Positions 1 through 64,000 of a DNA stretch of 64,000 nucleotides are shown one piece after another (the first letter of the stretch is position 1; each line of letters starts with the position of its first letter). Source of the DNA: Candidatus Freyarchaeum deiterrae (lineage in GTDB: Archaea > Asgardarchaeota > Jordiarchaeia > Jordiarchaeales > Jordiarchaeaceae). The notes beneath the pieces were generated by a model. The model saw nothing but the letters and a program-made list of their open reading frames with translations. It was not told the DNA's origin and did not search any database. The position numbers and the translations under genes are program-made. The stretch is taken from contig CP147778.1 of NCBI GenBank assembly GCA_037305845.1, forward strand, positions 2,112,001-2,176,000, written 5' to 3'.

Positions 1-234
1 GCACCAGAGCCTTCACACGCGATTAAAGCTGCGGTTGACGAAGCACTAAAGTGCAAAGAAACTGGTGAGGAAAAGACCATATTCTTCCCACTGTGCGGAC
101 ATGGTTACTTTGATATGCAGGCTTACGACGATTACCACGCTGGAAAACTGGAAGCCTACGAGTATCCCAAAGAAAAAGTCAATGAAGCTATGAAAGAACT
201 TAGAAACCTCTATCCATGGATAAATGGTAAATAA
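1..234 (+). CDS. trpB2: TrpB2-like PLP enzyme (tryptophan synthase beta type 2), 3' end only
   Basis: Manual translation of frame 1: [42 protein letters not shown]...NGK*, a typical TrpB2 C-terminus; truncated by the window edge. Confidence 0.85.
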
Positions 235-582
235 ACCAAAATCTCAGACTATCAAAAACTCAAATATCTCTTTCAATTTAAATAGTAATTGTCTTTAACT
301 GCGTGGATGTTAGAAAAAACAATCCTAACTCCACAATTTTTTATTAATTTTTATTCTACCACGATAAGATATTGCGTGACTGGTTTTTAATTAATATTAT
401 TTTTTTATAGCTGGATATAAAGAGATACTAAACATTTTCAGTTAAACGCCTTCGATTAATGTTATTTTTTTGTAAAGAAACTTTTGAAATCGAAAATTTT
501 GTGGTGTTTATTAGGTTAGCTCGAATAAAACTAGTGAATACACGAATTCAAATCTTTAAACCAAAGAAACTTTAATGGAGGA

Positions 583-1065
583 ATGAAAATGTCTCAATTT
601 CAGATCCTTCGCGACCAAGCATTGGATATTTTAAAAGAAATTCAAGAAGAAAATCCTGCTATAGAATTCTCATCGCTCACCTACGCAGATGGTAGACTTT
701 TAGCCACCACTCTAACAGAAACAGAAAAAGTTGACAGATGTCTCATTGCATGCGCGGAAACTGTGGCATTTTACGTTAGCTCAAATCTGGCAAACCACTT
801 AATCCGAGGAGAAGTGAAAAAAATCTTAATAAGTGGAGACAAGGGAAATATTCTAATCCAAGGCGTAGGAAACTTCATGGTTCTTAGCACAGTCACCAAA
901 AAAGATGCTGGCATTAAAAAGGTTACTAACGGAATTGAAAAACACGTAGAAGACCTCAGAAAAATAGAAAAATCATACGGAGCTATACTGAAGCAGTATT
1001 ATCCCCCGCAGGAAAGCCTAATTTCTGCTTCAGACGCCGAAGAAGTTCCAATGCAAGCTGAATAA
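583..1065 (+). CDS. Roadblock/LC7 domain protein
   Basis: ADGRLLAT...RGEVKKILISGDKGNILIQGVG...VLSTVT pattern of the roadblock fold; GGAGG upstream. Confidence 0.8.
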   Translation: MKMSQFQILRDQALDILKEIQEENPAIEFSSLTYADGRLLATTLTETEKVDRCLIACAETVAFYVSSNLANHLIRGEVKKILISGDKGNILIQGVGNFMVLSTVTKKDAGIKKVTNGIEKHVEDLRKIEKSYGAILKQYYPPQESLISASDAEEVPMQAE

Positions 1066-1280
1066 AATTCGTAATTTAAAACATTATAGAAAAATAGCGG
1101 CTTCTATATTCAACCAGATGTAAAAAATTTGCGGCTTCCTAGGTTTGGCGAGTAAAAATTCTTGCCTTACCTAGTAATACCTTTTTACCAAAAAATCTCT
1201 TTTAGCGGATATCCATTCTAAGAGGGGGGAAAGCGACGAATTTGTAGATTCTATGATTCTTGATTTATTGGGACAGCGGA

Positions 1281-3335
1281 TTATGCTCTCTTCAAAAACC
1301 CATGTTTGGGCTCGAATAGAATTCCGTCGTTCTTTAACTGAGTCAAAGCTCGGTTAACAAAAGTGGCATCCATATTTTCCAATGAGGCTTTCTCTATGAG
1401 GGCTTCTACAGGAACTGGTGCGCCTGACTGTTCTTCTAATTTCTTGAGAATGTCCAGAATTGCTTCCATCTTGTCACGCTGGCTCTTGCTTACTCCAACG
1501 TATATACTGTCAATATCAAATAGTCCTTGTTCGTCTCTTCCTACTTGTCTCAGTGAGAACTGCATTAGCCGTATTACCGCTTCTGCGTCTTCCGGTAAAA
1601 CCTCGGCGTGTAGCGCCATGCGGGCTCTTGCCTCTGAAAGCCTTACTAAAGCTTCTAACTGGCGAGCGGTTATGGGTACTGGCGCTTCTGGCTGTTCGCC
1701 CATTTTTCTCATCTCCAAATAGAATCCCCTCAGCTTATCCGTCGCATTCTGAGACAATTTTGGATGAACATTCTTCCTGGCGTAGACGAAATACTTTCTT
1801 AAAAGGTCAGGTGGAATGGGAGGCGCTTTATCAAATGCTTGAGATCTATGTAGTGCTAGAATGTGGTCGGTCATCATCTTATCCTGCTCCTCCATCGGTC
1901 GATCCACAAGCACGAATATCAAGTCAAACCTAGAAAGAATAGTGGCAGGCAGTTTGAAGTTTTCAGCAACCGACTTGTAAGGGTTCCATCGTCCTAGTGC
2001 TGGATTCGCTGCTGCGAGTATCGCGGTGCGAGCGTTAAGTGTAGCTACAATTCCCGCCTTTGCAATGGACACGGTTCCCTGTTCCATCGCCTCATGGATG
2101 GCAACTCGATCCTGTTCCCTCATTTTGTCCATCTCATCTACACACGCCACTCCCCGATCTGCGATTACCAAGGCTCCCGCTTCTAAGATCAAGGTTCCGG
2201 TGTCTGGATCATGAAGAACCGCGGCTGTGAGTCCGGCGGCGGTGGTTCCCTTGCCTGAGGTGTACAATCCTCTGGGTGCGATACGCGCTACATATTGTAG
2301 CAGCTGACTCTTTGCTGTTCCTGGATCACCTACTATGAGTATATTGGCGTCCCCTCTTATTTTGACGCCGTCTTCCATTGTTTTTGGTTGTCCGCCGAAA
2401 AGCAGTAGGGCTACGGCTTCTTTGACGTTTTCCATTCCATATATGCTGGGGGCTATGGATCGGATTATTTTTTGGTATACGAAGGGATCTTCTGCCAGTT
2501 CTTTGATCTTTTTCTCATCCTCTTCAGTTATCTCCACTGTTTCGAGTTCTACCTCTGAGACATCTACGTTGTTTACTTCAAGAAAGCTTCTAAAAGTTAC
2601 GAGGCTTCCACCCCTAAGTGTGGTTTCTGGTGTTGAGTGTAATATTCCAGTTAGAGTGATTCTATCTCCGGGCCTTGCGGTATCCACGATGTCGTCGATA
2701 AGAATCGCGTCTAGGCTTCGGGGCAGTTGTCCTGGTGGTAGTTCTTCTGGTTTTTCCTGTATTCTTATTTTCTGCCAATCGATAAATTTTGATTCCTCTA
2801 TGATTAGTTTAAAGGGGCCTTTTCTTCTACACGAAGGATTGAAGCACTCCGATGGTTGGTTTATTTTTGTCTCTAGTTGCTTTGTAGGCATTACTTCACC
2901 GCATCTCTGGCAGATGAATACCGCTTCCACGATTTTGGGTTTCACTTCACTGGCTCTGGTGAGTATTCCACTCACCATTAATAATTGCCCAATATGCTGC
3001 GATCTAATCTTTCTGAGATTGACGTGATTTTCTTCGGGTAGTTTGGCTAAGCGAACATGGAAGTTTTCCACGCCCTCGGCGAATTCTGGATCCTCGCTTT
3101 CTATGATTCTTCTTAGCGATTGATCCAAATCGTTCATAGTTTTTTCCGGGTTTTCCAATATAGTCCTTGCCAATTCTGGATCAAATCTGATTAAGTCATC
3201 GAAACGGATAACTAAGCTCCGCTCGCCTGTTACCGTCATCTTCTGAATCTTTTCACGATACTCCATAGCGCCAGATTCTGCGCGATAAGTTTTGACGAAA
3301 GTTTGGAATCTTTCTATTGGAGCCTCATCCATCAT
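1281..3335 (-). CDS. mcm: Replicative helicase MCM
   Basis: Zn finger CQRC..C..C, Walker A GDPGTAKSQ, Walker B VCVDEMDK, Arg finger SRFD, C-terminal winged helix; no intein. Confidence 0.98.
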   Translation of the reverse strand: MMDEAPIERFQTFVKTYRAESGAMEYREKIQKMTVTGERSLVIRFDDLIRFDPELARTILENPEKTMNDLDQSLRRIIESEDPEFAEGVENFHVRLAKLPEENHVNLRKIRSQHIGQLLMVSGILTRASEVKPKIVEAVFICQRCGEVMPTKQLETKINQPSECFNPSCRRKGPFKLIIEESKFIDWQKIRIQEKPEELPPGQLPRSLDAILIDDIVDTARPGDRITLTGILHSTPETTLRGGSLVTFRSFLEVNNVDVSEVELETVEITEEDEKKIKELAEDPFVYQKIIRSIAPSIYGMENVKEAVALLLFGGQPKTMEDGVKIRGDANILIVGDPGTAKSQLLQYVARIAPRGLYTSGKGTTAAGLTAAVLHDPDTGTLILEAGALVIADRGVACVDEMDKMREQDRVAIHEAMEQGTVSIAKAGIVATLNARTAILAAANPALGRWNPYKSVAENFKLPATILSRFDLIFVLVDRPMEEQDKMMTDHILALHRSQAFDKAPPIPPDLLRKYFVYARKNVHPKLSQNATDKLRGFYLEMRKMGEQPEAPVPITARQLEALVRLSEARARMALHAEVLPEDAEAVIRLMQFSLRQVGRDEQGLFDIDSIYVGVSKSQRDKMEAILDILKKLEEQSGAPVPVEALIEKASLENMDATFVNRALTQLKNDGILFEPKHGFLKRA

Positions 3336-3405
3336 TATCTCCTCTTACGAAACTCAGTTAGTTTTAGTAGCTTTTTGGATGCAGGGTGAGTTTATTATCT
3401 ATGAT

Positions 3406-3990
3406 TTATTTCTCAGCAGTCTCCTTTTTAAAAGTGCGCAGTCCACTCTCCCAGCTTCGGATTAGACTGTTCAGTTTATCATAGAGCCATTTCTCCTCTT
3501 CGGTCATATTTTTTACCATTTCTGACCTACTTCCCCCCTTGAGAGCGATTTTCAGAATCTTAGATAAGCGCTGCGACATAAGATCTGTCACCATCCCCTC
3601 CACTTTCTCCTTCTCCGAGTCTTCCATACCGGGATCCTTGTAACACATTCTAAGCTTTTGGTAAAAATTCGGTTCGATTTGCTGAAGCTGAGGCTTGTTC
3701 GCTTCACTCCAAGACTGTTTATATAGTTCAGATACATTGAACTTAGTTTCCTCTTTGTATCTAACAACCCCCTGCTGCACCAGCTCAGCTGCCTCCCATA
3801 GTCTTAGACTCGTCTCCCTACCTTCCACAAATGGACCGAGAGTTCTATTACCAATCTGAATCTTTGGATAATCCTTGATGACAATGACCTTTACTAGACT
3901 GTTCTCAAACCTGAAAAGAAAGCGGGAAACATCAAACTGAACATCAAATACCGATTCACCGCCTGGCTCCAACAACAACACTCTCCTCAA
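3406..3990 (-). CDS. GINS complex subunit Gins23 (Psf2/Psf3-like)
   Basis: N-terminal beta domain (LGPFVEGRETSLRLWEA) followed by helical domain (RLSKIL...MTEEEKWLY); directly upstream of mcm, a conserved archaeal arrangement. Confidence 0.85.
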   Translation of the reverse strand: MRRVLLLEPGGESVFDVQFDVSRFLFRFENSLVKVIVIKDYPKIQIGNRTLGPFVEGRETSLRLWEAAELVQQGVVRYKEETKFNVSELYKQSWSEANKPQLQQIEPNFYQKLRMCYKDPGMEDSEKEKVEGMVTDLMSQRLSKILKIALKGGSRSEMVKNMTEEEKWLYDKLNSLIRSWESGLRTFKKETAEK

Positions 3991-4165
3991 AAACTCGGAA
4001 CTGGGAACTAAGCAAGTCTCCTTTCCAAAACCTTTCTCTAAAATCTACACGACTGCCTCTACTATTAAAATTTCCTTGTATCCTTTATAAACCCGTTCAT
4101 TCTACAGAATAAACTATAATAGAAAAGCTGCCATTATGTTACTAAACTTTCAAGGGAGAGGTTCA

Positions 4166-5593
4166 ATGTCTTCAACGACCTATCTAAAATGCACAGGCTG
4201 CGGTTCAGAGTATGATTCGTATCCCATACAAGCGGTTTGCAAAAAATGCGGATCAATTCTTCAATACCGTTATCCCTATGAAAAAATCGGGAAATCTTTC
4301 GAGGGTACTGGTTTCTGGAGGTACGCTTCACTCTTACCGGCGGTCAGTAAAGATAACATTGTAACCTTGGGTGAAGGGGGAACCCCTCTCCGACGGGCGA
4401 AAGACCTCTCCAAAAAGTTGGGTGTTAAAAATCTGCTTCTTAAGGATGAAACAATGAATCCCACAAATTCTTTTAGAGATCGCGCCGCTACCCTCATGAT
4501 CTCTAATGCACTAGACTTAGGGTACAAGGAAGTGATTTGCGCTTCCAACGGTAACATGGGTGCCTCAATCGCAGCGTACTCAGCTAAGGCGGGAATTAAA
4601 TCCAAAATAATTGTTCCCAAAAGAGTGGATCTGGGAAAACTGGCTCAGATGCACATATACGATGCGGAAATAATTGAAAAAGGCGAAATAGTTGACGAAG
4701 CTATACTAGAAGCAGAGAAGATGGTTAATGGAAACTATCAAGCCACACCCGAACTCAACCCGCTTACCATAGAAGCTCAAAAAACGATTTCGTTTGAAAT
4801 ATTCGAACAGCATGGAATACCCGACTGGCTACTAGTTCCCACCGGATCCGGGAGCACCGCCTATTCCATCTGGAAGGGCTTCCAGGAACTGAAGGCCTTA
4901 GGCATGATAAAAGAAGAGCCCAGAATTGTTGTTGTGCAACCTTCCGGATGCGCGCCAATCACAGATTCGTACAGACTTAATCGCGATATAGCGACTGTAG
5001 AGAAGCCAGAAACCAGAGCTTTGGCGTTACTAGTAGCGAATCCCGCCTACGGAAAGCTGGCACTCCAAGTCATAAGAGAATCTAACGGAACCAGCATAGC
5101 CGTTCCTGACGAAGAAACACTAGAAGCTGAGCGGCTACTGGCCAAGTCTGAGGGAATATTTGTGGAACCGGCAAGCGCCACAACCATAGCATCACTTCGA
5201 ACCCTAGTAAACCAAGGAAAAATATCAGAATCCGAAACCGTGGTTTGCCTAATAACTGCTACCGGTCTCAAGGCTCCCTACGTGCTTGAAGCACTTACAA
5301 AGGAGGAGTCAGAATCAAAAAAAGAAACCCTAGGACTACGCACCCGCGGCCAGGATATAAGCACCAAACTAAAAATACTCAGACTTCTAGATATGGGAGA
5401 ATCATATGGTTACGAAATCTGGAAAGCAACAAACAAGAAAATCTCTATACAAGCAGTATACCAACACTTGGATGAAATGGAGCAAAAAGAACTTGTAGAC
5501 TCCGCCACCAAGGAAAGAAGAAGATACTTCACAATAACCAAAAAAGGAAAAAGAGTACTCCAAGCCCTAGAAGAACTAATAGCGCTCCTATAA
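4166..5593 (+). CDS. Threonine synthase-like PLP-fold protein fused to a C-terminal PadR-like winged helix; PLP Lys replaced by Arg
   Basis: CxxC..CxxC N-terminus, TLGEGGTPL, NPTNSFRDR, ASNGN, PTGSG, EPASA; C-terminal ESYGYEIWK...VYQHLDEME...RRYFTITKKG. Start placed at ATG 4166 behind a purine-rich RBS. Confidence 0.85.
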   Translation: MSSTTYLKCTGCGSEYDSYPIQAVCKKCGSILQYRYPYEKIGKSFEGTGFWRYASLLPAVSKDNIVTLGEGGTPLRRAKDLSKKLGVKNLLLKDETMNPTNSFRDRAATLMISNALDLGYKEVICASNGNMGASIAAYSAKAGIKSKIIVPKRVDLGKLAQMHIYDAEIIEKGEIVDEAILEAEKMVNGNYQATPELNPLTIEAQKTISFEIFEQHGIPDWLLVPTGSGSTAYSIWKGFQELKALGMIKEEPRIVVVQPSGCAPITDSYRLNRDIATVEKPETRALALLVANPAYGKLALQVIRESNGTSIAVPDEETLEAERLLAKSEGIFVEPASATTIASLRTLVNQGKISESETVVCLITATGLKAPYVLEALTKEESESKKETLGLRTRGQDISTKLKILRLLDMGESYGYEIWKATNKKISIQAVYQHLDEMEQKELVDSATKERRRYFTITKKGKRVLQALEELIALL

Positions 5594-5648
5594 TAACGCT
5601 TTTGAATATTATCAAATGAAATTGAGAACAAATTAAACTCAGTGCTTT

Positions 5649-6464
5649 TTATTTCTCCAATGGAGTGACAAAAATTTTTTCTGGGAGTTTTTTCATAGCC
5701 GCCCCTACTATAGGAATCGCTATCATAATACCTAAGAGAATTTGGGCAACATTCGAGGGAATACTTGTAGCCGCCACTCCCAGGAAAAGCTGCTCATAAA
5801 GAAAATAACCTAGAATCATGCAGAAGCCCCCAGCAAGTATGGAGAAAACATTCCAGCCAATAGAAGCATCTATCTTAAAACCAAAATACAAGACCAGTAA
5901 TCCAATGTAGACCGCCGCAATCAACCACACTAATCCCGAAATATAAACTAGTATATACCACCAACCCCCCTGGAAATAATTTACGAATAGACTGTTAATC
6001 CACCACCAAGGGGAAATTCCTCCATAAATCTCAGCCAAACCCGATAAATAATTTACACCCACATACAGAACAAGACCAGCAACTCCTACACCCATGATTA
6101 TGTTGAGAGGCTTCCACCATCTCTGAACCGTGAGACGAAACCTGTATTCCAAGAATCCCACCACAAATCCTTCGACTCCTTTTATTAATAAAACTGCCAG
6201 AGCGTACTGCGTGAAACCTAGGAAGATGTTGGCAAGCATCGATCCAACTCCCCCCGCGAAGCCTCCTATAATTGGTCCGAAAAGTAAAGCAGAGACGAAT
6301 ATGATGCTATCACCCACATTAATGTAACCTTGAGTAAATGGGAGATATATTTGAAAAAACATCGTAGCAACGCATACTAGCGCAGTCATTAATCCAGTTA
6401 GAGCTATACTAAAAGAAATGGGAATTCTTGGCAGAGCCTCAATTATTCTCTCCTTTACAGACAT
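5649..6464 (-). CDS. ECF transporter S component (extended)
   Basis: ALVCVATM...GYINVGDSIIFVSALLFGP..GGFAGGVGS motif; multiple TM helices. Confidence 0.85.
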   Translation of the reverse strand: MSVKERIIEALPRIPISFSIALTGLMTALVCVATMFFQIYLPFTQGYINVGDSIIFVSALLFGPIIGGFAGGVGSMLANIFLGFTQYALAVLLIKGVEGFVVGFLEYRFRLTVQRWWKPLNIIMGVGVAGLVLYVGVNYLSGLAEIYGGISPWWWINSLFVNYFQGGWWYILVYISGLVWLIAAVYIGLLVLYFGFKIDASIGWNVFSILAGGFCMILGYFLYEQLFLGVAATSIPSNVAQILLGIMIAIPIVGAAMKKLPEKIFVTPLEK

Positions 6465-6557
6465 TAAAAACCTCCCAACATTTTCAGTTCTCTCCTAGAT
6501 GACATGTATCACCACTCTAAAGTAGTTATTCAGGCACTCCTATATTCAATTATAAAA

Positions 6558-7952
6558 CTAAACCACTACTATAAACACTAGGTCATTCACATTGGTTCCC
6601 GTTGGACCGGTGAAAATCAAGCCATCATCTATACCCTCAAAGAAAGCTGTAGAATTATTCCCAAAAAGAAAACTATTAGCGTCCAGTCCCCTTCTCTTGG
6701 ATTCCAAAATGGTTTGACCGTCTATAACAGCACCCGCCGCTTCGGAAAAGCCGTCGACTCCGTCACTGTCTATGGCTCCTATAGCAACACCCTCTACACC
6801 CACTAGCCTAAGCGCAGCACTCAAAGCTAACTCCTGATTTCTTCCACCCCTCCCCGAAGCTTTACCACGTACCGTGACTGTGGTTTCACCGCCCAAAATA
6901 ATTACAACTGGTTTTTTCCAAGGATTATTATGATACAAGATTTCTTTAGCAATTCCACTGACTAGAATACCTACATCCCTAGCCTCTCCCTCTAAATAAG
7001 TCGTTAACAGGGAGGAATTTAATCCTCTTCTCTGTCCCTCTTCCTGCGCAGCCATACATGCTATTCTATTTGTGGCGATAAGCAGATTAAACACCTTCTC
7101 GAACACCGGATTGCCGGGTTTAGGTGTCTCAGGATAATTTTCATTAAGACCCTCCTCCAGATGCTTCTTAACCCCATCCGAACAAGAATTCCAAACATTA
7201 AACTCCTTCAACACACTAATCGCATCTCTGTAAGTGGTGGAATCTGGTACCGTTGGACCAGAGGCAATGTTTTCTAGGGGGTCACCAACTACATCAGAAA
7301 TTATGAGGCTAATTACCGTGGCGGGATAAGCCGCCTTGGCAAGATTACCACCTCCAATAGCTGAGAGATGTTTACGCACAGTGTTCATCGATTTTATGTC
7401 AGCACCACTCTTAAGTAGAAGCGAATTAACCTCCTGCAGCTCCTCTAACGAAACCCCCTCCACTGGTAAAGGAACCAGAGCCGACCCTCCGCCCGAAATC
7501 AGGCATAAAACGATGTCATTTTCTCGAACACTTCCCACTAAATCCATTATTCTCTTAGCTCCCTCCAACCCGTCTCTATCAGGAACAGGATGCGCAGCTT
7601 CCACCAGTTCTATTTTCGCTGTCCTAAACCTGTCCTTAGTACCCCTAAGAATGTTCACACAACCCCCGCTGATTCTCTCTCCCAAGACTTCTTCAACAAC
7701 TTCCGCCATTGCGCCACTCGCCTTACCTCCCCCCACAACATAAATATCGCCAAAACTGCCAAGATCCCAGGTTTTCCCGCTAACTGCTAATCTGTCTCCC
7801 TCTAAAAGAAGACCTTTTCTCACAGCCAAACCGGGATCAGCGGCTCTAAGCGCAGACTCCATCAAACCCAGTACAATTTCTCTAGCCAGCCTATTCCTTC
7901 CCTTAGATTTCCCAACGAGCTTATCATGGTTTTTTATCATCGACTTTGACAT
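6558..7952 (-). CDS. Glycerate 2-kinase (MOFRL family)
   Basis: GGGKAS, HPVPD, LISGGGSAL, SDVVGD..IASGPT, GGETTV, GGRNQE, TGTNVND. Confidence 0.93.
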   Translation of the reverse strand: MSKSMIKNHDKLVGKSKGRNRLAREIVLGLMESALRAADPGLAVRKGLLLEGDRLAVSGKTWDLGSFGDIYVVGGGKASGAMAEVVEEVLGERISGGCVNILRGTKDRFRTAKIELVEAAHPVPDRDGLEGAKRIMDLVGSVRENDIVLCLISGGGSALVPLPVEGVSLEELQEVNSLLLKSGADIKSMNTVRKHLSAIGGGNLAKAAYPATVISLIISDVVGDPLENIASGPTVPDSTTYRDAISVLKEFNVWNSCSDGVKKHLEEGLNENYPETPKPGNPVFEKVFNLLIATNRIACMAAQEEGQRRGLNSSLLTTYLEGEARDVGILVSGIAKEILYHNNPWKKPVVIILGGETTVTVRGKASGRGGRNQELALSAALRLVGVEGVAIGAIDSDGVDGFSEAAGAVIDGQTILESKRRGLDANSFLFGNNSTAFFEGIDDGLIFTGPTGTNVNDLVFIVVV

Positions 7953-8070
7953 ATAATCTATTTTCGGCGTCCAAAATTAAGAAGCTTTTGCGAAAAATTA
8001 ACATTCCACCCTCACCATATAACTCAAAATATGGAAAAAGAGATTTCCAACTTCCATCCAGAATTTTGGA

Positions 8071-8319
8071 TTACTTACCACAAACGGGACATTTTCCGGT
8101 ATCCGCTCTTAACCGCGATATCTTCCTATTTGAAAGACAATTCGGGCAGATGAGCAACTGTGTGTGGCAGTTGGGGCACTCCCTCTTGGTAAGACATTCC
8201 ATACAGAGCTCAGCCCCACAACCCGGACATCTCATACCATGATCCTTACAAAAGCTTTTACGATGCCTCTTACATCTATAACGAGCGCGCTGAATGCAGT
8301 AGTCGCAATAACGAACCAT
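8071..8319 (-). CDS. Small multi-zinc-finger protein
   Basis: 82 aa with 14 Cys, mostly in CxxC pairs, plus CxxH pairs; GAGG upstream. Confidence 0.7.
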   Translation of the reverse strand: MVRYCDYCIQRARYRCKRHRKSFCKDHGMRCPGCGAELCMECLTKRECPNCHTQLLICPNCLSNRKISRLRADTGKCPVCGK

Positions 8320-8694
8320 AATAGAATTCCTCTGTGTTAGCCTTGGTCCGATTTTCGAAATTTTGGGTTTAGTTATGGCTTCTATGGATTTATGTTATAT
8401 AAATCTTTTATTTTTCGGTATTAGGTTCTTCATCCACATCAATTGAGTTTTTACAATTAATGTAGACTTTGCTATATGCTTCTGCTAAAAAATTAAAGAT
8501 AAGCAGTTTGCCTGCAATTAACTGGGTATGCGTCTGTTTCTAGAGTTGCTTTTTTTGCTGGCACTTTCACGATAAAACATAAATATTGCCTCTCCTTTCT
8601 TTAATTAGGATTCGGTTCAACTAATAGTGGTTTCTCAAGAAAATATAATTAGTATCCTAAATTAACGGCCGTTAGCCGCACTGAAGGTGTCGTA

Positions 8695-9036
8695 ATGGAA
8701 GATAAAGCATACGATTTGGTTTTAGAAGCTGGAAGCAAGGGCTTGCTTCAGAGTGACTTGTGGAAAAAGCTTGGTGTCAATAGTCGTGAGGGTTCTCGCA
8801 TATCCGTGAAACTTGAGAAAAAGGGTTTGGCGAGGAGGGCTAAGGAGCTCTACAAAGGAAGGTGGACATACCGTCTCTATGCCAGCAAGAATGAGGAAGT
8901 TCCAATAACCTGGAACACACTAAACAACTGCCCGTGCTTTATGTGCGTACAAATTACGCGTTGCGGTACGGCTCAACCAACCTCACCCATAAAATGCCAA
9001 AAATTAACAAACTGGATTACCAAAGAAGTTACTTAG
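8695..9036 (+). CDS. TFE-beta / RPC34-like protein (winged helix plus Fe-S domain)
   Basis: GLLQSDLWKKLG..SREGSR winged helix and C-terminal CPCFMC..C..SPIKCQKLTNWI cluster motif. Confidence 0.85.
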   Translation: MEDKAYDLVLEAGSKGLLQSDLWKKLGVNSREGSRISVKLEKKGLARRAKELYKGRWTYRLYASKNEEVPITWNTLNNCPCFMCVQITRCGTAQPTSPIKCQKLTNWITKEVT

Positions 9037-9081
9037 TTTTAAGACCTTTAACTCCTTAAAGTGGTTTAATTATTATAAATT

Positions 9082-9687
9082 TCAAATTTTTCTGAAATTC
9101 TTGGCTACAATGTACATTTCCGCGCTAGTTTTTCTGGATGCTTCCGGTTTAGTGGTTCTAACATAGCTGAAATATTGGCGAATTTCTTCTAGGAATTTTG
9201 GGTATTCACTTCCCTGAAAGGCCTTCATGACGAGGTTTCCTCCTTTTTTAAGGACTCTTCTGGCTATGTTTAATGAAGTTCTGGCAAGGAATACTTGTCG
9301 CTCATGGTCGACGCTCCAAATTCCGCTCACGTTGGGTGAACAGTCGCTCAAAACAACATCGAACTCTTCCGAAACGCTCAGAATCTTTTTCATAGTTTCC
9401 TCTTCAAGAATATCACCGCGGATAAAAGTCACGCCGTCTATATTCGAAACTCTGTTAATATCCACTCCCACAACAATTCCCTCATCCCCTAATTCCTCCT
9501 TAGTGATCTGTAACCAACCACCGGGAGCGCAGCATAAATCCAAAACAGCCTTCGCACCGCTTAAAATTCCATACTTTGCATTGAGTTGCCTTAGTTTATA
9601 AGATGCACGTGACCGATAGCCCTCCCTGTGAGCCTTGTAATAATAGTAATCCTTACGTCTCAGTTCAGTCGCACGCTCCGTAAATAT
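9082..9687 (-). CDS. rlmE: 23S rRNA 2'-O-methyltransferase RlmE/FtsJ
   Basis: Frame stays open upstream of the listed ORF (DYYYYKAHREGYRSRASYKL), then DLCCAPGGW, SDCSP, KPEASR..SAE; no ATG/GTG/TTG before the upstream TAA, so the start is uncertain (ATA 9687 or CTG 9663). Confidence 0.92.
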   Translation of the reverse strand: MFTERATELRRKDYYYYKAHREGYRSRASYKLRQLNAKYGILSGAKAVLDLCCAPGGWLQITKEELGDEGIVVGVDINRVSNIDGVTFIRGDILEEETMKKILSVSEEFDVVLSDCSPNVSGIWSVDHERQVFLARTSLNIARRVLKKGGNLVMKAFQGSEYPKFLEEIRQYFSYVRTTKPEASRKTSAEMYIVAKNFRKI

Positions 9688-9921
9688 TTAATTACATCTA
9701 TTGAAATTTGAGCAACTTAATAAAACTTCTTTCATTAAAGATTTAGAATCTATTGCCTTGTTAGACTTTTCTTAAACTTGTTCCATTCATTTGATTTTTG
9801 CAAATTTATTAAAAAAATATCAATTTATTTATAAGTAAGATTTTTAACCATGTCTCCTATATCGTTATTTCAACAACACAATCGACGGATTAACCAAGTC
9901 CTTTAATTTACTCCCTAGATT

Positions 9922-10824
9922 ATGGTGGGAAACTTGACAGAAAATGAAGCGGCGGAAAATGAAGAGTTCTACAAAGCTAAGATTTCTTCTCTGATAAAAG
10001 AGCGTATTCCTATTATTGAGGAGCTTAAAAGGCTGAGGGAGAGTTCCGAGGAGTACAAGCAGAAGAGGAACGAAAAAAATCGGGAAGTGCAATTAATCGC
10101 ACAGCAAATAAAAGAAATACGTGGGGGGAATGACGAATCCGGCTCTAGGCTGAATCAGCTGAAAGCGGAAAAAGAAAAATTATACGAGAGGGTTGAGGAG
10201 CTTTCCTCCGAAATAAGGGAGCAGAAAAATAAATTGAAACCTTTGGATTTTAACGGCGAACAGTTGAGGAAAAAAAGGGACGAGCTTGAATGGAAACAGC
10301 AAACGACCACGCTATCCTTGGAAGAAGAAAACGCTATTGTCAAAGAGATAGACGAAATTGAAGCCATCTTGCCGGATTATACAGAAAACCTTGAGCTACA
10401 GGAAACTGTTCTTGCTCCACTGAGGAAAGAAATGGCGGAAACTTGGGAAAAGATTAATTCCATAAAAAAAGAGATGCAGGAAGAATACGACAAAAACAAG
10501 CCGCAATTTGACCAAGCGAAGCTTCTTTATGCCAAAAGAGATGAGGTGCGGACCCTCGCGGACATCGATCACAAAAATTACATTGAAATACTCCAGAAAA
10601 TAATCCAATACGAGGATCAGCTAACAAAAATGGAAGATGAGATATCACTCCTGAAGATCCAGCGAATAAAAATGCAACGCGATAAGAGGGAGAACGCGAT
10701 AAAAGAAAAAAGAAGGAAAGCGGAAGAATTAATCCAGAACAAGGTAAAACAAGCCCAAGAAAAGCTTGAAAAGAAAAAGCGAGTAACCCTCCAAGAATTA
10801 AAACTCGCAATGGGTGAACTGTAA
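9922..10824 (+). CDS. Archaeal coiled-coil protein (COG1340-like)
   Basis: Glu/Lys-rich heptads, LEWKQQTTTLSLEEE motif, C-terminal K.VTLQEL. Confidence 0.7.
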   Translation: MVGNLTENEAAENEEFYKAKISSLIKERIPIIEELKRLRESSEEYKQKRNEKNREVQLIAQQIKEIRGGNDESGSRLNQLKAEKEKLYERVEELSSEIREQKNKLKPLDFNGEQLRKKRDELEWKQQTTTLSLEEENAIVKEIDEIEAILPDYTENLELQETVLAPLRKEMAETWEKINSIKKEMQEEYDKNKPQFDQAKLLYAKRDEVRTLADIDHKNYIEILQKIIQYEDQLTKMEDEISLLKIQRIKMQRDKRENAIKEKRRKAEELIQNKVKQAQEKLEKKKRVTLQELKLAMGEL

Positions 10825-10879
10825 TCCCCTTTTTAAAAAGTCATCTAATACCCTGATAAAATCAGTCAGAGGAATCTAA

Positions 10880-12352
10880 ATGACAAAATTGAATCTCAAC
10901 CCCCTATTTTACCCCAAAACTGTAGCTGTAGTCGGAGCTACCGATACTCCCTTCAAATACGGCAACCTTTACATGCATGCCTTAATACACCGAGGCTTTC
11001 CGAAAGAGCATCTATATCCCATAAATCCCAACGAAAAAGAAGCCTTCGGGATAAAGGCATATCCCAGAGTGCAAGACGTACCAGAACCTCTCGACCTGGT
11101 TTTTTTTACTATACCCAAAAAGCTAGCCATACAGACCATAAAGGACTGCGTGGAAGCTAAAGCCAAATTCGTAGCCATGTTCACATCGGGCTTCTCAGAA
11201 AGCACCTCAGAACGAGAAGAAGGTAAAAAACTGGAGGGAGAACTTCTAGAAATAATCTCCCAAGGCAACACGAGAATAGTAGGTCCAAATGGTATGGGTG
11301 TTTACTCATTTGATGGAAAAGTTTCCTACCCCTATATGTACATCCCTCCGGATGATGGTCCAGTATCATTCATCAGCCAGAGTGGAGGGCTAACCATTGA
11401 ATTAGCAAGTGTGGCCGATTTCTGGTCCAACATACGTTTCAATAAAATGGTTAGTTTTGGGAATGCAATAAATCTGGAATCCACAGATTTTTTGGAATAT
11501 TTTACAGAGGATCAAAAAACCAAAGTAATAAACATCTACATAGAAGGAGTGAAAAACGGTCCCCGATTTTTTAAAGCTTTGAAAGAAGCGGTTAATGTTA
11601 AACCGGTAGTGGTCTGGAAAGGAGGCTGGACAGCAGCAGGCTCACGAGCCACACTTTCACACACCGGTTCCCTCGCAGGATCAAACACAATTTGGGGAGT
11701 AGTATTCAAACAAGCAGGAGCCGTACAAGTATACAGCATGGAAGAGCTTTGCGACGTCACCATGGCTTTCCTCAGAATTAATCCACCCAAAGGATTAAAC
11801 ACAGCAATTTTGGGCGCAGGCGGAGGCCGAAGCGTTGTCTCAACAGATGAACTGGAGAGTGCGGGTTTGAGAGCTCCTCCCTTTAGTCCAGAAACCAAAG
11901 AAGAACTGTGCAAAATAGTTCCGGATACAGGAACCGGTATATCCAATCCTATCGATTGTTCCTACTTCGTTTACTCCGATTTAGACATGTATGCTAAACT
12001 ACTAAAATTGGTGGACGCTGATCCAAGTATTGACCTAGTACTGCTTCAACACGAGGTAATGTGGGCTGAAAGAAATGAACAACTCTTTAAAATAGTCAAA
12101 GAAACCAAAGAAAAACTAGAAAAGCCCTTTGCAATGGTTCTAATTGCTTCCGCAGGTCCGAGGAAGTATACGCCTGAACTTGAGGCTGAACGTTTAAAAA
12201 TTATAAAACAATACCTCGAAGCAGGTTTCCTAATATACCCCTCAATAAACAGAGCATCGAATGCAATCTATAAGATGATGCAATACTACAAGTTTCAGGA
12301 ATGCCACAGAAAACCTGAAGAGGCTGCCGAAATCCAACTTAAGGCTGCATAA
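10880..12352 (+). CDS. Acyl-CoA synthetase (ADP-forming) alpha subunit family
   Basis: PKTVAVVGA, GFSE, GPNGMG, ISQSGG, SHTGSLAG (phospho-His), NPID. Confidence 0.92.
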   Translation: MTKLNLNPLFYPKTVAVVGATDTPFKYGNLYMHALIHRGFPKEHLYPINPNEKEAFGIKAYPRVQDVPEPLDLVFFTIPKKLAIQTIKDCVEAKAKFVAMFTSGFSESTSEREEGKKLEGELLEIISQGNTRIVGPNGMGVYSFDGKVSYPYMYIPPDDGPVSFISQSGGLTIELASVADFWSNIRFNKMVSFGNAINLESTDFLEYFTEDQKTKVINIYIEGVKNGPRFFKALKEAVNVKPVVVWKGGWTAAGSRATLSHTGSLAGSNTIWGVVFKQAGAVQVYSMEELCDVTMAFLRINPPKGLNTAILGAGGGRSVVSTDELESAGLRAPPFSPETKEELCKIVPDTGTGISNPIDCSYFVYSDLDMYAKLLKLVDADPSIDLVLLQHEVMWAERNEQLFKIVKETKEKLEKPFAMVLIASAGPRKYTPELEAERLKIIKQYLEAGFLIYPSINRASNAIYKMMQYYKFQECHRKPEEAAEIQLKAA

Positions 12353-12399
12353 ACAATAATATGAGTCACTTTTTTCTTATATACTATTTTTAACTATAA

Positions 12400-12864
12400 C
12401 TACTCTTCTGTGAAGGTGGCTATTGAACCCTCAGCCTCTTCCACTGAAACTTTAAATTTAAAGTCTTTGAGAGAGGATTGTTTTAACTGCTTGTAGATAT
12501 ACTCAGATATTTTCTCTACAGTTGTAGCTTCAATCGGCAACAGCAAAGCGTCGTCTTTTGGGAAAACGTATCTCCTTTTGTTTGCTACTACTTCCATTTC
12601 CTTTCCCATTTCTTTTATTTCAATATCCTTCGCCTTAGTTGGGATGAGTATGTGGTGATCCATTTTCTGACAAATCTCCCTCGCTATATTTCTTATATCC
12701 ATAAAGTCAACTATCATCTGCTGACCGTTCAACTCATTTGCCTCAATCTCAATAGTTACCCTATAGTTGTGTCCGTGTAGGCGTTCACACTTTGGGTGAC
12801 GCATTAAAAAGTGCGCTGCAGAAAAATTTAGATCCGCTCTGGTCACGACAAGTTTATACGGCAT
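12400..12864 (-). CDS. queD: 6-carboxytetrahydropterin synthase QueD
   Basis: FSAAH, KCERLHGHNY, DF, DH, TTVE; adjacent to queE. Confidence 0.92.
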   Translation of the reverse strand: MPYKLVVTRADLNFSAAHFLMRHPKCERLHGHNYRVTIEIEANELNGQQMIVDFMDIRNIAREICQKMDHHILIPTKAKDIEIKEMGKEMEVVANKRRYVFPKDDALLLPIEATTVEKISEYIYKQLKQSSLKDFKFKVSVEEAEGSIATFTEE

Positions 12865-13085
12865 CTTTTCAAACTTCCCTAAAATGTTCTTGTTTTAGTT
12901 ACTTTACGCTCTTACAAAAATTTCATCCCTGTATTTCCTTGCAATCATCTCAATAAATACTTTTAACTCTTACTAAACAATTTTGCTTCACGAAAAAATA
13001 TTCTTGTTACCTAGGTTATTAATAAATCTTCATCCAATATTCCGTGAAATTAACTTGAAATGCAAACGAAATTCTCTTTAGTACT

Positions 13086-13970
13086 TTAAAGAATCCCTAT
13101 AACCTTGTGAGCTTGAATCGAGAGCGAAATATCTTTTTTATCAAGATACTTTGACGCAGTCTCCGTGAACTGGAATAATTGTTTTATCGTGGGTTTCTCT
13201 TTTACTTCCCCGAATGGTGTCACAATCTGTATGCATAATGGGCATCCAATCTTGGCTAGTTCCAATGCGTACCATTCAATATTCTCTGATTTCGTCTCAG
13301 AAGTGACTACAACCTTGGCGAATGTCTTCTTTTTCGCATCCATAAAAATTTTCATAGTTTGGAATTCTCTCTCCACAAGAGCGCTCCAGTCGGAGGCAGC
13401 TCCCGCTGTTTCGTCTTTGATATCACAACAGCAATACTCAAAAAGATCAACAATTTTCAATGCGCAATTGGGCAAAGACCCGTTAGTCTCAAGAAAAAGA
13501 TTGTACCCGCCCGATACAAGTAACTCCGAAACTTCCTTTAGGAAATCTGTTTGATGCAAAGGCTCTCCACCAGTAAATGAAATTGAATGAAGATCCGGAG
13601 TTTCAATCCTTTTCAAATATTCGTACAACCTATCTGAGTCTATAGGGTTTGAAAATAGCGTGAACTCTCCGGTGCCTGGGTTTTCTTCCATTCTGAATTG
13701 CTGCATTTCCGGATTTTGAGCTCCAGGCGAGTGGCGTCTTTAGAGCGTACTCCACAAGATGTCGCACCACCTGCAGCCCTCGGTTCCGAATTCTCCTAAG
13801 GCTAGGTTGCAGCCCGCTAATCGAGCGATTCGACGAAAGGATAAAACTCATCCTTCCTATATCTGACGCTTCCCATAACACGAGCCGCTGACATTGCCTC
13901 CTTCCCCTTTACCTCCCTCTTAAGGGATCTGGTAGGAGGAGAACATCTCAGCGACCCATCCCTTAACCAA
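13086..13970 (-). CDS. queE: 7-carboxy-7-deazaguanine synthase QueE (radical SAM), four exons: 13970-13929, 13907-13859, 13828-13761, 13730-13086; 267 aa after predicted splicing
   Basis: Joined exons read MVKGWVAEMFSSYQGEGGNVSGSCYGKRQIFARLAGCNLALGEFGTEGCRWCDSPGAQ...FTGGEPL...LETNG...DIK...QAHK; GAGGTGA RBS before TTG 13970; exons total 804 nt. Confidence 0.92.
13731..13760 (-). other. Predicted BHB-like mRNA intron 3 of queE (30 nt)
   Basis: UGCG-AC^A-UCUU g UGGAG(UACG)CUCUA AAGA-CGCC-AC^U: 9-bp stem, 3 of 4 central pairs; in-frame TAA; removal gives W-C-D-S. Confidence 0.85.
13829..13858 (-). other. Predicted BHB-like mRNA intron 2 of queE (30 nt)
   Basis: AGAU-AU^A-GGAAGGAUGA(GUU)UUAUCCUUUC-GUCG-AA^U: 10-bp intron stem, 3 of 4 central pairs; unspliced frame has TAG and TGA; removal gives Q-I-F-A-R-L-A-G-C. 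Confidence 0.85.
13908..13928 (-). other. Predicted BHB mRNA intron 1 of queE (21 nt)
   Basis: UACC-AG^A-UCCCU(UAAG)AGGGA-GGUA-AA^G: strict 4-bp helix with two 3-nt bulges; contains an in-frame TAA; removal gives Y-Q-G-E-G. Confidence 0.9.
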
Positions 13971-14144
13971 TAACATCACCTCGAAATAGATACAAGCATA
14001 AGGTTTTCTAATTAACTCAGTTTCTGAGTCAAGAAGTCTTTTTTACTTTAAATTTGTTTGGCAGTTGATATAAACTTTTATTCGATAAAGCTTATGTATC
14101 TGTTTCTGCTTTATTGATGTGGATTCTCCCTGAGGCTGATCTTT

Positions 14145-14567
14145 ATGTCTTTAGTAGGACTTTTGATGGGTAAAATGGAGCTTCGGTTGTGCAATGCGAG
14201 GTCTCTTGAGCAAAACAAAATGATGGTTGAAAAACCAGGCTCAAAAAGCTATGTTGAATCAACAGCGGTTGTGCTACTAGGCAAAGATGATATGGGCCAT
14301 TACGGTCTTAAAAACGGAGATACTGTTAAGGTAACAACAAAGTTTGGAACGGTGGTTGTTAAAGCCTACCAAACAGACGAAACAAAAAAGGGAATAGCGC
14401 TCATGCCTAACGGACCGTGGTTCAACTCGATAACCGACCCAGACATAGACGTAACTGGTTTTAACTCCTACTACGTGTTAAACGCCAGTATAGAAACCAC
14501 AAATGAAGAAGTTCTGGATACAGAAAAATTCTTTGAAAAGCTACTGAGAGAGGACGCTCATGAGTGA
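14145..14567 (+). CDS. fwdD: Formylmethanofuran dehydrogenase subunit D-like
   Basis: Molybdopterin dinucleotide-binding fold (GDTVKVTTKFGTVVVKA...MPNGPWFN); overlaps the fwdA start. Confidence 0.8.
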   Translation: MSLVGLLMGKMELRLCNARSLEQNKMMVEKPGSKSYVESTAVVLLGKDDMGHYGLKNGDTVKVTTKFGTVVVKAYQTDETKKGIALMPNGPWFNSITDPDIDVTGFNSYYVLNASIETTNEEVLDTEKFFEKLLREDAHE

Positions 14568-16161
14568 ATCACTTCTTTTAAAGAACGGCTTCGTGTTTGA
14601 CCCCAAAAATAATGTGAATGGGGAACGTATGGATATAGCCGTAAAAAACGGCGTGATAGTTGAATCGGTAAAGGAAAAGGGCAGCAAGGTCGTGGATGCC
14701 CAAGGAAAAATGGTTTTTCCCGGTGGGATAGATATCCACACCCATATTGCCTCTCAGCATGTTAATTTTGGACGAATGCTATACCCCTCAGTATCAGGTA
14801 AGATCCTTCCTACCTCCCCCGAAGTAGGGCTAATGTACGCAAAAATGGGCTACACATTCGCACTTGAAGCCGCAGTGTCACCAACAAAAGCTTTACACAC
14901 TCACCTGGAATTCTCAGATATACCCATATTAGACTACGCGTGTCTGCTAGTCTTAGATTCATACTGGTATCTATTACAAGACGTTAGAAAAAAGTCCGTA
15001 GAAGAAGCTGCCACAATTATATCATGGCTGCTGGAATCGACCAAGACCTATGGAGTCAAACTGGTTGATCCCTTATCAAGTGAAATGTGGAGTTTCAAAA
15101 AAGAAATAACAAGCTTAGAAGAACCCATAAAGCTCCTCGGAGTATCTCCCCTGGATGTCATTCAAACACTAGGAAGAGCAAACGAATACCTAGGACTACC
15201 TCATCCAGTTCACATACATCCCAACGAAGCCGGAAAACCCGGAAACTACGAAACAACCCTCAAAACACTGAAGGCAATGGAAGAAGTAAGCCCCAATAAA
15301 AAACAGAGATCGGTACATTTAGCACACGCTCAATTGCACAGCTACGGGGGAAGCGAAGCAATCGAATCCAAAGCAGACCAAATAGCAGAATACATAAACA
15401 CCCACCCAAACGTGGAAGCAGACATTGGACAGATGGTGCCCCACGAAACAATAAGCCTTTACGCAGACAACCCCTTCCTAACCAGAATCGCGAAAGGAAA
15501 AAACATATTTACCGACCAAGTAGAAATGGAAGCAAGTTTCGGGGCAGCACTAACGGAATACACAATGGACGCAACCGGCAGCGTAATGTGGGCAACTGGT
15601 CTAGAACTAGCACTTAGCATAAAAGACCCATGGCAGATTCAGTTATCCGTAGATCATCCAAACCTAGGAATAATCACAGACTACCCACAAATCATTGCAT
15701 GGCTCATAAGCAAAAAAACCCGGGACGAAGTAAAACTAGAAGTGGATACATCACTGCCCTCTATGGATAGGGAATACTCGCTGTACGAAATAGCAATAAT
15801 AACCCGTGCAAGTCCAGCTCAATCACTTAGCTTACCCAACAAAGGAAACCTCTCAACTGGGTCAGACGCAGATATCGCGGTATACGATTTCAACCCTGAA
15901 ACCCAAGACCCCACAAAGGAAACAGAAGCCCTGATAAAAGCCTTCACCCAAACTTCCTACACTATAAAAAGCGGAGTAATGGTCATGAAGGAAGGAGAAG
16001 TCCTCGTAAAACCAAGAGGAAAAACCTACTGGGCGCACAGAGACGGAATCAGTTTTCCAGAAAAAAGGATAACGGAAATGCAGCGCTACTACTCACTTGA
16101 CATCAACAGCCTAAAAATCCCAAGGGAACTACTCCACAGCTCCCAAGAAGTAACATACTGA
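14560..16161 (+). CDS. fwdA: Formylmethanofuran dehydrogenase subunit A
   Basis: KNGFVFDP, PGGIDIHTH, YAKMGYT, LGLPHPVHIH..GKPGNY, WATGLEL, DHPN, LYEIAIITR. Confidence 0.92.
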   Translation: MSESLLLKNGFVFDPKNNVNGERMDIAVKNGVIVESVKEKGSKVVDAQGKMVFPGGIDIHTHIASQHVNFGRMLYPSVSGKILPTSPEVGLMYAKMGYTFALEAAVSPTKALHTHLEFSDIPILDYACLLVLDSYWYLLQDVRKKSVEEAATIISWLLESTKTYGVKLVDPLSSEMWSFKKEITSLEEPIKLLGVSPLDVIQTLGRANEYLGLPHPVHIHPNEAGKPGNYETTLKTLKAMEEVSPNKKQRSVHLAHAQLHSYGGSEAIESKADQIAEYINTHPNVEADIGQMVPHETISLYADNPFLTRIAKGKNIFTDQVEMEASFGAALTEYTMDATGSVMWATGLELALSIKDPWQIQLSVDHPNLGIITDYPQIIAWLISKKTRDEVKLEVDTSLPSMDREYSLYEIAIITRASPAQSLSLPNKGNLSTGSDADIAVYDFNPETQDPTKETEALIKAFTQTSYTIKSGVMVMKEGEVLVKPRGKTYWAHRDGISFPEKRITEMQRYYSLDINSLKIPRELLHSSQEVTY

Positions 16162-16444
16162 ACAAGAAACAAGACCAAATCTGTAATTTTTAATCAAAAA
16201 AAACTATTTTCCAAAAAGAAACACAAAAATAGAAAAAAAGTGCAACAGGCACTTAAAATTATCTACTTTTTAACAATAGTTTTTGAGTTTCTCTCCCAAT
16301 TAGGATTCGTATCCAAACATAATAAATAAGCTGCTGAAATCAATAAAAACTTAAAAAAAATTTTAAAAAGGAGACATAATCTCCGTAATGGAAGTTAGAA
16401 CGAATTATGCGCACAGTCTTATCAAAATATGAGGTGAATTACGA

Positions 16445-17968
16445 ATGCAATTTTTCCCCTTGTGGACAGAAGAGCAAAAAAATTTTGCCCAAGAATTAGA
16501 GCAATTCGCCACTGAAAACGTACCCCTAGCTGAAGAATTTTTTTGGCAGAGAATATTTCCTGAGGAGATACATGAAAAAGCAAGAAAAAAAGGATACTTC
16601 GGAGCAGGTATCCCACAAGAGTACGGCGGCTTAGGACTAGGAGCCACCGGATCCTGCATAGCTTGCGAACAGTTAAACCGAATGTATACGGTTGGACACC
16701 TCCTAGTAACCAGCTACATTGGAGGGCTCCACCAAATTCTACACAACGGCACCGAGGAACAGAAACAAGAATGGCTAACAAAAATGGCCCAAGGACAGCT
16801 GGGAGCAGTCTGCATAACCGAAGTCTTCGCGGGTTCAGACGCTGCTTCAATAATGACCACCGCTGAAAAAGACGGTGATGAATGGATAATCAACGGTAAA
16901 AAGAGATTCACCACAACCGCAGGACCAGCAGATAGATATCTCGTATACACAAAAACAAGCGATGACCCAGAAGTCAGGAGAAAGAACCAACACCTAACAA
17001 CCTTTGTGGTGGAAAAAGGAACCCCCGGATTCCACCTAGAGAAGGTTAATGCGCTCGTTGGGTTTGACAATCTGCCCAACAGTTACTTGGATTTTGAAGA
17101 TGTTAGAGTGCCTGACTTTAATAGGATTGGTCCCGTTGGTAGTGGTTGGAACACAATGGCAACGGGGCTTAACTTCGAGAGGCTGATCGCTGCCGCTGCA
17201 GCTGTGGGTCCTCTGGAAGACGTTATAAAACTAGTGATCTATTACACCAACAGGCGTGTACAATTCAGATCGACAATATCTGATTTCGAGCACAGCCAGT
17301 TCAAGATTGCTGACATGATAACTAAACATCAAATTGCACGTCTTATAACCTACTACTCTGCGTATATCATGGACCAGGGTCAGATGGCTGCGATTGAATC
17401 AGGCATAGCAAAAATGCTGAGCACCGATTACTGCACGGAGATCGGCGTTGACGCCATCCAACTAACAGGCGGTGACGGTCTCACAAAGTTCTATCCTGTT
17501 GAGAGGCTGATTCGTGAAGGCAAGATAGGTCAGATTGTGGCTGGTACAAATGAGGTTCAGAAGCTCGTCATCTACCGGATGGGCGCTTTAGCCTATTTGA
17601 ATTGGCCCTTCCGACTGCGATGGGACGAAAAATTGGAAACCCCCACACTAAAGCTCGGACATGGACCGTGGTATGGCAAGAAAATAAATGAGGACATAAT
17701 GCTTAAAATCTTAGCGGAAGATTACAGGTGCAACCCTGGACTCTACATGGCTGTAGATGACTGTGAGAAAGAAACCGGTCTTGCGAAGGATAAAATCCTT
17801 GAACTCTGGGCTAAGCTTGAGGAGCAGAAGATGATAGTCACATTCAAAGACAGACGCGGAAATGTCACAATGGCGAAAGCAAACTACACAGGAATCAGAA
17901 AAGCAAACCCACTCGACCACTATAGGTGGTACCCAGACTGGTTCGACATCGAGAAAATGGGCTTCTAA
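16445..17968 (+). CDS. Acyl-CoA dehydrogenase with a C-terminal extension of about 120 aa
   Basis: ITEVFAGSD, NGKKRF, RVQF, GGDG, AGTNEVQK. Confidence 0.92.
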   Translation: MQFFPLWTEEQKNFAQELEQFATENVPLAEEFFWQRIFPEEIHEKARKKGYFGAGIPQEYGGLGLGATGSCIACEQLNRMYTVGHLLVTSYIGGLHQILHNGTEEQKQEWLTKMAQGQLGAVCITEVFAGSDAASIMTTAEKDGDEWIINGKKRFTTTAGPADRYLVYTKTSDDPEVRRKNQHLTTFVVEKGTPGFHLEKVNALVGFDNLPNSYLDFEDVRVPDFNRIGPVGSGWNTMATGLNFERLIAAAAAVGPLEDVIKLVIYYTNRRVQFRSTISDFEHSQFKIADMITKHQIARLITYYSAYIMDQGQMAAIESGIAKMLSTDYCTEIGVDAIQLTGGDGLTKFYPVERLIREGKIGQIVAGTNEVQKLVIYRMGALAYLNWPFRLRWDEKLETPTLKLGHGPWYGKKINEDIMLKILAEDYRCNPGLYMAVDDCEKETGLAKDKILELWAKLEEQKMIVTFKDRRGNVTMAKANYTGIRKANPLDHYRWYPDWFDIEKMGF

Positions 17969-18130
17969 ACACACCTAGTAAAACACTTATTAGAACCCGT
18001 TTCTCTTCTATTTTTTATTTTTCAATTTTGGTTCTTCTTCATTCCATTTTTAAGCCCATTGAGCAAAAGTTTCCAAATTGAATTTTGTTAAAGATTTAAT
18101 TTAGATTTTTAAGAAAGAGGATGTATTATT

Positions 18131-18673
18131 TTATTTGAAGCGGACTTTGCCTACCGAGAAGATGTCTTCGGGTTTTAGTAGTGATATACCCGCCTGTTTT
18201 CCGATTATTTCCACTTGTAGAATCTTCTTTGGATTCTTCAGGTCTACCTTATTCCCGCTTATGTGTTTTGCTAAGCCTTCTATGATCTCTTGGGTATGGT
18301 GCTTGTTGTAGAATCGTTTGTTCACTGTCATCCTCCATGTTTCATTCTCTTTGATGCCTTCTGCAAGTTTTTTTACATTTTCTTCCATTTCTTCAAACTC
18401 TGATGATGACCAGCTATCTATGGGAATATAGTTATATGTGTTCCAAAAATTTTCAGGCTCTTCTCTGCACAACTGAGTGAGCTTTTTAGTTATTTCTCTA
18501 GGATCTAGAGATGTATGAATTAGAAAAATTCCCCTAGCTTGTGATCTTAAAAATTGTGTTTTTTCCTCCCCCACTTTACCCAAAACCTGTGAAACCTCTT
18601 CCTTAGACTCTCTTCTGTTCCGCATCTCAAAGGTAACAAGTAGGTTCGGTTTCTCCATCAAACTTCCTCCCAC
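18131..18673 (-). CDS. THUMP domain RNA-binding protein
   Basis: ETWRMTVNKR, KVDLKNPKKILQVEIIG. Confidence 0.85.
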   Translation of the reverse strand: MGGSLMEKPNLLVTFEMRNRRESKEEVSQVLGKVGEEKTQFLRSQARGIFLIHTSLDPREITKKLTQLCREEPENFWNTYNYIPIDSWSSSEFEEMEENVKKLAEGIKENETWRMTVNKRFYNKHHTQEIIEGLAKHISGNKVDLKNPKKILQVEIIGKQAGISLLKPEDIFSVGKVRFK

Positions 18674-18738
18674 AAGAAATTTGAATCCAAAAAGACCATT
18701 TTAATGGGTGCATCAAAATTAGAGTCTACCAATTCTTA

Positions 18739-19683
18739 TTATATCTTCAGTATTTTCTTTGCGTTTTCTCCAAGGATTAATTTGACTTCCTCTTCGGTGA
18801 ATTTAAGATTGTATTCTTTTCCATCTTTGGGAAGTTTTTTAATCCAATTAACCCATTCATCCAGATTCATCATGGCGTTAGCGTACGGCCAATCGCTGCC
18901 AAAGAGTATCCTATTTTTGAAGGGAACTGCAAAGTTGAGTGGCAGGTCCATAAGCATTCTCAAATTATTCAGGAGAAACCTTGGAGCTCCGCGTGCGAGC
19001 ATTTGACCGGTGAAGGAGATCTCTGTGGAAATGCCTGACTTAAGGGACCCTATTTCCGCTAAAGTAAGAGCTCCGCTTATTCCACCCATGTGAGCAGCGA
19101 TTATTCTTAAGTCTGGAAAAGCTGTTTGAACATCGTCAAGGTGCATTGGATTATTGTATTTAACTTCAAAGGGTAAAAAAATCAAACCACAGTGAGAGAG
19201 CAGTGGCACATCCAGCTCTACACACTTCTCATAGAGCGAAAAACATACCGGGTCATTCGGATAATAACCTGCATCGGGATGAAACTTGAGTCCCCTCATT
19301 CCCCACTCTGTGACTCCCTTTTCAAGTAGTTCAACTGCCTTTTCTCCCCTACGCGGGTCGACGCCAACAAAACTGATGAGTTTATCGGGATACTCATCCG
19401 CAGCCCTGGCATGGTACAAATTCTGCTCTTCTATAGTCATCTTCGCCTTGCCAACCTTCAACTCAAAATCAACAGGCATAATCACCGCTTTATCAACGCC
19501 CGCCTTATCCATATCCTCAACAATCTTACCTGCATCTTGCTGCCAAAAATCCGGTATTGTATCCCTCAATACCTGCTCACTGGGGACGCCCAAATTTTTT
19601 GAGAGAGACTGTGCCAAAAGCTCCCAGTAAATATCAGGATAAAAATCTCTTTGGCTAAGATGACAATGTACATCAACTATCAT
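18739..19683 (-). CDS. Amidohydrolase_2 family metal-dependent hydrolase
   Basis: DVHCH, GLKFHP, HCG, AHMG, LFGSDWP. Confidence 0.92.
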   Translation of the reverse strand: MIVDVHCHLSQRDFYPDIYWELLAQSLSKNLGVPSEQVLRDTIPDFWQQDAGKIVEDMDKAGVDKAVIMPVDFELKVGKAKMTIEEQNLYHARAADEYPDKLISFVGVDPRRGEKAVELLEKGVTEWGMRGLKFHPDAGYYPNDPVCFSLYEKCVELDVPLLSHCGLIFLPFEVKYNNPMHLDDVQTAFPDLRIIAAHMGGISGALTLAEIGSLKSGISTEISFTGQMLARGAPRFLLNNLRMLMDLPLNFAVPFKNRILFGSDWPYANAMMNLDEWVNWIKKLPKDGKEYNLKFTEEEVKLILGENAKKILKI

Positions 19684-20000
19684 AAACTGACATCCAACCT
19701 AGCTACTTTTAATCCTTACGTTATACCACCACTCATAAAAAACCAGTTCGAAATAGAATTGCCATAAACATTTTTCGTATCAAATTAAATCAAAAGAGAA
19801 AAAAATATTCAGCCTTTTAGATTCTCTCAAACAGAGACACTGAAATATTTAAATAATAGTTCGAATAAACACTTTGAGGCACTCATTATGGAGCGAATAT
19901 GTGCTTCATCAAATAAGATATATATACTAAAACACCGAATTCATATAGAAAATTATTAATTGTTGATATCTATTTTAAAGAATTGGAGAGATGGAAAATT

Positions 20001-20837
20001 ATGAAAATAACACATAAAGATGGAAATTTCGAAGGCAAAAATGGAACAAAAATATACTACCAATTATGGAAACCAGACAAAGTAAAAGACGCAATGATAA
20101 TATCACACGGTTATGCAGAGTATTCAGGAAGATACCCTCATGTTGGGGATCACTTCGCCAATGAAGGAATAGCCGTCTACGCCTTGGATCACAGAGGACA
20201 CGGTCTTTCCGAAGGGCACCGTGGACATATAGATAGCTTCGACGATTACCTGGCGGATTTAGACACCTTCTTCGGAATAGTCAAAGGAATGGAGAAGGGA
20301 AAGAAAATTTTTCTTTTGGGGCACAGTATGGGTGGAACAATAGCCATAGCGTACGCACTAAAGCAGCCGAAAAAAATGAACGGCCTAATTCTATCCTCCC
20401 CTTGGTTAAAAACTGCTAGCCCGCCAGATCCAGAACTTGTAAAACAAATTGTGGCGCTTTCACAGAGTAACCCCACACAAGATTTACCAGCCCCAGTGGA
20501 GCCCAAAAACATATCACATGACCCCGTTGTTGTCAATGCTTATGACAAGGATCCCATGGTTTTTAGGACGCTTACTGCTAGATTCATCGTGGAGATCTTC
20601 ACCGCTTGTGAAAATGACATTAAGAACGCGGGTAAGCTGGTGGTTCCAACCCTGCATATGTACGCTGGAGCAGACAAAGTGGTGGATCCTGACGGCAGTA
20701 AAGAATTCGCTAAGGGAGTAAAGGAAAAAGACTATAAAGTGATAGTCTTCCCCGACTTCTACCACGAACTATTTAACGAAGTAGAAAAACAAAAAGTCTT
20801 CGATGCCGTGGACACTTGGCTAAAACCAAGACTCTAA
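20001..20837 (+). CDS. Lysophospholipase / monoacylglycerol lipase (alpha/beta hydrolase)
   Basis: HGYAEYSGRY, DHRGHG, GHSMGG, HELFNE. Confidence 0.92.
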   Translation: MKITHKDGNFEGKNGTKIYYQLWKPDKVKDAMIISHGYAEYSGRYPHVGDHFANEGIAVYALDHRGHGLSEGHRGHIDSFDDYLADLDTFFGIVKGMEKGKKIFLLGHSMGGTIAIAYALKQPKKMNGLILSSPWLKTASPPDPELVKQIVALSQSNPTQDLPAPVEPKNISHDPVVVNAYDKDPMVFRTLTARFIVEIFTACENDIKNAGKLVVPTLHMYAGADKVVDPDGSKEFAKGVKEKDYKVIVFPDFYHELFNEVEKQKVFDAVDTWLKPRL

Positions 20838-21100
20838 ACAAAAACATAATTAGATTAAATTTATTCTCCTCTTTTTCTATTTTAAAAAATTCTAAAACAG
20901 AATAATAATATCTAAAATTATATATAACCTCAACACGCTAACCACAGTAGGCCTACCAACTTCAGAACTAAAATTAGTTGAGACCTCGATAAGGTTCCTC
21001 TTACCATCTTCATAAATCCTATGAAACCTCATAGGTTAATAGTTAAAGAAAGACTTAAATAATTTTAAAATGAATTCTAAAAGATAGGTGGGTAAGCTTT

Positions 21101-22294
21101 ATGTCAATAGATCTTGTTTCTGTAGTAAAAACTCTTCTTCCCTTTGTAACGCCTCTAGTTACAGCCGTTGCAAAGTCTACCGCCACTTGGCTTTCTAAGA
21201 AATTTGGAGATAAAATTAAAGCGGGAAAACTGGAGCAAGACTTGATTAAGGCTGTTGATAAGGGAAGGATTGAAGACTTTATCAAGGAATATAAAAAGTA
21301 TCTCTCAGAGGAAGACATAAAGAGAATTCGTGCCATCGCAGGTCTCAGAGATTTATTTGATAAAGCGAAGCGAATTCTTGAATCTAAAAAATATACTATA
21401 GACGCCGCGAATACTTTCACGGATTTAGCAAAGACTCTAGAAGATGTCACAACAGGAATCTCTTTTGAAGAAGCGGGAATAAAAGCGATAAATGTTCTAG
21501 ACTCCGAGGTGAACGAGGAAATAGCCGTTACCAGCGAAGAGTATATTGTGGCTCTTCTCCTCAGGTTTGCTGCTGTAGTTTGGACACAGTTAGCAATGAA
21601 GTTGACGCCCTCTATGGAGGGTTGGGCATTAGAATATGACGCAAGCATAAAAGTTGTTTTGGCTCCACCAACATTAGCGCTAAATAGAGCAATGGCTGCA
21701 GAGGCTAAAGAGGAGCGCGACGACGAGGCTAAAAAGGCTGTAATGGGAGGGTCAGAGTTTCTAAAGTTCAGAGGAGACTATCTGAGCCTGATGCAGTTTT
21801 ATAGAGAAGGAATCGCTATTAGGAACCAATACCTTGAAGCAGTTTCATGTTTAAAGACAGCGCAATTAAAAGTCAGAGTGGTTCAGGGTAAACAGAAGAT
21901 ACACAAGCATATGACTCCAAGCCACCTAGACGGTTTGGTTTCAGGTTTCAGAGGAGAGGCTCAGTTTTGGCAGTTTAATATCTCAGAAAATCTACCTCAA
22001 TTAGCTGAAACCGTTATAAACTTCTACAATAACAATCAACAAGGTACAAAGAAATACTTACAAGAACACCTCGAAGTTTCGAAGGAAGAGTTCAACGAAT
22101 TCTTAGACTGCTTGAACCTATACCAAAACACAAGAGACGGCTTCGCTGGAGCCCTCAAACTATACAAATACGCCGCAGAAAAATGCACACCCGGAAAAGA
22201 CATGGATATGATACAAGGTAGAATCGTCGAAACGCAGAAGCGTGCTTCAAATAATCCCAAAGTACTCGTCCCAGATTCCAAACCAATCCTATAA
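21101..22294 (+). CDS. Hypothetical helical protein (397 aa)
   Basis: Long ORF with GGTGGG upstream; no recognised motif. Confidence 0.65.
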   Translation: MSIDLVSVVKTLLPFVTPLVTAVAKSTATWLSKKFGDKIKAGKLEQDLIKAVDKGRIEDFIKEYKKYLSEEDIKRIRAIAGLRDLFDKAKRILESKKYTIDAANTFTDLAKTLEDVTTGISFEEAGIKAINVLDSEVNEEIAVTSEEYIVALLLRFAAVVWTQLAMKLTPSMEGWALEYDASIKVVLAPPTLALNRAMAAEAKEERDDEAKKAVMGGSEFLKFRGDYLSLMQFYREGIAIRNQYLEAVSCLKTAQLKVRVVQGKQKIHKHMTPSHLDGLVSGFRGEAQFWQFNISENLPQLAETVINFYNNNQQGTKKYLQEHLEVSKEEFNEFLDCLNLYQNTRDGFAGALKLYKYAAEKCTPGKDMDMIQGRIVETQKRASNNPKVLVPDSKPIL

Positions 22295-22470
22295 CCCGCA
22301 CATTAAATAATATTATTTCAAGTGAAAGCTGAATCTCAAAAGCAAAATAAAAACATGTTTGATACCCATTAAATTAAGACTGAATAATAGCGCTGGAAAG
22401 CTGGTTTAGCGTTGCTTTAAAGAAAAGAGAGAATTGAGTTACTGGTTTATAAGGATACTTGCAATAATGC

Positions 22471-22953
22471 TCAAATTTCTGATTTACTTATTTTTTTGAT
22501 GTCTTTCCTAATTTTGTCGGCTATAATTTCTGCTATCTGTTCGATTAGGGGCTCTGTGTACTCTATTTCCGTGTTTGCAACCTGTTTCTTCACTTCTTCA
22601 AGTATTTTTGGTATGTCTTTCTCAGTGTGTTTGCAATGGGTTAAAAACAGGGGAACCACAATTATTTTTTCTATACCGCTATCCGCGAGCTGCTTAATAG
22701 TATCTTGGATGCTCGGTGAGCAGAACTCTGAGTACCCTACCTCAACCTGCAGATCTAGCTTCTCTCTCACTCTCTTAGCAAGGTTCTCAGTTTCCAGTTT
22801 GTGAGGATCATTTATACCGTCTGTGTTTCGGGGCAGTTTTCTAGCCATTTCGGATATTTTCTCCATCATTTCTTCGCCTTTTCCCATCTCGTAGTCTAAT
22901 GGGATGTCTCCATGGGCAGCTATGACAACTCCAACCTTCTTCACATTTATCAC
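22471..22953 (-). CDS. CbiX/SirB-family chelatase
   Basis: AHG, GYSEFCSPSI, VVPLFL...HTEKDIP. Confidence 0.88.
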   Translation of the reverse strand: MINVKKVGVVIAAHGDIPLDYEMGKGEEMMEKISEMARKLPRNTDGINDPHKLETENLAKRVREKLDLQVEVGYSEFCSPSIQDTIKQLADSGIEKIIVVPLFLTHCKHTEKDIPKILEEVKKQVANTEIEYTEPLIEQIAEIIADKIRKDIKKISKSEI

Positions 22954-23029
22954 CTTTTATTTTCCGATCAGCAGAGTTATCCTATGTTGAAACAAAGTTT
23001 ATAATATAGGTAAAAGCTTTTTAATAGTT

Positions 23030-24289
23030 ATGAGCGGGAGCACATTAAAAAATTATATGCATAAATTTATTGTGGATATCTGCGATAAAATAGGCCCTCG
23101 AGAATCTGGTGCTAAGGAAGAGGAACTCGCGGGAAATAGAATCGAAGAAGAATTAAAAAAATTCTGTGACGAGACGCATCAGGAGGAGTATACTAGTAGC
23201 CCTACCGCCTTTTTGGGTTTTATTAGATACGGGTCTATTATGATTATTTTTGGAATTGTCCTTTACTGGTTTTCTCTTTTAATTGACCTCGGATTGATTC
23301 GAAGTATCGGCAGTTTAGCTTTAGTTTCCTCTCTCATCGCTAGTATTCTTTCTGCTTTTACGGTTAGCTATTTTATCTTAGAAGTTATGCGCTACAGGGA
23401 ATTAGTGGACTTTGCTTTTCCGAAAAAGAGGTCTAAAAATGTTATCGGAACAATAAACCCCACAGGTAAAGCTAAGCACACCATCATCTTCGCCGGGCAT
23501 CATGACTCAGCTTACGAATTTAACATATTTTACCATCTAAAGACAATGGGCGCCGCAACCATTTTTATAGGATACGTTGGGTCAATAGTTTTTTGCATAG
23601 TTAGCATTTTGAAAACAATTTCCTATTACCTGACTTTACCGTTTGATTCAAGACTGCTTTTTATCGGGTTCGGAGTGTTCTTACTATTTTTAGCTCCTAT
23701 CGCTGCTATTTACATTTTCTTTCACAGCTATAAACCCGTACTAGGAGCCTTTGACAATTTATCAGCAGTAGCCGTAACACTAGGTATAGGTAAATATTTG
23801 TCCGAAAATAAAAACGACGCAAAAATCTATCCCAAACACACCCGCATTTACTTAATATCTTACGCAGGGGAAGAAGCGGGACTAAGGGGATCGAAACGCT
23901 ACGTTAAAGCCCACTATGAAGACTTGAAAAAAAACGAAACAATTCTAATCAATATGGACGGTATCGCGGCTAAGGACAATGTTATCATCATGAATAGGGA
24001 AACACTAATCGGGGCCAAACATAATCCGGAAATATGCGCAACATTACTGAAAATAGCTCAGGAACAAGGTATAAACGCTCATTTAGGCTCTTTGCCCTTC
24101 GGAGCGACTGACGCCGCAGCTTTCAGCCGTAAAAAACTGCTTGCAACAACAATTAGTTCTCAGGACTTCAGCCACCTTCCTCCATTTTATCACACAAGAC
24201 TTGATACGCCAGATGTGGTTGATAAAGAGGCCTTAGGACAAGTGTTACAAATTTGTTTGGGATACTTAAAATATATTGAAAGTTTATGA
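23030..24289 (+). CDS. Membrane-embedded M28 family metallopeptidase
   Basis: IGPR, GHHDS, GAFDNLS, GEEAGLRGS, NMD, TDA, YHTRLD with internal TM helices. Confidence 0.88.
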   Translation: MSGSTLKNYMHKFIVDICDKIGPRESGAKEEELAGNRIEEELKKFCDETHQEEYTSSPTAFLGFIRYGSIMIIFGIVLYWFSLLIDLGLIRSIGSLALVSSLIASILSAFTVSYFILEVMRYRELVDFAFPKKRSKNVIGTINPTGKAKHTIIFAGHHDSAYEFNIFYHLKTMGAATIFIGYVGSIVFCIVSILKTISYYLTLPFDSRLLFIGFGVFLLFLAPIAAIYIFFHSYKPVLGAFDNLSAVAVTLGIGKYLSENKNDAKIYPKHTRIYLISYAGEEAGLRGSKRYVKAHYEDLKKNETILINMDGIAAKDNVIIMNRETLIGAKHNPEICATLLKIAQEQGINAHLGSLPFGATDAAAFSRKKLLATTISSQDFSHLPPFYHTRLDTPDVVDKEALGQVLQICLGYLKYIESL

Positions 24290-24425
24290 TTAGCTACACT
24301 TAATGTAATGATTGCAAGATGTTTCTTGAAAACTATCTGTAAGACGTAAGGAAATAGTGTTGTTAGTAGTTGACACACTTGATACGTTTCAAAGATTTTG
24401 AATGTTTGTGGTTTAAGCTTTAATA

Positions 24426-25475
24426 ATGGGATTAACTTTGGTGGGAGAAATGGTTATGAGTTGTATGTTGGAATCCCTGAAAAGCGAATTAATTGATCTA
24501 ATTTTATCAATGGGAGCCGTGGGAGCGAGAGTTGCTAATTTGAAGATGCTTGAGGGTCCACCTTCTGCAGACCCCACATATGTTCTACCCGAAGCACAAT
24601 CAGTTATAGCCTTCGCTGTACCCCTAGGGAAAGACTTTATACCCGACTACCTTGGAAAGGTAACACGCCTGACGTTTAGCAGAATCATGTATGAGAAGTA
24701 CCAACTCATAGGAGTCATCGGCCAGAAAATGGTAGAATATTTACAGCATAGGGGCTTTCGAGCAGTAAGCCCTCAGCCGAACGGTATATATCGGCCAACA
24801 AATCCCGGCTCCGGCTCTTTGGCTCCTGATTTTTCTCATAGGTATGCAGCCCTAGCATCCGGACTTGGCACATTGGGTTGGAGCGGAAACGTATTGATTA
24901 AAGGACATTGGGCAACGACATTTTTAGGTTCTGTTATAACCGATGCAATGCTTCCCTCAGACGCCCCCCTACAGGAACGGCTTTGCGATGATTGTAAGAT
25001 ATGCACTAAGGTGTGCCCCTTGGGATTTATACATCCAAAAGAACCACAAACAGTTATTCTTGGAGGCAGGGAGTATGTTTGCAGCAAGAGGGGAAACCAC
25101 CTACGCTGCGGCTTAGCCTGTGGGGGATATGTAGGAATAAGTCGTGATGGAAAATGGTCATCATGGGCCACTCTTCGATATAAAGTTCCTGAAGACGACA
25201 GTAAACTATTAGACATATTCACGCGTGCGGTGCAAGACCCTGCCTCTAAATATATTCGTAGGCACCTTTTCTATGGGGGCCAGGGTGTATTGGCCAGAAG
25301 CATTGAGGACACAAATCCTACCTGCTGTCACTGTGTTTTGGTTTGCAGCGGACCTAGGAAGGAACGAGAAAAACTACTAAAGAAACTACATTCTTCTGGT
25401 ATAGTTGTAAGATTAGAGGACGGAACGGAAAAGGCTGTTAAACCTGAGGAATTAGAAAATATTTTCACCGAATAA
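24426..25475 (+). CDS. Epoxyqueuosine reductase / reductive dehalogenase-like Fe-S cobalamin protein
   Basis: SHRYAALASGLGTLG, GSVITD, CDDCKICTKVCP, CCHCVLVC. Confidence 0.8.
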   Translation: MGLTLVGEMVMSCMLESLKSELIDLILSMGAVGARVANLKMLEGPPSADPTYVLPEAQSVIAFAVPLGKDFIPDYLGKVTRLTFSRIMYEKYQLIGVIGQKMVEYLQHRGFRAVSPQPNGIYRPTNPGSGSLAPDFSHRYAALASGLGTLGWSGNVLIKGHWATTFLGSVITDAMLPSDAPLQERLCDDCKICTKVCPLGFIHPKEPQTVILGGREYVCSKRGNHLRCGLACGGYVGISRDGKWSSWATLRYKVPEDDSKLLDIFTRAVQDPASKYIRRHLFYGGQGVLARSIEDTNPTCCHCVLVCSGPRKEREKLLKKLHSSGIVVRLEDGTEKAVKPEELENIFTE

Positions 25476-25577
25476 AATTCAAATAATAGAATCAGCGAAC
25501 GCGAAGAAATCTAAAATATATTTTGGAAAATTTACTTTAAATTAGTTCAGATTCGAAAGAAAAGGATTGGAAAAGAA

Positions 25578-26825
25578 ATGGTTAAACAAAAAAACAAGGA
25601 ACCTCAGCCGTCACCCGTTTCTCCACAATATAAAGGTCTCGAGGAAGTATCCCCCAAAATTTACTGCATAAACACTTTTGGAAACGTAGGCTTTATTGTC
25701 ACAGATGAGGGAGTAGTGGTTGTTGATACCGCTATTCACCATTTTGGGGAAATGATCCGGAATGATATACGGAAGATTACTGACGCCCCGATTCACTCGG
25801 TGATTTACACTCATGGACATTACGACCACGCATTTGGTGTTTGGGCTTTATTAAAAGATGCTGAGGAGCGAGGAGACCCTAAACCCAGAATAATTGCCCA
25901 CGAGAATGTAGTTAGGCGGTTCAACAGATACCAGGAATTACAGAACCAACAGGAATTCATAAACCGGATCCAGTTCAGCGTTCCTGAGGGAATCAGCGCT
26001 GTTCCCAAAGAATATCATTACCCCGATGTAACTTACCATGACCGTTTCAGTTTCCGCCTCGGTGGCTTGACCTTTGAGCTCAGATCCGGAATGGGGGAAA
26101 CAGACGATGCTACTTGGGTTTGGATTCCTGAGAAACGAACTATCTTTTCCGGCGACTTTATCCTCTGGTCATTTCCCAATATAGGAAACCCCTTCAAGGT
26201 TCAACGTTATGAGACTGAATGGGCAGAAGCCTTAGAACAGATGGCTTCCCTACATCCAGACATTCTAGTCCCAGGACACGGCCCAGTTATTCGGGGCGAA
26301 GAAACTCAGAAGGTTTGCCTCAACACCGCTAGAGCTCTTCGCTATCTACACGAAGAGGTTGTTAAACGATTGAACCAAGGAGCTTGGATTGAGCAGATAC
26401 TAGATGAGGTAAAACTTCCCGAAGACTTGGCCAATGAGCCCTATTTGGCTCCCGTTTATGGATGCCCCACCTTCGTTATCCACGGCATACACAGACGCTA
26501 TGCAGGTTGGTACGACGGCAATCCTTCACATCTATATCCTTCTAAAACAACAGACATTGCCAAGGAAGTTGTAAACTTAGCCGGAGGACCAGAAGCATTG
26601 CTTAATCGTGCTAAGGCCTTAAAGGAAGCTGGGGAAATACAATTGGCTCTGCACCTAGTGGACTTCGTCCTAAACAACTCCGAAACTGCTAGTTTAAAGG
26701 ATGCCCACGAACTTAAAGCAGACTTGCTTCAAGCTAAAGCCGACGTAGAACCGAGCTTTATAGCCCGCAATATCCTTCTTAATGGTGCCAGTCGAGAGCG
26801 GCAAATTGCTCGTGAAGCAAAATAA
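25578..26825 (+). CDS. Alkyl sulfatase-like metallo-beta-lactamase
   Basis: THGHYDH, GETDD, SGD, PGHG, YAGWYDGNP dimerisation region. Confidence 0.9.
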   Translation: MVKQKNKEPQPSPVSPQYKGLEEVSPKIYCINTFGNVGFIVTDEGVVVVDTAIHHFGEMIRNDIRKITDAPIHSVIYTHGHYDHAFGVWALLKDAEERGDPKPRIIAHENVVRRFNRYQELQNQQEFINRIQFSVPEGISAVPKEYHYPDVTYHDRFSFRLGGLTFELRSGMGETDDATWVWIPEKRTIFSGDFILWSFPNIGNPFKVQRYETEWAEALEQMASLHPDILVPGHGPVIRGEETQKVCLNTARALRYLHEEVVKRLNQGAWIEQILDEVKLPEDLANEPYLAPVYGCPTFVIHGIHRRYAGWYDGNPSHLYPSKTTDIAKEVVNLAGGPEALLNRAKALKEAGEIQLALHLVDFVLNNSETASLKDAHELKADLLQAKADVEPSFIARNILLNGASRERQIAREAK

Positions 26826-26980
26826 CCACCTGTTCTTTTAATGACTGTGGTACCTGATAAAGACGACGAGTTCGTGTATCTAAGAGATTTAAAAATTGTA
26901 GCTCATTGAGCAAGCTCATCTATTTTATGTGGGCACAATGTAATAATTATGTTTTTGTGGGTAAGGTTAACTAAATTTTT

Positions 26981-27415
26981 TTGGGTCTAAATAAGGGTAT
27001 GCCAGTCGAAGAAGCTTTTGAGGGAACCAACCTTGAGCACTTTCACAACCTCCCCAGATTCAAGGAGGTTAATGAAACAGTCTGGAGGGGACTCACCCCA
27101 AGAGTTCAAGTCCTCTCAGTCAGCATCCTGAGCCACATCCTTTTCATGGCCCGCATGATTCTCGAATCAGTAAAATCCCTGTGAACCATATGCCTCTTCT
27201 TAGTGAAGACAGAAGACTGTTCGGTCTGCACCCCACTCAAGAAGAAGAGAAAAAAGCCCCACATTGTCCTACGCAAAATATACGTTTACTGCCTCCTGAG
27301 AGGTGAGATGAGAATCTTTCTCAGGTCGAGGATAGAAACTCTACATGTCCAAAACGTGCCACTCAGCCCAAAAAAAACATTATTACATCATGCCGAAAAA
27401 AATCAAAATACTTAA
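26981..27415 (+). pseudogene. Possible degenerate DDE transposase C-terminal remnant
   Basis: Two short ORFs in the same frame separated by one TGA; PVEEAF...RGL..RV...SILSHIL resembles IS4/IS5-type C-termini; no terminal repeats found. Confidence 0.35.
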
Positions 27416-27473
27416 ATCTGAGAAAAATATTATGTTTAAAAAACATATACTTAATTTCTAAATGATAACCACC

Positions 27474-27493
27474 GAATGAACAAATGTTCATTC
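27474..27493. promoter_or_regulatory. Palindromic operator candidate upstream of the glycyl radical enzyme gene
   Basis: GAATGAACA-AA-TGTTCATTC, perfect 9-bp inverted repeat about 60 nt before the ATG. Confidence 0.55.
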
Positions 27494-27554
27494 AACCCTT
27501 CTAAACAATTCAAAAATCCGCTTTATATTAACAAAAAGGAGGAAGAGAAATTAT

Positions 27555-30053
27555 ATGACAATTATAGTGAAAACTGACCAAAGTCAGGATCAAGCCGGGA
27601 AACTGCCGAAGCGCATTGCGATGCTTAAAGACAGATTGTATTCCCGGCATATGGAGACGGACATCGAACGCGCTTTGTATTACACCAGAGCGTACAAGCG
27701 CAGTGAAGGTCAGCCCGCTTGTATACGCGCTGCCCTGGGGCTAGAAGAGACGTTGCGCAACATGACCATTAGAATTGAAGACGGGGAACGCATCGTAGGG
27801 TCGAAATCCGCCAAGGAATGGGGAGGCCCCATGTACCTTGAAGCGGGCGGTCAGACCGTGTGGACAGCCATGGCCTTAATGTTCCACGGGAAGCCGGATG
27901 CCCTCAAGGCTACGCTTCCAAACGGTGCTCTGGGGGTGAGTGCTGAATTCCTTAGAGATGCGCCCAAAATATCGGAGGAAGAGTACCAGGAGCTGGCCAA
28001 AGAGATTCTGCCGTACTGGAAGGATAACTGTACGCAAGTTCGCAAGATGGCTCGTTGGAAGGAAGAAGGACTAGCTCCCTCCGGCGAATGCAATGCGGGC
28101 GGCGTGTGGATAGGTCTGGGCGAGGGTATAGGACTATCCGTTGCGGGAGGAGAGCTGGGCATAAAATCTGATGCTACTGCTGGTACGATTGACTTTCAAG
28201 GCCATGTGACGATAGGTATTAAGAAGGTTCTGGACATGGGGTTCAAGGGCATTGCCAAACAGGCAGCCGAACAGCTGGCAAAGCTCAGTCCGAACGAGGA
28301 AGACTACGAGCAGCGCAAGGACTTCCTAGAATCAGTGCAGGTGTCGGCGGAGGCGGCCTGCTTGTTCGCAGAACGCTACGCCAAACTGGCGAAGAAAATG
28401 GCGGCGAAAGCTACTGGCCAGAGAAAAGAAGAGCTGCTGAAGATCGCCAAGCGGTGTCATCGAGTGCCTGCGCGACCCCCGCGGAATTTCACGGAGGCTG
28501 TGCAAGCCATCTGGTTAACCCAGGCCATGGTCCTAATTGCCTACGGCGATAGTTCCATCACTTGTCCCGGCAGGGTAGACCAGTTTCTATATCCATATTA
28601 CAAGAAAGACATTCAGAAGGGACTGATTACCCGTGAAGATGCCCTCGAGATAATCGAGGAGTACTATCTGAAGCTGGCCACTAATATCTACTTCGGCCCC
28701 AACAATGTCACCATCGGCGGCTTGAACAAGGAGGGTGAAGACGCAACAAACGAAGTCAGCTACTTATTCGTCGAAGCCCACAGGAACCTGAAAGGACTTC
28801 GCAATGGCCTAGCCATCAGGATCTCTCCGAAAACACCGCGTGACTTTCTCCTAAAGGCTTGCGAAGTGCACAGGATCACGGCAGGCATTGCCTTCCATAA
28901 TGACAATGTACTCATTCCCTCTCTTATGGGAGATGGATATTCGCTGGCTGATGCGCGGGACTACTCCATCGTGGGATGTACAGAGCCGACCGGCACGGGT
29001 AATAACAACGGAGACACAGCTGGCAACGCGATTTTTCCTGTAGCCCTTCTGGAAACGGCGCTGTATGAGGGACGCAGGGCTAAAGGGCAGAAGCGCTTGG
29101 GTTTGGCAACTCCCCCTGCCAGTGAATTCAAGACTTTTGAAGACGTTAAGAAAGCCTACGAAGACCAACTAAACTCTATCATCGATATTACTGTGAAGAG
29201 GGGAGATTCTCGGGACAGAGTAATCGCGGAAACGTATCCGATCCCTATCCTTTCCAGCACAATAGAAGGATGCGTAGAGTCCGGAAAAGATATCACCATG
29301 GGCGGTGCCCGTTACAACCACGGAGCCGTAGGATGTCAGGCGCTGGCGACGGTGGCCGACTCACTGACCGCCGTCAAATGGGCTGTGTTTGACAAGAAAC
29401 TGGTGAGCATGGAAGAGCTTATGAAGAACATGAGCAACAATTTTGAAGGAGCCGAAAGCTTGAGACGCAAACTGCTCAGCGCACCGAAGTACGGCAACGA
29501 CGATCCATACGCCGACGAAATAGCGGCCTGGGTAGCGAATCTGATCAGCCGTACAATAACAAATAAGAAGTTCCGGTCAAACGGACGGTACAGGACCTGC
29601 TTAATCTCGTCCCTTACTCAGACGGCAGAAGGCGCTACATGTGGTGCCACCCCAGACGGGAGGCTAGCAGGAACCCCGGTCTCTAACGGTATGTCTCCTA
29701 CCAACGGCGCCGATACAAGCGGGGCGACCGCTGCTTTGCGTTCAGCCGCGTTAATGCCAAATGTTGGTTTTAGCGATGGCACAGCCTTAAATGTCAATTT
29801 CAACCCGTCTATCATTAAGACTGAAGAAGGACTGGAAAAATTCGCTTTCCTGATAGAAGGGTATTTTGCTTTGGGCGGCAGGCATGTCCAGTTCAACCCC
29901 ATGAGCAAAGCGACATTGCTGGACGCGCAGGCTCATCCGGAAAACTACACCGATTTGAATGTCAAGGTCTCGGGCTTCTCAGAGCGCTTCATCGACATGC
30001 CCAAGAGCCTGCAAAACGATATCATAGCGCGGACGGAACACGTCGAAATATAG
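27555..30053 (+). CDS. Glycyl radical enzyme (PFL2/dehydratase-like), substrate unknown
   Basis: GRVDQFLYPYY, Cys loop IVGCTEP, PKYGNDD, ATPDGR, Gly loop VKVSGFS. Confidence 0.93.
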   Translation: MTIIVKTDQSQDQAGKLPKRIAMLKDRLYSRHMETDIERALYYTRAYKRSEGQPACIRAALGLEETLRNMTIRIEDGERIVGSKSAKEWGGPMYLEAGGQTVWTAMALMFHGKPDALKATLPNGALGVSAEFLRDAPKISEEEYQELAKEILPYWKDNCTQVRKMARWKEEGLAPSGECNAGGVWIGLGEGIGLSVAGGELGIKSDATAGTIDFQGHVTIGIKKVLDMGFKGIAKQAAEQLAKLSPNEEDYEQRKDFLESVQVSAEAACLFAERYAKLAKKMAAKATGQRKEELLKIAKRCHRVPARPPRNFTEAVQAIWLTQAMVLIAYGDSSITCPGRVDQFLYPYYKKDIQKGLITREDALEIIEEYYLKLATNIYFGPNNVTIGGLNKEGEDATNEVSYLFVEAHRNLKGLRNGLAIRISPKTPRDFLLKACEVHRITAGIAFHNDNVLIPSLMGDGYSLADARDYSIVGCTEPTGTGNNNGDTAGNAIFPVALLETALYEGRRAKGQKRLGLATPPASEFKTFEDVKKAYEDQLNSIIDITVKRGDSRDRVIAETYPIPILSSTIEGCVESGKDITMGGARYNHGAVGCQALATVADSLTAVKWAVFDKKLVSMEELMKNMSNNFEGAESLRRKLLSAPKYGNDDPYADEIAAWVANLISRTITNKKFRSNGRYRTCLISSLTQTAEGATCGATPDGRLAGTPVSNGMSPTNGADTSGATAALRSAALMPNVGFSDGTALNVNFNPSIIKTEEGLEKFAFLIEGYFALGGRHVQFNPMSKATLLDAQAHPENYTDLNVKVSGFSERFIDMPKSLQNDIIARTEHVEI

Positions 30054-30199
30054 CCGTTTCCCAAATATGGTGTCCAGTACTTGTTCAGGCGGGTGCATCA
30101 GCCAGACATTTTTCGCCTGAAGGCAGATGCGTCCGTCCGATATATTTTTTTATATGATTTTTTAAAGTATCTCGTTTCACTGAAGGTGATTCAAAACCG

Positions 30200-31135
30200 A
30201 TGTCGCCAATAACAGGAAGGCTCTTTAATATCCAGCGGAATTCAACCGAGGATGGCCCAGGAATCCGTACAACAGTGTTCCTGAAGGGTTGCCCCATGCG
30301 CTGCCTCTGGTGCCAGAATCCCGAGGGTAAAAAGTCAACCCCGGAATTGGTCTGGTATAAAGTGCGCTGCATTGGAGCAAGCGACTGCCTGAGAGCCTGT
30401 CCTCAACATGCGCTGAAACTAACACCGGATGGAATGCTGGTTGACAGAACTCTGTGCGATGCATGCGGGAAGTGTGCTGAAGTCTGTCCTGCCAAGGCCC
30501 TTGAAGTCCTCGGAAAACAATATACGGTCGACGAGGTCGTCGAGATCGTGGTGCGGGATAAGATCTTCTACGAGAAATCGGGCGGCGGCATGACTTTGTC
30601 CGGTGGCGAGCCTTCGATGCAGGCAGCTTTCTGCCTGGCGCTGATGCAGGCGGTCGGCGATGAGGGAATTCATATCGCCATGGAGACTTGCCTCGGTACG
30701 AACTGGGAAGTCCTGCGGCCGTTGGTCGAGTCTGCGGATCTCATTCTTTTGGATCTAAAACTGATGGATGAAGCGAAGCATCGGGAGTACACCGGTGTTC
30801 CACTCGAACTCGTGCTCGCGAACGCACGTAGAGTGGCGGAGTTGGGTAAAGAAATCTGGGTGCGTACTCCAATCATTCCGGGATACACCGACAGCGAGAG
30901 CAACGTAAGAAGAATATCACGCTTCATTCTTGAGCATCTTCCCACAGTCACAAGGTATGACCTCCTTGCATTTAACAAACTATGTGTACCCAAATACGCC
31001 CGCCTCGGCCTGCCGTGGCAGCTAGAAGGGGTGGACATGGTCACGACGAAGACAATGGACACTCTGTCAGCGGTTGCCCGCGCCGAGGGGCTGGGAAACG
31101 TTCGCTGGTCCGGAATGACAAAACCAGACGAGTAA
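30200..31135 (+). CDS. Glycyl radical enzyme activating enzyme with ferredoxin insert
   Basis: DGPGIRTTVFLKGCPMRCLWCQNPE, two extra 4Fe-4S motifs, SGGEP. Confidence 0.95.
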   Translation: MSPITGRLFNIQRNSTEDGPGIRTTVFLKGCPMRCLWCQNPEGKKSTPELVWYKVRCIGASDCLRACPQHALKLTPDGMLVDRTLCDACGKCAEVCPAKALEVLGKQYTVDEVVEIVVRDKIFYEKSGGGMTLSGGEPSMQAAFCLALMQAVGDEGIHIAMETCLGTNWEVLRPLVESADLILLDLKLMDEAKHREYTGVPLELVLANARRVAELGKEIWVRTPIIPGYTDSESNVRRISRFILEHLPTVTRYDLLAFNKLCVPKYARLGLPWQLEGVDMVTTKTMDTLSAVARAEGLGNVRWSGMTKPDE

Positions 31136-31339
31136 GCGTGTAACCGCCGCTGCTGGAGCTTCGGTCGTCGCTATCTCACCATTTCTCAGAGACACGACGC
31201 TTCTTTGTTATCCAATATTATACGAATCATTATTATGCAACATAGCATTTTTTCACAAATATTTAAATAATAAGAGATATATATACTTAAAAAAAATCAG
31301 TTGTTTCAAAAATCAAAAAATTAGGAGGATTGTCAATTC

Positions 31340-32677
31340 ATGTCTAGCAAGGATGCAGAAACAATGTTAAAGGATTACGCTGACAAGGCTCGGGCTTCAA
31401 GGACGGGTTTCCAAAAATTCGTGGATGCCTTCACTTTTATTCCCATTACGATATACTTCATTATATCAGTTATACTAAATTATCCCGCAGGAATTCAGCT
31501 TGCTGGTGCAGAATTTGGGCTCAAGTTCCTTTTTAATGGCGTTGTTTTACCCTGGGCATTTGACTTGACTACTTATCAAACGGCAGCTCTACTAAATGCG
31601 TTGTTGTTCGTAAATCCTGTTCCCGCCACTTGGTATGCGGGTCTCTATACCGCAGCAGCTATTAGCATGGTTGTATCCGGAGCATTTTTTATATTCTATT
31701 TCATTTCTAGAGCAGTTGCATACAGGGAAGTCTATGATCTTGATGTTGGTCTTTTGGTCTTCTTTGTGTCTGGAATAGTTATAATGTTTTTATCTCATAC
31801 CATCGGCGCTCTCTACTACTATTACGCGGGTTTCTTGGTATACGCCCTTCTGGCAATTCCAGCCATAATATCAATAGCTGTTAAGAGGCCTTTCACTTTT
31901 CAGTATACCAAAAGACTTGTACTAAAAGAAGTCCAGAAAACGGATGTGTTTAAACGTATTAATTACGCTATCGGCGCTGCCTGGTCAGTAGTTTTCGCTG
32001 CCAACGCTGCTATAAGTTGGATAATACCGACTTTCATAGCCACTGGATGGTTGTGGTTCGCCCTATTTATTACTGTGCCGTTCTTCTTGATCTTTGGTGT
32101 GGCTTTCCAGACTCACTTTCCAGCATGGTACACTCGAAGATCGTTAATAGCACCGTTACAAAAGTCAAAAACCCCCATCAGCCGCATAACTAGAATATTT
32201 GGGGCGCTTATGATACTGTTTGGACTCTTTGGCTTTCTCTGGGGCTTCTTACACATGTCTACTGCAGGTGGGACCCTTAATATAGTTGAAGGTTTCTTGA
32301 TATCTCCTGTGATTGGGCTTGATGAAGCGGTTCTTATTACAGGTGCCGCCCAGATATCTTCTATAATTGTACTCTTGGAAACGATTGTTCCACTAATTCT
32401 AATGGTCGCGGGAGCGGGAGTTATTCTTGGCGGTAAATGGGGTTGGTACCTAGCGATAGGTGGACTAGTGTTTTACATTGGTCTGATATGGTTGGGTTGG
32501 GTTTTCCCTCCAAATATCGGTGTAATGGATTGGATAGGCACGCTTAACTACTTCTATACCACCTTCTCGTTCTATACGCCATACGAGCCGTTCTTCTTCG
32601 CAGCGGTACTATTTTCAGGCGTTTCTGCAACGTTCTTATGCCACCTATTACCCAAGCGAAACCAGTACATACTCTAA
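31340..32677 (+). CDS. Polytopic membrane protein, paralog 1 of a tandem triplet
   Basis: Many TM segments; shares ASRT.FQ.FVD.F, K.PFTFQ, KWGWYL and PKRN.Y.L with the next two genes. Confidence 0.8.
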   Translation: MSSKDAETMLKDYADKARASRTGFQKFVDAFTFIPITIYFIISVILNYPAGIQLAGAEFGLKFLFNGVVLPWAFDLTTYQTAALLNALLFVNPVPATWYAGLYTAAAISMVVSGAFFIFYFISRAVAYREVYDLDVGLLVFFVSGIVIMFLSHTIGALYYYYAGFLVYALLAIPAIISIAVKRPFTFQYTKRLVLKEVQKTDVFKRINYAIGAAWSVVFAANAAISWIIPTFIATGWLWFALFITVPFFLIFGVAFQTHFPAWYTRRSLIAPLQKSKTPISRITRIFGALMILFGLFGFLWGFLHMSTAGGTLNIVEGFLISPVIGLDEAVLITGAAQISSIIVLLETIVPLILMVAGAGVILGGKWGWYLAIGGLVFYIGLIWLGWVFPPNIGVMDWIGTLNYFYTTFSFYTPYEPFFFAAVLFSGVSATFLCHLLPKRNQYIL

Positions 32678-32836
32678 GAAAAATTCACAATACCCTATTA
32701 ACACCGGTACATCACTAGATTCGGAAGCTTCGGAATGCTTACTAACACCTCTCCCCTACTTTTTTTTATCACGCTGTTTCTCTACCATCACTATCTGCTC
32801 AAATAAATTTATAATTAAGTTTAGAAGAATAAACTT

Positions 32837-34069
32837 ATGTCTGCTACCGATGACGTAGACAAAATGATGAAGAAATACCGTGAAAAGGCTCTGGCTTCAA
32901 GAACAAGGTTTCAAAGATTCGTAGATATATTCACGATGGTTCCAATGCCTACCTATTTTGTACTGATGGCTCTGGGCCTTTTTTTAACAGGAATAAGACT
33001 TACCTCCCTCGACCTCACTCTGAGGTCCTATGTAATATTTAGTGGCTCTGATTTTCTGGCTGGTTTCCAGCAAAGCATTTTGATACATCTTTGGTTCATA
33101 CCCTCCATACCAGCCGTATGGAATACCTCACTCCTAGCTCCTGCGTCCATAAGCGTGTTAGTAGGTCTCGCCCTTTTTACAGTATATTTCGTTTCTAGAC
33201 GCTTAGCCTACAAAAAAACCTATTACATTGATTTGGGCTTTTTAGCCTTCTTTTTGCTCGGATTATTATTGATGTTCGTGTCTCCGAGCTTATTTGCTAC
33301 ACTCTACTACTATTACCCTGCTACCCTGCTATTTACTCTGCTGACAATTCCTTCCGCATTCTCAATATTTGCTAAGAAACCCTTTACCTTTCAACACGTT
33401 GAAAGAGTTTATCCCCCCTCAGTTAGGGAGATGGATATCTACAGAAAAATCCACTACCGAATCTCAACCTTCTTTGTTATAGTATTCGCTATCAGCGCTG
33501 CAGTTTTTTATTTCCGATTCTACCTTCCCACAGCTTCACCAGTGTTCACCGTCCTATTCTTCGTACCATTCTACTTCTTGGCGCTAGGTTGGGCTTTTAT
33601 GATTCATTTTGTAGGATGGTACCGCCGATTAGTACTCAAAACGCCCTTAGAAAAACCGTCAAGCCCTCTACCCCACCTAGTAACATTAGTCGGCGCATTA
33701 CTGATAATCTACGGGCAGTTAACCCTTATAGTTGGACTTTGGATGTCAACATCCGTAACATTCACAACCTTATCGTATGTTGTTGCCACAATTCTCATGG
33801 TCTCTGGAACCGGAATAATTATAGTTAGAAAGTGGGGCTGGTACCTCACAATTTTTGGGCTTCTTTCACATATTGTCCTGTTCTGGGCGGTTTGGGCTGC
33901 TGCGTCTTACAGTTTACCGGATTTGTTGGCCTCAATGGGTAGCTTCTACATTACCCTTTCCTTCTATCCCCCTACTGATATCCTGTTATTCCTAGCGTTA
34001 ATTTTTTCGAGCATTTCCTCGCTGTTACTATGCTACTTATTCCCAAAAAGGAACTACTACCTGCTCTAG
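32837..34069 (+). CDS. Polytopic membrane protein, paralog 2
   Basis: Collinear and highly similar to 34308-35537. Confidence 0.8.
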   Translation: MSATDDVDKMMKKYREKALASRTRFQRFVDIFTMVPMPTYFVLMALGLFLTGIRLTSLDLTLRSYVIFSGSDFLAGFQQSILIHLWFIPSIPAVWNTSLLAPASISVLVGLALFTVYFVSRRLAYKKTYYIDLGFLAFFLLGLLLMFVSPSLFATLYYYYPATLLFTLLTIPSAFSIFAKKPFTFQHVERVYPPSVREMDIYRKIHYRISTFFVIVFAISAAVFYFRFYLPTASPVFTVLFFVPFYFLALGWAFMIHFVGWYRRLVLKTPLEKPSSPLPHLVTLVGALLIIYGQLTLIVGLWMSTSVTFTTLSYVVATILMVSGTGIIIVRKWGWYLTIFGLLSHIVLFWAVWAAASYSLPDLLASMGSFYITLSFYPPTDILLFLALIFSSISSLLLCYLFPKRNYYLL

Positions 34070-34307
34070 AAAAAATAATAACTACTTTTTATTTTTAGGT
34101 TGGGGTTACTAGTCAGGTTTTTATCTAATCAAAATTTCAATAAAGAAAATGAACAGTATAGCAGGGCCAGAAACTACCCCGCTACTAATCCACAATACTT
34201 GAGCTATTGCCTTAATAGTAAAGTATATATATAATAAAAACAAACGAATTAAATTAAATATTATAATTATACTAATATAAATCAACGTTTAAGGGAAGCA
34301 CTAATTT

Positions 34308-35537
34308 ATGCCTGCTGAAAGCTTGGACAAAATGATGAAGAATTACCGCGAAAAGGCTTTGGCTTCAAGAACGAGATTCCAACGATTTGTAGATATCTTC
34401 GCAATGGTCCCCATAGCGACTTACTTTATAGTGATGTTTACCGGAGTTTTTACAACAGGAGCTAGACTTACCTCCCTTGACCTTACCTCGAGGTTCTTTG
34501 TGATGTTTAGCAGTTCTAACTTTTTGGCGGGTTTCCTGCAAAGCATTTTGATACATCTGTGGTTTATACCAACCACCCCCGCTATGTGGAACCCCTCCCT
34601 CTTGACTCCAGCGGCTATCAGCGTGTTAGTAGGTTTCGCATTATTTATAGTGTATTTCATTTCTAGAGGCTTAGCATATAAGCAAATCTTTTACACAGAT
34701 CTCGGTTTTTTGGCCTTCTTTTTGCTAGGATTAACTTTAATGTTCGTGGTTCCGAGCTTATTTACCACACTCTACTACTATTACCCCGCTACCTTGGTAT
34801 TCCTCCTATTGGCGATTCCCTCCCTGCTCTCAATAGTTGCTAAGAAACCCTTCACTTTCCAGCGCGCTGAAAGAGTTTACCCCTCATCCATAAAGGAACT
34901 AGATATTTACAAAAAAATCCATTACAGGATTGCTACCTTCTTTGCTGTAGTTTTCGTTATTAGCGCCGCAGTTTTTTATTTCCGGTTTTACATTCCTACC
35001 GCTTCACCAGTATTCACCGCCCTATTCTTCATACCGTTTTACTTTTTATTCCTAGCTTGGGCTTTCATGACTCATTTTCCAGGGTGGTACAGCCGAAGAT
35101 CACTGAAAACACCACTACAAAAGCCGCAAAACCCTCTACCACGCTTAGTAAAAATAGGTGGCGCATTACTGATAATCTACGGACTGTTGACCCTTGTAGC
35201 TGGTCTCTGGATGTCAGCACCCATAACATTCACAGCCTTAACGTGCGTTGTTGCCATAATTCTCATGGTCTCTGGAATCGGAATAATTCTCGTTAGGAAG
35301 TGGGGCTGGTACCTCACGATGGGCGGGCTTCTTTCTCATATTGTTCTGTTCTGGTTGGCTTGGGTTGCTATACCTTACAGTTTACCGGATTGGTTTTCCT
35401 CTATTGGTAGCTTCTATGTCACCCTTTCCTTCTATCCCCCTACTGACATCCTGTTATTCCTAGCGTTAATCTTTTCAGGCATTTCCTTGCTGTTCCTGTG
35501 CTACTTATTCCCAAAAAGAAACTACTACCTACTCTAG
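34308..35537 (+). CDS. Polytopic membrane protein, paralog 3
   Basis: Collinear and highly similar to 32837-34069. Confidence 0.8.
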   Translation: MPAESLDKMMKNYREKALASRTRFQRFVDIFAMVPIATYFIVMFTGVFTTGARLTSLDLTSRFFVMFSSSNFLAGFLQSILIHLWFIPTTPAMWNPSLLTPAAISVLVGFALFIVYFISRGLAYKQIFYTDLGFLAFFLLGLTLMFVVPSLFTTLYYYYPATLVFLLLAIPSLLSIVAKKPFTFQRAERVYPSSIKELDIYKKIHYRIATFFAVVFVISAAVFYFRFYIPTASPVFTALFFIPFYFLFLAWAFMTHFPGWYSRRSLKTPLQKPQNPLPRLVKIGGALLIIYGLLTLVAGLWMSAPITFTALTCVVAIILMVSGIGIILVRKWGWYLTMGGLLSHIVLFWLAWVAIPYSLPDWFSSIGSFYVTLSFYPPTDILLFLALIFSGISLLFLCYLFPKRNYYLL

Positions 35538-35671
35538 AAAAAATGCACAAATTTCTTTTTTTATTTTCAAGTTAGGTCACTAGTGAAGTTTTTATATCTC
35601 ATCTTTAGTTAATTAAATGCAAGCAGTCAGTCAGTCTGTTAATATACTATTACACTTATTAGTGGGGTGGT

Positions 35672-36808
35672 TTGTTGCCTTTAAAGATGCATAAAAATGA
35701 AACTATGACTCCCAGGGAAAGAATGGAAACCGTTTTGGATATAAAAGAACCTGACCGGGTGCCCGTGGTTGCTGCTTTCCACGCGGCTCAGGCTAGGTTA
35801 ACCGGGATGACCGTAGAGAATTTTTTCTTCGATGTACCAAAATCCTTCGAAGCGACCAAGAAGGTCTGGGAAACGTTTGGGGGCTTCGACCTTTACACCG
35901 GTTGCTCGCCAATACTCGGTTACTATATTCCCTGGCCCAACTCGCACAGTATGTTTTACTTCGATTGGACTCTTCCCAAAGGCAATACCCCTGAGCAGAT
36001 GCATGAGAAGGAGCTTATGAAGCGTAGCGACTATGACCTCATAATTGAGAAAGGCTTCGCCCCATTTAAGAGAAGACCTGAGCTGGAGAAAGATTTCATA
36101 AATTATGTGACGCAGTTCGCTTCTCTAAATACTGGTGATTGGCTTAGAGAAATGGATGTCTTTTCAATGTTTCATGGGGCTATAGAAGCTCCGGTGGATT
36201 TTATCTCTTTTCTGAGAAGTATAAGCAGATTTTTGATAGATGTTGTTGAGATTCCCGAAAAGGTGGTGGAGGCCTGTGAGGCAACAGTGGATGAGATGCT
36301 TTCAACCCTGGATGTGCAGCTCCAGTTCCTTGGAGGCGAGAAGGGCCCAAAAGTGGTTCTCTTCGGATTTTCACGCATCGCCACTAATCTTATTTCGCCC
36401 AAAAAATTCGAACTCTTCTGGCCTCACATCAAAAGAATCACTGAGGCTATAATAAATAAGGGGTGCATTGTGCAATTCCACTTGGACAATGACTATACGG
36501 ATGTTCTGGAATACTTCGCAGAATTTCCTAAGGGTAAAACCTGGTTCCACCTCGACCTAACAGATATCTTTAAAGCCAAAGAGATTCTGGGAGATAGAGC
36601 TTGCTTGATGGGAAACCTACCCCCACAGATTACCGGTTTAGGAACACCAAAAGAGGTAGAGGATTACTGCAGAAAACAGATAGAAGGCTGCATGGACGGT
36701 GGCGGCTATACACTGTGTTCTTCATGCGTTTTACCTGACGACATTCCAGCCGCGAATCTCAGGGCTATGAAAGAATCAGTGATGAAATACGGCTTCTATA
36801 GAGCCTAA
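35672..36808 (+). CDS. Uroporphyrinogen decarboxylase / MtaA-CmuA methyltransferase superfamily protein
   Basis: MTPRER..PDRVPV, ISPKKF, FHLD, CLMGNL, GGGYTL. Confidence 0.88.
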   Translation: MLPLKMHKNETMTPRERMETVLDIKEPDRVPVVAAFHAAQARLTGMTVENFFFDVPKSFEATKKVWETFGGFDLYTGCSPILGYYIPWPNSHSMFYFDWTLPKGNTPEQMHEKELMKRSDYDLIIEKGFAPFKRRPELEKDFINYVTQFASLNTGDWLREMDVFSMFHGAIEAPVDFISFLRSISRFLIDVVEIPEKVVEACEATVDEMLSTLDVQLQFLGGEKGPKVVLFGFSRIATNLISPKKFELFWPHIKRITEAIINKGCIVQFHLDNDYTDVLEYFAEFPKGKTWFHLDLTDIFKAKEILGDRACLMGNLPPQITGLGTPKEVEDYCRKQIEGCMDGGGYTLCSSCVLPDDIPAANLRAMKESVMKYGFYRA

Positions 36809-36867
36809 TTCAAAAACAATAAAGAAATTATATTAAAAAGTAATTGTAAATCATTGATTTTGGAGGC

Positions 36868-37593
36868 GTGTTGTTAGGGATGCTTTACCGTGATTCAGTT
36901 ATTAAAGCGCAGAAGCTGTATTATGAAATGATTCTAAAATCAGGATTTCCCATAAAGGGATTAAAACCCGAAGACTTGGAAGTGGCAGACTTCGGCTTGA
37001 GTGAAGGGGAGCTGGATCCTTTTAAAAGAATAGGACTCGGAATATACGTGCTAGTAAATCAGGCTGAATGCGGTAAGGTTCTATGCTTTCTTCCCAACCA
37101 GTACATGCCCGAACATCGCCACCGGTCAGTAATAGTTATGCCAAAAGGCTCAGAGAAAAAAGAAGGCTTTTTAGATTTGAGGAAAACTGTGAAAGGCTTT
37201 AGAGGCCTTGAGGGATATAGAGAGGGTGCAGTCTACTTGGTGCCGGAAAGAGAAAACATTCCACTTCCTAAAAACGGCATTCTTATCCCCGGGAAACAGG
37301 AGTATTTCCACACCGTTATGGGCACAGGTTCTATGTTCGTACCCGGAGAACCAACAGTTAACCCAACCTACAAAATACCGGAAGACCAGCGCCCGTATAC
37401 AGCAGTCTCACACGAAGTCTTTTTGGAACCCGGAGTAGGCCATCATCTTGCCGCTGACACGCCTCATAGCGTTGTAGCGGGACCCAAAGGTCTGCTAGTC
37501 ATAGAGTTTTCCCTAACAAGCAGAGATCCTCTGGATGTATTCACTAATCCGAACATAGAAAGAATTACTCGCATCGAGGAACGTCCAAAATAA
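36868..37593 (+). CDS. D-lyxose ketol-isomerase family cupin with an internal insertion
   Basis: LEVADFGL..IGL, CGK..PNQ.MPEHRH, PGKQE, H..AGPKG..EFS..SRD..D.FTNP. Confidence 0.85.
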   Translation: MLLGMLYRDSVIKAQKLYYEMILKSGFPIKGLKPEDLEVADFGLSEGELDPFKRIGLGIYVLVNQAECGKVLCFLPNQYMPEHRHRSVIVMPKGSEKKEGFLDLRKTVKGFRGLEGYREGAVYLVPERENIPLPKNGILIPGKQEYFHTVMGTGSMFVPGEPTVNPTYKIPEDQRPYTAVSHEVFLEPGVGHHLAADTPHSVVAGPKGLLVIEFSLTSRDPLDVFTNPNIERITRIEERPK

Positions 37594-37610
37594 TAAATGA
37601 GGGAATATTC

Positions 37611-40289
37611 GTGGAAAGAAGATATGACTCCATTCTGGTTTCTCATACCCACTGGGACAGGGAGTGGCACAAACCGTTTCAAACTTTCCGAGGATACATG
37701 GTCGAGATGATAGATCATCTTATAAACATAATGGAGAAAAACCCGGACTACAAACACTTCTTGCTAGACGGGCAATCAATTCTACTCCAAGACTACTTCG
37801 AGGTAAGACCCGAAAACAAGGAAAGGATTCGCGCACTGGTTAGTAACGGTCGACTCAGTGTTGGACCATTTTATGTTTTACCTGATATGTTTCTAGTTTC
37901 CGCGGAAGCACTGGTGCGGAATCTGCTACTTGGCATAATGGTTGCCGAAGAGTATGGAGGAGCGCAGAAAATCGGATATCAGCCAGATTGTTTCGGGCAA
38001 ATAGCTCAAACTCCTCAAATAATGAAGGGATTTGGTTTTGATGGATTCATTTTCTGGAGAGGTATAGGAAACGAGATTGACACTCTTCCAACAACTTTTC
38101 TGTGGGAAGCTCCTAGCGGAGACAGAATTCTAACTCATCAGATTTCGCTCGGCTACTTTAATGTAGGCGACCTTCCCAAAGATGTGGATGCTGCTGTAAA
38201 TCTCATTGAGAAAACCCAAAGCATGCTTGAAGACCGAAGTAACACACGTTTTCACTTACTACTCAATGGTCACGACCACGCCTCCCCCCAAGAACATATC
38301 CCTCAAATAGTAAAAATCTATAACAAAAAACACCCAGATGAACCCATAAGACACGGAAGTTTAACAGACTTTTTCAGTCAACTCGGAGATAATACTAAAG
38401 ACTTACCAGTGTACGTGGGAGAGTTCAGAGGAGCACGTACGTCCGCGCTTTTAGGAGGAGTCCTCTCTTCTCGCATGTACCTGAAACAAGCAAACAATAG
38501 ATGCCAGACAGAACTGGAAAACTATGCGGAGCCTTTCTCTACTTGGGCATGGATTCTGGGAAATAGTTACGATAGAGATTTCTTATGGCTGGCTTGGAAG
38601 TGGCTTCTTGAGAATCATCCTCACGATAGCATTTGCGGCTGTTCCGTCGATCAGATTCACAGAGAAATGGAGACTAGGTTCGCTTGGAGCAAGCAGATAG
38701 CCGAGTTCATCACCCGTAGAGCAATGGAACAGATCGCTTCAAGAGCAACTATTTCTGACAAGGAATTCAGCATAGCAGTCTTCAACCCTTCACCTTGGCC
38801 AAGAACCGGAGTTGTGGAATTCTTCTCAGAGCCTTTCCCACCTTTCACCTTTTCGAGCCAACACTTTACCTTTAATCCCTCCCTTCTCAAGAGCATGGAG
38901 TTCACACCAAACCGCAACTTTTGCGTTGTTGACCAAGAGGGTAAAGTCCTTCCCGTAGAAGTCTATCACAATCCAGATAAGTTCGGCTTCAGATTCTCCG
39001 AAAACACTCTGCCTCATGTCTTGAGATTTCTAGCCGAGAATGTTCCCGCTTGCGGATACAAAATACTATACCTGAGAGAAGAAAAAATTGAAAGTGTAGA
39101 ATCAACCCTCAAGTTTAATGTTAAGGAGAGAGTTATGGAGAATGAATATTTGAGGGTTAGTTTTAATCCAAACGGCACAATGAATATAACAGAACTCCAA
39201 AGCGGAGTAACCTTTTCGGGGTTACACGTGCTCGAGGATGTAGGAGACAATGGCGACGAGTATAATTACTCCAAACTTAAGGAGGATACAGTTTTCACCA
39301 GTGAGAACCTGAACGCTGAAATCTCCTTTGAGAAACACTCCGCGATGGTGGATGCGGTTGTAAAGATTGAAATGCTTCTCCCAAAAGGTTTAGAGGAGGG
39401 AAATCGCAACCGCCGTTCCAGTGAAAGAGAGCCCCTAAAAATAGTATCACGTATATCTATCCTCCCAGGCGCTAGGTTTGTTAACTGTAAAACAGAAATC
39501 GAAAACAATGCAAAGGATCATCGTCTAAGAGCTCTATTCCCGACAGCCATAACATCCGAGGTTGTCAACGCTGACGGCCACTTTGGAGTTGTTGAAAGAA
39601 GCTTGAAACTTCCTGATGAGACAAACTGGGTAGAAACACTAACTACTGCGAGCCACCAAAACCTTTTCGTGGATATAAACAATGGAGAAAAGGGTTTAGC
39701 TATAACAAACAAGGGATTGCCTGAGTACGAGATTTACGGAGAAAAAGATAGAACCATAGCTATAACTCTTGTCCGCTCAGTAGGCTGGCTGTCAAGAAAC
39801 ATGGACAACAATAACCGCAAAATGTTCGGAGGTCCATCCGTACCAACATCAGAAGCACAGTGCCAAGGCCGACTCACAGCCGAGTACGCAATAATTCCCC
39901 ACTCTGGAGACTGGGAAGAAGCACAAGTTCCGAGAGTAGCCCACGAATTCGCAAACGAACTAAGAACGGCGGAGGTTAAGAATCCGGACAACACGCTACC
40001 CGCTTCCATAAGCTTCCTAGAAGTTGAGCCCCCTTCAATAGTTCTGTCTGCCGTTAAAAAAGCTGAGAGAGAGGAAGCTTTGGTAGTCCGGATTTACAAC
40101 TCTGGAAAAACAACACAAAACGCAATATTGAACCTCTTTAAACCAGTGAGGTCAGCCAGCCTCACTAACTTCAGGGAAAATGAAACGACGGAGCAGATAC
40201 CAGTATTGATCGAGGGAAATAAAGTCACACTTGAAAGCATTCCACCAACAAAAGCAGTAACATTAAAGCTCCAGCTCAAGGAAGAGTGA
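37611..40289 (+). CDS. GH38 alpha-mannosidase
   Basis: SHTHWDREW, LDGQ, PDCFG, NGHDH, HPHDSICGCS, DHRLR, TLVRSVG. Confidence 0.95.
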   Translation: MERRYDSILVSHTHWDREWHKPFQTFRGYMVEMIDHLINIMEKNPDYKHFLLDGQSILLQDYFEVRPENKERIRALVSNGRLSVGPFYVLPDMFLVSAEALVRNLLLGIMVAEEYGGAQKIGYQPDCFGQIAQTPQIMKGFGFDGFIFWRGIGNEIDTLPTTFLWEAPSGDRILTHQISLGYFNVGDLPKDVDAAVNLIEKTQSMLEDRSNTRFHLLLNGHDHASPQEHIPQIVKIYNKKHPDEPIRHGSLTDFFSQLGDNTKDLPVYVGEFRGARTSALLGGVLSSRMYLKQANNRCQTELENYAEPFSTWAWILGNSYDRDFLWLAWKWLLENHPHDSICGCSVDQIHREMETRFAWSKQIAEFITRRAMEQIASRATISDKEFSIAVFNPSPWPRTGVVEFFSEPFPPFTFSSQHFTFNPSLLKSMEFTPNRNFCVVDQEGKVLPVEVYHNPDKFGFRFSENTLPHVLRFLAENVPACGYKILYLREEKIESVESTLKFNVKERVMENEYLRVSFNPNGTMNITELQSGVTFSGLHVLEDVGDNGDEYNYSKLKEDTVFTSENLNAEISFEKHSAMVDAVVKIEMLLPKGLEEGNRNRRSSEREPLKIVSRISILPGARFVNCKTEIENNAKDHRLRALFPTAITSEVVNADGHFGVVERSLKLPDETNWVETLTTASHQNLFVDINNGEKGLAITNKGLPEYEIYGEKDRTIAITLVRSVGWLSRNMDNNNRKMFGGPSVPTSEAQCQGRLTAEYAIIPHSGDWEEAQVPRVAHEFANELRTAEVKNPDNTLPASISFLEVEPPSIVLSAVKKAEREEALVVRIYNSGKTTQNAILNLFKPVRSASLTNFRENETTEQIPVLIEGNKVTLESIPPTKAVTLKLQLKEE

Positions 40290-40451
40290 TTCCTCTTGGA
40301 ATTCATTCCTGAATATAATACTGCTACTCTTTCTAAGAAAGATAGTGGTAAAAGGAATTTCCATTCCTCTTTTCTACATTACCTATCTCGTTTGTAATGA
40401 CAATAGGCTTCTGTTAGCATTTGAACCACAACAAAACCACTTTTTAACAAT

Positions 40452-41855
40452 CTACAAAAGTCCTTCCATTTTATACCATTCCTCTGTCGCCTTGGACATA
40501 ATATCTCTGTGGTCTATTAATTCGCCGCCTGCGTCTCGAAGGATTCTCTCAAACATTGAGTCAGTTATATCTCTATTTTCCTCTGCTATATTTCGGGTCT
40601 GATTGGGATCCTTTTTCAAATTGAATAGATATTCTCTTTTCCTTGAGTAATCCGTGATGTATGCGAATTCGCTGTCCTGCGTCCAAACGTAGCCATTGAA
40701 ACCCGAGGTTGCGTAACTCCGCTCTTCTAACTCCCCCTCTATCAAAGACCAGAGTTCTTTTCCATCCGTTGGTGTTTGTGGTTCGATGCCCAGAAACTTG
40801 AGTATGGTGGGAACTATGTCGTGATTGTAAACGAAACCAGAAACACGTTTACCCCTCTTCAACCCGTCGGGGTGTCGAATTAAAAGCGGTATATTCATTA
40901 ATTCGGAATAAAGCCCTTGAGGAATTTTTCCCATCATGTTATGCTCTCCGAGTTGATGCCCATGATCCGCCACAAGTATCACTAATGAATTGTCTAACAA
41001 ATCAAGCTCCTTCATTTTTTCTAAAAATTTTCCAAGCCAAGTGTCCACCATAGTGACCTCGCCTGCGTAACAGGCTCTCATGTATCTCAGCTCGTCGGGT
41101 GTGAGATAATCAGTGCTAGTTGAATAGTTCGGTGTGATAACTTCTCTCCCTTCGTAACCGGGATAATAAAGATCACGATATCTTTGAGGGGGATCCCAGG
41201 GTTCATGGGGGTCAAATGAATCAATGAATAGGAAAAATTTTTCCTCTTTTCTGTTTTCTTCGACCCATTTTATTGCAGCGTTAAAAACCTGAGGAGCAAA
41301 GTAGTCTTCTTCAGACTGACGATTGGCAATGTTCTTGAGGTACTGTGGAAGTATAGCCATCATGTAATCACATTTTCCACTCTGCGGTATGTAACGTTCT
41401 AACAGTTTGGGATCAGGTTTTGGTCCTGTTTTGTATGGATCTGCCTCCTGACCTCTAATTAACTGCCACTGAGAGTATCCTCGATGAAAATTCATGCCGG
41501 GTTTGAAATAATGATAAGTATCTGTTATAAAAGCTGTAGTATAACGCTCCCTACGAAGAGTCTCGGCTATAGTTGTCTGTGACTCAGGAATCGGTTCCCA
41601 ACCATAAACTTGCACCATGTCCCCCTTCCGAGGATGATACTCTTTGAAAGGAAAGGTTCGGATTCCCGTGTGTGTTGATCGCCTGAAGGGGATAGTCGGG
41701 AGAGATTCAGGATACGCATTCTCAAAAATAATGCTCTCCCTAGCTAAAGCATCCAAATTTGGGGTTTTTATCCAACGGTTCCCATACACCCCAACATGAT
41801 CCTTTCTTAAAGTATCCAAAACAATCAATACAACATTCAAGCCCTTTCTCACCAC
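40452..41855 (-). CDS. Sulfatase / alkaline phosphatase superfamily hydrolase
   Basis: LDTLRKD, TPNLD, TIPFRR..HTG, DPHEPW, ADHG. Confidence 0.9.
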   Translation of the reverse strand: MVRKGLNVVLIVLDTLRKDHVGVYGNRWIKTPNLDALARESIIFENAYPESLPTIPFRRSTHTGIRTFPFKEYHPRKGDMVQVYGWEPIPESQTTIAETLRRERYTTAFITDTYHYFKPGMNFHRGYSQWQLIRGQEADPYKTGPKPDPKLLERYIPQSGKCDYMMAILPQYLKNIANRQSEEDYFAPQVFNAAIKWVEENRKEEKFFLFIDSFDPHEPWDPPQRYRDLYYPGYEGREVITPNYSTSTDYLTPDELRYMRACYAGEVTMVDTWLGKFLEKMKELDLLDNSLVILVADHGHQLGEHNMMGKIPQGLYSELMNIPLLIRHPDGLKRGKRVSGFVYNHDIVPTILKFLGIEPQTPTDGKELWSLIEGELEERSYATSGFNGYVWTQDSEFAYITDYSRKREYLFNLKKDPNQTRNIAEENRDITDSMFERILRDAGGELIDHRDIMSKATEEWYKMEGLL

Positions 41856-42054
41856 TTATTTATATATGAGAAAGCAATGCTTTCTTTCATAAAATGTCGA
41901 CATTGAAAGCCAATAATAATTGTGCAATATTTTAATCTAACCTTTATCAACGTGAAATCTTTTCACTTTCACGAAAATGGTAGGTCTCCAACTCCTTTAG
42001 AAACCGGAAATTTAGAAATACTTTATAAGTGGAACAACCTACAAGCTAAAAAAG

Positions 42055-42693
42055 GTGATAACAGTGGTCAGCGAACTCGCGGATGCTATGGCGAAACTAG
42101 AAAGAAGTGATGTTCTGAGCAATGTGAAAAAGGAGATTAAAAAGGGTACAGCCCCCATGGAAATAATAGATCAGCTTTCTCAGGGATTGAAAATTGCAGG
42201 CGAACTCTACGACGAGAAAGAATATTTTTTAGCGGAACTAATAACTGCTGGCGACATTTTTCAAGAGGCTTTTCAAGAAATAAAACCAGTCTTGGAGGAG
42301 AAAGGTCTCAAGACTCAAGTTAAAGGAAAAATCGTTATTGGAACAATTCGCGGAGACATCCACGACATAGGAAAAAGTATTGTTACAACCATGTTGTTAT
42401 CTTCAGGGTTTTACGTCGAAGACCTAGGGGTCGATGTGCCGCCAGAAAAATTCATGGAAGCAATCAGGAAAATAAATGCAGATGTACTTGCAATGTCTGC
42501 GCTCCTCACTATAGCAATCGACTCTGCTAAAGAGACGATAAAGTTACTGGAAAAGAATAATCTTAGAAGTAAAGTAAAAATTATCGTTGGAGGAGCTGCA
42601 TTCACAGAGGATATTGCAAAAAAGATTGGCGCAGATGCTTACGGCAAGAACCCCCTCGATGCAGTAAAATTCTGCCAAAAACTTAAAGAATAA
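42055..42693 (+). CDS. Corrinoid (B12-binding) protein of a methyltransferase system
   Basis: Cap domain plus GDIHDIGK, DLGVDV, MSAL, VGGA. Confidence 0.92.
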   Translation: MITVVSELADAMAKLERSDVLSNVKKEIKKGTAPMEIIDQLSQGLKIAGELYDEKEYFLAELITAGDIFQEAFQEIKPVLEEKGLKTQVKGKIVIGTIRGDIHDIGKSIVTTMLLSSGFYVEDLGVDVPPEKFMEAIRKINADVLAMSALLTIAIDSAKETIKLLEKNNLRSKVKIIVGGAAFTEDIAKKIGADAYGKNPLDAVKFCQKLKE

Positions 42694-42890
42694 TCCTTCA
42701 ATAACTCAATTTCCATACAGATAAAAACACTATAGAACTCTCAAGTTGTGAATACAAATCTTTGATTGAAAAGAAAAATATTCTTAAGTAACACTTACTT
42801 GCAAATAAAAAAAGGAATTATCAGGGGCTAAGTAGATTTGTTTTTTTTATTTTTCAGAAAGTTTGCCCCTGTTAACCTAACACAAGAAGC

Positions 42891-44066
42891 CTAGAAGCCC
42901 TTCATGATAGGTTGATACTGTTTAAAGAGAAATCTTGAGATGACGTATCGCTGAACCTGGGTTGTACCCTCATAGATTGAGAACAGTTTCGCATCCCGGA
43001 ATAGCTTGGCAATCCGGTAGTTCTCCAGATATCCCTTACCACCATAAACCTGTAAAGCGTCAGTGGCTATTTTCATGGAGTCTTCAGCGGCGATGAGCTT
43101 AGCACAGCTGGAAGCTATATTACTGTCTTGAAGCTGGTCGATTTGCCAAGCAGCTCTCCAAACTAGCAAACGCATGGCTTCGGTGCGAGCATACATGTCA
43201 GCCACCATGTCTTGTATCGCTTGAAAGCTGGATATTTTATGCTCAAAAGCATCACGCTGCTTAGCGTAGTTGATGGCATGCTCCATGGCTGAGCGTGACA
43301 AACCAGTAGCAAATGCTCCAATGGTGGGGCGAGTAAGCGCGAATGTACCCATAGCCAAAAGGAAGCCTATACCCTCATCCCCGATACGGTTCTCCACGGG
43401 AACATGTACATTGCGAAGAGTAACAGCTGTAGTGTTTGAGGCTCGATGCCCTAGTTTCTCAAGTGGTTTTGTAGGAGTCAAGCCCTCAGTTTCGCGTGGA
43501 ATCACGAAAGCGCATATACCATCATAACGTTTCGTGCCCTTGAGTCTGGCAAAGAAAACATACAAGCTAGCGACATTTCCATTGGTAACCCAAAACTTAT
43601 TGCCATTCAAAATATACTCGTCACCATCACGTTCACAAGTCGCTTGCAGGCCTGCAACATCAGAGCCCATGCCAGGTTCGCTGGTAGCAAAGCAAATGAA
43701 TTTGAGTTCCTCGGTTAGTGGGCGCAAGATTTTTTCCTTTTGTTTCTCGGTGCCTGCGATAATAATCGGCGTCAAGCCGAGATCGTTATCAAACATAGAG
43801 GTGGCGATTCCCGGGTCAGCCGCAGCTATCTCTTCGATCACCAATACTGCGTCTAGAGCTCCGTATCCATTTCCTCCATATGCTTTGGGAATCGCTAGAT
43901 TCATGAGGCCTGCTTCGTGGGCCTTTTTATATATCGGGAGTGGAAATTCACCTGATTTATCATATTTTGACGAAACAGGAAGTATTTCTTCTATGGCGAA
44001 CTTTCTCGCCTTATCACGTAGAGCAATCTGTTCCTCTGATAGTTGAAAATCTACCATATTTCCCAA
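42891..44066 (-). CDS. Acyl-CoA dehydrogenase
   Basis: SEPGMGSD, NGNKFWVTN, FQAIQ, GGKGY, YEGTTQVQ. Confidence 0.95.
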   Translation of the reverse strand: MGNMVDFQLSEEQIALRDKARKFAIEEILPVSSKYDKSGEFPLPIYKKAHEAGLMNLAIPKAYGGNGYGALDAVLVIEEIAAADPGIATSMFDNDLGLTPIIIAGTEKQKEKILRPLTEELKFICFATSEPGMGSDVAGLQATCERDGDEYILNGNKFWVTNGNVASLYVFFARLKGTKRYDGICAFVIPRETEGLTPTKPLEKLGHRASNTTAVTLRNVHVPVENRIGDEGIGFLLAMGTFALTRPTIGAFATGLSRSAMEHAINYAKQRDAFEHKISSFQAIQDMVADMYARTEAMRLLVWRAAWQIDQLQDSNIASSCAKLIAAEDSMKIATDALQVYGGKGYLENYRIAKLFRDAKLFSIYEGTTQVQRYVISRFLFKQYQPIMKGF

Positions 44067-44185
44067 CCTCCTAAACGTTTAGGATGCTGTGATTTGCTAA
44101 TTAATCCTCCTCATAACTGTATACGCTTCAATCCCCATTAGCAACTTAAAATGAAGTCCAAGCGTATACTACTAGGAAGATTTCC

Positions 44186-44419
44186 TTATTTCGTAAGTAT
44201 ATTAATCTTTTCCTTATTATCCGCCTGTTTTAAAATAAGTGCATGGCTTTTGCAGTGCATGACGCAAGAGAAGCAGTCGCTTCTTGTGGCGCATTTGGAC
44301 ACGTCTACTTCAAATCTCGGATCAATGTCTTTAATTGCCTCGACTGGGCAGGCAGTCATGCAGGTTTTGCAGTGTTGGCATATTTCAGGATTGGCTAAAA
44401 CGGGATAATTGAATCTCAA
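44186..44419 (-). CDS. 4Fe-4S ferredoxin
   Basis: CQHCKTCMTACP and C..DCFSCVMHC; GGAGG upstream. Confidence 0.85.
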   Translation of the reverse strand: MRFNYPVLANPEICQHCKTCMTACPVEAIKDIDPRFEVDVSKCATRSDCFSCVMHCKSHALILKQADNKEKINILTK

Positions 44420-44554
44420 AATTACTGCCTCCCTTTCGGTTGTTCAACGTATTGGAACATAATAACACAACCTATATATCTCTTTCCTAGCACCTCCAAA
44501 AAGATTCTAAAAAAGCCTCTCCTATAAAACAAGTGAAAAAAGTTTCCGCTTTAT

Positions 44555-44770
44555 TTAATCAGTGATTGGAACCTCTCTGATTCTCAGAATCCTTTTTATC
44601 TCCACCATTGAGTTGTAGATTTCATTTAATATCAGCAAGTCCCTTATTCCTTTCTCTTTTTTACTTTGGAGATACGACACATAAACACCACCTAAGCCTC
44701 TAAAGAAATCCAAGAGATCCTCATCAGGGATTTTCCTCTTAATGTTAACAACCAATTTCTCGCTGCTCAA
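44555..44770 (-). CDS. Small hypothetical protein
   Basis: 71-aa ORF with a G-rich RBS-like element upstream. Confidence 0.5.
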   Translation of the reverse strand: MSSEKLVVNIKRKIPDEDLLDFFRGLGGVYVSYLQSKKEKGIRDLLILNEIYNSMVEIKRILRIREVPITD

Positions 44771-44986
44771 CTTTCAACCCCCAAATTTTAATCGCACTAT
44801 TTACTCCATTTAGTTTTTCACGATAAATTAGAAAAATTAATTGTTTTTTCGACATTCAGTCTCATAATATATAGGCTGTTTGATTAGCATATTTGCGACT
44901 ATAAAAAAAGCAAATTAGGATTATTTAGAGTGTGTGAAATCAGGGTAATACTTGAAAAATATTTTCCAAACAGAGGGAAAAGTTCC

Positions 44987-45487
44987 CTATTTATTGCCTA
45001 TCGAATCGTAAATTAAGATCTTATTAATCGCACTTTTAACAAAATTATCCAATGCTTCTAAGCTATTTTTCGCCAAATTTTTCTTATTGTTAACCTCATT
45101 ATATCCTTCTATTAATTGGTCTGCAATTTTTTCGAAACCCAGAAACTTCGAGCGGTCAATCTCTTCGTTTATTCTCACTCCGAACTTGTACACAAAGTTC
45201 TCAGCCAGTTCCGTTAATAATTTCTTTACTGGTTTTTCATCCTTGTCATTTTCGAGTTCCGTGATCATAACAAAAATTACTTCACCGTATAGATGGTAAA
45301 AAAATTTCAGAAGTTTCGTCTCCATTTTCATTATCTGGTCTTCACAGTAATCTTTGAAAAAATTAAAAATCGCGGAAATAAAACCACTTAACAGATCCTG
45401 ATCTGGACTGCTAACGTCATCACCATAGGTTCTTTGAAATAAGGAAAAACCACTGTCCCTCATTATGTAAACTGCTTTAATCGCCAA
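44987..45487 (-). CDS. Longin-domain-like protein
   Basis: IKAVYIMRDSG.SLFQRTY...LLSGFISAIFNF...IFVMIT...L..LAENF..KF, the pattern of Asgard longin-like proteins; GGAGG upstream. Confidence 0.78.
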   Translation of the reverse strand: MAIKAVYIMRDSGFSLFQRTYGDDVSSPDQDLLSGFISAIFNFFKDYCEDQIMKMETKLLKFFYHLYGEVIFVMITELENDKDEKPVKKLLTELAENFVYKFGVRINEEIDRSKFLGFEKIADQLIEGYNEVNNKKNLAKNSLEALDNFVKSAINKILIYDSIGNK

Positions 45488-45924
45488 TTAATTTAAACCT
45501 CCAAAAAATATGTGGTCAACCAGTCTATGACCAAGTTTGGGTTTTCTTTTTGCGTCTTCCACAGTCTTCCCTCTTTGAGCATCTTTTAAGATTAAAATAT
45601 AATTATAACAAATCCATCTTTATACCTTGAAATTTTAGTTACTAAATTTTTAGAATTACTCATAAGCAGAGTCATCTCTAAATTCCAGTGCAACATTTCT
45701 TTCCCTATTTTACTATAAAAACCCCCTAAAGATTATGAATAACAAGCTCATATCACTAACTCTTCATTAAGATGAAGAAATCCAAATAGATTTACGTTTA
45801 TTCGAATCAGCGGCCTTCAATCTTCGCGTATATTTAAAATCTTAAATTTAGTGTTAAGATTAGAAATTAATCATAAAGTTTATGAGCTATGTCTTATTTT
45901 TTAAAAATAGAGAGATAAAGGGAA

Positions 45925-46407
45925 GTGAAAAACATGCCAGCATTAAACGCTTTCCAAGTATACAAACTATTACCGCAAACAAACTGCGGCAGATGTGGAC
46001 TCGCAAACTGCATGGCCTTCGCAGTGGAATTACTAAGCGGCAAAAAGAAAGTCGAAAACTGCCTCCCACTAATAGAAGAATCCAAATACGCAAGCAAGCT
46101 AAAACAACTCCAAGAAATATTCACAACCACAGACGAAGTCCAAGCAACAGGACTAGTCTACCACGAAGACAAATGCACCGGCTGTGGCAACTGCGTGGCA
46201 ATATGTCCGATTGACGTTAACGCCTCTGAGCTAATTGCTGGGGGGAAAGGGTGTGAGGTTGATGGTGTAGTTTTTCGTGTGGAGGATGGGAAGACTAAAA
46301 TAGTTGACTTGAAGAAGTGTAGAAGGATGGGGTCTCAAAAGACTTGTCGTGTGTGTGAAATTTACTGTGGTACAGGTGCTATAGAGATTCGTGCAGTCGG
46401 AGGCTAA
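45925..46407 (+). CDS. FeS-domain / FwdG-like polyferredoxin subunit
   Basis: LPQTNCGRCGLANCMAFA domain fused to CTGCGNCVAICP and C..CRVCEIYC; upstream of fwdB. Confidence 0.8.
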   Translation: MKNMPALNAFQVYKLLPQTNCGRCGLANCMAFAVELLSGKKKVENCLPLIEESKYASKLKQLQEIFTTTDEVQATGLVYHEDKCTGCGNCVAICPIDVNASELIAGGKGCEVDGVVFRVEDGKTKIVDLKKCRRMGSQKTCRVCEIYCGTGAIEIRAVGG

Positions 46408-46410
46408 TTC

Positions 46411-47709
46411 ATGGAGGGTTTTAACCAGGTTGTCTGTATGGGTTGCGGTCTTCTATGTGATGATATAAAGGTCAAGGTGGAGGGTGGGAAAATTGTGTCC
46501 ACTCTCCATACCTGTATTCGCGGCGTATGGGCTCTGCGTAATGCTAACAGTGAGTTTCGATTATCCTCACCTTTGGTTAAAAAGAACGGCAAACTTGTGA
46601 AGGTTTCTTTTGATGAGGCTTTGGGTCGTGCAGCCGAGATTCTTTTGAATGCTGAGCGTCCCCTATTGTGGGGTTGGAGTTCCGCGAGCGTTGAAGCTCA
46701 GCGTATGGGCATTCTTTTAGCTAAGCGTTTGGGTGCGGTTATCGATAGTACCTCCTCTGTTTGTCATGGGTCTAGTATTTTGGCGGGTAGGGAGGCTGGC
46801 TTTAGAACTGCGACTCTGGGCGAGGTTAAAAATCGTGCGGATTTGTTAGTTTATTGGGGGAGTGATCCCAGTCACAGTCATCCTCGCCACTTGAGTAGGT
46901 ACACTTCAATTCCCCGTGGAATTTACACAAAGATGGGTTACGAGCAGAAGAAGCTCATGATAGTTGACGTTCGCAAGTCTCGTACTGGAAAGGTTGCTAA
47001 CCAGATTTTAGAGGTTGAGCCTAACAAGGATTATGAGCTTATCTCAGCGATGAGAATGATTCTGAAAGGAAAAAATATTAAGGAGAAAGAGGTCGCGGGA
47101 ATCCCTGTTAAAACTCTAAACCAAATAATTGAGACTTGGAAGACTCAGGAGTTCGGAGTTATTTTCGTGGGACTAGGTCTATCGATGAGTAAGGGCAAAT
47201 ATCGAAATATTGAAGCCTTATACAAACTGGTGCAGGAGCTTAACGAGTATGCGCGCTTTGTGGCAATTCCTATGGCTGGGCACTACAACATGGTAGGCTT
47301 CAACCAGGTAGCCACATGGCTCACCGGGCAGCCTTTTGGAATTGATACAGGTAGAGGGGACTACTATTCAAATCCTGGAGAAACTACGGCAGCCGAGATT
47401 ATTGCGCGCGATGAATTCGACGCAATGCTGGTAGTTGCTTCGGATCCCATATCCATGATGCCTTTACCCATAGCCCGGAAGATAGCCAGCAAACCCCTAG
47501 TGGTAATTGACTGCTTGGAGAACCCAACAACTAAAATTGCTGACACAGTTCTCCCTGCGGCGCTGACTGGTGTTGAGGCTGAGGGAACAGCGTACAGACT
47601 GGATTCTGTGCCCATTAGATTGAAAAAATTCATTGAACCCATTGGCGATTGTAAACCCGACGAAGAGATTCTGGCTCTTCTGCTTGAAAAGATTGAAAAA
47701 TCCAAATAG
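46411..47709 (+). CDS. fwdB: Formylmethanofuran dehydrogenase subunit B (Cys-type)
   Basis: CMGCGLLCDDI, SVCHG, TLGEVKNRAD, HPRHLSRY, GHYN, GTAYRLD. Confidence 0.95.
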   Translation: MEGFNQVVCMGCGLLCDDIKVKVEGGKIVSTLHTCIRGVWALRNANSEFRLSSPLVKKNGKLVKVSFDEALGRAAEILLNAERPLLWGWSSASVEAQRMGILLAKRLGAVIDSTSSVCHGSSILAGREAGFRTATLGEVKNRADLLVYWGSDPSHSHPRHLSRYTSIPRGIYTKMGYEQKKLMIVDVRKSRTGKVANQILEVEPNKDYELISAMRMILKGKNIKEKEVAGIPVKTLNQIIETWKTQEFGVIFVGLGLSMSKGKYRNIEALYKLVQELNEYARFVAIPMAGHYNMVGFNQVATWLTGQPFGIDTGRGDYYSNPGETTAAEIIARDEFDAMLVVASDPISMMPLPIARKIASKPLVVIDCLENPTTKIADTVLPAALTGVEAEGTAYRLDSVPIRLKKFIEPIGDCKPDEEILALLLEKIEKSK

Positions 47710-47876
47710 AGACTCTTATTTCACAAAAATTCACTTTTTCAGTTTAATACCCAAATTTTACAACATTTGGCATCTACTCTTAAACCAATAGCTTATCAAC
47801 TCCAGTTTCCGAAATGAAGTAGAACGAATTCATAGAAGGGGGAGAGTTCGCGATAATGATAGGTAGCGTTTCTATT

Positions 47877-48311
47877 TTAATCCAATTTGAGATGCATTTT
47901 ACAGTGTCCTACTCCGAAATGTTCCACTCCTGCCATTGAAACATTTTTGACGCTTTCTACCTGCTTTACAGAACCCATAAGTATGCCTGGAAGAAGGCAG
48001 GCTTCCTTTCCTCCCTGTGATCTGATTATTTCGTTGGCTGAGCAGACTCTACATTCGTCAACTTCAACGTTCAAAATGTTGTTTTCTATCTTCACATTTA
48101 CCTTTTTTCCAAGTTTTAGGTCGTTATGAAGGTAGTCCTGCAGTTTTATTTCCAGTTCCTTAAGACTTATTTTTCCTCCACCCCCAACCTCAGAACCAAG
48201 TTCTCTACCAAGCTGGACAAAGACTTTCCTTACATCTTCACCTAGAGCTTTAACTAGTGCTACGTGATATTTTTGGAGCAAACTATCTGGAATTTGTTCA
48301 TTGTCCTCCAT
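47877..48311 (-). CDS. V4R-like small ligand-binding protein; original start displaced by the IsrB element
   Basis: GRELG, VDECRVC, C...GIL.G, GHC; present ATG (48311) lies inside the inferred element end. Confidence 0.7.
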   Translation of the reverse strand: MEDNEQIPDSLLQKYHVALVKALGEDVRKVFVQLGRELGSEVGGGGKISLKELEIKLQDYLHNDLKLGKKVNVKIENNILNVEVDECRVCSANEIIRSQGGKEACLLPGILMGSVKQVESVKNVSMAGVEHFGVGHCKMHLKLD

Positions 48312-49359
48312 AAGTAAGCCCACCTCCTTTAAGGATTAGAGGAATTGCGGAACACATTATCCTCTGATTGAACAACCTAACACAATCATTCGGGTTAGCT
48401 CTCTGAGTGAACCTCTTATTATCCACATCAACACCATGTAAAGAAATCAGCCTGTTCCTGTAACCACCAACCCGGGCTAACCCGCCCCTATAGAGAACCA
48501 CATCTCTCTTTCTGAATCCCTCTAAACTCATGCTACCACCCTCTCTTCTCCTCACTCCGCCCTTTTCGGGCTGGAACTTGTGTAACTGCCTCCTAGGATA
48601 TTGGCAACGCTTCCAGACAAAGAAAGACCACACCACAAGCTCATCCAAGCCGACCTCATTTGCCGCTATGACCAATGCATCAATGGCGTGCGACTCAACC
48701 ACCCGTTTTCTCTTATCTGGGCACTTTCCAGCGTGGTACCGGTCTCTGAGTTCTGCGGTATCCACGCCGCCAACCAGTTTCAGACTATTGAACCAGAGAA
48801 CTAATGTCTCATACACAATGGTCTTTCCAACTTCAACGGTGGAGAAGTGTTTACCCCACCGTTTCCTGTAATGGTTGAATCGGACGTCCTCCACCACTGC
48901 CTCCGTTATGGGGTAGATTTTATTCAGCTCCTCCACGATTTTGAGCCGGAAATCAACCTTCGCCCTCTGCGAGGGAGTCACCCATCCCTCACTACGCCTT
49001 CTGTTGGCGAATCTGCAGGGCCTCCTCCTGCAATTTCTATACCTTCTGGAGCGTCTCTGTTCTCTTCTCTGTTCCACTTTTTTTGCTATGCCTTTTGGGA
49101 GTTCAAGCATTCCCGCCTGAAGAACCACCTTTTCAGATACTACTGCAACGCCGTCGAACTTTGAGCCAGGGTCCAACCCCAAACACATTCTGGGGGTGTG
49201 CTTCCTTGTATCCTCAAGCATCTGAATGTAGAATATGCCCAGTCGGCTCCACTTCTTCTTCGCCACCCCACCACGAAGCAGCTTCCTCGCCTTCGCAGGG
49301 GTGCAGGGGGTGAGGGGTCTCTCATCCTTACTAACCACAGGTACTCTTAGTATCGACAT
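48298..49359 (-). CDS. isrB: IsrB (IscB relative lacking HNH; RNA-guided RuvC nickase)
   Basis: PLMP-like PLTPC..ARKLL, RuvC-I GLDPGSK, Arg-rich bridge helix, RuvC-II VEDVRF, RuvC-III HAIDA; no HNH/CxxC insert; 353 aa. Confidence 0.88.
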   Translation of the reverse strand: MSILRVPVVSKDERPLTPCTPAKARKLLRGGVAKKKWSRLGIFYIQMLEDTRKHTPRMCLGLDPGSKFDGVAVVSEKVVLQAGMLELPKGIAKKVEQRREQRRSRRYRNCRRRPCRFANRRRSEGWVTPSQRAKVDFRLKIVEELNKIYPITEAVVEDVRFNHYRKRWGKHFSTVEVGKTIVYETLVLWFNSLKLVGGVDTAELRDRYHAGKCPDKRKRVVESHAIDALVIAANEVGLDELVVWSFFVWKRCQYPRRQLHKFQPEKGGVRRREGGSMSLEGFRKRDVVLYRGGLARVGGYRNRLISLHGVDVDNKRFTQRANPNDCVRLFNQRIMCSAIPLILKGGGLTYGGQ

Positions 49360-49589
49360 ACGACCACCTCAAAGAAAGGTGTTTAGCGCCCTTCGACGAG
49401 CCGAGTCGGGCTTAGCCCTTTAAAGGGCGTGGCATTTAGTGGTTCTGCCGAAGAGGTACGGACTAGGGCGTGCATCCATACGTTCTTGATAGCCCGAAAC
49501 GGGTAGCAGTCTAAGGTTGCTTAGTCTAGTCAAGATTTGCATTGTTACCACCATTACAAGCCCACAAGCTTTAGCTGTGGGTTCTTGAT
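48302..49589 (-). mobile_element. Non-autonomous IS200/IS605-superfamily element encoding IsrB and omegaRNA
   Basis: 5' end ATCAAGAACCCACAGCTAAAGCTTGTGGGCTTG hairpin; 3' end CCTTAAAGGAGGTGGG followed by ATGA; removal rejoins ATGG|ATGAACAA in frame; no tnpA. Confidence 0.85.
49360..49589 (-). ncRNA. omegaRNA scaffold (guide is the flank 5' of 49589)
   Basis: About 230-nt GC-rich structured leader of isrB with TTGACTAGAC, CCTAGTCC..CCTCT, GCCCTTTAAAGGGC and GTCGAAGGG elements typical of IscB/IsrB leaders. Confidence 0.75.
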
Positions 49590-49697
49590 CCATAATCTAC
49601 ACCAAGTAGTCGTTGAGATAGTGGGTTATAATAAGTTTTTGTATTAAAATTTGAAGAAAGCAGTGTAAATTCTAATTTAATTTTAAACTATATTCGC

Positions 49698-50297
49698 CTA
49701 TTTCGGGATTCTTAGTTCTAGGAGATATTTCTTAGTCATGATGGGATTAAAGGCCAGGCGTGTACTAACCAGAACTACGTTTTCGTACTTTGAGTAATAC
49801 AGTTTTAGACGGGGAGGAATCTTAGCAATGTCTAATAATCTGTTTATCAATATTTGCGCTATTCTTCTGGCTCCCAGCGCTGTGCTTCTAAAACTTTTAA
49901 CAGCAGCGTACATGTTCTTTCTATAAACTAGCCAGTCTCCAAAAACAAGAAATATTACAAAGAGAAACAGGGGAATTCCACCAATAATTGAAATCTCTGT
50001 TTCGGGCTGAGAAAATCCTATGAATATGATTAAGGTGGAGATAAAACCTGTAACTATTACTAGAATCATTAAACCTATAATCAAACGGAAACCTGAGAAT
50101 TTTCGATAAGCTGACCGCATATCCTCTAATTGCCTTCTTAAACTTGGCCAGTCAACCTTTTCCTTTTTCCCAACTATTTTTACTGCCTCATCTAAGCTAG
50201 GATCCCTCAGTAACCTAGTGGTAAATAGAGGAGGCTTGAGCCCCGCGTAAGCGTCAAGCTCTTCTATCCAAAATTTTAATCTTTTTTCCAACGACAT
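49698..50297 (-). CDS. Hypothetical protein with two TM helices
   Basis: 199-aa ORF with a central hydrophobic hairpin. Confidence 0.65.
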   Translation of the reverse strand: MSLEKRLKFWIEELDAYAGLKPPLFTTRLLRDPSLDEAVKIVGKKEKVDWPSLRRQLEDMRSAYRKFSGFRLIIGLMILVIVTGFISTLIIFIGFSQPETEISIIGGIPLFLFVIFLVFGDWLVYRKNMYAAVKSFRSTALGARRIAQILINRLLDIAKIPPRLKLYYSKYENVVLVSTRLAFNPIMTKKYLLELRIPK

Positions 50298-50450
50298 TTT
50301 TTGCCACTTCTCAAGGCTGCTTCAACCAGATTCCATTACTAACTAGGCAAATTTTTAACTTACAGTCATGTGATTTGTACATTTAGGTTTTCTGTTATGG
50401 GAAAGTTTTAAGACTATTGAATATTAGTTTTCCTTATCGGCAATTTAGGG

Positions 50451-51563
50451 ATGCCCACCGTGATTAAGGTTTTTAAGGATCTTGTTTCGAATCGTCATGA
50501 TAATGCAATCAAATGGAAAAATGAGGGTAAGAAAGTTTTCGGCTACTTCTGCACCTATGTTCCTGAGGAAATCATTCACGCTGCGGGAATAATACCCGTA
50601 AGAATGATGGGAGGTTCCGATGATATAGCTCTGGCAGACGTTCACCTACCGAGCTACGTGTGCTCCTTCGCTCGCAGTTGCTACGATCAGGGTCTTAAGG
50701 GAGTTTACAACTATCTGGATGGGGTGGTATTCCCCTGCACGTGTGATACCATTACCTCACTGTACAATATCTGGGAAGCGGACATAAAAACACCCTATGT
50801 CGGCTTCGTGGACCCCCTATGCGCGAAAACAGAAACTGCAAAGAAATATTTCCGGGAAGAAGTAGCCAGATTCAAGGAATCTCTGGAAAACTTTCTAGGG
50901 AGAGAGATTTCCAATAATTCCCTTCAGAAGTCAATAGAAGTCTATAATGAGAACAGAAGACTCTTGAAAGAGGTCTACGAACTTAGAAGGAGTTCGCATC
51001 CTCCGATTTCTGGAGTTGAAGCTCTGGATATAGTTAGGTCAGGCATGTTGATTCCTAAGGAGGAGCACAATCACTTGCTTGAAAACTTACTAGATAAAAT
51101 CTCGGAGAGGGAGAATCTGCCCGAGCAGGGTGTAAGAATACTTGTTTCGGGCAGCGTGATATACGACTCTGAAATACTGAAAATGATTGAGAACTCAGGA
51201 GGACTCATAGTAACCGACGACCTCTGCACAGGAACTCGCTACTTCTGGGATCAGGTTAATATAAACCTCCCTCCTTTGACTGGTATCGCTGACCGATACT
51301 ATGAAAGAATCCCCTGTCCCTGCAATTACTCTCCGGAGAAACGTTTAGAACACGTTCTATCTCTTATAAAGGATTACCATGTTGAGGCGGTGATCTTCAC
51401 GCTGCAAAAGTTTTGCGACCCGCACCTGTTCGACTATCCTTTCATGGAGGAGAGTTTGAAAGAGTTGGAAATACCAACACTTCTCATCGAAACAGAACAC
51501 GTGACTTCTCCCTTGGGTCCTCTAAAAACTAGAATTGAGGCTTTCTTGGAAACAGTCCAATAA
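50451..51563 (+). CDS. 2-hydroxyacyl-CoA dehydratase / Bzd-type benzoyl-CoA reductase subunit (BzdN/HgdB-like)
   Basis: GYFCTYVPEEIIHAAG, CTCD, DDLCTG.RY, KFCDPH, TRIEAFLE. Confidence 0.88.
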   Translation: MPTVIKVFKDLVSNRHDNAIKWKNEGKKVFGYFCTYVPEEIIHAAGIIPVRMMGGSDDIALADVHLPSYVCSFARSCYDQGLKGVYNYLDGVVFPCTCDTITSLYNIWEADIKTPYVGFVDPLCAKTETAKKYFREEVARFKESLENFLGREISNNSLQKSIEVYNENRRLLKEVYELRRSSHPPISGVEALDIVRSGMLIPKEEHNHLLENLLDKISERENLPEQGVRILVSGSVIYDSEILKMIENSGGLIVTDDLCTGTRYFWDQVNINLPPLTGIADRYYERIPCPCNYSPEKRLEHVLSLIKDYHVEAVIFTLQKFCDPHLFDYPFMEESLKELEIPTLLIETEHVTSPLGPLKTRIEAFLETVQ

Positions 51564-51579
51564 TGGGTGGTTGAAAATA

Positions 51580-52773
51580 TTGACGGAAAGAGTGAAAAAG
51601 TCTCTAGAGGCTTCGAAAGAAGTCTTTAATTTAGCTTCCCAACACTACTTGGGTGCACTCGAGGCGAAGAAACAGGGTAAGCTGGTTACCTGGATGACTG
51701 GGTACGATCCTGTAGAACTACTCTACGCTATGGATGTCGCTGTGGTTTATCCAGAAAATTATTCCGCACTATGCGCCGTTACACAGTCAGCACCAAAATT
51801 TATTGAAACATGCGAACGTTTAGGATATTCCAGTAATCTGTGTTCTTATGCTCGGAACACCATAGGAACGACGTTTGAGGAGGGAGCCCCCCTTGGCGGT
51901 CTTGCTCCTCCCGACTTTCTGGTGGTTGCGCGAAAGTTCTGTAAGACTCATATCAAATGGTGGCAGGTTCTGAGCCGTAGGTTTAACTGTCCCCTCTTCA
52001 TAATAGACTCTCCCTACGTTACTGATAAAGTGGAAGACTACCACATTGACCACTATGTATCCCAACTTGAAGACTTGATAGACTTCCTAGAAGAGCAAAC
52101 AGGTAGAAAACTAGACTATGATAAACTCGCAGAAGTTGTTAAGCTCTCCGATAGGGCGAGTGAGCTTTGGGATGAAGTTATGGCAATGCGTAGGAATGTT
52201 CCCTGCCCTGTTGGAGCAACTGATGTACTATCCTGTATGTTTGCCATTGTAACGCTGCCAGGCACTAAGACCGCTGTTGAATTCTACGAAAGGCTGAGAG
52301 ACGAGGTTAAGGAGAGGGCCGAGAACAAGATTGGTGTGGTGCCTGTAGAGAAGCATCGTCTGCTCTGGGACAACATCGTCCTCTGGTACAATGTAGGTTT
52401 ATCAAACTATTTCCAAAAGTTCGGAGCGGTTTTTGTTCTGGAGCCATACACCATGGTTTGGAGCGGACGTTTAGATCCTTCAAATCCTTTAGAGTCTCTA
52501 GCAAGAAAGTACCTGTTTCCCTTCATAGGGCTAAAGAACAGGGGGGATGCAATGGTTGAGCTTTGTAAACTGTACAAGGTGGATGGTGCTGTGATGCACT
52601 CTAACAGAAGCTGCAAGTTTTTATCTCTGCTAGAATACGAGCTAAAAGATCGTTTGATGGAAGAACTTGGAATCCCCTCATTGATAATCGAAGGAGACCA
52701 CTGTGATAGTAGAGCCTACTCCGATGCACAAATTAAGATGAGAATCCAAGCTTTTATGGAGATGCTGGGATAG
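51580..52773 (+). CDS. 2-hydroxyacyl-CoA dehydratase / Bzd-type benzoyl-CoA reductase subunit (BzdO/HgdA-like)
   Basis: PENY.A, LCSYAR, KWWQ, RLLWD, HSNRSCK, EGDH.D.R, RIQAFME; start placed at TTG 51580. Confidence 0.88.
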   Translation: MTERVKKSLEASKEVFNLASQHYLGALEAKKQGKLVTWMTGYDPVELLYAMDVAVVYPENYSALCAVTQSAPKFIETCERLGYSSNLCSYARNTIGTTFEEGAPLGGLAPPDFLVVARKFCKTHIKWWQVLSRRFNCPLFIIDSPYVTDKVEDYHIDHYVSQLEDLIDFLEEQTGRKLDYDKLAEVVKLSDRASELWDEVMAMRRNVPCPVGATDVLSCMFAIVTLPGTKTAVEFYERLRDEVKERAENKIGVVPVEKHRLLWDNIVLWYNVGLSNYFQKFGAVFVLEPYTMVWSGRLDPSNPLESLARKYLFPFIGLKNRGDAMVELCKLYKVDGAVMHSNRSCKFLSLLEYELKDRLMEELGIPSLIIEGDHCDSRAYSDAQIKMRIQAFMEMLG

Positions 52774-52777
52774 CGCG

Positions 52778-53560
52778 ATGTACACTGCTGGGATTGATAT
52801 AGGCGCGCTTACGGCGAAGTCCATTATTCTAGAAGATGAAAAACCCTTAGCTTTCATAGTAATACCTTCGGGTTCGAACAGTAAAGAGACGGCGGAAAAA
52901 GTAATGGAGGCTACTTTAGGTAAAGCTGGGCTTTCTCAGGAGGACATTTCATTTACTGTCGCAACGGGGTATGGTCGTGTGAATGTTCCCTTCGCCGATA
53001 AGCAGGTTACCGAGATATCCTGCCACGCTAAGGGTGCCTACTCCCTTTTTCCCACAGTAAGAACGGTTATAGATATTGGTGGACAGGACAGTAAGGCTAT
53101 TAAAATCGGGAAAGACGGTAGGGTAATAGATTTTGCTATGAATGACAGATGTGCGGCAGGAACTGGTAGATTTTTGGAAGTTATGGCTAAGGCGCTAGAG
53201 GTGAGATTGGAGGATCTGGGGGAACTTTCACTTCAGTCTAAAAACAAAGCCAAGATTAGTAATATTTGCACCGTTTTTGCGGAGTCGGAGGTCATTTCGC
53301 GAATATCTGAGGGAACCCCAAAAGTAGATATCATAGCTGGTATACACGATGCTATTGCTAACAGAGTCTTTGGGATGGCGAGCCGTGTAAAAATTGAAAA
53401 GGATTTGGTTATGACGGGTGGGGTTGCCAAAAACAGCGGCGTTATAAAGTCTTTGGAGGAGAAGGTGGGTTTCAAAATTCTGGTTTCCGAAGAACCGCAA
53501 ATAGTTGGTGCTCTTGGTGCTGCCATAATAGCACGAGAAAATGCCTCGAAACAGTTTTGA
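52778..53560 (+). CDS. ATP-dependent activase (HgdC/BzdQ/BadF family)
   Basis: GIDIG, TGYGR, EISCH, DIGGQD, MNDRCAAGTG, CTVFAESE, GGVA. Confidence 0.95.
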   Translation: MYTAGIDIGALTAKSIILEDEKPLAFIVIPSGSNSKETAEKVMEATLGKAGLSQEDISFTVATGYGRVNVPFADKQVTEISCHAKGAYSLFPTVRTVIDIGGQDSKAIKIGKDGRVIDFAMNDRCAAGTGRFLEVMAKALEVRLEDLGELSLQSKNKAKISNICTVFAESEVISRISEGTPKVDIIAGIHDAIANRVFGMASRVKIEKDLVMTGGVAKNSGVIKSLEEKVGFKILVSEEPQIVGALGAAIIARENASKQF

Positions 53561-53738
53561 TGTTTATAAAAAAGGGAATTAAAAAAGATACTTTTATAGG
53601 TCTTTGGAAAATAATTTTACATAATAGTGTTAATAATATGATGAGGTAAGAGAGGGATGCCTTCGTAACCTCTCAAAAAGCCGATTGAACTCGAACTGTT
53701 AAAAAGGGTTTGAAAAAAATTGTTGGTGGTGTTTAGGA

Positions 53739-55127
53739 GTGGTTGACCTAAAGCCGAAGTATTTTACTGAAGAAGAAATTATAGAATTACTAACCGAAGT
53801 AACTGATGAGGAGTTACAAAGTTGTCACAAACACGAACTTGTTCCGTCGAAAGATGTGATTATGTTTCAGGGAACACCAGGAGAGGCTACAGTTAAGGAT
53901 ACCAAGGATAATGAGTACATTGACTTCACTGCCCAAGCTTGGTCACTGGGAGCAGGCTACATACAACAGGATGTTATGTTCGCCGCAATGGAGCAAATGA
54001 AACATCTCTCACATAACCGCAACCATTTTCAAACGATTCCCCGAATAAAACTAGTAAACAAACTCTCAGAAATGGCACCAGGAGACCTAAAGAATGTGGT
54101 GCTGAACACCCAGGGTGGATCAGTTGCGGTTGAAGTAGCTTTGAAGATTGCCATGGTGAACAGACCGGCTATAGCGGACATTTTCATAACAATGTGGGGC
54201 GGATACCACGGGAACACCCTAGCCATGACGTCTCCCACACATTTCATGCCCCTAGTGGTTAGATACAAGGGATTCGGGAGAGAACACTTCGTTAAATCAC
54301 CCTTCCCATATTGCTACCGATGCCCATTCGGTCAAAAAGACGTTTCGGAATGTGGAGATCTATGCCTAAAGATGCTCGAAGGGACCATAGACTACGGCTG
54401 CCAAGGATTGCCAATCGGGATAGTTATAGAACCGATACAGGGTCCTCACGGCGAGATACCCTCACCCCCCGAGTTTATTAAGGGCGCCAGAGAGCTTTGC
54501 AATAAAAACAATCTTCTGCTTATTTTCGACGAGGCTCAAACCGCCTTCGGCAAGATAGGAAAAATGTTTGCGGCAGAATACTATGAAACTATACCAGACA
54601 TCATGGCTCTCACCAAAGCCCTAGGAGGCGGGTTACCAATGGGCGCAACACTAGCTAGTGAAAAACTGGGAATGTTTACCCCCGCTGAGCAACATAGTAC
54701 TTTCAGCTCGAATCCCGTTAGCTTCGCCGCTGCATTAATAAACTTGGAACTTATCCAAAGACTCGATTTGCCCAAGAGAGCCGAGGAGATGGGAAAGTAT
54801 CTGAAAAAAAGACTCCTAGACCTGCAAGAAAACTACCCCATAATGGGCGACGTGCGAGGAATTGGGTTATTCCAGGGAGTTGAACTAGTAAAAGACCCCG
54901 AAACAAAGGAGCCTGCAAACACCGCAGCAGAAGAATTTGTTGCAGAAGCACTTAAAAAAGGTCTAATATTAGACCTATGCGAACCGGTGATAACGCTACA
55001 CGGACAATTCATAAGGAGCACTCTAACCATAAAACCGCCCATAATAATAACCAGGGAACAAGTAGATCGGGCACTAGAAATCTTTGAAGAGTGTCTGCAA
55101 GCAGTTACTCCTCTAATAAAAAACTAA
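53739..55127 (+). CDS. Class III aminotransferase
   Basis: GGSVAVE, YHGNT, EPIQG, FDEAQTAFGKIG, PDIMALTKALGGG, STFS. Confidence 0.93.
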   Translation: MVDLKPKYFTEEEIIELLTEVTDEELQSCHKHELVPSKDVIMFQGTPGEATVKDTKDNEYIDFTAQAWSLGAGYIQQDVMFAAMEQMKHLSHNRNHFQTIPRIKLVNKLSEMAPGDLKNVVLNTQGGSVAVEVALKIAMVNRPAIADIFITMWGGYHGNTLAMTSPTHFMPLVVRYKGFGREHFVKSPFPYCYRCPFGQKDVSECGDLCLKMLEGTIDYGCQGLPIGIVIEPIQGPHGEIPSPPEFIKGARELCNKNNLLLIFDEAQTAFGKIGKMFAAEYYETIPDIMALTKALGGGLPMGATLASEKLGMFTPAEQHSTFSSNPVSFAAALINLELIQRLDLPKRAEEMGKYLKKRLLDLQENYPIMGDVRGIGLFQGVELVKDPETKEPANTAAEEFVAEALKKGLILDLCEPVITLHGQFIRSTLTIKPPIIITREQVDRALEIFEECLQAVTPLIKN

Positions 55128-55361
55128 AAACCGAAGCAAGCTAAAATTATTTCCCTACAATTTTTATTTTTTTTAACTTCTCTCTAACCGAGAATTTTAT
55201 CGAACCTTTTTCTTCTACACAGGTTAAGATAAACCGTTCCAAACTTGTTTTTTTTATGTCTCGAAGAGCTGTTTAAGAAACTATTTAAGAATGCAAATTC
55301 CTTAAAATATATTTAAAAAATGAAGAGTTTTGAAAATAGAATAGTTGGAGGTTAAAGAGAG

Positions 55362-56960
55362 TTGGGAGAACAATGCATACTAACACATGATGTAGGAACA
55401 TCAGGAGACAAAGCAGCTCTGGTAGGAACATCGGGCAAAATACTCGGAACCGCAGAGAAAGACTACGACGTGGACTATCCACAACCGGGATGGGCTGAGC
55501 AGGACCCCAAACAGTACTGGGACGCAGTAGTAGAAACAACCAGAACACTCTTAAAAAAGTCAAAAATTAACCCCAAAGAAGTGATAGGAATAAGCCTAGA
55601 CGCCCAGATGATGGCAGCAATACCAGTAGACAAAGACTGCAACGCCCTCCGACCAGCAATGATCTGGCTCGACTCCCGAAGCCAAAAACAATCAGCAGAA
55701 TTCGAAAAAAAATTCGACCCCATAAGCCAACTGCTCGACATGGGAAACCTACCCATGACCACCGCAAAGGACGTCATACCCAAAATCTGGTGGATCCGAG
55801 ACAACGAGCCCAAAGTTTTTGAGAAAGCCTACAAATGGTGCGATGTTAAAGACTACGTAATCCGCAAACTCGTAGGAGAATTCTACACGGATTGGAGCAC
55901 CGCTCTCCTCTTCGGCCTTTTCCACATCCAAAACCATGTCTGGGTCGACCAAATAATCGAAGGAGTAGGCTTATCAAGAGATAAGCTCTGCGAAGTCACC
56001 AAAACCACGGATGTTATAGGAACCCTAACAAAAGAAGCAGCCCGCGAATTGGGACTCACCACAGAAACATCTGTAATCTGTGGCGCAGGTGACGCACCAG
56101 CCACTAATGTGGGTTCAGGCGCAATTAAAACCCTTGAAGGACACCTATACCTAGGCTCATCCGGATGGGTCTCCGTAACAATGGATAATTTTGCCGTTGA
56201 CCCCGAAACAGGCATCGCAACCATCTACTCCGGAGTCCCAGGAAAATTCATGCTCATCGGCGAAATGGAAAGCGTCGCCGCACCCTTCAAATGGTTCAGA
56301 GACAAGCTCGCCACAGCAGAGTGCCAAACAGCCACAGAACGAAACGTTGACCCCTACGACATCATAAACGAAGAAGCAGCGGCAGTAGGACCGGGCGCAA
56401 AGAAATTAATCTTTCTACCATGGATGCTCGGAGAAAGGGCACCAATACAGGACACCACAGTCAGAGGCGGCTTCATCAACCTAAGCTTCCACCACGGCCC
56501 ACCCGAGATCGCAAGATCCATACTGGAAGGAGTAGCCTACCACATAAGGTGGATAACAAAAAACATTCAGAAAATCCTCGACCGAGGCGTCCTAGACCCA
56601 AACCAACCCAAACCCGAAATCAAATCCCTAAACGCCTGCGGAGGAGGAGCAATAAGCCCCCTCTGGATGCAAATATTCGCCGACGTACTCGACAAGAGAA
56701 TACGCCTCATCAAAGAACCCCGCTCTGTAGCAGCACTTGGAATCGCAATAATATCAATGATCGGACTAAAAATATACCCGGACTTTGAAACTGCAGTAAA
56801 CAAAATAATAAAAACCGATAAAGACTACTACCCAAACGAAAACCTGAAACCAATATACGACGAAATGTACAATGTCTACGAAGGAATCTACCCAAAACTA
56901 AAAGACGTTTACCAAACCCTTAACAAGGGCGAAACAACCAAAAAAATAATAGAACCCTAA
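55362..56960 (+). CDS. FGGY carbohydrate kinase (xylulokinase-like)
   Basis: DVGTSG.KA, WAEQDP, IWLDSR, GAGD, GERAP, GGGA. Confidence 0.92.
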   Translation: MGEQCILTHDVGTSGDKAALVGTSGKILGTAEKDYDVDYPQPGWAEQDPKQYWDAVVETTRTLLKKSKINPKEVIGISLDAQMMAAIPVDKDCNALRPAMIWLDSRSQKQSAEFEKKFDPISQLLDMGNLPMTTAKDVIPKIWWIRDNEPKVFEKAYKWCDVKDYVIRKLVGEFYTDWSTALLFGLFHIQNHVWVDQIIEGVGLSRDKLCEVTKTTDVIGTLTKEAARELGLTTETSVICGAGDAPATNVGSGAIKTLEGHLYLGSSGWVSVTMDNFAVDPETGIATIYSGVPGKFMLIGEMESVAAPFKWFRDKLATAECQTATERNVDPYDIINEEAAAVGPGAKKLIFLPWMLGERAPIQDTTVRGGFINLSFHHGPPEIARSILEGVAYHIRWITKNIQKILDRGVLDPNQPKPEIKSLNACGGGAISPLWMQIFADVLDKRIRLIKEPRSVAALGIAIISMIGLKIYPDFETAVNKIIKTDKDYYPNENLKPIYDEMYNVYEGIYPKLKDVYQTLNKGETTKKIIEP

Positions 56961-57069
56961 CCCCATTTCCCCCTTTTTAGATTCCCACTAACAGAGTTAA
57001 AGATGATAGTGTGTTATAAGGGGCTAATAGCAAATGTTTATATCTTGAGGAGCCTCTTGATTTTTTATC

Positions 57070-57945
57070 ATGTATCCTCTACCTTTTGATTATTTTTCGC
57101 CAAAAAGTCTCGGCGAAGCTTTGGAGCTTTACGGGGATGGCTCAGAGATTAAAATACTAGCAGGTGGGCAGAGCCTGATACCTTCTCTGAAATTGAGATT
57201 GGTTTCTTTGAAAGGCGTGGTGGATATAACGGGCATCAAAGAACTTGATTATGTACGTAAAGATGAAGACTTGCTTAGGATAGGGGCGTTAACAACTACT
57301 GCCATCTTGGAAAGTGATGAAATAATCGCATCTTCAATGCCCATTCTAAAGGAGGCTGCGGCTCAAATTGCTGACCCCTTAGTAAGGAATAGGGGCACAG
57401 TGGGCGGCAATTTGTGTTATCCTGATCCAGTGTATGATTTGCCAGCGGTGATGCTCGCCTTAAACGCGTCAATGGTTGCGGCTAGCAAAAAGGGAACCAG
57501 AAGGATTAGCGCTGATTCGTTCTTCATAGACTCATTTAAGACCGCATTGAAGCCTGGAGAGATTCTTACCGAAGTCGAGGTGCCGTTGCAGCTGGGCAGG
57601 TTTGGGGGCGCATATTGCAAAGTGAAGAAGGGCTCGGGAGGCTATTCTATTGCTGGCGTCGCGTCCTGTCTTTCAGTTGCGGATGATGATGGTGCCATTT
57701 CTGGATGCCGGATCGGATTGACTGCTGTTGGTCCTAAGGCTCTAAGAGCTGAGAAAGCAGAACAAGCTCTTCTGAAAAGAGTGCCAACGCCATCTACGTT
57801 GGATAAAGCTGCTGCATTGGCTGTAAAGGCTTCAAAGCCGTCTTCTGACTCCAATGCGTCAGAGGGTTATAGGCGCAAGGTGTTATACAAGCTTGTAAAA
57901 GACTCGGTAGAAGCAGCTTATGGCAGGGCAACCCAAGTGAGGTGA
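57070..57945 (+). CDS. Xanthine oxidase-family FAD subunit (CoxM/CutB-like)
   Basis: LAGGQSLIP, VRNRGTVGGN. Confidence 0.92.
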   Translation: MYPLPFDYFSPKSLGEALELYGDGSEIKILAGGQSLIPSLKLRLVSLKGVVDITGIKELDYVRKDEDLLRIGALTTTAILESDEIIASSMPILKEAAAQIADPLVRNRGTVGGNLCYPDPVYDLPAVMLALNASMVAASKKGTRRISADSFFIDSFKTALKPGEILTEVEVPLQLGRFGGAYCKVKKGSGGYSIAGVASCLSVADDDGAISGCRIGLTAVGPKALRAEKAEQALLKRVPTPSTLDKAAALAVKASKPSSDSNASEGYRRKVLYKLVKDSVEAAYGRATQVR

Positions 57946-57951
57946 CGGGAA

Positions 57952-58425
57952 ATGAAGATAAATTTTAGGGTAAATGGAGAAGATGTTGAACTTGATGTGG
58001 AGCCGAGGAGGCTTCTTGTGAGTGTACTTAGGGATGAGCTTGGGCTCACTGGAACGCATATGGGTTGTGATACTACGAATTGCGGTGCATGTGCTGTCTT
58101 GGTGGATGGCAAGGTAATCAAGTCGTGTACGATGCTTGCGGTTCAGGCGGATGGCAAGGAGATACTTACCATAGAGGGTTTGGCGAAAGAGGGCGAGTTG
58201 CACCCTGTTCAGCGTGCTTTTTTGGAGAAGCATGGATTGCAGTGCGGTTTCTGCACGCCGGGAATGATAATGACGTCTTACTGGCTTCTGAGCCAAAACA
58301 AGGACCAAGATGAGGAGGAGATAAAGAGGCTGCTCTCGGGAAACCTGTGCAGGTGCACGGGTTACCATGGAATTGTAGAGTCTGTAAAATACGCTAGGAT
58401 GCTTATGGAGAAAGAGGGGAGGTAA
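57952..58425 (+). CDS. Xanthine oxidase-family 2Fe-2S subunit (CoxS/CutC-like)
   Basis: [27 protein letters not shown]. Confidence 0.95.
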
Positions 58426-58429
58426 TGCT

Positions 58430-60457
58430 ATGGGAGGACCTGAATTATTTGTTAGGGGCGCAGGGCGATATGTGGATGATATTAAGTTGCCACACATGCT
58501 GTATATGATGGTAGCTAGGAGCCCTTACGCGAGGGCAAGGGTACTTTCTGTGAAGGGCGGTATTAATAGGGATGATCTGAAGGCGCTTGTAGGTGGGTTT
58601 GGAGAGGGCGGGCGCTCAGATGTTGATCCTGTTTTGCTGCATCCTGTTTTTGCTCAGGATACTGTGAATTATGTCGGTCAGCCGGTTGCTGCGGTGTTTG
58701 CGGATGACCGTTACGTTGCTAGAGACAAGCTGGATGAAGTAGAAGTTGAATATGAGCAGTTGAAGCCTATTATGACTATAGACGACTCTCTTTCCAGCGA
58801 GCCTATTCATGCTGGTACTAAATCAAACATCATACGACAGTCATGGATGGGTGCCGATTTTGAGGATCCCAAGTCTCCTGTTGTACTGGAAGACGAGTTT
58901 ACGATAGGAAGGGTTGTGAATAACCCTCTCGAACCGAGAGGAATAATCGCGGATTATGATGGCTCCAGATTGACCGTTTACATCTCTACACAGGCGGTAT
59001 TCAGCATAAAGGCTGGGTTGTGCAGTGTCCTGAAGCTGGATAGTTCCAAGGTTAGGGTTTTGCAGGCAGACACAGGAGGCGCGTTCGGGTCGAAAAGTGC
59101 GCTATATCCTGAATACGTCATGGCAGCTTACGCGGCAATGAAATACAAGCAACCAGTGAAGTGGATTGAGAGCCGTAGCGAACACCTAGCCGCTAGTCAA
59201 CCAGGCAGAGGCATGCGTGGCAAGATGAAGATATTTGCCGACAAAGATGGAAAGGTTGACGCGTTGCGTGGCGAGGTAACCACAGACGCTGGTGCTTTTG
59301 GCGGGACTTCTGGAACCTCTTCGGCGTTTTTCGTGGCACTGCAGTTGACAGGACCTTATGGAATAGGAAAGGCGTATGTGCAAGCAACTTCCGTTATGAC
59401 GAACAAGCCTCCTCAAGGTCCCTACCGGGGCGCGGGGAGACCGGAGGCTGCTTTCTTCATGGAAAGAATGATGGACCTGCTTGCCGACGAGCTTGGAAAA
59501 GAAGCAGATGAAGTACGCCTCATTAACACCACCACAGAGAGCTTCAAGTCGCCACTTGGCCTACAGATTGAAGCGTCGCGTCCGTTCTATGAGAATGCTG
59601 TTGCCGAGCTAAAGTACAGGGAAAAATCAAAAAGCAGCAAGGCAGGGCTGGGCTTTTTCGTTCTGTTTCCCGCAGCCTTCATGGGGGAGACTGCTAGAAT
59701 AAAAATTAAGGACGGCAAGGTAGACGTTTGGCTCGGAGGAAACCAACACGGCCAGGCACACACTGCCTTTGTAAAGAGATTACTCAATGAAGAACTCGGA
59801 ATCCCCAACGACTTGGTAACGCTAAACAACGGAGACACTGACATGCTTGAGAAAGGCGTCGGAACCTGGGGAAGCAGATCCGCAATCGTGGGCGGGGCAG
59901 CCGTTGTCACCGCAGCCAGAAAATTGAAGGAGCAAGTAGAAAGCGAGCACGGAAGCTACACGACAGAAGCCCTGCTAGAAGGAGATTATAATGCAGAAGT
60001 TTTCTACGACTACAGAGCACAGTTAAACTCCTTCGGCGCAGCCCTCGCAACAGTAAGCATCAATAAGTATGGCATGGTCAACGTAAAAGAGTCTGCAGCT
60101 TGTTACGATGTGGGTAGGGCACTCACCCCCGGCGTAGTAGAAAGCCAGATAATCGGGGGAACTATTCAGGGAATCGGCCAAGTATTGTATGAGAGCGTTG
60201 TGCACGATTCGGAAGGCAGACTGCTGACAAAAAGCCTCTTCGACGCAGGCTTACCCGTAGCCGAAAACATGCCAGAATTCCAAGTCAAGATAATCGAAAA
60301 CCCCTCTTCACTACCTCATGGCGCTAAAGGCCTAGGCGAGGCCCCAACAATAGGCACACCGGTCGCCCTTGTGAGAGCCATCGAAAGAATATCCGGCAAA
60401 AGAATAACGCATACGCCAGTCAAACCTGAAGAATTAATTGAAGATTCAGACACATAA
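58430..60457 (+). CDS. Xanthine oxidase-family molybdopterin subunit (aldehyde oxidoreductase-like)
   Basis: GGAFGSK, PYRGAGRPEA, HGQ, GTWGSRS, AKGLGE. Confidence 0.92.
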   Translation: MGGPELFVRGAGRYVDDIKLPHMLYMMVARSPYARARVLSVKGGINRDDLKALVGGFGEGGRSDVDPVLLHPVFAQDTVNYVGQPVAAVFADDRYVARDKLDEVEVEYEQLKPIMTIDDSLSSEPIHAGTKSNIIRQSWMGADFEDPKSPVVLEDEFTIGRVVNNPLEPRGIIADYDGSRLTVYISTQAVFSIKAGLCSVLKLDSSKVRVLQADTGGAFGSKSALYPEYVMAAYAAMKYKQPVKWIESRSEHLAASQPGRGMRGKMKIFADKDGKVDALRGEVTTDAGAFGGTSGTSSAFFVALQLTGPYGIGKAYVQATSVMTNKPPQGPYRGAGRPEAAFFMERMMDLLADELGKEADEVRLINTTTESFKSPLGLQIEASRPFYENAVAELKYREKSKSSKAGLGFFVLFPAAFMGETARIKIKDGKVDVWLGGNQHGQAHTAFVKRLLNEELGIPNDLVTLNNGDTDMLEKGVGTWGSRSAIVGGAAVVTAARKLKEQVESEHGSYTTEALLEGDYNAEVFYDYRAQLNSFGAALATVSINKYGMVNVKESAACYDVGRALTPGVVESQIIGGTIQGIGQVLYESVVHDSEGRLLTKSLFDAGLPVAENMPEFQVKIIENPSSLPHGAKGLGEAPTIGTPVALVRAIERISGKRITHTPVKPEELIEDSDT

Positions 60458-60609
60458 CTTACACTTTTTTAACAGCAAAGAGATCTAGGCACGCCAAGGC
60501 TGCAAGGCTAAACTAATTATTATTCAACTTTTGATTAGTTGTTTCAAATTATCGCTAGGACGGGGATGCTCAATTCACCTTTCTCCACGTTCAATGAAAA
60601 GCATCCTAG

Positions 60610-61413
60610 GTGAGTGGCATGATTACAGACTTGAAAATTTTGAATGAAGCGGCGCATCTATTGGAAAATGGAACTAGACTTGCGTTGTGCACGGTTATCG
60701 AGAAAAGGGGTTCAGGGCCTAGAGATGTTGGTGCGAAAATGATTGTTGGGGAAGACGAAAAGACTTATGGGACTATTGGGGGAGGTGCCCTTGAGAGAGC
60801 TTTGGTCAACGAGTGCATGAAAGCTTTGGAAGAAGGCAAATCAAGAAGAGTTACTTTCAACATGACGAGGGAAAAGAAAGAGGGAATGGTTGAAACGGGT
60901 CTGATATGCGGAGGCGAATTAACTGTGTTTGTTGACGTATTAGAACCAGATTTAAGGTTAATAATAGTGGGTTCTGGTCATGTAGCGTTGCCCTTAGCGA
61001 GACTAGCCGAAATTGTAGGATTTAAAACACTCATAGTTGATGATGACATCGACCTAGCCAACAAAGAGCGATTTCCAATGGCTGAAAGAATCATTACTGG
61101 CGATTTTGCCAAAATATTGAATGAGCTTGATGTAGGCTCCAACGACTCTGTCGTCATTGCTCACGGCGAACCTGAACATGATTACAAGGCATTAGAGAAG
61201 ATGATTGAAAAAAAACCCGCCTACATTGGACTGCTTGGAAGCCGGACGAAAGTTGCGATACTCGTTCAGAGGCTTCGAAAGCAAGGAATCAGCGAGGCAC
61301 AATTGAAGATATTACACGCACCCTTAGGCTTGGACATTGGGGCTCAGACCCCTGAAGAAATCGGAATAAGCGTACTCGCCGAGATTATCCAGAGCAAAAG
61401 AAAAAGAACATGA
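60610..61413 (+). CDS. xdhC: XdhC/CoxF molybdenum cofactor insertion chaperone
   Basis: GSGPR..GAKM, GTIGGG, CGG, YIGLLGS, PLGLDIGAQTPEEI. Confidence 0.93.
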   Translation: MSGMITDLKILNEAAHLLENGTRLALCTVIEKRGSGPRDVGAKMIVGEDEKTYGTIGGGALERALVNECMKALEEGKSRRVTFNMTREKKEGMVETGLICGGELTVFVDVLEPDLRLIIVGSGHVALPLARLAEIVGFKTLIVDDDIDLANKERFPMAERIITGDFAKILNELDVGSNDSVVIAHGEPEHDYKALEKMIEKKPAYIGLLGSRTKVAILVQRLRKQGISEAQLKILHAPLGLDIGAQTPEEIGISVLAEIIQSKRKRT

Positions 61414-61450
61414 ACATAGCACGAATCACTTACTTGAGTATTTACGGTTC

Positions 61451-62098
61451 TCAAATGCCATAGCTACCAGTTTTTATTAGACTGCGAGCGCGAGCCAAGT
61501 CTTCAGGAGTGTCTATGTCCATAATGGACCACTCCGGTGCCTCGATTGTGAACAGTTTGTCAGCATGCCTATTAACAACGTCTCGTATTGTCTCGGGGTT
61601 TTTCAAAGCTAGTATTTCGCCGAAAAGCTCCTTATGAAAGAGCAGCGGATGACCTTTCTTCCCCTTATGTATTGGACTCACAATCCATGCTTTGTCTACA
61701 TTGTTCTCCATCTGTTCAATCATAACGTTCAAAAAGTTCTTGTCAAGAATAGGTTCGTCTCCAAGAACCAAAAATGCAGCGTCAACATGACGCATTAGTC
61801 GCAGTCCCTTTTGAAAAGATGAAATCATCCCCTGTTCATAGTCATCATTTATAACCGTCTTAATATCTTCTAACCATGGCTTTATGGCTTCGATTATCTG
61901 CTGAGGTTCGTGTCCTAACACAATTACTTTTTCATCTGCGTCCGTAGCTGCTATTGCATCCAAAACATTCCCTATCAAAGTATCATCATTCAGACGCAGC
62001 AGGAGCTTGTTTTGCCCCATCCTTTCGGATTTACCGGCTGCTAGAACAATTGCTGCGGTAATTATCATCAACACCTCCCATGCCGAAAATAGCGCCAT
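61451..62098 (-). CDS. mocA: Molybdenum cofactor cytidylyltransferase (MocA-like)
   Basis: LAAGKSERMG.NKLL, GMISS, LGDEP, GHP, DIDTPED; true start probably the second Met. Confidence 0.85.
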   Translation of the reverse strand: MALFSAWEVLMIITAAIVLAAGKSERMGQNKLLLRLNDDTLIGNVLDAIAATDADEKVIVLGHEPQQIIEAIKPWLEDIKTVINDDYEQGMISSFQKGLRLMRHVDAAFLVLGDEPILDKNFLNVMIEQMENNVDKAWIVSPIHKGKKGHPLLFHKELFGEILALKNPETIRDVVNRHADKLFTIEAPEWSIMDIDTPEDLARARSLIKTGSYGI

Positions 62099-62253
62099 CC
62101 TCTCTGGGGTTGCACCAAACGTCGTGACTATTGCTTCCTAGTTGATTGCACCAAAATATAACCATATTCAAGTATATAACTATGCTCAACGAAAATCGCG
62201 GCAAAAAAATAAAAACAAAAAAGAGAAGGGGAAAGCCCCGAAACTAAATTCCT

Positions 62254-63647
62254 TCACACTATTTTACTCGTCTTCCAAGTGCCCAAGGCACGACCGAGCT
62301 CCTTGTGATCCTCAGCATACTTCTCCAACGGTATACCCTGCACAGAAGCGTCGATAGCCTGACGAAAAGAAGTAGCACCAGCACGAGGACCATCAGGATG
62401 CGCATGAATAGCGCCACCAACACCTACTATGAAATCCTTACCGAGATCCGCCATAATCTGAGGAACAATCTGAACAATGACACCACCAGCAGGCATAGGC
62501 AAAGTAGGCTTCAAATGATAGAACGGAAACGTCAACTCACGCCAAACCTGCAGATAAGTCTCCTTCATGAAAGGAGCTTTTCTGGAGGCTCGGGAACTAC
62601 TTGCACTCAATGTGCGAAATCAGTCTCCCGAATTCCTATTCCAAAGGGCGCTGGGTTAAAATTTTAACAGGGAAGTCCTGTTAAATATACTTCCATGTCA
62701 GCGCCGGCTAGTCTGCAGAATTTTCCTAGTATGAGTCTGGCGTCTACTCCGTATTCTGGTGATGCGTAGTGTACTGCTGCATAGTCTGTGTGTGCTAAAA
62801 CTGGTACTTTTATGCTGGGGTCTTCTGCTAGGTCTCTGAATGTTTCGTATCCTGTTGTGATGATGTTGACCATTAGTGCGTTTGCTCCTAGGTCTATGGC
62901 TTTTTCTGCTAGTTCTAGTGTTTTTTTGGGTCGGTCGGTTATGTTGACTGTGTAGAGTGTTTTTTCTCCTTTTTCTTCGTCTGCTTTGTCGATTGCTTCC
63001 ATGAATTTTACTACCCGGTCTTCTACTCGGTTTAGTTCCATGTCTGCTAGTAGTTCATCGTCTTTGATGAAGTCTACTCCGCCTGCTGCGACTTCGTATG
63101 CTAGGTCTGCTCCTATTTCGCAGGGTGAGTAGACGCAGGGTTTTATCATGTTGTTTAGTATGGGTCGGTCTTTTACTCCCAGTATCTCTCTTACTCCTTT
63201 TATTCCGAATTTTGGTCCTTTGAATCCGCTTACCCATTTTTTGGGGAATTGGAGGTCCAGTAGTTTTATTTTTCCGGCAGCGGAGAGGTTTCCGACTACT
63301 GTGCTCAGGAGTACGGGTAGGTTGGGGTAGCCGAGGTTGGTTATGGGGTACGCGATTTTTATTATCCAGTGTCTTTCTTCTGTTTTTGGTAGCTGCCATT
63401 GGTGTGGTGGGATTTCGAATACTGCTGTTACTCGGGCTGCGTGCAGTCTTCTGACTTCGGGTGTTTCTTTGGGTACGGGTGTCCAGGTTCCGGTGCTTTG
63501 TTCTAGGGCTGCTGCTACGCCCATTGTGTATCCGTCTAGCCATGAGGGCTGGGTTGTGTAGTATGTGGCTATTATGTTTTCTTCGGGGTCTATGCCTTCG
63601 GGTAGTGCTTCCATTGATGTTAATAATTCATAATCTTTTTCGCCCAA
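62254..63647 (-). CDS. RuBisCO-like protein (form IV), three exons: 63647-62687, 62656-62639, 62579-62254; 434 aa after predicted splicing
   Basis: EQSTGTW, GPKFG, IKP, IKDDE, LAH, then joined RLAGADMEVYPAPFGKAPF..PMPAGG..GGAIHAHPDG..AG; exons total 1305 nt; GGAGG before TTG 63647. Confidence 0.9.
62580..62638 (-). other. Predicted BHB mRNA intron B of the RuBisCO-like gene (59 nt)
   Basis: UUGG-AA^U-AGG..UUCGGGA..GCAC(AUUGA)GUGC..UCCCGAG-CCU-CCAG-AA^A; long intron hairpin; removal repairs a frameshift and gives F-G-K-A-P-F. Confidence 0.85.
62657..62686 (-). other. Predicted BHB mRNA intron A of the RuBisCO-like gene (30 nt)
   Basis: AAGU-AU^A-UUUAACAGG(ACUUC)CCUGUUAAA-AUUU-UA^A: strict BHB with a 9-bp intron stem; in-frame TAA; removal gives V-Y-P-A-P. 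Confidence 0.9.
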
Positions 63648-63831
63648 CTTTTTTCCTCCATTTTTAATCAAGTTTATTCGTGGTTGTAGAACTTTTAAAG
63701 TTTTGTTAAGCTCATTTTGTTGTGTGGTTTTGGTTTTCGAGGATTTTAGATAGTTTTTTAAAGGAATTTCGCGTTCTATCTATGAACAGATTCTTGCCGC
63801 TTGTGGTGGGTTAAGAACAGGAGGTTTGTTT

Positions 63832-64000
63832 TTGATTATCGAAGGTGTGACAAGAGACGTTATTAAAGAAATAGTTGATGCGATGGTGGTTGTCTTTAAT
63901 AACCGGGAACCAGAGTTTAAGGAAAAAATGAAGTCTGTTACTAAGGGTAAGCGTAAGGTTTACCGCTTTGACGTTACGGATATTGATCTCAAGTGTGACG
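63832..64000 (+). CDS. 5' part of a gene, possibly SCP2-like; truncated by the window edge
   Basis: GGAGGT then TTG; reads MIIEGVTRDVIKEIVDAMVVVFNNREPEFKEKMKSVTKGKRKVYRFDVTDIDLKC. Confidence 0.5.
   Translation, partial: MIIEGVTRDVIKEIVDAMVVVFNNREPEFKEKMKSVTKGKRKVYRFDVTDIDLKCD

Follow-up and report, generated by a model that had tools for sequence, protein, structure and literature searches.

Two genes on the minus strand of the window, the 64-kb stretch of DNA that was analysed here, are interrupted by short insertions, three in queE (21, 30 and 30 nt) and two in a RuBisCO-like gene (30 and 59 nt). An earlier note on this DNA had claimed five insertions of these sizes, and all five were found. 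Each folds as a bulge-helix-bulge (BHB) with two staggered 3-nt bulges, and we refer to them as putative introns A to E:

12400..12864, minus strand: queD (6-carboxytetrahydropterin synthase), intact neighbour
13929..13979, minus strand: queE exon 1, ends in SSYQ
13908..13928, minus strand: putative intron A, strict BHB of 21 nt that keeps the frame but contains a stop
13859..13907, minus strand: queE exon 2, 49 nt (GEGG...KRQI)
13829..13858, minus strand: putative intron B, 30 nt, two stops
13761..13828, minus strand: queE exon 3, 68 nt; encodes the complete Cx12Cx2C iron-sulfur motif with its three cysteines
13731..13760, minus strand: putative intron C, 30 nt, one stop
13086..13730, minus strand: queE exon 4, the last exon
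62687..63647, minus strand: RuBisCO-like exon 1, form IV; closest models MtnW-like enolase, below cut-off
62657..62686, minus strand: putative intron D, strict BHB of 30 nt with one stop; interrupts the Tyr codon of VYPAP
62639..62656, minus strand: RuBisCO-like exon 2, 18 nt
62580..62638, minus strand: putative intron E, 59 nt, frameshifting; seen only in the source genome
62254..62579, minus strand: RuBisCO-like exon 3, codes for the C-terminal 108 residues and is under purifying selection

When both genes are spliced in full by the rule of the tRNA splicing endonuclease EndA, queE yields a protein of 270 aa and the RuBisCO-like gene one of 434 aa; gene callers recover only a 206-aa piece of queE, from 13706. 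Candidate starts for queE are GTG at 13979, ATG at 13976 and TTG at 13970, of which TTG is the most likely by ribosome-binding-site spacing. The assignment as queE is supported by the adjoining intact queD. The radical SAM cysteine motif (Cx12Cx2C) is present after splicing and the homologs are named QueE, but all NCBIfam scores fall below cut-off, as do those of an intron-free QueE ortholog. Against an HMM of intron-free homologs, QueE scored 398 bits fully spliced, 10 unspliced and 47-89 in alternative forms, and it covered the model end to end only after full splicing at the BHB register. The RuBisCO-like protein likewise spanned its whole model only when fully spliced, scoring 668 bits versus 497-511 otherwise, and the codon split by E is that of a lysine aligning with the RuBisCO loop-6 lysine.

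The central helix has 4/4 pairs in A, D and E, with G-U allowed, and 3/4 in B and C, which reach 4/4 in most or half of the relatives. The earlier count of three strict and two one-mismatch motifs was right, but the unpaired position (A.G in B, U.C in C) is the outermost of the four and not a central one. For A, B, C, D and E, respectively, the inner stems have 5, 10, 4, 9 and 3 contiguous pairs, and forcing the BHB costs 0.3, 0.0, 3.2, 2.3 and 5.6 kcal/mol. Among random sites matched in length, 3/3000, 1/3000 and 0/3000 passed the BHB criteria. Since a loose BHB scan by itself yields many chance matches, the insertion boundaries rest on homology. Two registers had been noted for B; B does have two, but each of the five, and not B alone, has such an alternative register, offset by one base. 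In D the 28-nt register leads to a stop, and when B, C and E were translated in the alternative register, only the register originally proposed gave a full-length product. The wrong 57-nt register of E is slightly cheaper in energy than the 59-nt one. That a cut after the second bulge base restores the frame, as had been stated, is borne out by full-length HMM coverage in that register only and by intron-free alleles that match the junction exactly.

Other classes of intron fit poorly. The insertions start with A or U and end with AA, AC or UA, lacking the GU-AG ends and branch point of spliceosomal introns, and at 21-59 nt they are too short for the ribozyme core, of some hundreds of bases, of a group I or group II self-splicing intron; an Rfam search of the window gave no match. 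They are also too short to hold the endonuclease ORF of a mobile BHB intron with a homing endonuclease, and neither the genome itself nor two relatives nor viral contigs yielded a sequence source for them; no further copy was seen in the genome or viral contigs. Descent from such mobile introns is nonetheless conceivable. Comparison with two reference proteomes, which cover part of the genes of the window, revealed no additional introns there.

Introns A, B and C of queE occupy the same codons in 11/11 Jordiarchaeia genomes (six of the same genus and five of the sister family), which are kin rather than independent samples, and are absent from four outgroup genomes. Across the 11 genomes their lengths vary through all frames, often breaking the frame (A 20-26, B 18-30, C 15-30 nt), and their inner stems differ yet still pair. 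In the sister family B measures 18-23 nt and all 4 bp of its helix are paired; the helix of C is perfect in most relatives, among which its length runs from 15 to 32 nt. D is present in some close relatives and exactly absent in others; one D-free allele lacks it to the base and is 91% identical to a D-bearing allele. The helix between exon and intron at D shows a compensatory change from A-U to G-C, and further compensatory changes occur in the D stem. BHB structure is therefore kept while intron sequence and length vary, with one exception: three relatives carry a 33-nt insert at the D site, from which the best BHB excises 30 nt, leaving a stop in two cases and an extra residue in one. The strict BHB rule does not explain these variants. 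For E no ortholog was found, and its first inner stem is short.

The genome as a whole contains at least 27 BHB introns in about 22 genes. A genome-wide protein-to-DNA alignment for short insertions, which the earlier note had proposed as a check, made no use of the motif and found a BHB at 13/24 frame-breaking insertions, versus 0/15 harmless in-frame insertions and 3/389 random sites; a motif-aware census returned 20 real cases versus 0 and 1 in frame-shifted decoys. The cbf5 intron interrupts the catalytic Asp codon after its first base and, being at the site reported in PMC2738675, serves as a positive control. Junctions in phase 0/1/2 number 10/18/9, so that many fall within codons. An Odinarchaeum-like genome also carries BHB introns in protein genes. 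An intrinsic genome scan (BHB plus codon model, without homology) did not place the real frame clearly above decoy frames and was dropped; its window candidates near 16417-16479 were rejected, as the acyl-CoA dehydrogenase at 16445 is complete.

We looked for the spliced products themselves. No spliced transcript or full-length protein of queE or the RuBisCO-like gene from the source genome turned up in contig and protein collections, and no spliced queE junction in JGI contigs. Intron-free alba matches proved to be long genomic contigs from Jordarchaeales with an allele that lacks the intron. In one Logan contig (L218) the 30-nt alba intron is missing to the base, while the remainder matches an intron-bearing MAG at about 99.6% identity; as this contig reaches some 300 bases beyond the probable promoter on its upstream side, we did not count it as RNA evidence. 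QueE records of 262-264 aa are not spliced products, as their N-termini are out of frame and read through intron C.

The chemistry of EndA and the ligase RtcB, and its action on cbf5 mRNA, are established. Based on our observations, we believe that all five are pre-mRNA introns of the BHB type, cut out by EndA, with RtcB joining the exons; we put the probability of this reading, in which splicing in the cell is inferred, at about 90%. Each insert would fold into a local hairpin, the foot of which pairs with the end of the upstream exon so that the two staggered bulges remain. EndA, a heterotetramer, would then cleave both bulges behind their second base and RtcB would ligate the exons, so that three rounds of cutting and joining would give full-length QueE and two the full-length RuBisCO-like protein. 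The genome encodes EndA alpha, with its Tyr-His-Lys triad, EndA beta and RtcB. Asgard alpha-beta EndA with an L1 loop has broad specificity (PMC5829648), and by analogy the host enzyme should be able to cut relaxed motifs. Together with the conserved positions, exact presence and absence, covariation, selection and decoy census, this upholds the proposal of EndA/RtcB-type introns in ordinary genes of an Asgard archaeon, which, judging from its genome, very probably splices many mRNAs with tRNA-type machinery.

Some of the evidence could be read otherwise. Loose BHB-like matches are common and the intrinsic scan did not exceed its decoys, as would be the case if both genes were pseudogenes or assembly errors with BHB shapes arising by chance. 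However, the insertions recur at identical sites in over 11 independent assemblies that span two families, which also speaks against the assembly artefact that the earlier note wished to see checked. The exons, which cannot be translated without splicing, show purifying rather than relaxed selection (dN/dS 0.09-0.29), and inserts of the same type occur in essential genes (rtcB and gatE, and in relatives at EF-2, IF2 and primase motifs). Conservation and selection largely refute this reading, which we consider extremely improbable; some 20 further genes carry such introns, and the earlier suggestion that apparent pseudogenes are intact is supported. Excision from DNA in some cells, or transposon footprints, would account for the exactly intron-free alleles among close relatives, but there are no target-site duplications or common terminal sequence, the geometry is that of an RNA endonuclease substrate, G-U pairs included, and assemblies of the source genome retain the inserts; we give this no better odds than chance BHB shapes.

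That each insert is a hairpin, most with a stop, recalls known signals for translational bypassing such as that of T4 gene 60, and the ribosome might skip the inserts by bypassing, frameshifting or stop read-through with no cutting of RNA. This is very improbable: at a given site the relatives differ in insert length, in all three frames, and yet keep the BHB; junctions fall inside codons; and matched take-off and landing repeats are lacking (0-3 nt). An improbable reading, though less so, is that the old introns are truly spliced but the RuBisCO-like gene is dying, with the young E, or the 33-nt D of relatives, misspliced or in the wrong register. E is private to the source genome and has a competing 57-nt register, and the 33-nt variants break the strict rule; on the other hand, the consensus bulges of E (AA^U, AA^A) exist only in the 59-nt register, and exon 3, downstream of E, has a dN/dS of 0.09-0.26, similar to exon 1, although this measure would not yet reveal a function lost only very recently.

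Archaeal protein genes other than cbf5 are assumed to be intron-free, yet about 22 genes here, some of them in four pieces, appear to depend on splicing, and the lineage is the one nearest to eukaryotes. Every Freyarchaeia-like QueE returned from a collection of 5.8 billion proteins was shortened or had a wrong N-terminus, and Asgard gene content and metabolism are therefore being misread. The exact junctions listed above allow a direct test with metatranscriptomes already published for the site. A speculative and rather doubtful extension is that several Asgard classes splice mRNA genome-wide, with splicing capacity as a control point: the ligase gene rtcB, the RNA-modification genes cbf5 and queE and other core genes would need EndA and RtcB for their own expression, and these two enzymes could thereby jointly control both RNA maturation and metabolism. 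The earlier suggestion of a bearing on the origin of intron-rich eukaryotic genes is not supported, since BHB chemistry differs from spliceosomal chemistry and the distribution is patchy, which points to lineage-specific gains and losses; BHB mRNA introns alone do not explain spliceosomal introns.

Protein-only cutting and ligation of mRNA is also known from the eukaryotic Ire1-dependent splicing of HAC1/XBP1, in which RtcB acts as the ligase in animals and the XBP1 intron is 26 nt and frameshifting. Ire1 splicing employs another endonuclease and motif on one regulated target, and the likeness is drawn on here as an analogy. In Haloferax, HVO_1309 has a BHB intron in its 5' UTR, and the 2020 paper names cbf5 as the sole other example (PMC7714728); this is likewise an EndA-processed mRNA, but a single case in an untranslated region. 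No report of Asgard mRNA introns was found in the literature searched, which left out most subscription journals. Non-canonical tRNA introns are known in Freyarchaeia and Atabeyarchaeia (PMC11291895; bioRxiv 10.64898/2026.10.13.758758), and neither source was found to mention mRNA introns, both covering tRNA genes only; these tRNA introns share lineage, motif and size range with the inserts described here, with repeated gains and little sequence common between introns. In searchable papers, documented mRNA splicing of an archaeal coding gene is confined to cbf5, whose pre-mRNA has a BHB intron in Desulfurococcales and Sulfolobales (Watanabe 2002; Yoshinari 2006; Yokobori 2009, PMC2738675); introns in other genes had by then been predicted but lacked confirmation (PMC2738675). 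The present inserts share with the cbf5 intron a short BHB in a coding region, often with a relaxed motif, a cut after the second bulge base, a site in a catalytic motif, patchy gain and loss, and a hetero-oligomeric EndA. In contrast to crenarchaeal cbf5, where one intron in one gene is proven by cDNA, we describe from sequence three and two introns per gene, exons down to 18 nt and a genome-wide set in another lineage.

If each bulge is cut behind its second base, queE, the putative gene for 7-carboxy-7-deazaguanine synthase, is left with an open product of 270 aa and the RuBisCO-like gene with one of 434 aa. The five inserts removed lie as follows.

Probable bulge-helix-bulge (BHB) introns of queE and the RuBisCO-like gene, in window positions
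13928-13908, minus strand: intron A, queE, four central pairs
13858-13829, minus strand: intron B, queE, three central pairs, mismatch at the outer end
13760-13731, minus strand: intron C, queE, three central pairs, mismatch at the outer end
62686-62657, minus strand: intron D, RuBisCO-like gene, four central pairs
62638-62580, minus strand: intron E, RuBisCO-like gene, four central pairs

As the earlier note had proposed, these cuts restore frame and family motif at all five sites: the spliced products cover HMMs built from intron-free homologs from end to end (398 bits for QueE, 668 for the RuBisCO-like protein), and the junctions recreate the homologs' motifs SSYQGEG, KRQIF.R, C.WCDS and VYPAPFGKA. 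Unspliced, partly spliced or alternative-register versions reach an early stop and score 10-89 bits (QueE) and 497-511 bits (RuBisCO-like) against the same HMMs. The third exon of queE, 68 nt long, holds all three iron-sulfur cysteines, and the lysine interrupted by E falls, in an alignment with a form III RuBisCO, on the loop-6 lysine. Near its introns the RuBisCO-like gene (window 62254-63700) also switches sharply in composition, the sense strand being A/C-rich before and T/G-rich after.

Imposing the BHB fold on A-E costs 0-5.6 kcal/mol, and per 3000 random sites of matching length, 0-3 satisfied these criteria. Since a loose BHB scan gave many false matches, the intron boundaries were set by homology. 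The positions and the BHB geometry first described stand, except that the mismatch in B and C is not central and lies at the outer end of the helix; the register of B, then in doubt, is settled by a perfect helix at B in the sister family. The introns match neither one another nor other sites, in keeping with the absence of a common sequence noted before, and Asgard tRNA introns are likewise reported to share little sequence (PMC11291895; bioRxiv 10.64898/2026.10.13.758758).

Introns A, B and C occupy identical codons in 6/6 genomes of the genus and 5/5 of the sister family, counts that are not independent trials because these genomes are kin, and are missing from queE in three other Asgard families, represented by four genomes; additional contigs agree with this pattern. 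Their lengths in relatives (A 20-26, B 18-30, C 15-30 nt) cover all three frames, and the inner stems differ in sequence with pairing kept. Intron D was found in one same-genus genome and is missing from three others of the genus and from the sister family; among the relatives compared, E is confined to this genome. Intron-free and D-bearing RuBisCO-like alleles are 91% identical, with a single 30-base gap. The D stem shows compensatory changes among relatives, and in its helix a synonymous exon change is matched by an intron change, A-U to G-C. dN/dS is 0.10-0.22 across queE exons 1-3 and 0.09-0.26 in the RuBisCO-like exon downstream of E. At the D site, three loci from relatives (L197, L221, L223) have an insert of 33 nt that keeps the stem but is three bases longer towards its 3' end. 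Under the strict rule 30 nt are excised, after which two of the copies contain a stop and the third an extra residue; either EndA, the tRNA splicing endonuclease, cuts a relaxed 3' site or these copies are defective.

We believe, with a probability of about 0.9, that these genes are spliced as pre-mRNA: EndA would cleave at the BHBs and RtcB would ligate the exons. That the genes are instead pseudogenes or artefacts is contradicted by their conservation in relatives and by selection on the exons, which exclude assembly error and long-dead pseudogenes. Relaxed selection, named in the earlier note as a sign of true pseudogenes, was not seen, and its suggestion that apparent pseudogenes may be intact is supported for queE and the RuBisCO-like gene. 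Skipping of the inserts by the ribosome does not fit insert lengths in all frames and junctions within codons, nor do excision from DNA or transposon footprints fit inserts that lack repeats.

The genome, a single contig of 3,576,204 bases (40.7% GC) whose closest protein matches carry the names Freyarchaeota and Jordarchaeia, encodes the machinery for splicing by EndA and RtcB: a single RtcB and two EndA subunits, of which the first has the Tyr-His-Lys triad and the second lacks the His. According to PMC5829648, the EndA of Asgard archaea belongs to the alpha-beta type and has a loop tied to relaxed motifs. In the complete 3.58-Mbp Freyarchaeum deiteterre genome, 92-95% of tRNA genes contain introns (PMC11291895); in the genome of the window ARAGORN detected only 17 tRNAs, a low count expected if most tRNA genes are multiply interrupted. 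The rtcB gene itself (G000:C1:1452824-1452796, minus strand, near L196) has an open frame only once a frameshifting BHB insert of 29 nt is taken out of its PDAH motif, which means that RtcB would be required for its own mRNA; the insert is missing from the Jordarchaeales genome G006 and the Odinarchaeum-like genome G011.

For a genome-wide census we used our own motif-unbiased protein-to-DNA aligner, with insertions permitted and the proteomes of G011 (1,418,269 bases) and of 1.4 Mb of G006 as queries. A BHB fold was present at 13 of 24 well-anchored frame-breaking insertions of the genome that holds the window, compared with 0/15 harmless in-frame insertions and 3/389 random placements; the proportions were 12/19 in G006 and 6/20 in G011 itself. 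A motif-aware run made 20 calls here, one of them doubtful, where frame-shifted decoys gave 0 and 1 (G006: 11 against 0 and 1; G011: 6 against 1 and 0). With an intrinsic scan alone, the real frame did not clearly outdo decoys. Adding the window's other four introns, alba, mvhD and two further introns gives at least 27 in about 22 genes. Genes named by their motifs include cbf5, rtcB, gatE, ahcY (three introns), porA, ppsA, ychF, moaE and hypD. In cbf5, the intron separates base 1 of the catalytic Asp codon from base 2, which is where the known intron sits (PMC2738675), and provides a positive control. Lengths are mostly 27-34 nt, and many introns split conserved motifs, sites that the alignment method favours.

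Those of ahcY (G000:C1:1877066-1876203, minus strand) measure 56, 29 and 191 nt; the first and last start with similar AT-rich stems and are possibly remnants of larger mobile introns. Elsewhere, a 34-nt frameshifting BHB intron interrupts an actin gene (IAPPERMYSVWIGGSIL motif) of G011 (G011:C1:535634-535667, plus strand, in L080), in which five further genes, one for a GatA-like amidase, have BHB introns. In G006, BHB introns of 29-34 nt lie in EF-2, IF2 and DnaG-like primase motifs (C1 445963-445935, 806573-806601, 972112-972079). In L038, from a 2.8-Mb single contig of G021, probably Atabeyarchaeia, a RuBisCO-like frameshift at a different site is removed by a 22-nt BHB (0.7 kcal/mol). Within the window, three tandem paralogous ORFs (31340-35537, plus strand; 445, 410 and 409 aa) that resemble one another at their N-termini had no match in two reference proteomes, and a non-coding stretch (26930-27420), of which same-genus genomes contain several similar copies, in part located at the ends of contigs, may be a small mobile element or a repeat.

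The search for RNA spliced at any of the five junctions found none: no spliced queE occurs among JGI contigs, and the protein clusters holding this genome's QueE or RuBisCO-like fragments contain no full-length member. For alba, the Logan contig L218 differs little from a MAG with the 30-nt intron except that precisely this intron is missing; its sequence continues well past the probable promoter on the upstream side, and it may represent a genomic allele free of the intron. Other alba records, noted alongside L218 and L219, are annotated with the TAG inside the intron read as Gln, hence with a false alternative genetic code.

The analysis lends no support to the link once drawn to how eukaryotic genes rich in introns arose. 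A literature search that left most subscription journals outside turned up no account of BHB introns in mRNA that are genome-wide or several to a gene, nor of any Asgard case. One BHB in a 5' UTR is described in PMC7714728, which names cbf5 as the sole other example, and PMC2738675 mentions predictions in other genes as unconfirmed. The mechanism itself is already known from cbf5.

What the first reader, a model, noticed from the sequence alone, without database searches (positions are those of the whole stretch)
13086..13970. queE split by three micro-introns within its first 240 nt
Seen in sequence: introns at 13928-13908 (ATCCCTTAAGAGGGAGGTAAA), 13858-13829 (AGGAAGGATGAGTTTTATCCTTTCGTCGAA) and 13760-13731 (ATCTTGTGGAGTACGCTCTAAAGACGCCAC) leave exons of 42, 49, 68 and 645 nt. 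The ORF caller kept only a 206-aa fragment lacking the Fe-S cysteines. The joined 267-aa protein has QGEG, FxRLAGCNL and CxWCD, and sits next to intact queD. Inference: preQ0/archaeosine synthesis would depend on three splicing events, coupling a tRNA-modification pathway to tRNA-splicing capacity. cbf5 is likewise an RNA-modification gene.
Basis: partly seen in the sequence, partly recalled or inferred. Interest (0 to 1): 0.9.

Follow-up and report, generated by a model that had tools for sequence, protein, structure and literature searches.

The report
Three tRNA-type introns in Asgard queE
In a soil Asgard archaeon, the only gene for the tRNA-modifying enzyme QueE is cut into four pieces by three tiny tRNA-style introns, kept at the same codons across its whole class; this points to routine messenger-RNA splicing in close prokaryotic relatives of eukaryotes, though no RNA was examined here.

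Summary
Confirmed base for base. queE (minus strand, 13970-13086) has inserts of 21, 30 and 30 nt, each carrying stop codons and each folding as a bulge-helix-bulge (BHB), the substrate of the archaeal tRNA-splicing endonuclease. Cutting by the BHB rule gives 267 aa that align without junction gaps to uninterrupted orthologues. All 11 sampled genomes of the class (Jordarchaeia/Freyarchaeia, two families) have the three introns at the same codons. Inner exons are fixed at 49 and 68 nt; introns range 15-30 nt, often frame-shifting. Orthologues in 34 other Asgard genomes are uninterrupted. This is the genome's only queE; the archaeosine pathway, a broad-specificity-type (alpha-beta)2 EndA and RtcB are present. 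A motif-free census found 16 more frame-breaking inserts among 725 orthologues, including rtcB itself, mostly in genes unrelated to RNA modification. So the 'coupling to tRNA modification' idea is not supported as special: queE is the extreme case of a genome-wide habit. Published archaeal cases I found are single introns (cbf5, HVO_1309). This scan noted the same triple intron earlier in a relative (e1-5396135).

The parts
13976..13982 (-). Shine-Dalgarno-like GAGGTGA, 5 nt before the TTG start (an in-frame ATG at 13976-13974 overlaps it)
   Evidence: sequence; the motif and TTG are kept in all six genomes of the family
13929..13970 (-). queE exon 1, codons 1-14, ends ...SSYQ
13908..13928 (-). 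intron 1, 21 nt, canonical BHB: central helix TACC (13934-13931) with GGTA (13913-13910), bulges AG|A and AA|G, 5-bp inner stem; splits the QGEG motif; contains TAA
   Evidence: 20-26 nt in relatives, 4/4 central pairs in all 11
13859..13907 (-). queE exon 2, 49 nt in all 11 genomes
13829..13858 (-). intron 2, 30 nt, relaxed BHB: AGAT (13864-13861) with GTCG (13834-13831), outer pair mismatched in this family and paired in the sister family; bulges AT|A and AA|T; splits the Phe31 codon; contains TAG and TGA
   Evidence: 18-30 nt in relatives; retention stops translation after codon 30 in all 11 genomes
13761..13828 (-). queE exon 3, 68 nt in all 11 genomes; encodes all three Fe-S cysteines (C37-x11-C49-x2-C52)
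13731..13760 (-). intron 3, 30 nt, relaxed BHB: TGCG (13766-13763) with CGCC (13736-13733), outer pair mismatched here but paired in 9 of 10 relatives; bulges AC|A and AC|T; follows the CxWCD motif; contains TAA
   Evidence: 15-29 nt in the ten relatives
13086..13730 (-). queE exon 4, 645 nt with stop; holds the 206-aa ORF that databases call as the whole gene
12916..12963 (-). probable remnant of the DUF366 gene that lies between queE and queD in several relatives
   Evidence: 16 aa at 69% identity; weak alone (E about 1) but in the syntenic place
12400..12864 (-). queD (6-carboxytetrahydropterin synthase), intact, downstream on the same strand
   Evidence: near queE in all 11 genomes of the class

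Best explanation
queE is a functional four-exon gene. Its pre-mRNA folds into three bulge-helix-bulge motifs that use non-overlapping exon segments. The cell's (alpha-beta)2 tRNA-splicing endonuclease cuts after the second base of each 3-nt bulge, RtcB joins the exons, and the mature mRNA encodes a 267-aa Cx11Cx2C QueE, the genome's only route to CDG/preQ0 for archaeosine. Shown: the inserts, their geometry, their conservation, the restored protein, and the presence of the enzymes' genes. Inferred: transcription, cleavage, ligation and enzyme activity. The three introns were most simply gained on the stem of the class, in a lineage that accumulates BHB introns in tRNAs and in tens of mRNAs, and they persist because they are removable; no regulatory purpose is required.
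For: Junctions align without gaps to intronless orthologues. 11/11 class genomes carry all three at the same codons, with inner exons invariant and introns 15-30 nt; 17 of 33 are not multiples of 3. 34/34 outgroup orthologues are uninterrupted. All 33 introns have A first in both bulges and at least the three inner central pairs. Inner stems differ in sequence yet stay paired; for intron 1 the shuffle P is 0.019 or less in all 11. Codons whose third base lies in a central helix or at the bulge A (Tyr13, Ile30, Cys52) are identical in all 11 genomes, against 2 of 91 invariant-residue codons elsewhere (kin are not independent). Exons 1-3 show pN/pS 0.13-0.29. The region folds at z = -3.2. No second queE. 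The EndA alpha subunit matches Aeropyrum EndA (E 1e-42) with the Y/H/K triad and an ungapped CSL loop with the Lys44 equivalent, which that paper ties to relaxed motifs; a second, His-lacking paralogue and RtcB are present. Genome-wide, 12 of 16 frame-breaking inserts have a perfect helix plus both A's (null 0.017 each), against 0 of 23 in-frame stop-free inserts.
Against: No spliced-form protein of this class was among the 136 database proteins fetched; this carries little weight if the collection is mostly DNA-derived. Introns 2 and 3 are imperfect in this genome (3 of 4 central pairs), and predicted pairing of the central helices is low in several relatives. QueE activity is assigned by sequence, fold and neighbourhood; intronless orthologues score below every curated QueE cut-off.
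Confidence: 0.92

Rival explanations
1. The introns are spliced and are also kept as a regulatory device: three serial cuts make QueE output, and so archaeosine, a sensitive read-out of splicing capacity.
For: All three are kept across two families, whereas the rtcB, tyrS and ahcY introns are patchy. Retention of intron 2 stops translation after codon 30 in all 11 genomes. queE is the only multi-intron gene seen among 725 orthologues. Yokobori 2009 proposed negative regulation for cbf5 (PMC2738675).
Against: The hypD and gatE introns are equally conserved in both families and most intron-bearing genes are metabolic. Precise intron loss is rare without any selection for the intron. Thirty-four outgroup genomes run the same gene without introns.
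Confidence: 0.15
2. No splicing: the ribosome reads through, frameshifts or hops over the inserts (recoding).
For: In this genome all three inserts are multiples of 3 and contain hairpins.
Against: In relatives 17 of 33 inserts shift the frame, in both directions. The stops are TAA, TAG and TGA. Take-off and landing codons do not match at introns 1 and 3 in any of the 11 genomes. Read-through would place 7-10 extra residues inside ungapped motifs. Recoding does not explain the exact BHB geometry.
Confidence: 0.02
3. queE is a pseudogene, or only the 206-aa fragment is made and has another role.
For: Databases call only truncated or wrong-frame N-termini for this class.
Against: Purifying selection on exons 1-3; invariant exon lengths in two families; the fragment lacks all three Fe-S cysteines; the rest of the pathway is present and no substitute queE was found.
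Confidence: 0.03
4. The inserts are excised at the DNA level, are mobile elements, or are assembly errors.
For: Unchecked notes of this scan report homing-endonuclease genes beside similar mini-introns in DPANN genes.
Against: Identical sequence in three other assemblies. No intronless DNA copy in the genome. No LAGLIDADG_3 match in this genome or in 8 of 10 relatives (one family only). No Rfam family. The three inserts share only the BHB geometry.
Confidence: 0.02

Closest known systems
cbf5 pre-mRNA intron of Sulfolobales and Desulfurococcales (Watanabe 2002; Yoshinari 2006; Yokobori 2009, PMC2738675)
   Same: Short (16-44 nt) BHB-type intron inside a conserved motif of a coding sequence, cut by an (alpha-beta)2 EndA, missed by annotation. 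This genome and five relatives also have a cbf5 intron at the catalytic Asp codon.
   Different: cbf5 has one intron and was the only confirmed coding-sequence case in the papers read. queE has three within 240 nt, with 49- and 68-nt inner exons, in an Asgard class, in a genome with at least 19 further such genes. cbf5 splicing is shown experimentally; this is not.
HVO_1309 intron of Haloferax volcanii (Schwarz 2020, PMC7714728; reviewed in PMC10485636)
   Same: mRNA BHB intron processed by the tRNA-splicing endonuclease.
   Different: Single, in the 5' UTR, cut by an alpha2 enzyme; does not interrupt codons.
Multi-intron tRNA genes of Freyarchaeia/Jordarchaeia and Atabeyarchaeia (PMC11291895; bioRxiv 10.64898/2026.10.13.758758)
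   Same: Same lineage, same motif, several introns per transcript, same presumed enzymes.
   Different: Those papers treat tRNA genes; my term searches of both found no mention of introns in protein genes.
QueE, 7-carboxy-7-deazaguanine synthase (B. multivorans 4NJG, Cx14Cx2C; E. coli 6NHL; B. subtilis 5TGS)
   Same: The only PDB sequence hits of an intronless orthologue are 4NJG and 6NHL; top fold hits of its model (pLDDT 91) are B. subtilis QueE; queD adjacent.
   Different: Cx11Cx2C spacing; below all curated QueE model cut-offs; PFL-activating enzyme scores almost as well by fold; activity untested.

Membership tests
Archaeal BHB (EndA-spliced) introns | 4-bp central helix flanked by two 3-nt bulges, cut after the second bulge base | tested here: met
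   intron 1 is 4/4 in all 11 genomes; intron 2 is 4/4 in five and 3/4 in six; intron 3 is 4/4 in nine and 3/4 in two (including this genome). The cuts restore the frame and the invariant residues.
Archaeal BHB (EndA-spliced) introns | Adenine at the first bulge position (held by the enzyme's cation-pi sandwich, PMC3241643) | tested here: met
   66 of 66 bulges
Archaeal BHB (EndA-spliced) introns | Flanking intron stem and exon stem | tested here: inconclusive
   Intron stems of 4-10 bp here and significant against shuffles for introns 1 and 2; only 1-2 bp for the 15-17 nt intron 3 of the sister family. Exon stems of introns 2 and 3 are offset by 1-2 nt (bulge-helix-loop type).
Archaeal BHB (EndA-spliced) introns | Removal restores an uninterrupted product colinear with intronless homologues | tested here: met
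Archaeal BHB (EndA-spliced) introns | Host encodes EndA able to cut relaxed motifs, and a ligase | tested here: met
   Two EndA paralogues, alpha with triad and CSL Lys; RtcB. By sequence only.
Archaeal BHB (EndA-spliced) introns | Spliced RNA or excised circular intron observed | not testable with these tools
QueE (radical SAM CDG synthase) | N-terminal QGEG and FxRxxGC motifs, three Fe-S cysteines, TGGEP, ETNG | tested here: met
QueE (radical SAM CDG synthase) | Curated family model cut-off | tested here: not met
   An intronless orthologue scores 52 bits against a cut-off of 240 (TIGR04508), and similarly for other QueE models; a divergent archaeal subfamily
QueE (radical SAM CDG synthase) | QueE fold, and clustering with queD/queC | tested here: met
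   Stand-in orthologue model's top hits are QueE structures; queD in all 11 class loci, queC beside some outgroup copies
QueE (radical SAM CDG synthase) | Converts CPH4 to CDG | not testable with these tools
   needs an enzyme assay
Homing-endonuclease-linked or self-splicing (group I/II) introns | Ribozyme core, or endonuclease ORF in or beside the intron | tested here: not met
   15-31 nt is too short for a ribozyme (established knowledge); no Rfam hit; no LAGLIDADG_3 match in this genome (other endonuclease families not searched)

The most novel reading that the evidence does not exclude
Jordarchaeia/Freyarchaeia routinely splice messenger RNA with the tRNA endonuclease and RtcB: tens of protein genes (about 2% of conserved genes in this genome) are interrupted, queE is a true four-exon gene ancestral to the class, and in this family the ligase gene rtcB itself needs splicing. 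Other Asgard lineages do this at a lower rate (a 1.42-Mb genome has such an insert in its actin gene). This would be a spliceosome-free, multi-exon gene architecture in the prokaryotes closest to eukaryotes.
Probability: 0.75. Interest if true: 0.9.

Novelty: new variant of a known kind. Interest (0 to 1): 0.82.

Why it matters
The reviews read here list two archaeal mRNAs with an intron, each single (cbf5; the HVO_1309 leader). A protein gene with three, fixed across an Asgard class, would show that archaea can keep multi-exon genes with 49-68 nt inner exons, spliced while coupled translation presumably competes for the transcript. It makes testable the questions of splicing order, of ribosome-versus-endonuclease competition, and of whether endonuclease-type mRNA introns were common near the origin of eukaryotes. 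In practice, every database entry seen for this gene in the class is truncated or has a wrong N-terminus, and the census shows the same for rtcB, gatE, tyrS and others, so metabolic reconstructions of these archaea are affected. Metatranscriptomes from the probable source soil exist (PMC11291895), so the key test is a read-mapping job.

Tried and rejected
A search of the protein collection for an already spliced product found none; the 262-264 aa entries (P0006 and others) are wrong-frame N-termini, not spliced or intronless copies. A fourth, in-frame intron inside the cysteine motif (removing 24 nt would give Cx3Cx2C): rejected, because intronless orthologues have the same 11-residue spacer. 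A first genome-wide BHB scan with loose rules showed no excess over frame-shifted controls, since gene junctions dominate; a stricter one gave 11 against about 3; I relied on the motif-free census. The reference genome G011 was meant as an intron-free control but has 5 BHB-type inserts of its own among 664 pairs. The bacterial promoter/terminator scan gave chance levels. Rfam: nothing relevant. The spliced protein could not be submitted for folding, so an intronless orthologue stood in. ARAGORN found no tRNA in the window. A pair count on the alignment failed on an input slip and was not repeated. Nine literature searches found no paper on Asgard mRNA introns; the library lacks most subscription journals.

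Full report
Source. The window is positions 2,112,001-2,176,000 of a single 3,576,204-bp contig. Its closest relatives are labelled Jordarchaeum, Jordarchaeia and Freyarchaeota. The size matches the complete 3.58-Mbp genome of Freyarchaeum deiterrae, in which 92-95% of tRNA genes carry introns (PMC11291895); that identification is my inference.

Observation. The ORF list shows only the 206-aa tail. Each insert is a multiple of 3 here but contains stop codons. Three assemblies of other sequencing runs are identical across the region. An aligner that allows 13-60 nt gaps in DNA and has no notion of RNA structure, given an uninterrupted outgroup protein, returned the same three inserts.

Anatomy. 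Each insert has BHB geometry: exon 4-mer, 3-nt bulge cut after base 2, inner hairpin, complementary 4-mer, second bulge cut after base 2. Intron 1 is canonical (TACC/GGTA). Introns 2 (AGAT/GTCG) and 3 (TGCG/CGCC) lack the outer central pair in this genome, and their exon stems are offset by 1-2 nt, which is the relaxed bulge-helix-loop form. The 291-nt region folds better than shuffles (z = -3.2), and its minimum-energy structure contains the three inner hairpins with three central pairs each. The introns fall in the conserved N-terminal motifs: inside QGEG, inside the Phe31 codon, and right after CxWCD. Exon 3 carries all three Fe-S cysteines as Cx11Cx2C, a spacing shared with intronless homologues.

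Comparative evidence. All 11 genomes held for the class have one copy of the gene, and all have the three introns at the same codons. Inner exons are always 49 and 68 nt; introns are 20-26, 18-30 and 15-30 nt, and 17 of 33 are not multiples of 3. Two further assemblies agree (L208, L209). In 201 Asgard genomes searched, the 34 orthologues outside the class are full length without stops, and spliced products align to six of them with no gap at any junction. All 66 bulges begin with A. Inner stems differ in sequence between families yet pair. The three codons whose wobble base lies in a central helix or at the bulge A are identical in all 11 genomes, against 2 of 91 comparable codons elsewhere in the gene (related genomes are not independent). 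Exons 1-3 have pN/pS 0.13-0.29. The simplest history is three gains on the stem of the class; I did not build a rooted tree to test it.

The protein and pathway. An intronless orthologue hits only QueE entries in the PDB by sequence (4NJG, 6NHL), and its model (pLDDT 91) ranks B. subtilis QueE first by fold. It stays below curated QueE cut-offs, so the name rests on motifs, fold and the queD/queC/DUF366 neighbourhood. A profile search of the genome's six frames found the four exons and no second queE; a DNA search found no intronless copy. A FolE2-type cyclohydrolase, QueD, two QueC, TgtA and an ArcS-like gene are present. So the cell has an archaeosine pathway whose only QueE is unreadable unless the inserts are removed.

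Machinery. There are two EndA paralogues. One has the Tyr/His/Lys triad and aligns without gaps through the Crenarchaea-specific loop of Aeropyrum EndA, including the Lys44 equivalent; that loop confers activity on relaxed motifs (PMC3241643). The other lacks the catalytic His, as a structural subunit would. RtcB is single.

Context. Notes by other first readers pointed to more such inserts in this genome, so I ran my own census. I aligned 725 proteins from 1.2 Mb of another Asgard genome to this one. Sixteen frame-breaking inserts of 20-33 nt had well-aligned flanks; 12 have a perfect 4-bp helix with A in both bulges (chance 0.017 each) and the other 4 are near-BHB, whereas none of 23 in-frame stop-free inserts has the motif. 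They lie in gatE, nadE, a YchF-like GTPase and a TIGR00375 gene (named), rtcB, and, named from motifs I recognise, cbf5, ahcY, leuC, porA, hypD, pcm, rps26e, a ppsA-like and a PflX-like gene, plus two unnamed genes. tyrS, alba and fadH came from other scans. Each has one intron; queE alone has three. The cbf5, gatE and hypD introns are shared by both families; rtcB and tyrS are confined to this family; ahcY is patchy. About 2% of conserved genes are affected, which suggests tens in the genome (inference).

Mechanism. Most likely the pre-mRNA forms three motifs, EndA cuts six phosphodiester bonds and RtcB makes three joints. Retaining any one intron in this genome ends translation by residue 59, and retaining intron 2 ends it at residue 30 in all 11 genomes. 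The DNA-level facts are shown; transcription, cutting, ligation and QueE activity are inferred from the cbf5 precedent and from established EndA/RtcB chemistry. Recoding is disfavoured by frame-shifting lengths and unmatched take-off/landing codons, and a pseudogene by selection. Regulation by splicing load is possible (about 0.15) but not needed: equally old introns sit in hypD and gatE.

Comparison with what is known. It works like the cbf5 intron and meets every sequence-level criterion of the BHB class, partly in relaxed form; the RNA-level criterion could not be tested. A 2023 review counts two archaeal spliced mRNAs (PMC10485636); Yokobori 2009 says others had been predicted but not confirmed. 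The 2026 preprint on Asgard introns covers tRNA genes and notes that none of its newly identified inserts has been shown spliced in an Asgard cell. My searches found no paper on multi-intron archaeal protein genes or on Asgard mRNA introns; the library is incomplete. This scan recorded the same triple intron in a related genome (e1-5396135; seen after my own comparison was done) and single or double mini-introns in DPANN genes; those notes are not independent support.

Verdict. Real, and very probably spliced (0.92). A new variant of a known kind: known motif and enzyme, new multiplicity, lineage and scale.

Noticed in passing
G000:C1:1452824-1452796 (minus; locus L034): The genome's only rtcB (RNA ligase) gene has a 29-nt BHB-type insert in its LPD^AHQGYGFP motif. 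It is present at the same codon in all 6 genomes of the family and absent from 4 sister-family genomes and from the 14 other Asgard genomes whose alignment covers the site. The ligase would be needed to make its own mRNA.
   Followed up: partly
L211:1835-1868 (G011:C1:535634-535667, plus): The actin gene of a 1,418,269-bp Asgard genome of another family has a 34-nt BHB-type insert in PPERMYS^VWIGGS (GTAC/GTAC helix; first bulge starts with T, not A). Two relatives lack it, so it looks like a recent gain.
   Followed up: partly
G011:C1 827298-827326 (+), 738042-738071 (+), 852814-852786 (-), 630086-630116 (+): Four more BHB-type inserts in that genome (glycine-cleavage-like, gatA-like, PflX-like and phosphoribosyltransferase-like genes, named from motifs): mRNA introns are not confined to Jordarchaeia. 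The PflX-like gene has an insert in both genomes, at different nearby codons.
   Followed up: partly
G000:C1:1483446-1483415 (minus; locus L149): cbf5 intron at the catalytic Asp codon, the position described for Sulfolobales and Desulfurococcales; present in all five relatives checked. Shared ancestry, transfer or repeated gain is unresolved.
   Followed up: partly
G000:C1 1472189-1472160, 1873166-1873137, 1876927-1876899, 2636190-2636158, 1589381-1589354, 2434719-2434689, 1500558-1500539, 1661667-1661638, 2191720-2191690 (minus); 2580004-2580031, 2244134-2244165, 1619887-1619919, 2285374-2285405, 1863944-1863974, 2278919-2278949, 1125569-1125598, 2494680-2494713 (plus): Further single BHB-type inserts, in this order: gatE, tyrS, ahcY, leuC, porA, two unnamed genes, ppsA-like, YchF-like; hypD, pcm, nadE, TIGR00375, PflX-like, rps26e, alba, fadH. 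gatE, tyrS, ahcY and hypD were checked in five relatives.
   Followed up: partly
window 12916-12963 (minus): Probable remnant of DUF366 between queE and queD; the whole gene sits there in the sister family and in two genomes of this family, and was not found intact elsewhere in this genome.
   Followed up: partly
window 14145-16161 (plus): fwdD-like and fwdA-like formylmethanofuran dehydrogenase genes start 175 nt upstream of queE, transcribed divergently; the arrangement recurs in close relatives.
   Followed up: no
P0006 (GCA_041862095.1, locus L208): A record labelled Lokiarchaeia has 79% identity, the same gene order and the same three introns, so it is probably a member of this class; its 264-aa annotated protein has a wrong-frame N-terminus.
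   Followed up: partly
G000:C1 296901-297587, 2600062-2600670, 2602613-2603002: Two full-length queC genes; one lies about 2 kb from a third, weak TGT-domain gene, which may belong to another deazaguanine modification system.
   Followed up: no

What the first reader, a model, noticed from the sequence alone, without database searches (positions are those of the whole stretch)
62580..62686. RuBisCO-like gene with two introns flanking an 18-nt micro-exon at loop 6
Seen in sequence: intron A (62686-62657) and intron B (62638-62580) bracket an 18-nt exon; the spliced reading is DMEVYPAPFGKAPF. Intron B splits the Lys codon of the GK motif, which by position matches the loop-6 lysine of the RuBisCO fold (inference). 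This extends the introns beyond RNA-processing genes to a carbon-metabolism enzyme.
Basis: partly seen in the sequence, partly recalled or inferred. Interest (0 to 1): 0.85.

Follow-up and report, generated by a model that had tools for sequence, protein, structure and literature searches.

The report
Two tRNA-type introns flank archaeal micro-exon
A RuBisCO-like enzyme gene of an Asgard archaeon is interrupted by two tiny tRNA-style introns that leave an 18-base exon coding for the enzyme's active-site loop, so its messenger RNA very probably has to be cut and rejoined twice; splicing inside an archaeal coding sequence is published for only one gene (cbf5), with a single intron.

Summary
Confirmed at the stated coordinates. 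The minus-strand form IV RuBisCO-like gene of this Freyarchaeia/Jordarchaeia genome carries a 30-nt and a 59-nt insert around an 18-nt exon. Both fold as bulge-helix-bulge (BHB) motifs. Cutting after the second bulge base restores an open frame reading VYPAPFGKAPF, matching intron-less congeners (88% identical); every other splice form, including exon skipping, hits a stop. The exon encodes loop 6, and intron B splits its conserved lysine codon. Intron A recurs in four other assemblies with compensatory changes. Intron B is absent from the closest relative, and a distant Asgard has an unrelated intron at the same base. The gene is under purifying selection, and the genome encodes a two-subunit EndA with the broad-specificity loop, plus RtcB. 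Caveats: no RNA evidence; intron B has an equally stable, unproductive register; one intron A variant is degenerate. Intron B shares four ordered blocks with this genome's ychF intron junction, hinting at copying between genes. This scan found such Asgard mRNA introns before on other DNA, including an Atabeyarchaeia RLP. I found no publication beyond cbf5 and one 5'-UTR case.

The parts
62687..63647 (-). RLP exon 1 (likely start TTG at 63647, 7 nt after a GGAGG at 63659-63655; the longest frame opens at 63671): N-terminal domain and barrel strands 1-6, with the KDDE motif
   Evidence: the start choice is an inference from the Shine-Dalgarno-like site and orthologue alignment
62699..62705 (-). 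5' arm of a 7-bp exon1-exon2 helix (pairs with 62653-62647) that would hold the two exons together after intron A is cut (-16.4 kcal/mol duplex)
62657..62686 (-). Intron A, 30 nt, canonical BHB with a 9-bp inner stem; contains an in-frame TAA; splits the Tyr codon T|AC
   Evidence: homologues in G002, L089, L090 and L091/L092
62639..62656 (-). 18-nt micro-exon encoding (Y)PAPFG(K), i.e. loop 6 of the RuBisCO barrel; it also supplies the outer helix of BHB A and the outer and central helices of BHB B
62580..62638 (-). Intron B, 59 nt, BHB with two competing registers (productive -20.7, unproductive 57-nt register -21.3 kcal/mol); splits the loop-6 Lys codon A|AA
   Evidence: absent from all congeners examined, including the closest, L089; a 32-nt intron of unrelated sequence sits at the same base in G040
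62590..62634 (-). Core of intron B sharing four ordered blocks with the ychF exon-intron junction 17 kb away (G000:C1:2191730 onward, minus strand)
62254..62579 (-). RLP exon 3: helix 6 to the C-terminus (barrel strands 7-8, phosphate-binding GG motifs); third codon positions switch here from A/C-rich to G/T-rich
62202..62230 (-). Oligo-T tract after the stop codon, a probable archaeal terminator
   Evidence: seen in sequence; function inferred

Best explanation
The gene is a live form IV RuBisCO-like gene whose pre-mRNA carries two archaeal BHB introns. The cell's tRNA-splicing endonuclease (two-subunit EndA with the broad-specificity loop) cuts after the second base of each of four bulges, and RtcB joins exon 1 to the 18-nt exon to exon 3, restoring loop 6 and its lysine. 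The micro-exon's bases are shared out between the two BHBs without overlap, so both motifs can form at once. A 7-bp exon1-exon2 helix keeps the short exon tethered, which favours ordered joining over skipping. Intron A is old within the genus; intron B is a recent gain at a site hit independently in another Asgard family. Shown: sequence, folds, frame restoration, intron-less orthologues, covariation, purifying selection, presence of the enzyme genes. Inferred: cleavage, ligation, order of events, and the enzyme's substrate (probably a sugar-phosphate enolase or isomerase-type reaction; an FGGY kinase is the commonest neighbour).
For: Only double removal opens the frame. BHB geometry holds at both sites. 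Intron-less congeners at 88% identity define the same inserts, and 57 distinct intact orthologue sequences were found among the loci held. Across four intron A alleles the 9-bp inner stem is 100% paired, with 5 double-sided changes in the whole structure, 0 of 500 shuffles reaching that, and 32-49% pairing when slid. dN/dS is 0.15 for exon 1 and 0.12 for exon 3 against the closest relative. The RLP is more conserved (88%) than most neighbouring genes (77-86%). PAPFG is preserved although it lies behind a stop codon. EndA alpha and beta subunits are present, with the A. pernix CSL Lys44 position kept (PMC3241643), and RtcB is present. The same genome carries a 32-nt BHB insert splitting the catalytic Asp codon of a cbf5-like gene, the published spliced site (PMC2738675). 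Other Asgard RLPs carry unrelated BHB inserts at the same or other conserved motifs (G040, G021, G031).
Against: No transcript or enzyme data. Intron B's productive register is not the predicted minimum-energy fold (-20.7 against -21.3 for the shifted register and -25.5 for the MFE), and its two outer pairs have near-zero ensemble probability. The 33-nt intron A variant in the closest relative, L089, has only a 3-bp central helix and a 7-nt 3' loop; a canonical cut there would create a stop, so a relaxed BHL-type cut must be assumed. Covariation rests on four related alleles, two of them nearly identical. Intron B occurs in one assembly only. My homology-free genome scan showed only modest excess over shifted controls (18 against 6 and 8).
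Confidence: 0.9

Rival explanations
1. Intron A is spliced, but the recent intron B is cut inefficiently or in the wrong register, so this particular allele is weakly expressed or recently inactivated.
For: Two near-equal registers; the shifted one removes 57 nt and gives a frameshift and stop. B is found in one genome only. The genome has a second, form III RuBisCO, although that is a different enzyme.
Against: Exon 3 shows dN/dS 0.12 against L089 and no lesions. All active-site residues of the clade are kept. The Tyr-to-Phe codon change, unique among congeners, completes B's central helix. An independent intron at the same base in G040 leaves that gene otherwise intact.
Confidence: 0.06
2. 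The inserts are not removed from the RNA; the enzyme is made as two polypeptides (335 aa and about 104-118 aa), or by ribosomal bypass, read-through and frameshifting.
For: Both halves are open frames with Pfam RuBisCO hits, and a downstream ATG exists.
Against: A split product would lack PAPFGK, which is conserved across the clade and is kept here only behind a stop. No split homologue was found among 254 Asgard genomes with a strong hit; the breaks checked were contig ends or BHB inserts. The matched take-off and landing codons that bypass needs (own knowledge of T4 gene 60) are absent. Recoding would not explain conserved BHB geometry.
Confidence: 0.02
3. Pseudogene with chance hairpin insertions, or an assembly artefact.
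For: None specific; intron B is seen in only one assembly.
Against: Intron A is present in five independent assemblies with compensatory changes. The gene shows purifying selection. The genome length matches the curated, long-read-validated 3.58-Mbp Freyarchaeia genome (PMC11291895).
Confidence: 0.02

Closest known systems
cbf5 pre-mRNA intron of Desulfurococcales and Sulfolobales (Watanabe 2002; Yokobori 2009, PMC2738675)
   Same: Short (16-44 nt there; 30 and 59 nt here) ORF-less BHB intron in coding sequence, splitting the codon of a key conserved residue after its first base; often relaxed motifs; gain and loss among relatives; heterotetrameric EndA.
   Different: Two introns in one mRNA, with an 18-nt internal exon that serves both BHBs; a metabolic gene unrelated to RNA modification; an Asgard host; the same gene hit at four different positions across the phylum; splicing not yet shown.
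HVO_1309 5'-UTR BHB intron of Haloferax volcanii (PMC7714728)
   Same: An mRNA substrate of the splicing endonuclease.
   Different: It lies outside the coding sequence and is a single intron.
Multi-intron tRNA genes of Freyarchaeia, Atabeyarchaeia and Thermoproteales (PMC11291895; bioRxiv 10.64898/2026.10.13.758758)
   Same: Same lineages, same motif, several introns per transcript, very short exons, repeated independent gains.
   Different: Those papers treat tRNA genes only (my term searches of both found no mention of mRNA introns); there is no tRNA scaffold here, so exon-exon pairing has to hold the pieces.
Form IV RuBisCO-like proteins, nearest MtnW/YkrW DK-MTP-1-P enolases (PDB 2oek, 4nas, 2zvi)
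   Same: Same fold (TM 0.85), KDDE motif, loss of the K177, R295 and H327 equivalents, P.PYG loop-6 motif.
   Different: 37% identity and below the MtnW cut-offs; keeps the loop-6 lysine where MtnW has serine; commonly sits next to an FGGY sugar kinase, and no methionine-salvage gene was among the common neighbours identified.

Membership tests
Archaeal BHB (EndA/RtcB) intron | 4-bp central helix flanked by two 3-nt bulges on opposite strands | tested here: met
   A: 4/4 helix, 9-bp inner stem, 2 plus 7 outer pairs. B: 4/4 helix, 3-bp inner stem, 2 outer pairs. B has a competing register.
Archaeal BHB (EndA/RtcB) intron | Cuts after the second base of each bulge restore the homologous product | tested here: met
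   442-codon frame, YPAPFGKAPF against YPAPYGKAPF in intron-less congeners
Archaeal BHB (EndA/RtcB) intron | Structure conserved while sequence drifts | tested here: met
   Intron A, four alleles: inner stem 100% paired, 5 double-sided changes; few, related sequences; the L089 variant is relaxed
Archaeal BHB (EndA/RtcB) intron | Structure conservation of intron B | tested here: inconclusive
   No homologue of B at this site; the G040 insert at the same base is unrelated in sequence but also BHB-like (3/4 helix, 8-bp stem)
Archaeal BHB (EndA/RtcB) intron | Host encodes EndA able to cut outside tRNA, and RtcB | tested here: met
   Two EndA paralogues; the catalytic one aligns without a gap over the CSL and keeps Lys44; RtcB E 1e-171
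Archaeal BHB (EndA/RtcB) intron | Removal from RNA in vivo, or cleavage by EndA in vitro | not testable with these tools
   No RNA reads or assays available
Form IV RuBisCO-like protein | RuBisCO fold and KDDE motif, but missing residues needed for RuBP carboxylation | tested here: met
   K177 to C, R295 to T, H327 to V, S379 to A; K175, K201, D203, E204, H294 and K334 kept; best folds are RLPs
MtnW / DK-MTP-1-P enolase | NCBIfam equivalog cut-off | tested here: not met
   368 against 409 and 315 against 514 bits for the intact congener
Form III RuBisCO / OiaX decarboxylase | NCBIfam equivalog cut-offs | tested here: not met
   283 against 497 and 184 against 700 bits
Group I/II or spliceosomal intron | Ribozyme core, or GT-AG ends | tested here: not met
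   30 and 59 nt; no Rfam hit at E up to 1; ends are AT..TA and TA..AA

The most novel reading that the evidence does not exclude
In these Asgard archaea the tRNA-splicing machinery routinely builds multi-exon mRNAs with exons as short as 18 nt, and new introns spread between protein genes by copying: RLP intron B and the ychF intron of the same genome would be one donor-recipient pair (exon flank captured, or a hairpin copied through a 9-nt match), giving a concrete arrival route for archaeal introns.
Probability: 0.45. Interest if true: 0.9.

Novelty: new variant of a known kind. Interest (0 to 1): 0.75.

Why it matters
The papers I could search report splicing within an archaeal coding sequence for one gene with one intron. 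A two-intron mRNA with an 18-nt exon would show that protein-only tRNA-type splicing can assemble multi-exon messages in the prokaryotes closest to eukaryotes. It also means that genes annotated as split or broken in these genomes may be intact, which affects metabolic reconstructions. The locus gives direct tests for open questions: how EndA and RtcB keep exon order without a tRNA scaffold; why introns land in codons of conserved active-site residues (twice independently at this lysine); and how archaeal introns arrive, which a 2026 preprint on Asgard tRNA introns leaves open. Metatranscriptomes were made from the soil samples behind the genome this one most likely is (PMC11291895), so the key test is cheap.

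Tried and rejected
A homology-free genome-wide BHB scan was mostly noise: loose filters gave no excess over shifted-cut controls; strict filters gave 18 against 6 and 8, so I give no genome-wide intron count. A BLAST of both introns against the genome found no clear copy; the ychF resemblance appears only as ordered blocks, and plain local-alignment scores are weak (3-10% of random segments score as well). A nested intron inside B: only weak 3/4-helix candidates, rejected. Intron B as a known small RNA: no Rfam hit. The codon-bias switch as a result of the introns: rejected, because intron-less congeners have it. Introns generally sitting at codon switches: not supported by the other strict candidates. 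Gain versus loss of intron A could not be settled: a small sample joined the A-bearing genomes (76-86%), a larger one put the intron-less clade inside (48-67%). The exact-protein contig look-up found nothing. My attempt to rebuild the three queE introns did not converge. Ribosomal bypass and split-protein readings were rejected as described under rivals.

Full report
Setting. The window lies in a single-contig genome of 3,576,204 bases. That length matches the curated 3.58-Mbp Freyarchaeia (also called Jordarchaeia) genome of PMC11291895, and earlier scan notes call it Jordarchaeaceae; the identification is an inference from size and kin. That paper reports introns in 92-95% of tRNA genes of this lineage and mentions two RbcL-like proteins in the genome, but my term searches found nothing on mRNA introns.

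The observation. On the minus strand, a 335-codon frame with both RuBisCO Pfam domains stops at 62664, and a second frame carries the rest of the barrel. Removing 62686-62657 (A, 30 nt) and 62638-62580 (B, 59 nt) gives one open frame of 442 codons (434 from the likelier TTG at 63647) with the junction DMEVYPAPFGKAPF. Every other form stops early. Skipping the 18-nt exon keeps the frame but creates TAA at the new junction. The junction folds at z = -5.0. Shuffling the insert reproduces the motif in 1 of 200,000 trials for A and 0.4% for B.

Independent definition of the boundaries. Three same-genus genomes (G003-G005, 88% identical) have an uninterrupted gene reading YPAPYGKAPF. The orthologue is widespread: 254 of 400 Asgard genomes match at E 1e-90 or better, and 57 distinct intact sequences were among the loci held. 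Breaks that I followed up were contig ends or short BHB-like inserts, apart from one unexplained 54-nt insert and two low-quality loci. No naturally split version was found.

Intron A. It recurs at the same base in G002 and in metagenome loci L089, L090 and L091/L092. In the four 30-nt alleles the inner 9-bp stem is fully paired, five pairs in the structure change on both sides, and no shuffle or slid control comes close. The sample is small and related. The closest relative, L089, has a 33-nt variant with a 3-bp central helix and a large 3' loop; only a relaxed cut restores the protein there. Enzymes with the crenarchaeal-specific loop cut such bulge-helix-loop motifs (PMC3241643). The genus has three subclades, two with A and one without. 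The trees do not settle whether A was gained once on a branch uniting the first two, or was ancestral and precisely lost.

Intron B. It is absent from every congener examined, including L089 (dS about 0.3), so it is a recent gain. A 32-nt BHB insert of unrelated sequence sits at the same base in G040, a different Asgard family whose nearest relatives are intron-less; that points to an independent gain. Both carriers have GGA A|AA at the junction, while intron-less congeners have GGT or GGG AAG. The Tyr-to-Phe change in G000 completes B's central helix. Two Atabeyarchaeia-like genomes carry further inserts in the same gene: 28 nt at GGG|IH in both, and 22 nt at AGA|L in one. The gene has thus been hit at four positions, all near conserved barrel motifs.

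What the exon encodes. In a model of the intact congener (pLDDT 86), barrel strand 6 ends at the tyrosine and helix 6 starts just after the lysine, so the micro-exon is almost exactly loop 6. The lysine aligns without gaps to the HSGTAAGK lysine of form III RuBisCO, the K334 equivalent by established numbering. The protein keeps K175, K201, D203, E204, H294 and K334 but lacks K177, R295 and H327, so it is a form IV RLP. Its nearest structures are MtnW enolases (TM 0.85, 37% identity), but it misses the MtnW, form III and OiaX cut-offs and keeps the lysine that MtnW lacks. An FGGY kinase is its commonest neighbour (21 loci, not all independent), so a sugar-phosphate reaction is my best guess. 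That is inference.

Is the gene alive? dN/dS is 0.15 in exon 1 and 0.12 in exon 3 against L089. The RLP is more conserved against congeners (88%) than most neighbouring genes (77-86%). PAPFG is kept although it lies behind a stop codon. A pseudogene or a split protein does not explain this.

Machinery. The genome has two EndA paralogues. The catalytic one aligns to A. pernix EndA over the specificity loop and keeps Lys44. RtcB is present. My scan also turned up a 32-nt perfect BHB splitting the Asp codon of GTLD in a cbf5-like gene, the position published for crenarchaeal cbf5 (PMC2738675).

Mechanism. The 18 exon bases are divided without overlap: one closes A's 3' bulge, nine pair back to exon 1, two form B's outer pairs, four form B's central helix and two open B's 5' bulge. 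Both motifs can therefore form together. After cleavage, the exon1-exon2 duplex (-16.4 kcal/mol) is much stronger than exon2-exon3 (-7.4); an exon1-exon3 pairing (-22.7) is also possible but competes with a hairpin in exon 3. I infer that A is joined reliably and that B is the limiting, error-prone step. Skipped or mis-registered products would be non-coding waste.

A four-block pattern, and even its 10-base apical part alone, occurs exactly twice in the genome: in intron B and at the ychF junction. The 9-base first block is ychF exon sequence, present in intron-less G002, and the ychF intron is found only in G000 among the congeners searched. The blocks were chosen after the fact, two of them follow from hairpin symmetry, the lower stems differ, and generic alignment scores are weak. 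I put homology at slightly better than even, with the direction unknown. It matters because a 2026 preprint found no general arrival route for Asgard tRNA introns.

Comparison and novelty. The library searches returned cbf5 as the only archaeal coding-sequence case, plus a 5'-UTR intron in Haloferax (PMC7714728). I found no report of a multi-intron archaeal mRNA or of mRNA introns in Asgard archaea; the library lacks most subscription papers. This scan has noted such introns on other DNA, including a 28-nt one in an Atabeyarchaeia RLP and a three-intron glyA; those notes are not independent evidence. Verdict: a new variant of a known kind, very probably real (0.9), awaiting RNA evidence; interest 0.75.

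Noticed in passing
window 63647-62254 (RLP) and congeners L004-L007, L089-L091, L021: Third codon positions switch abruptly from about 90% A/C to about 85% G/T at loop 6, also in intron-less congeners and in Atabeyarchaeia-like G031. Only 5 other long ORFs of 1,922 in the genome do this, all in the same direction (they look like two CDC48-type ATPases, A/V-ATPase subunit B and others). RNA upstream is almost unstructured (-17 to -20 kcal per 180 nt) against -44 to -54 across the switch. Unexplained; it may have made this spot a preferred landing site.
   Followed up: partly
G000:C1:1483446-1483415, minus strand (outside the window): 32-nt perfect BHB insert splitting the Asp codon of GTLD in a cbf5-like gene, the same position as the crenarchaeal cbf5 intron.
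   Followed up: partly
L148 / G000:C1:2191720-2191690, minus strand: 31-nt insert in the Walker A lysine codon of a ychF-family GTPase, absent from congeners G001-G005; like RLP intron B it follows GGA A. Several other candidates also follow GGAA, a possible preferred site.
   Followed up: partly
window 13731-13928, minus strand: BHB-like hairpin inserts in the queE-like gene (21 nt at 13928-13908, 30 nt at 13760-13731, and one near 13857-13830); my automatic reconstruction did not converge.
   Followed up: partly
G000:C1:987065 (+), 2244134 (+), 2285374 (+), 1876927 (-): Further strict BHB inserts of 29-32 nt that restore conserved-looking motifs (for example an HD-domain LHDIGH motif).
   Followed up: no
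L131 (Ga0209635_10058991), near RLP residue 131: A 54-nt in-frame, stop-containing hairpin insert in a distant Asgard RLP; no clean BHB found.
   Followed up: partly
window 57070-62098: A CoxMSL-like oxidoreductase, XdhC and MocA-like block lies between the FGGY kinase (55362-56960) and the RLP in this genome; in congeners G003-G005 the kinase lies within 0.4-1.4 kb of the RLP's 3' end.
   Followed up: no
   Followed up: no
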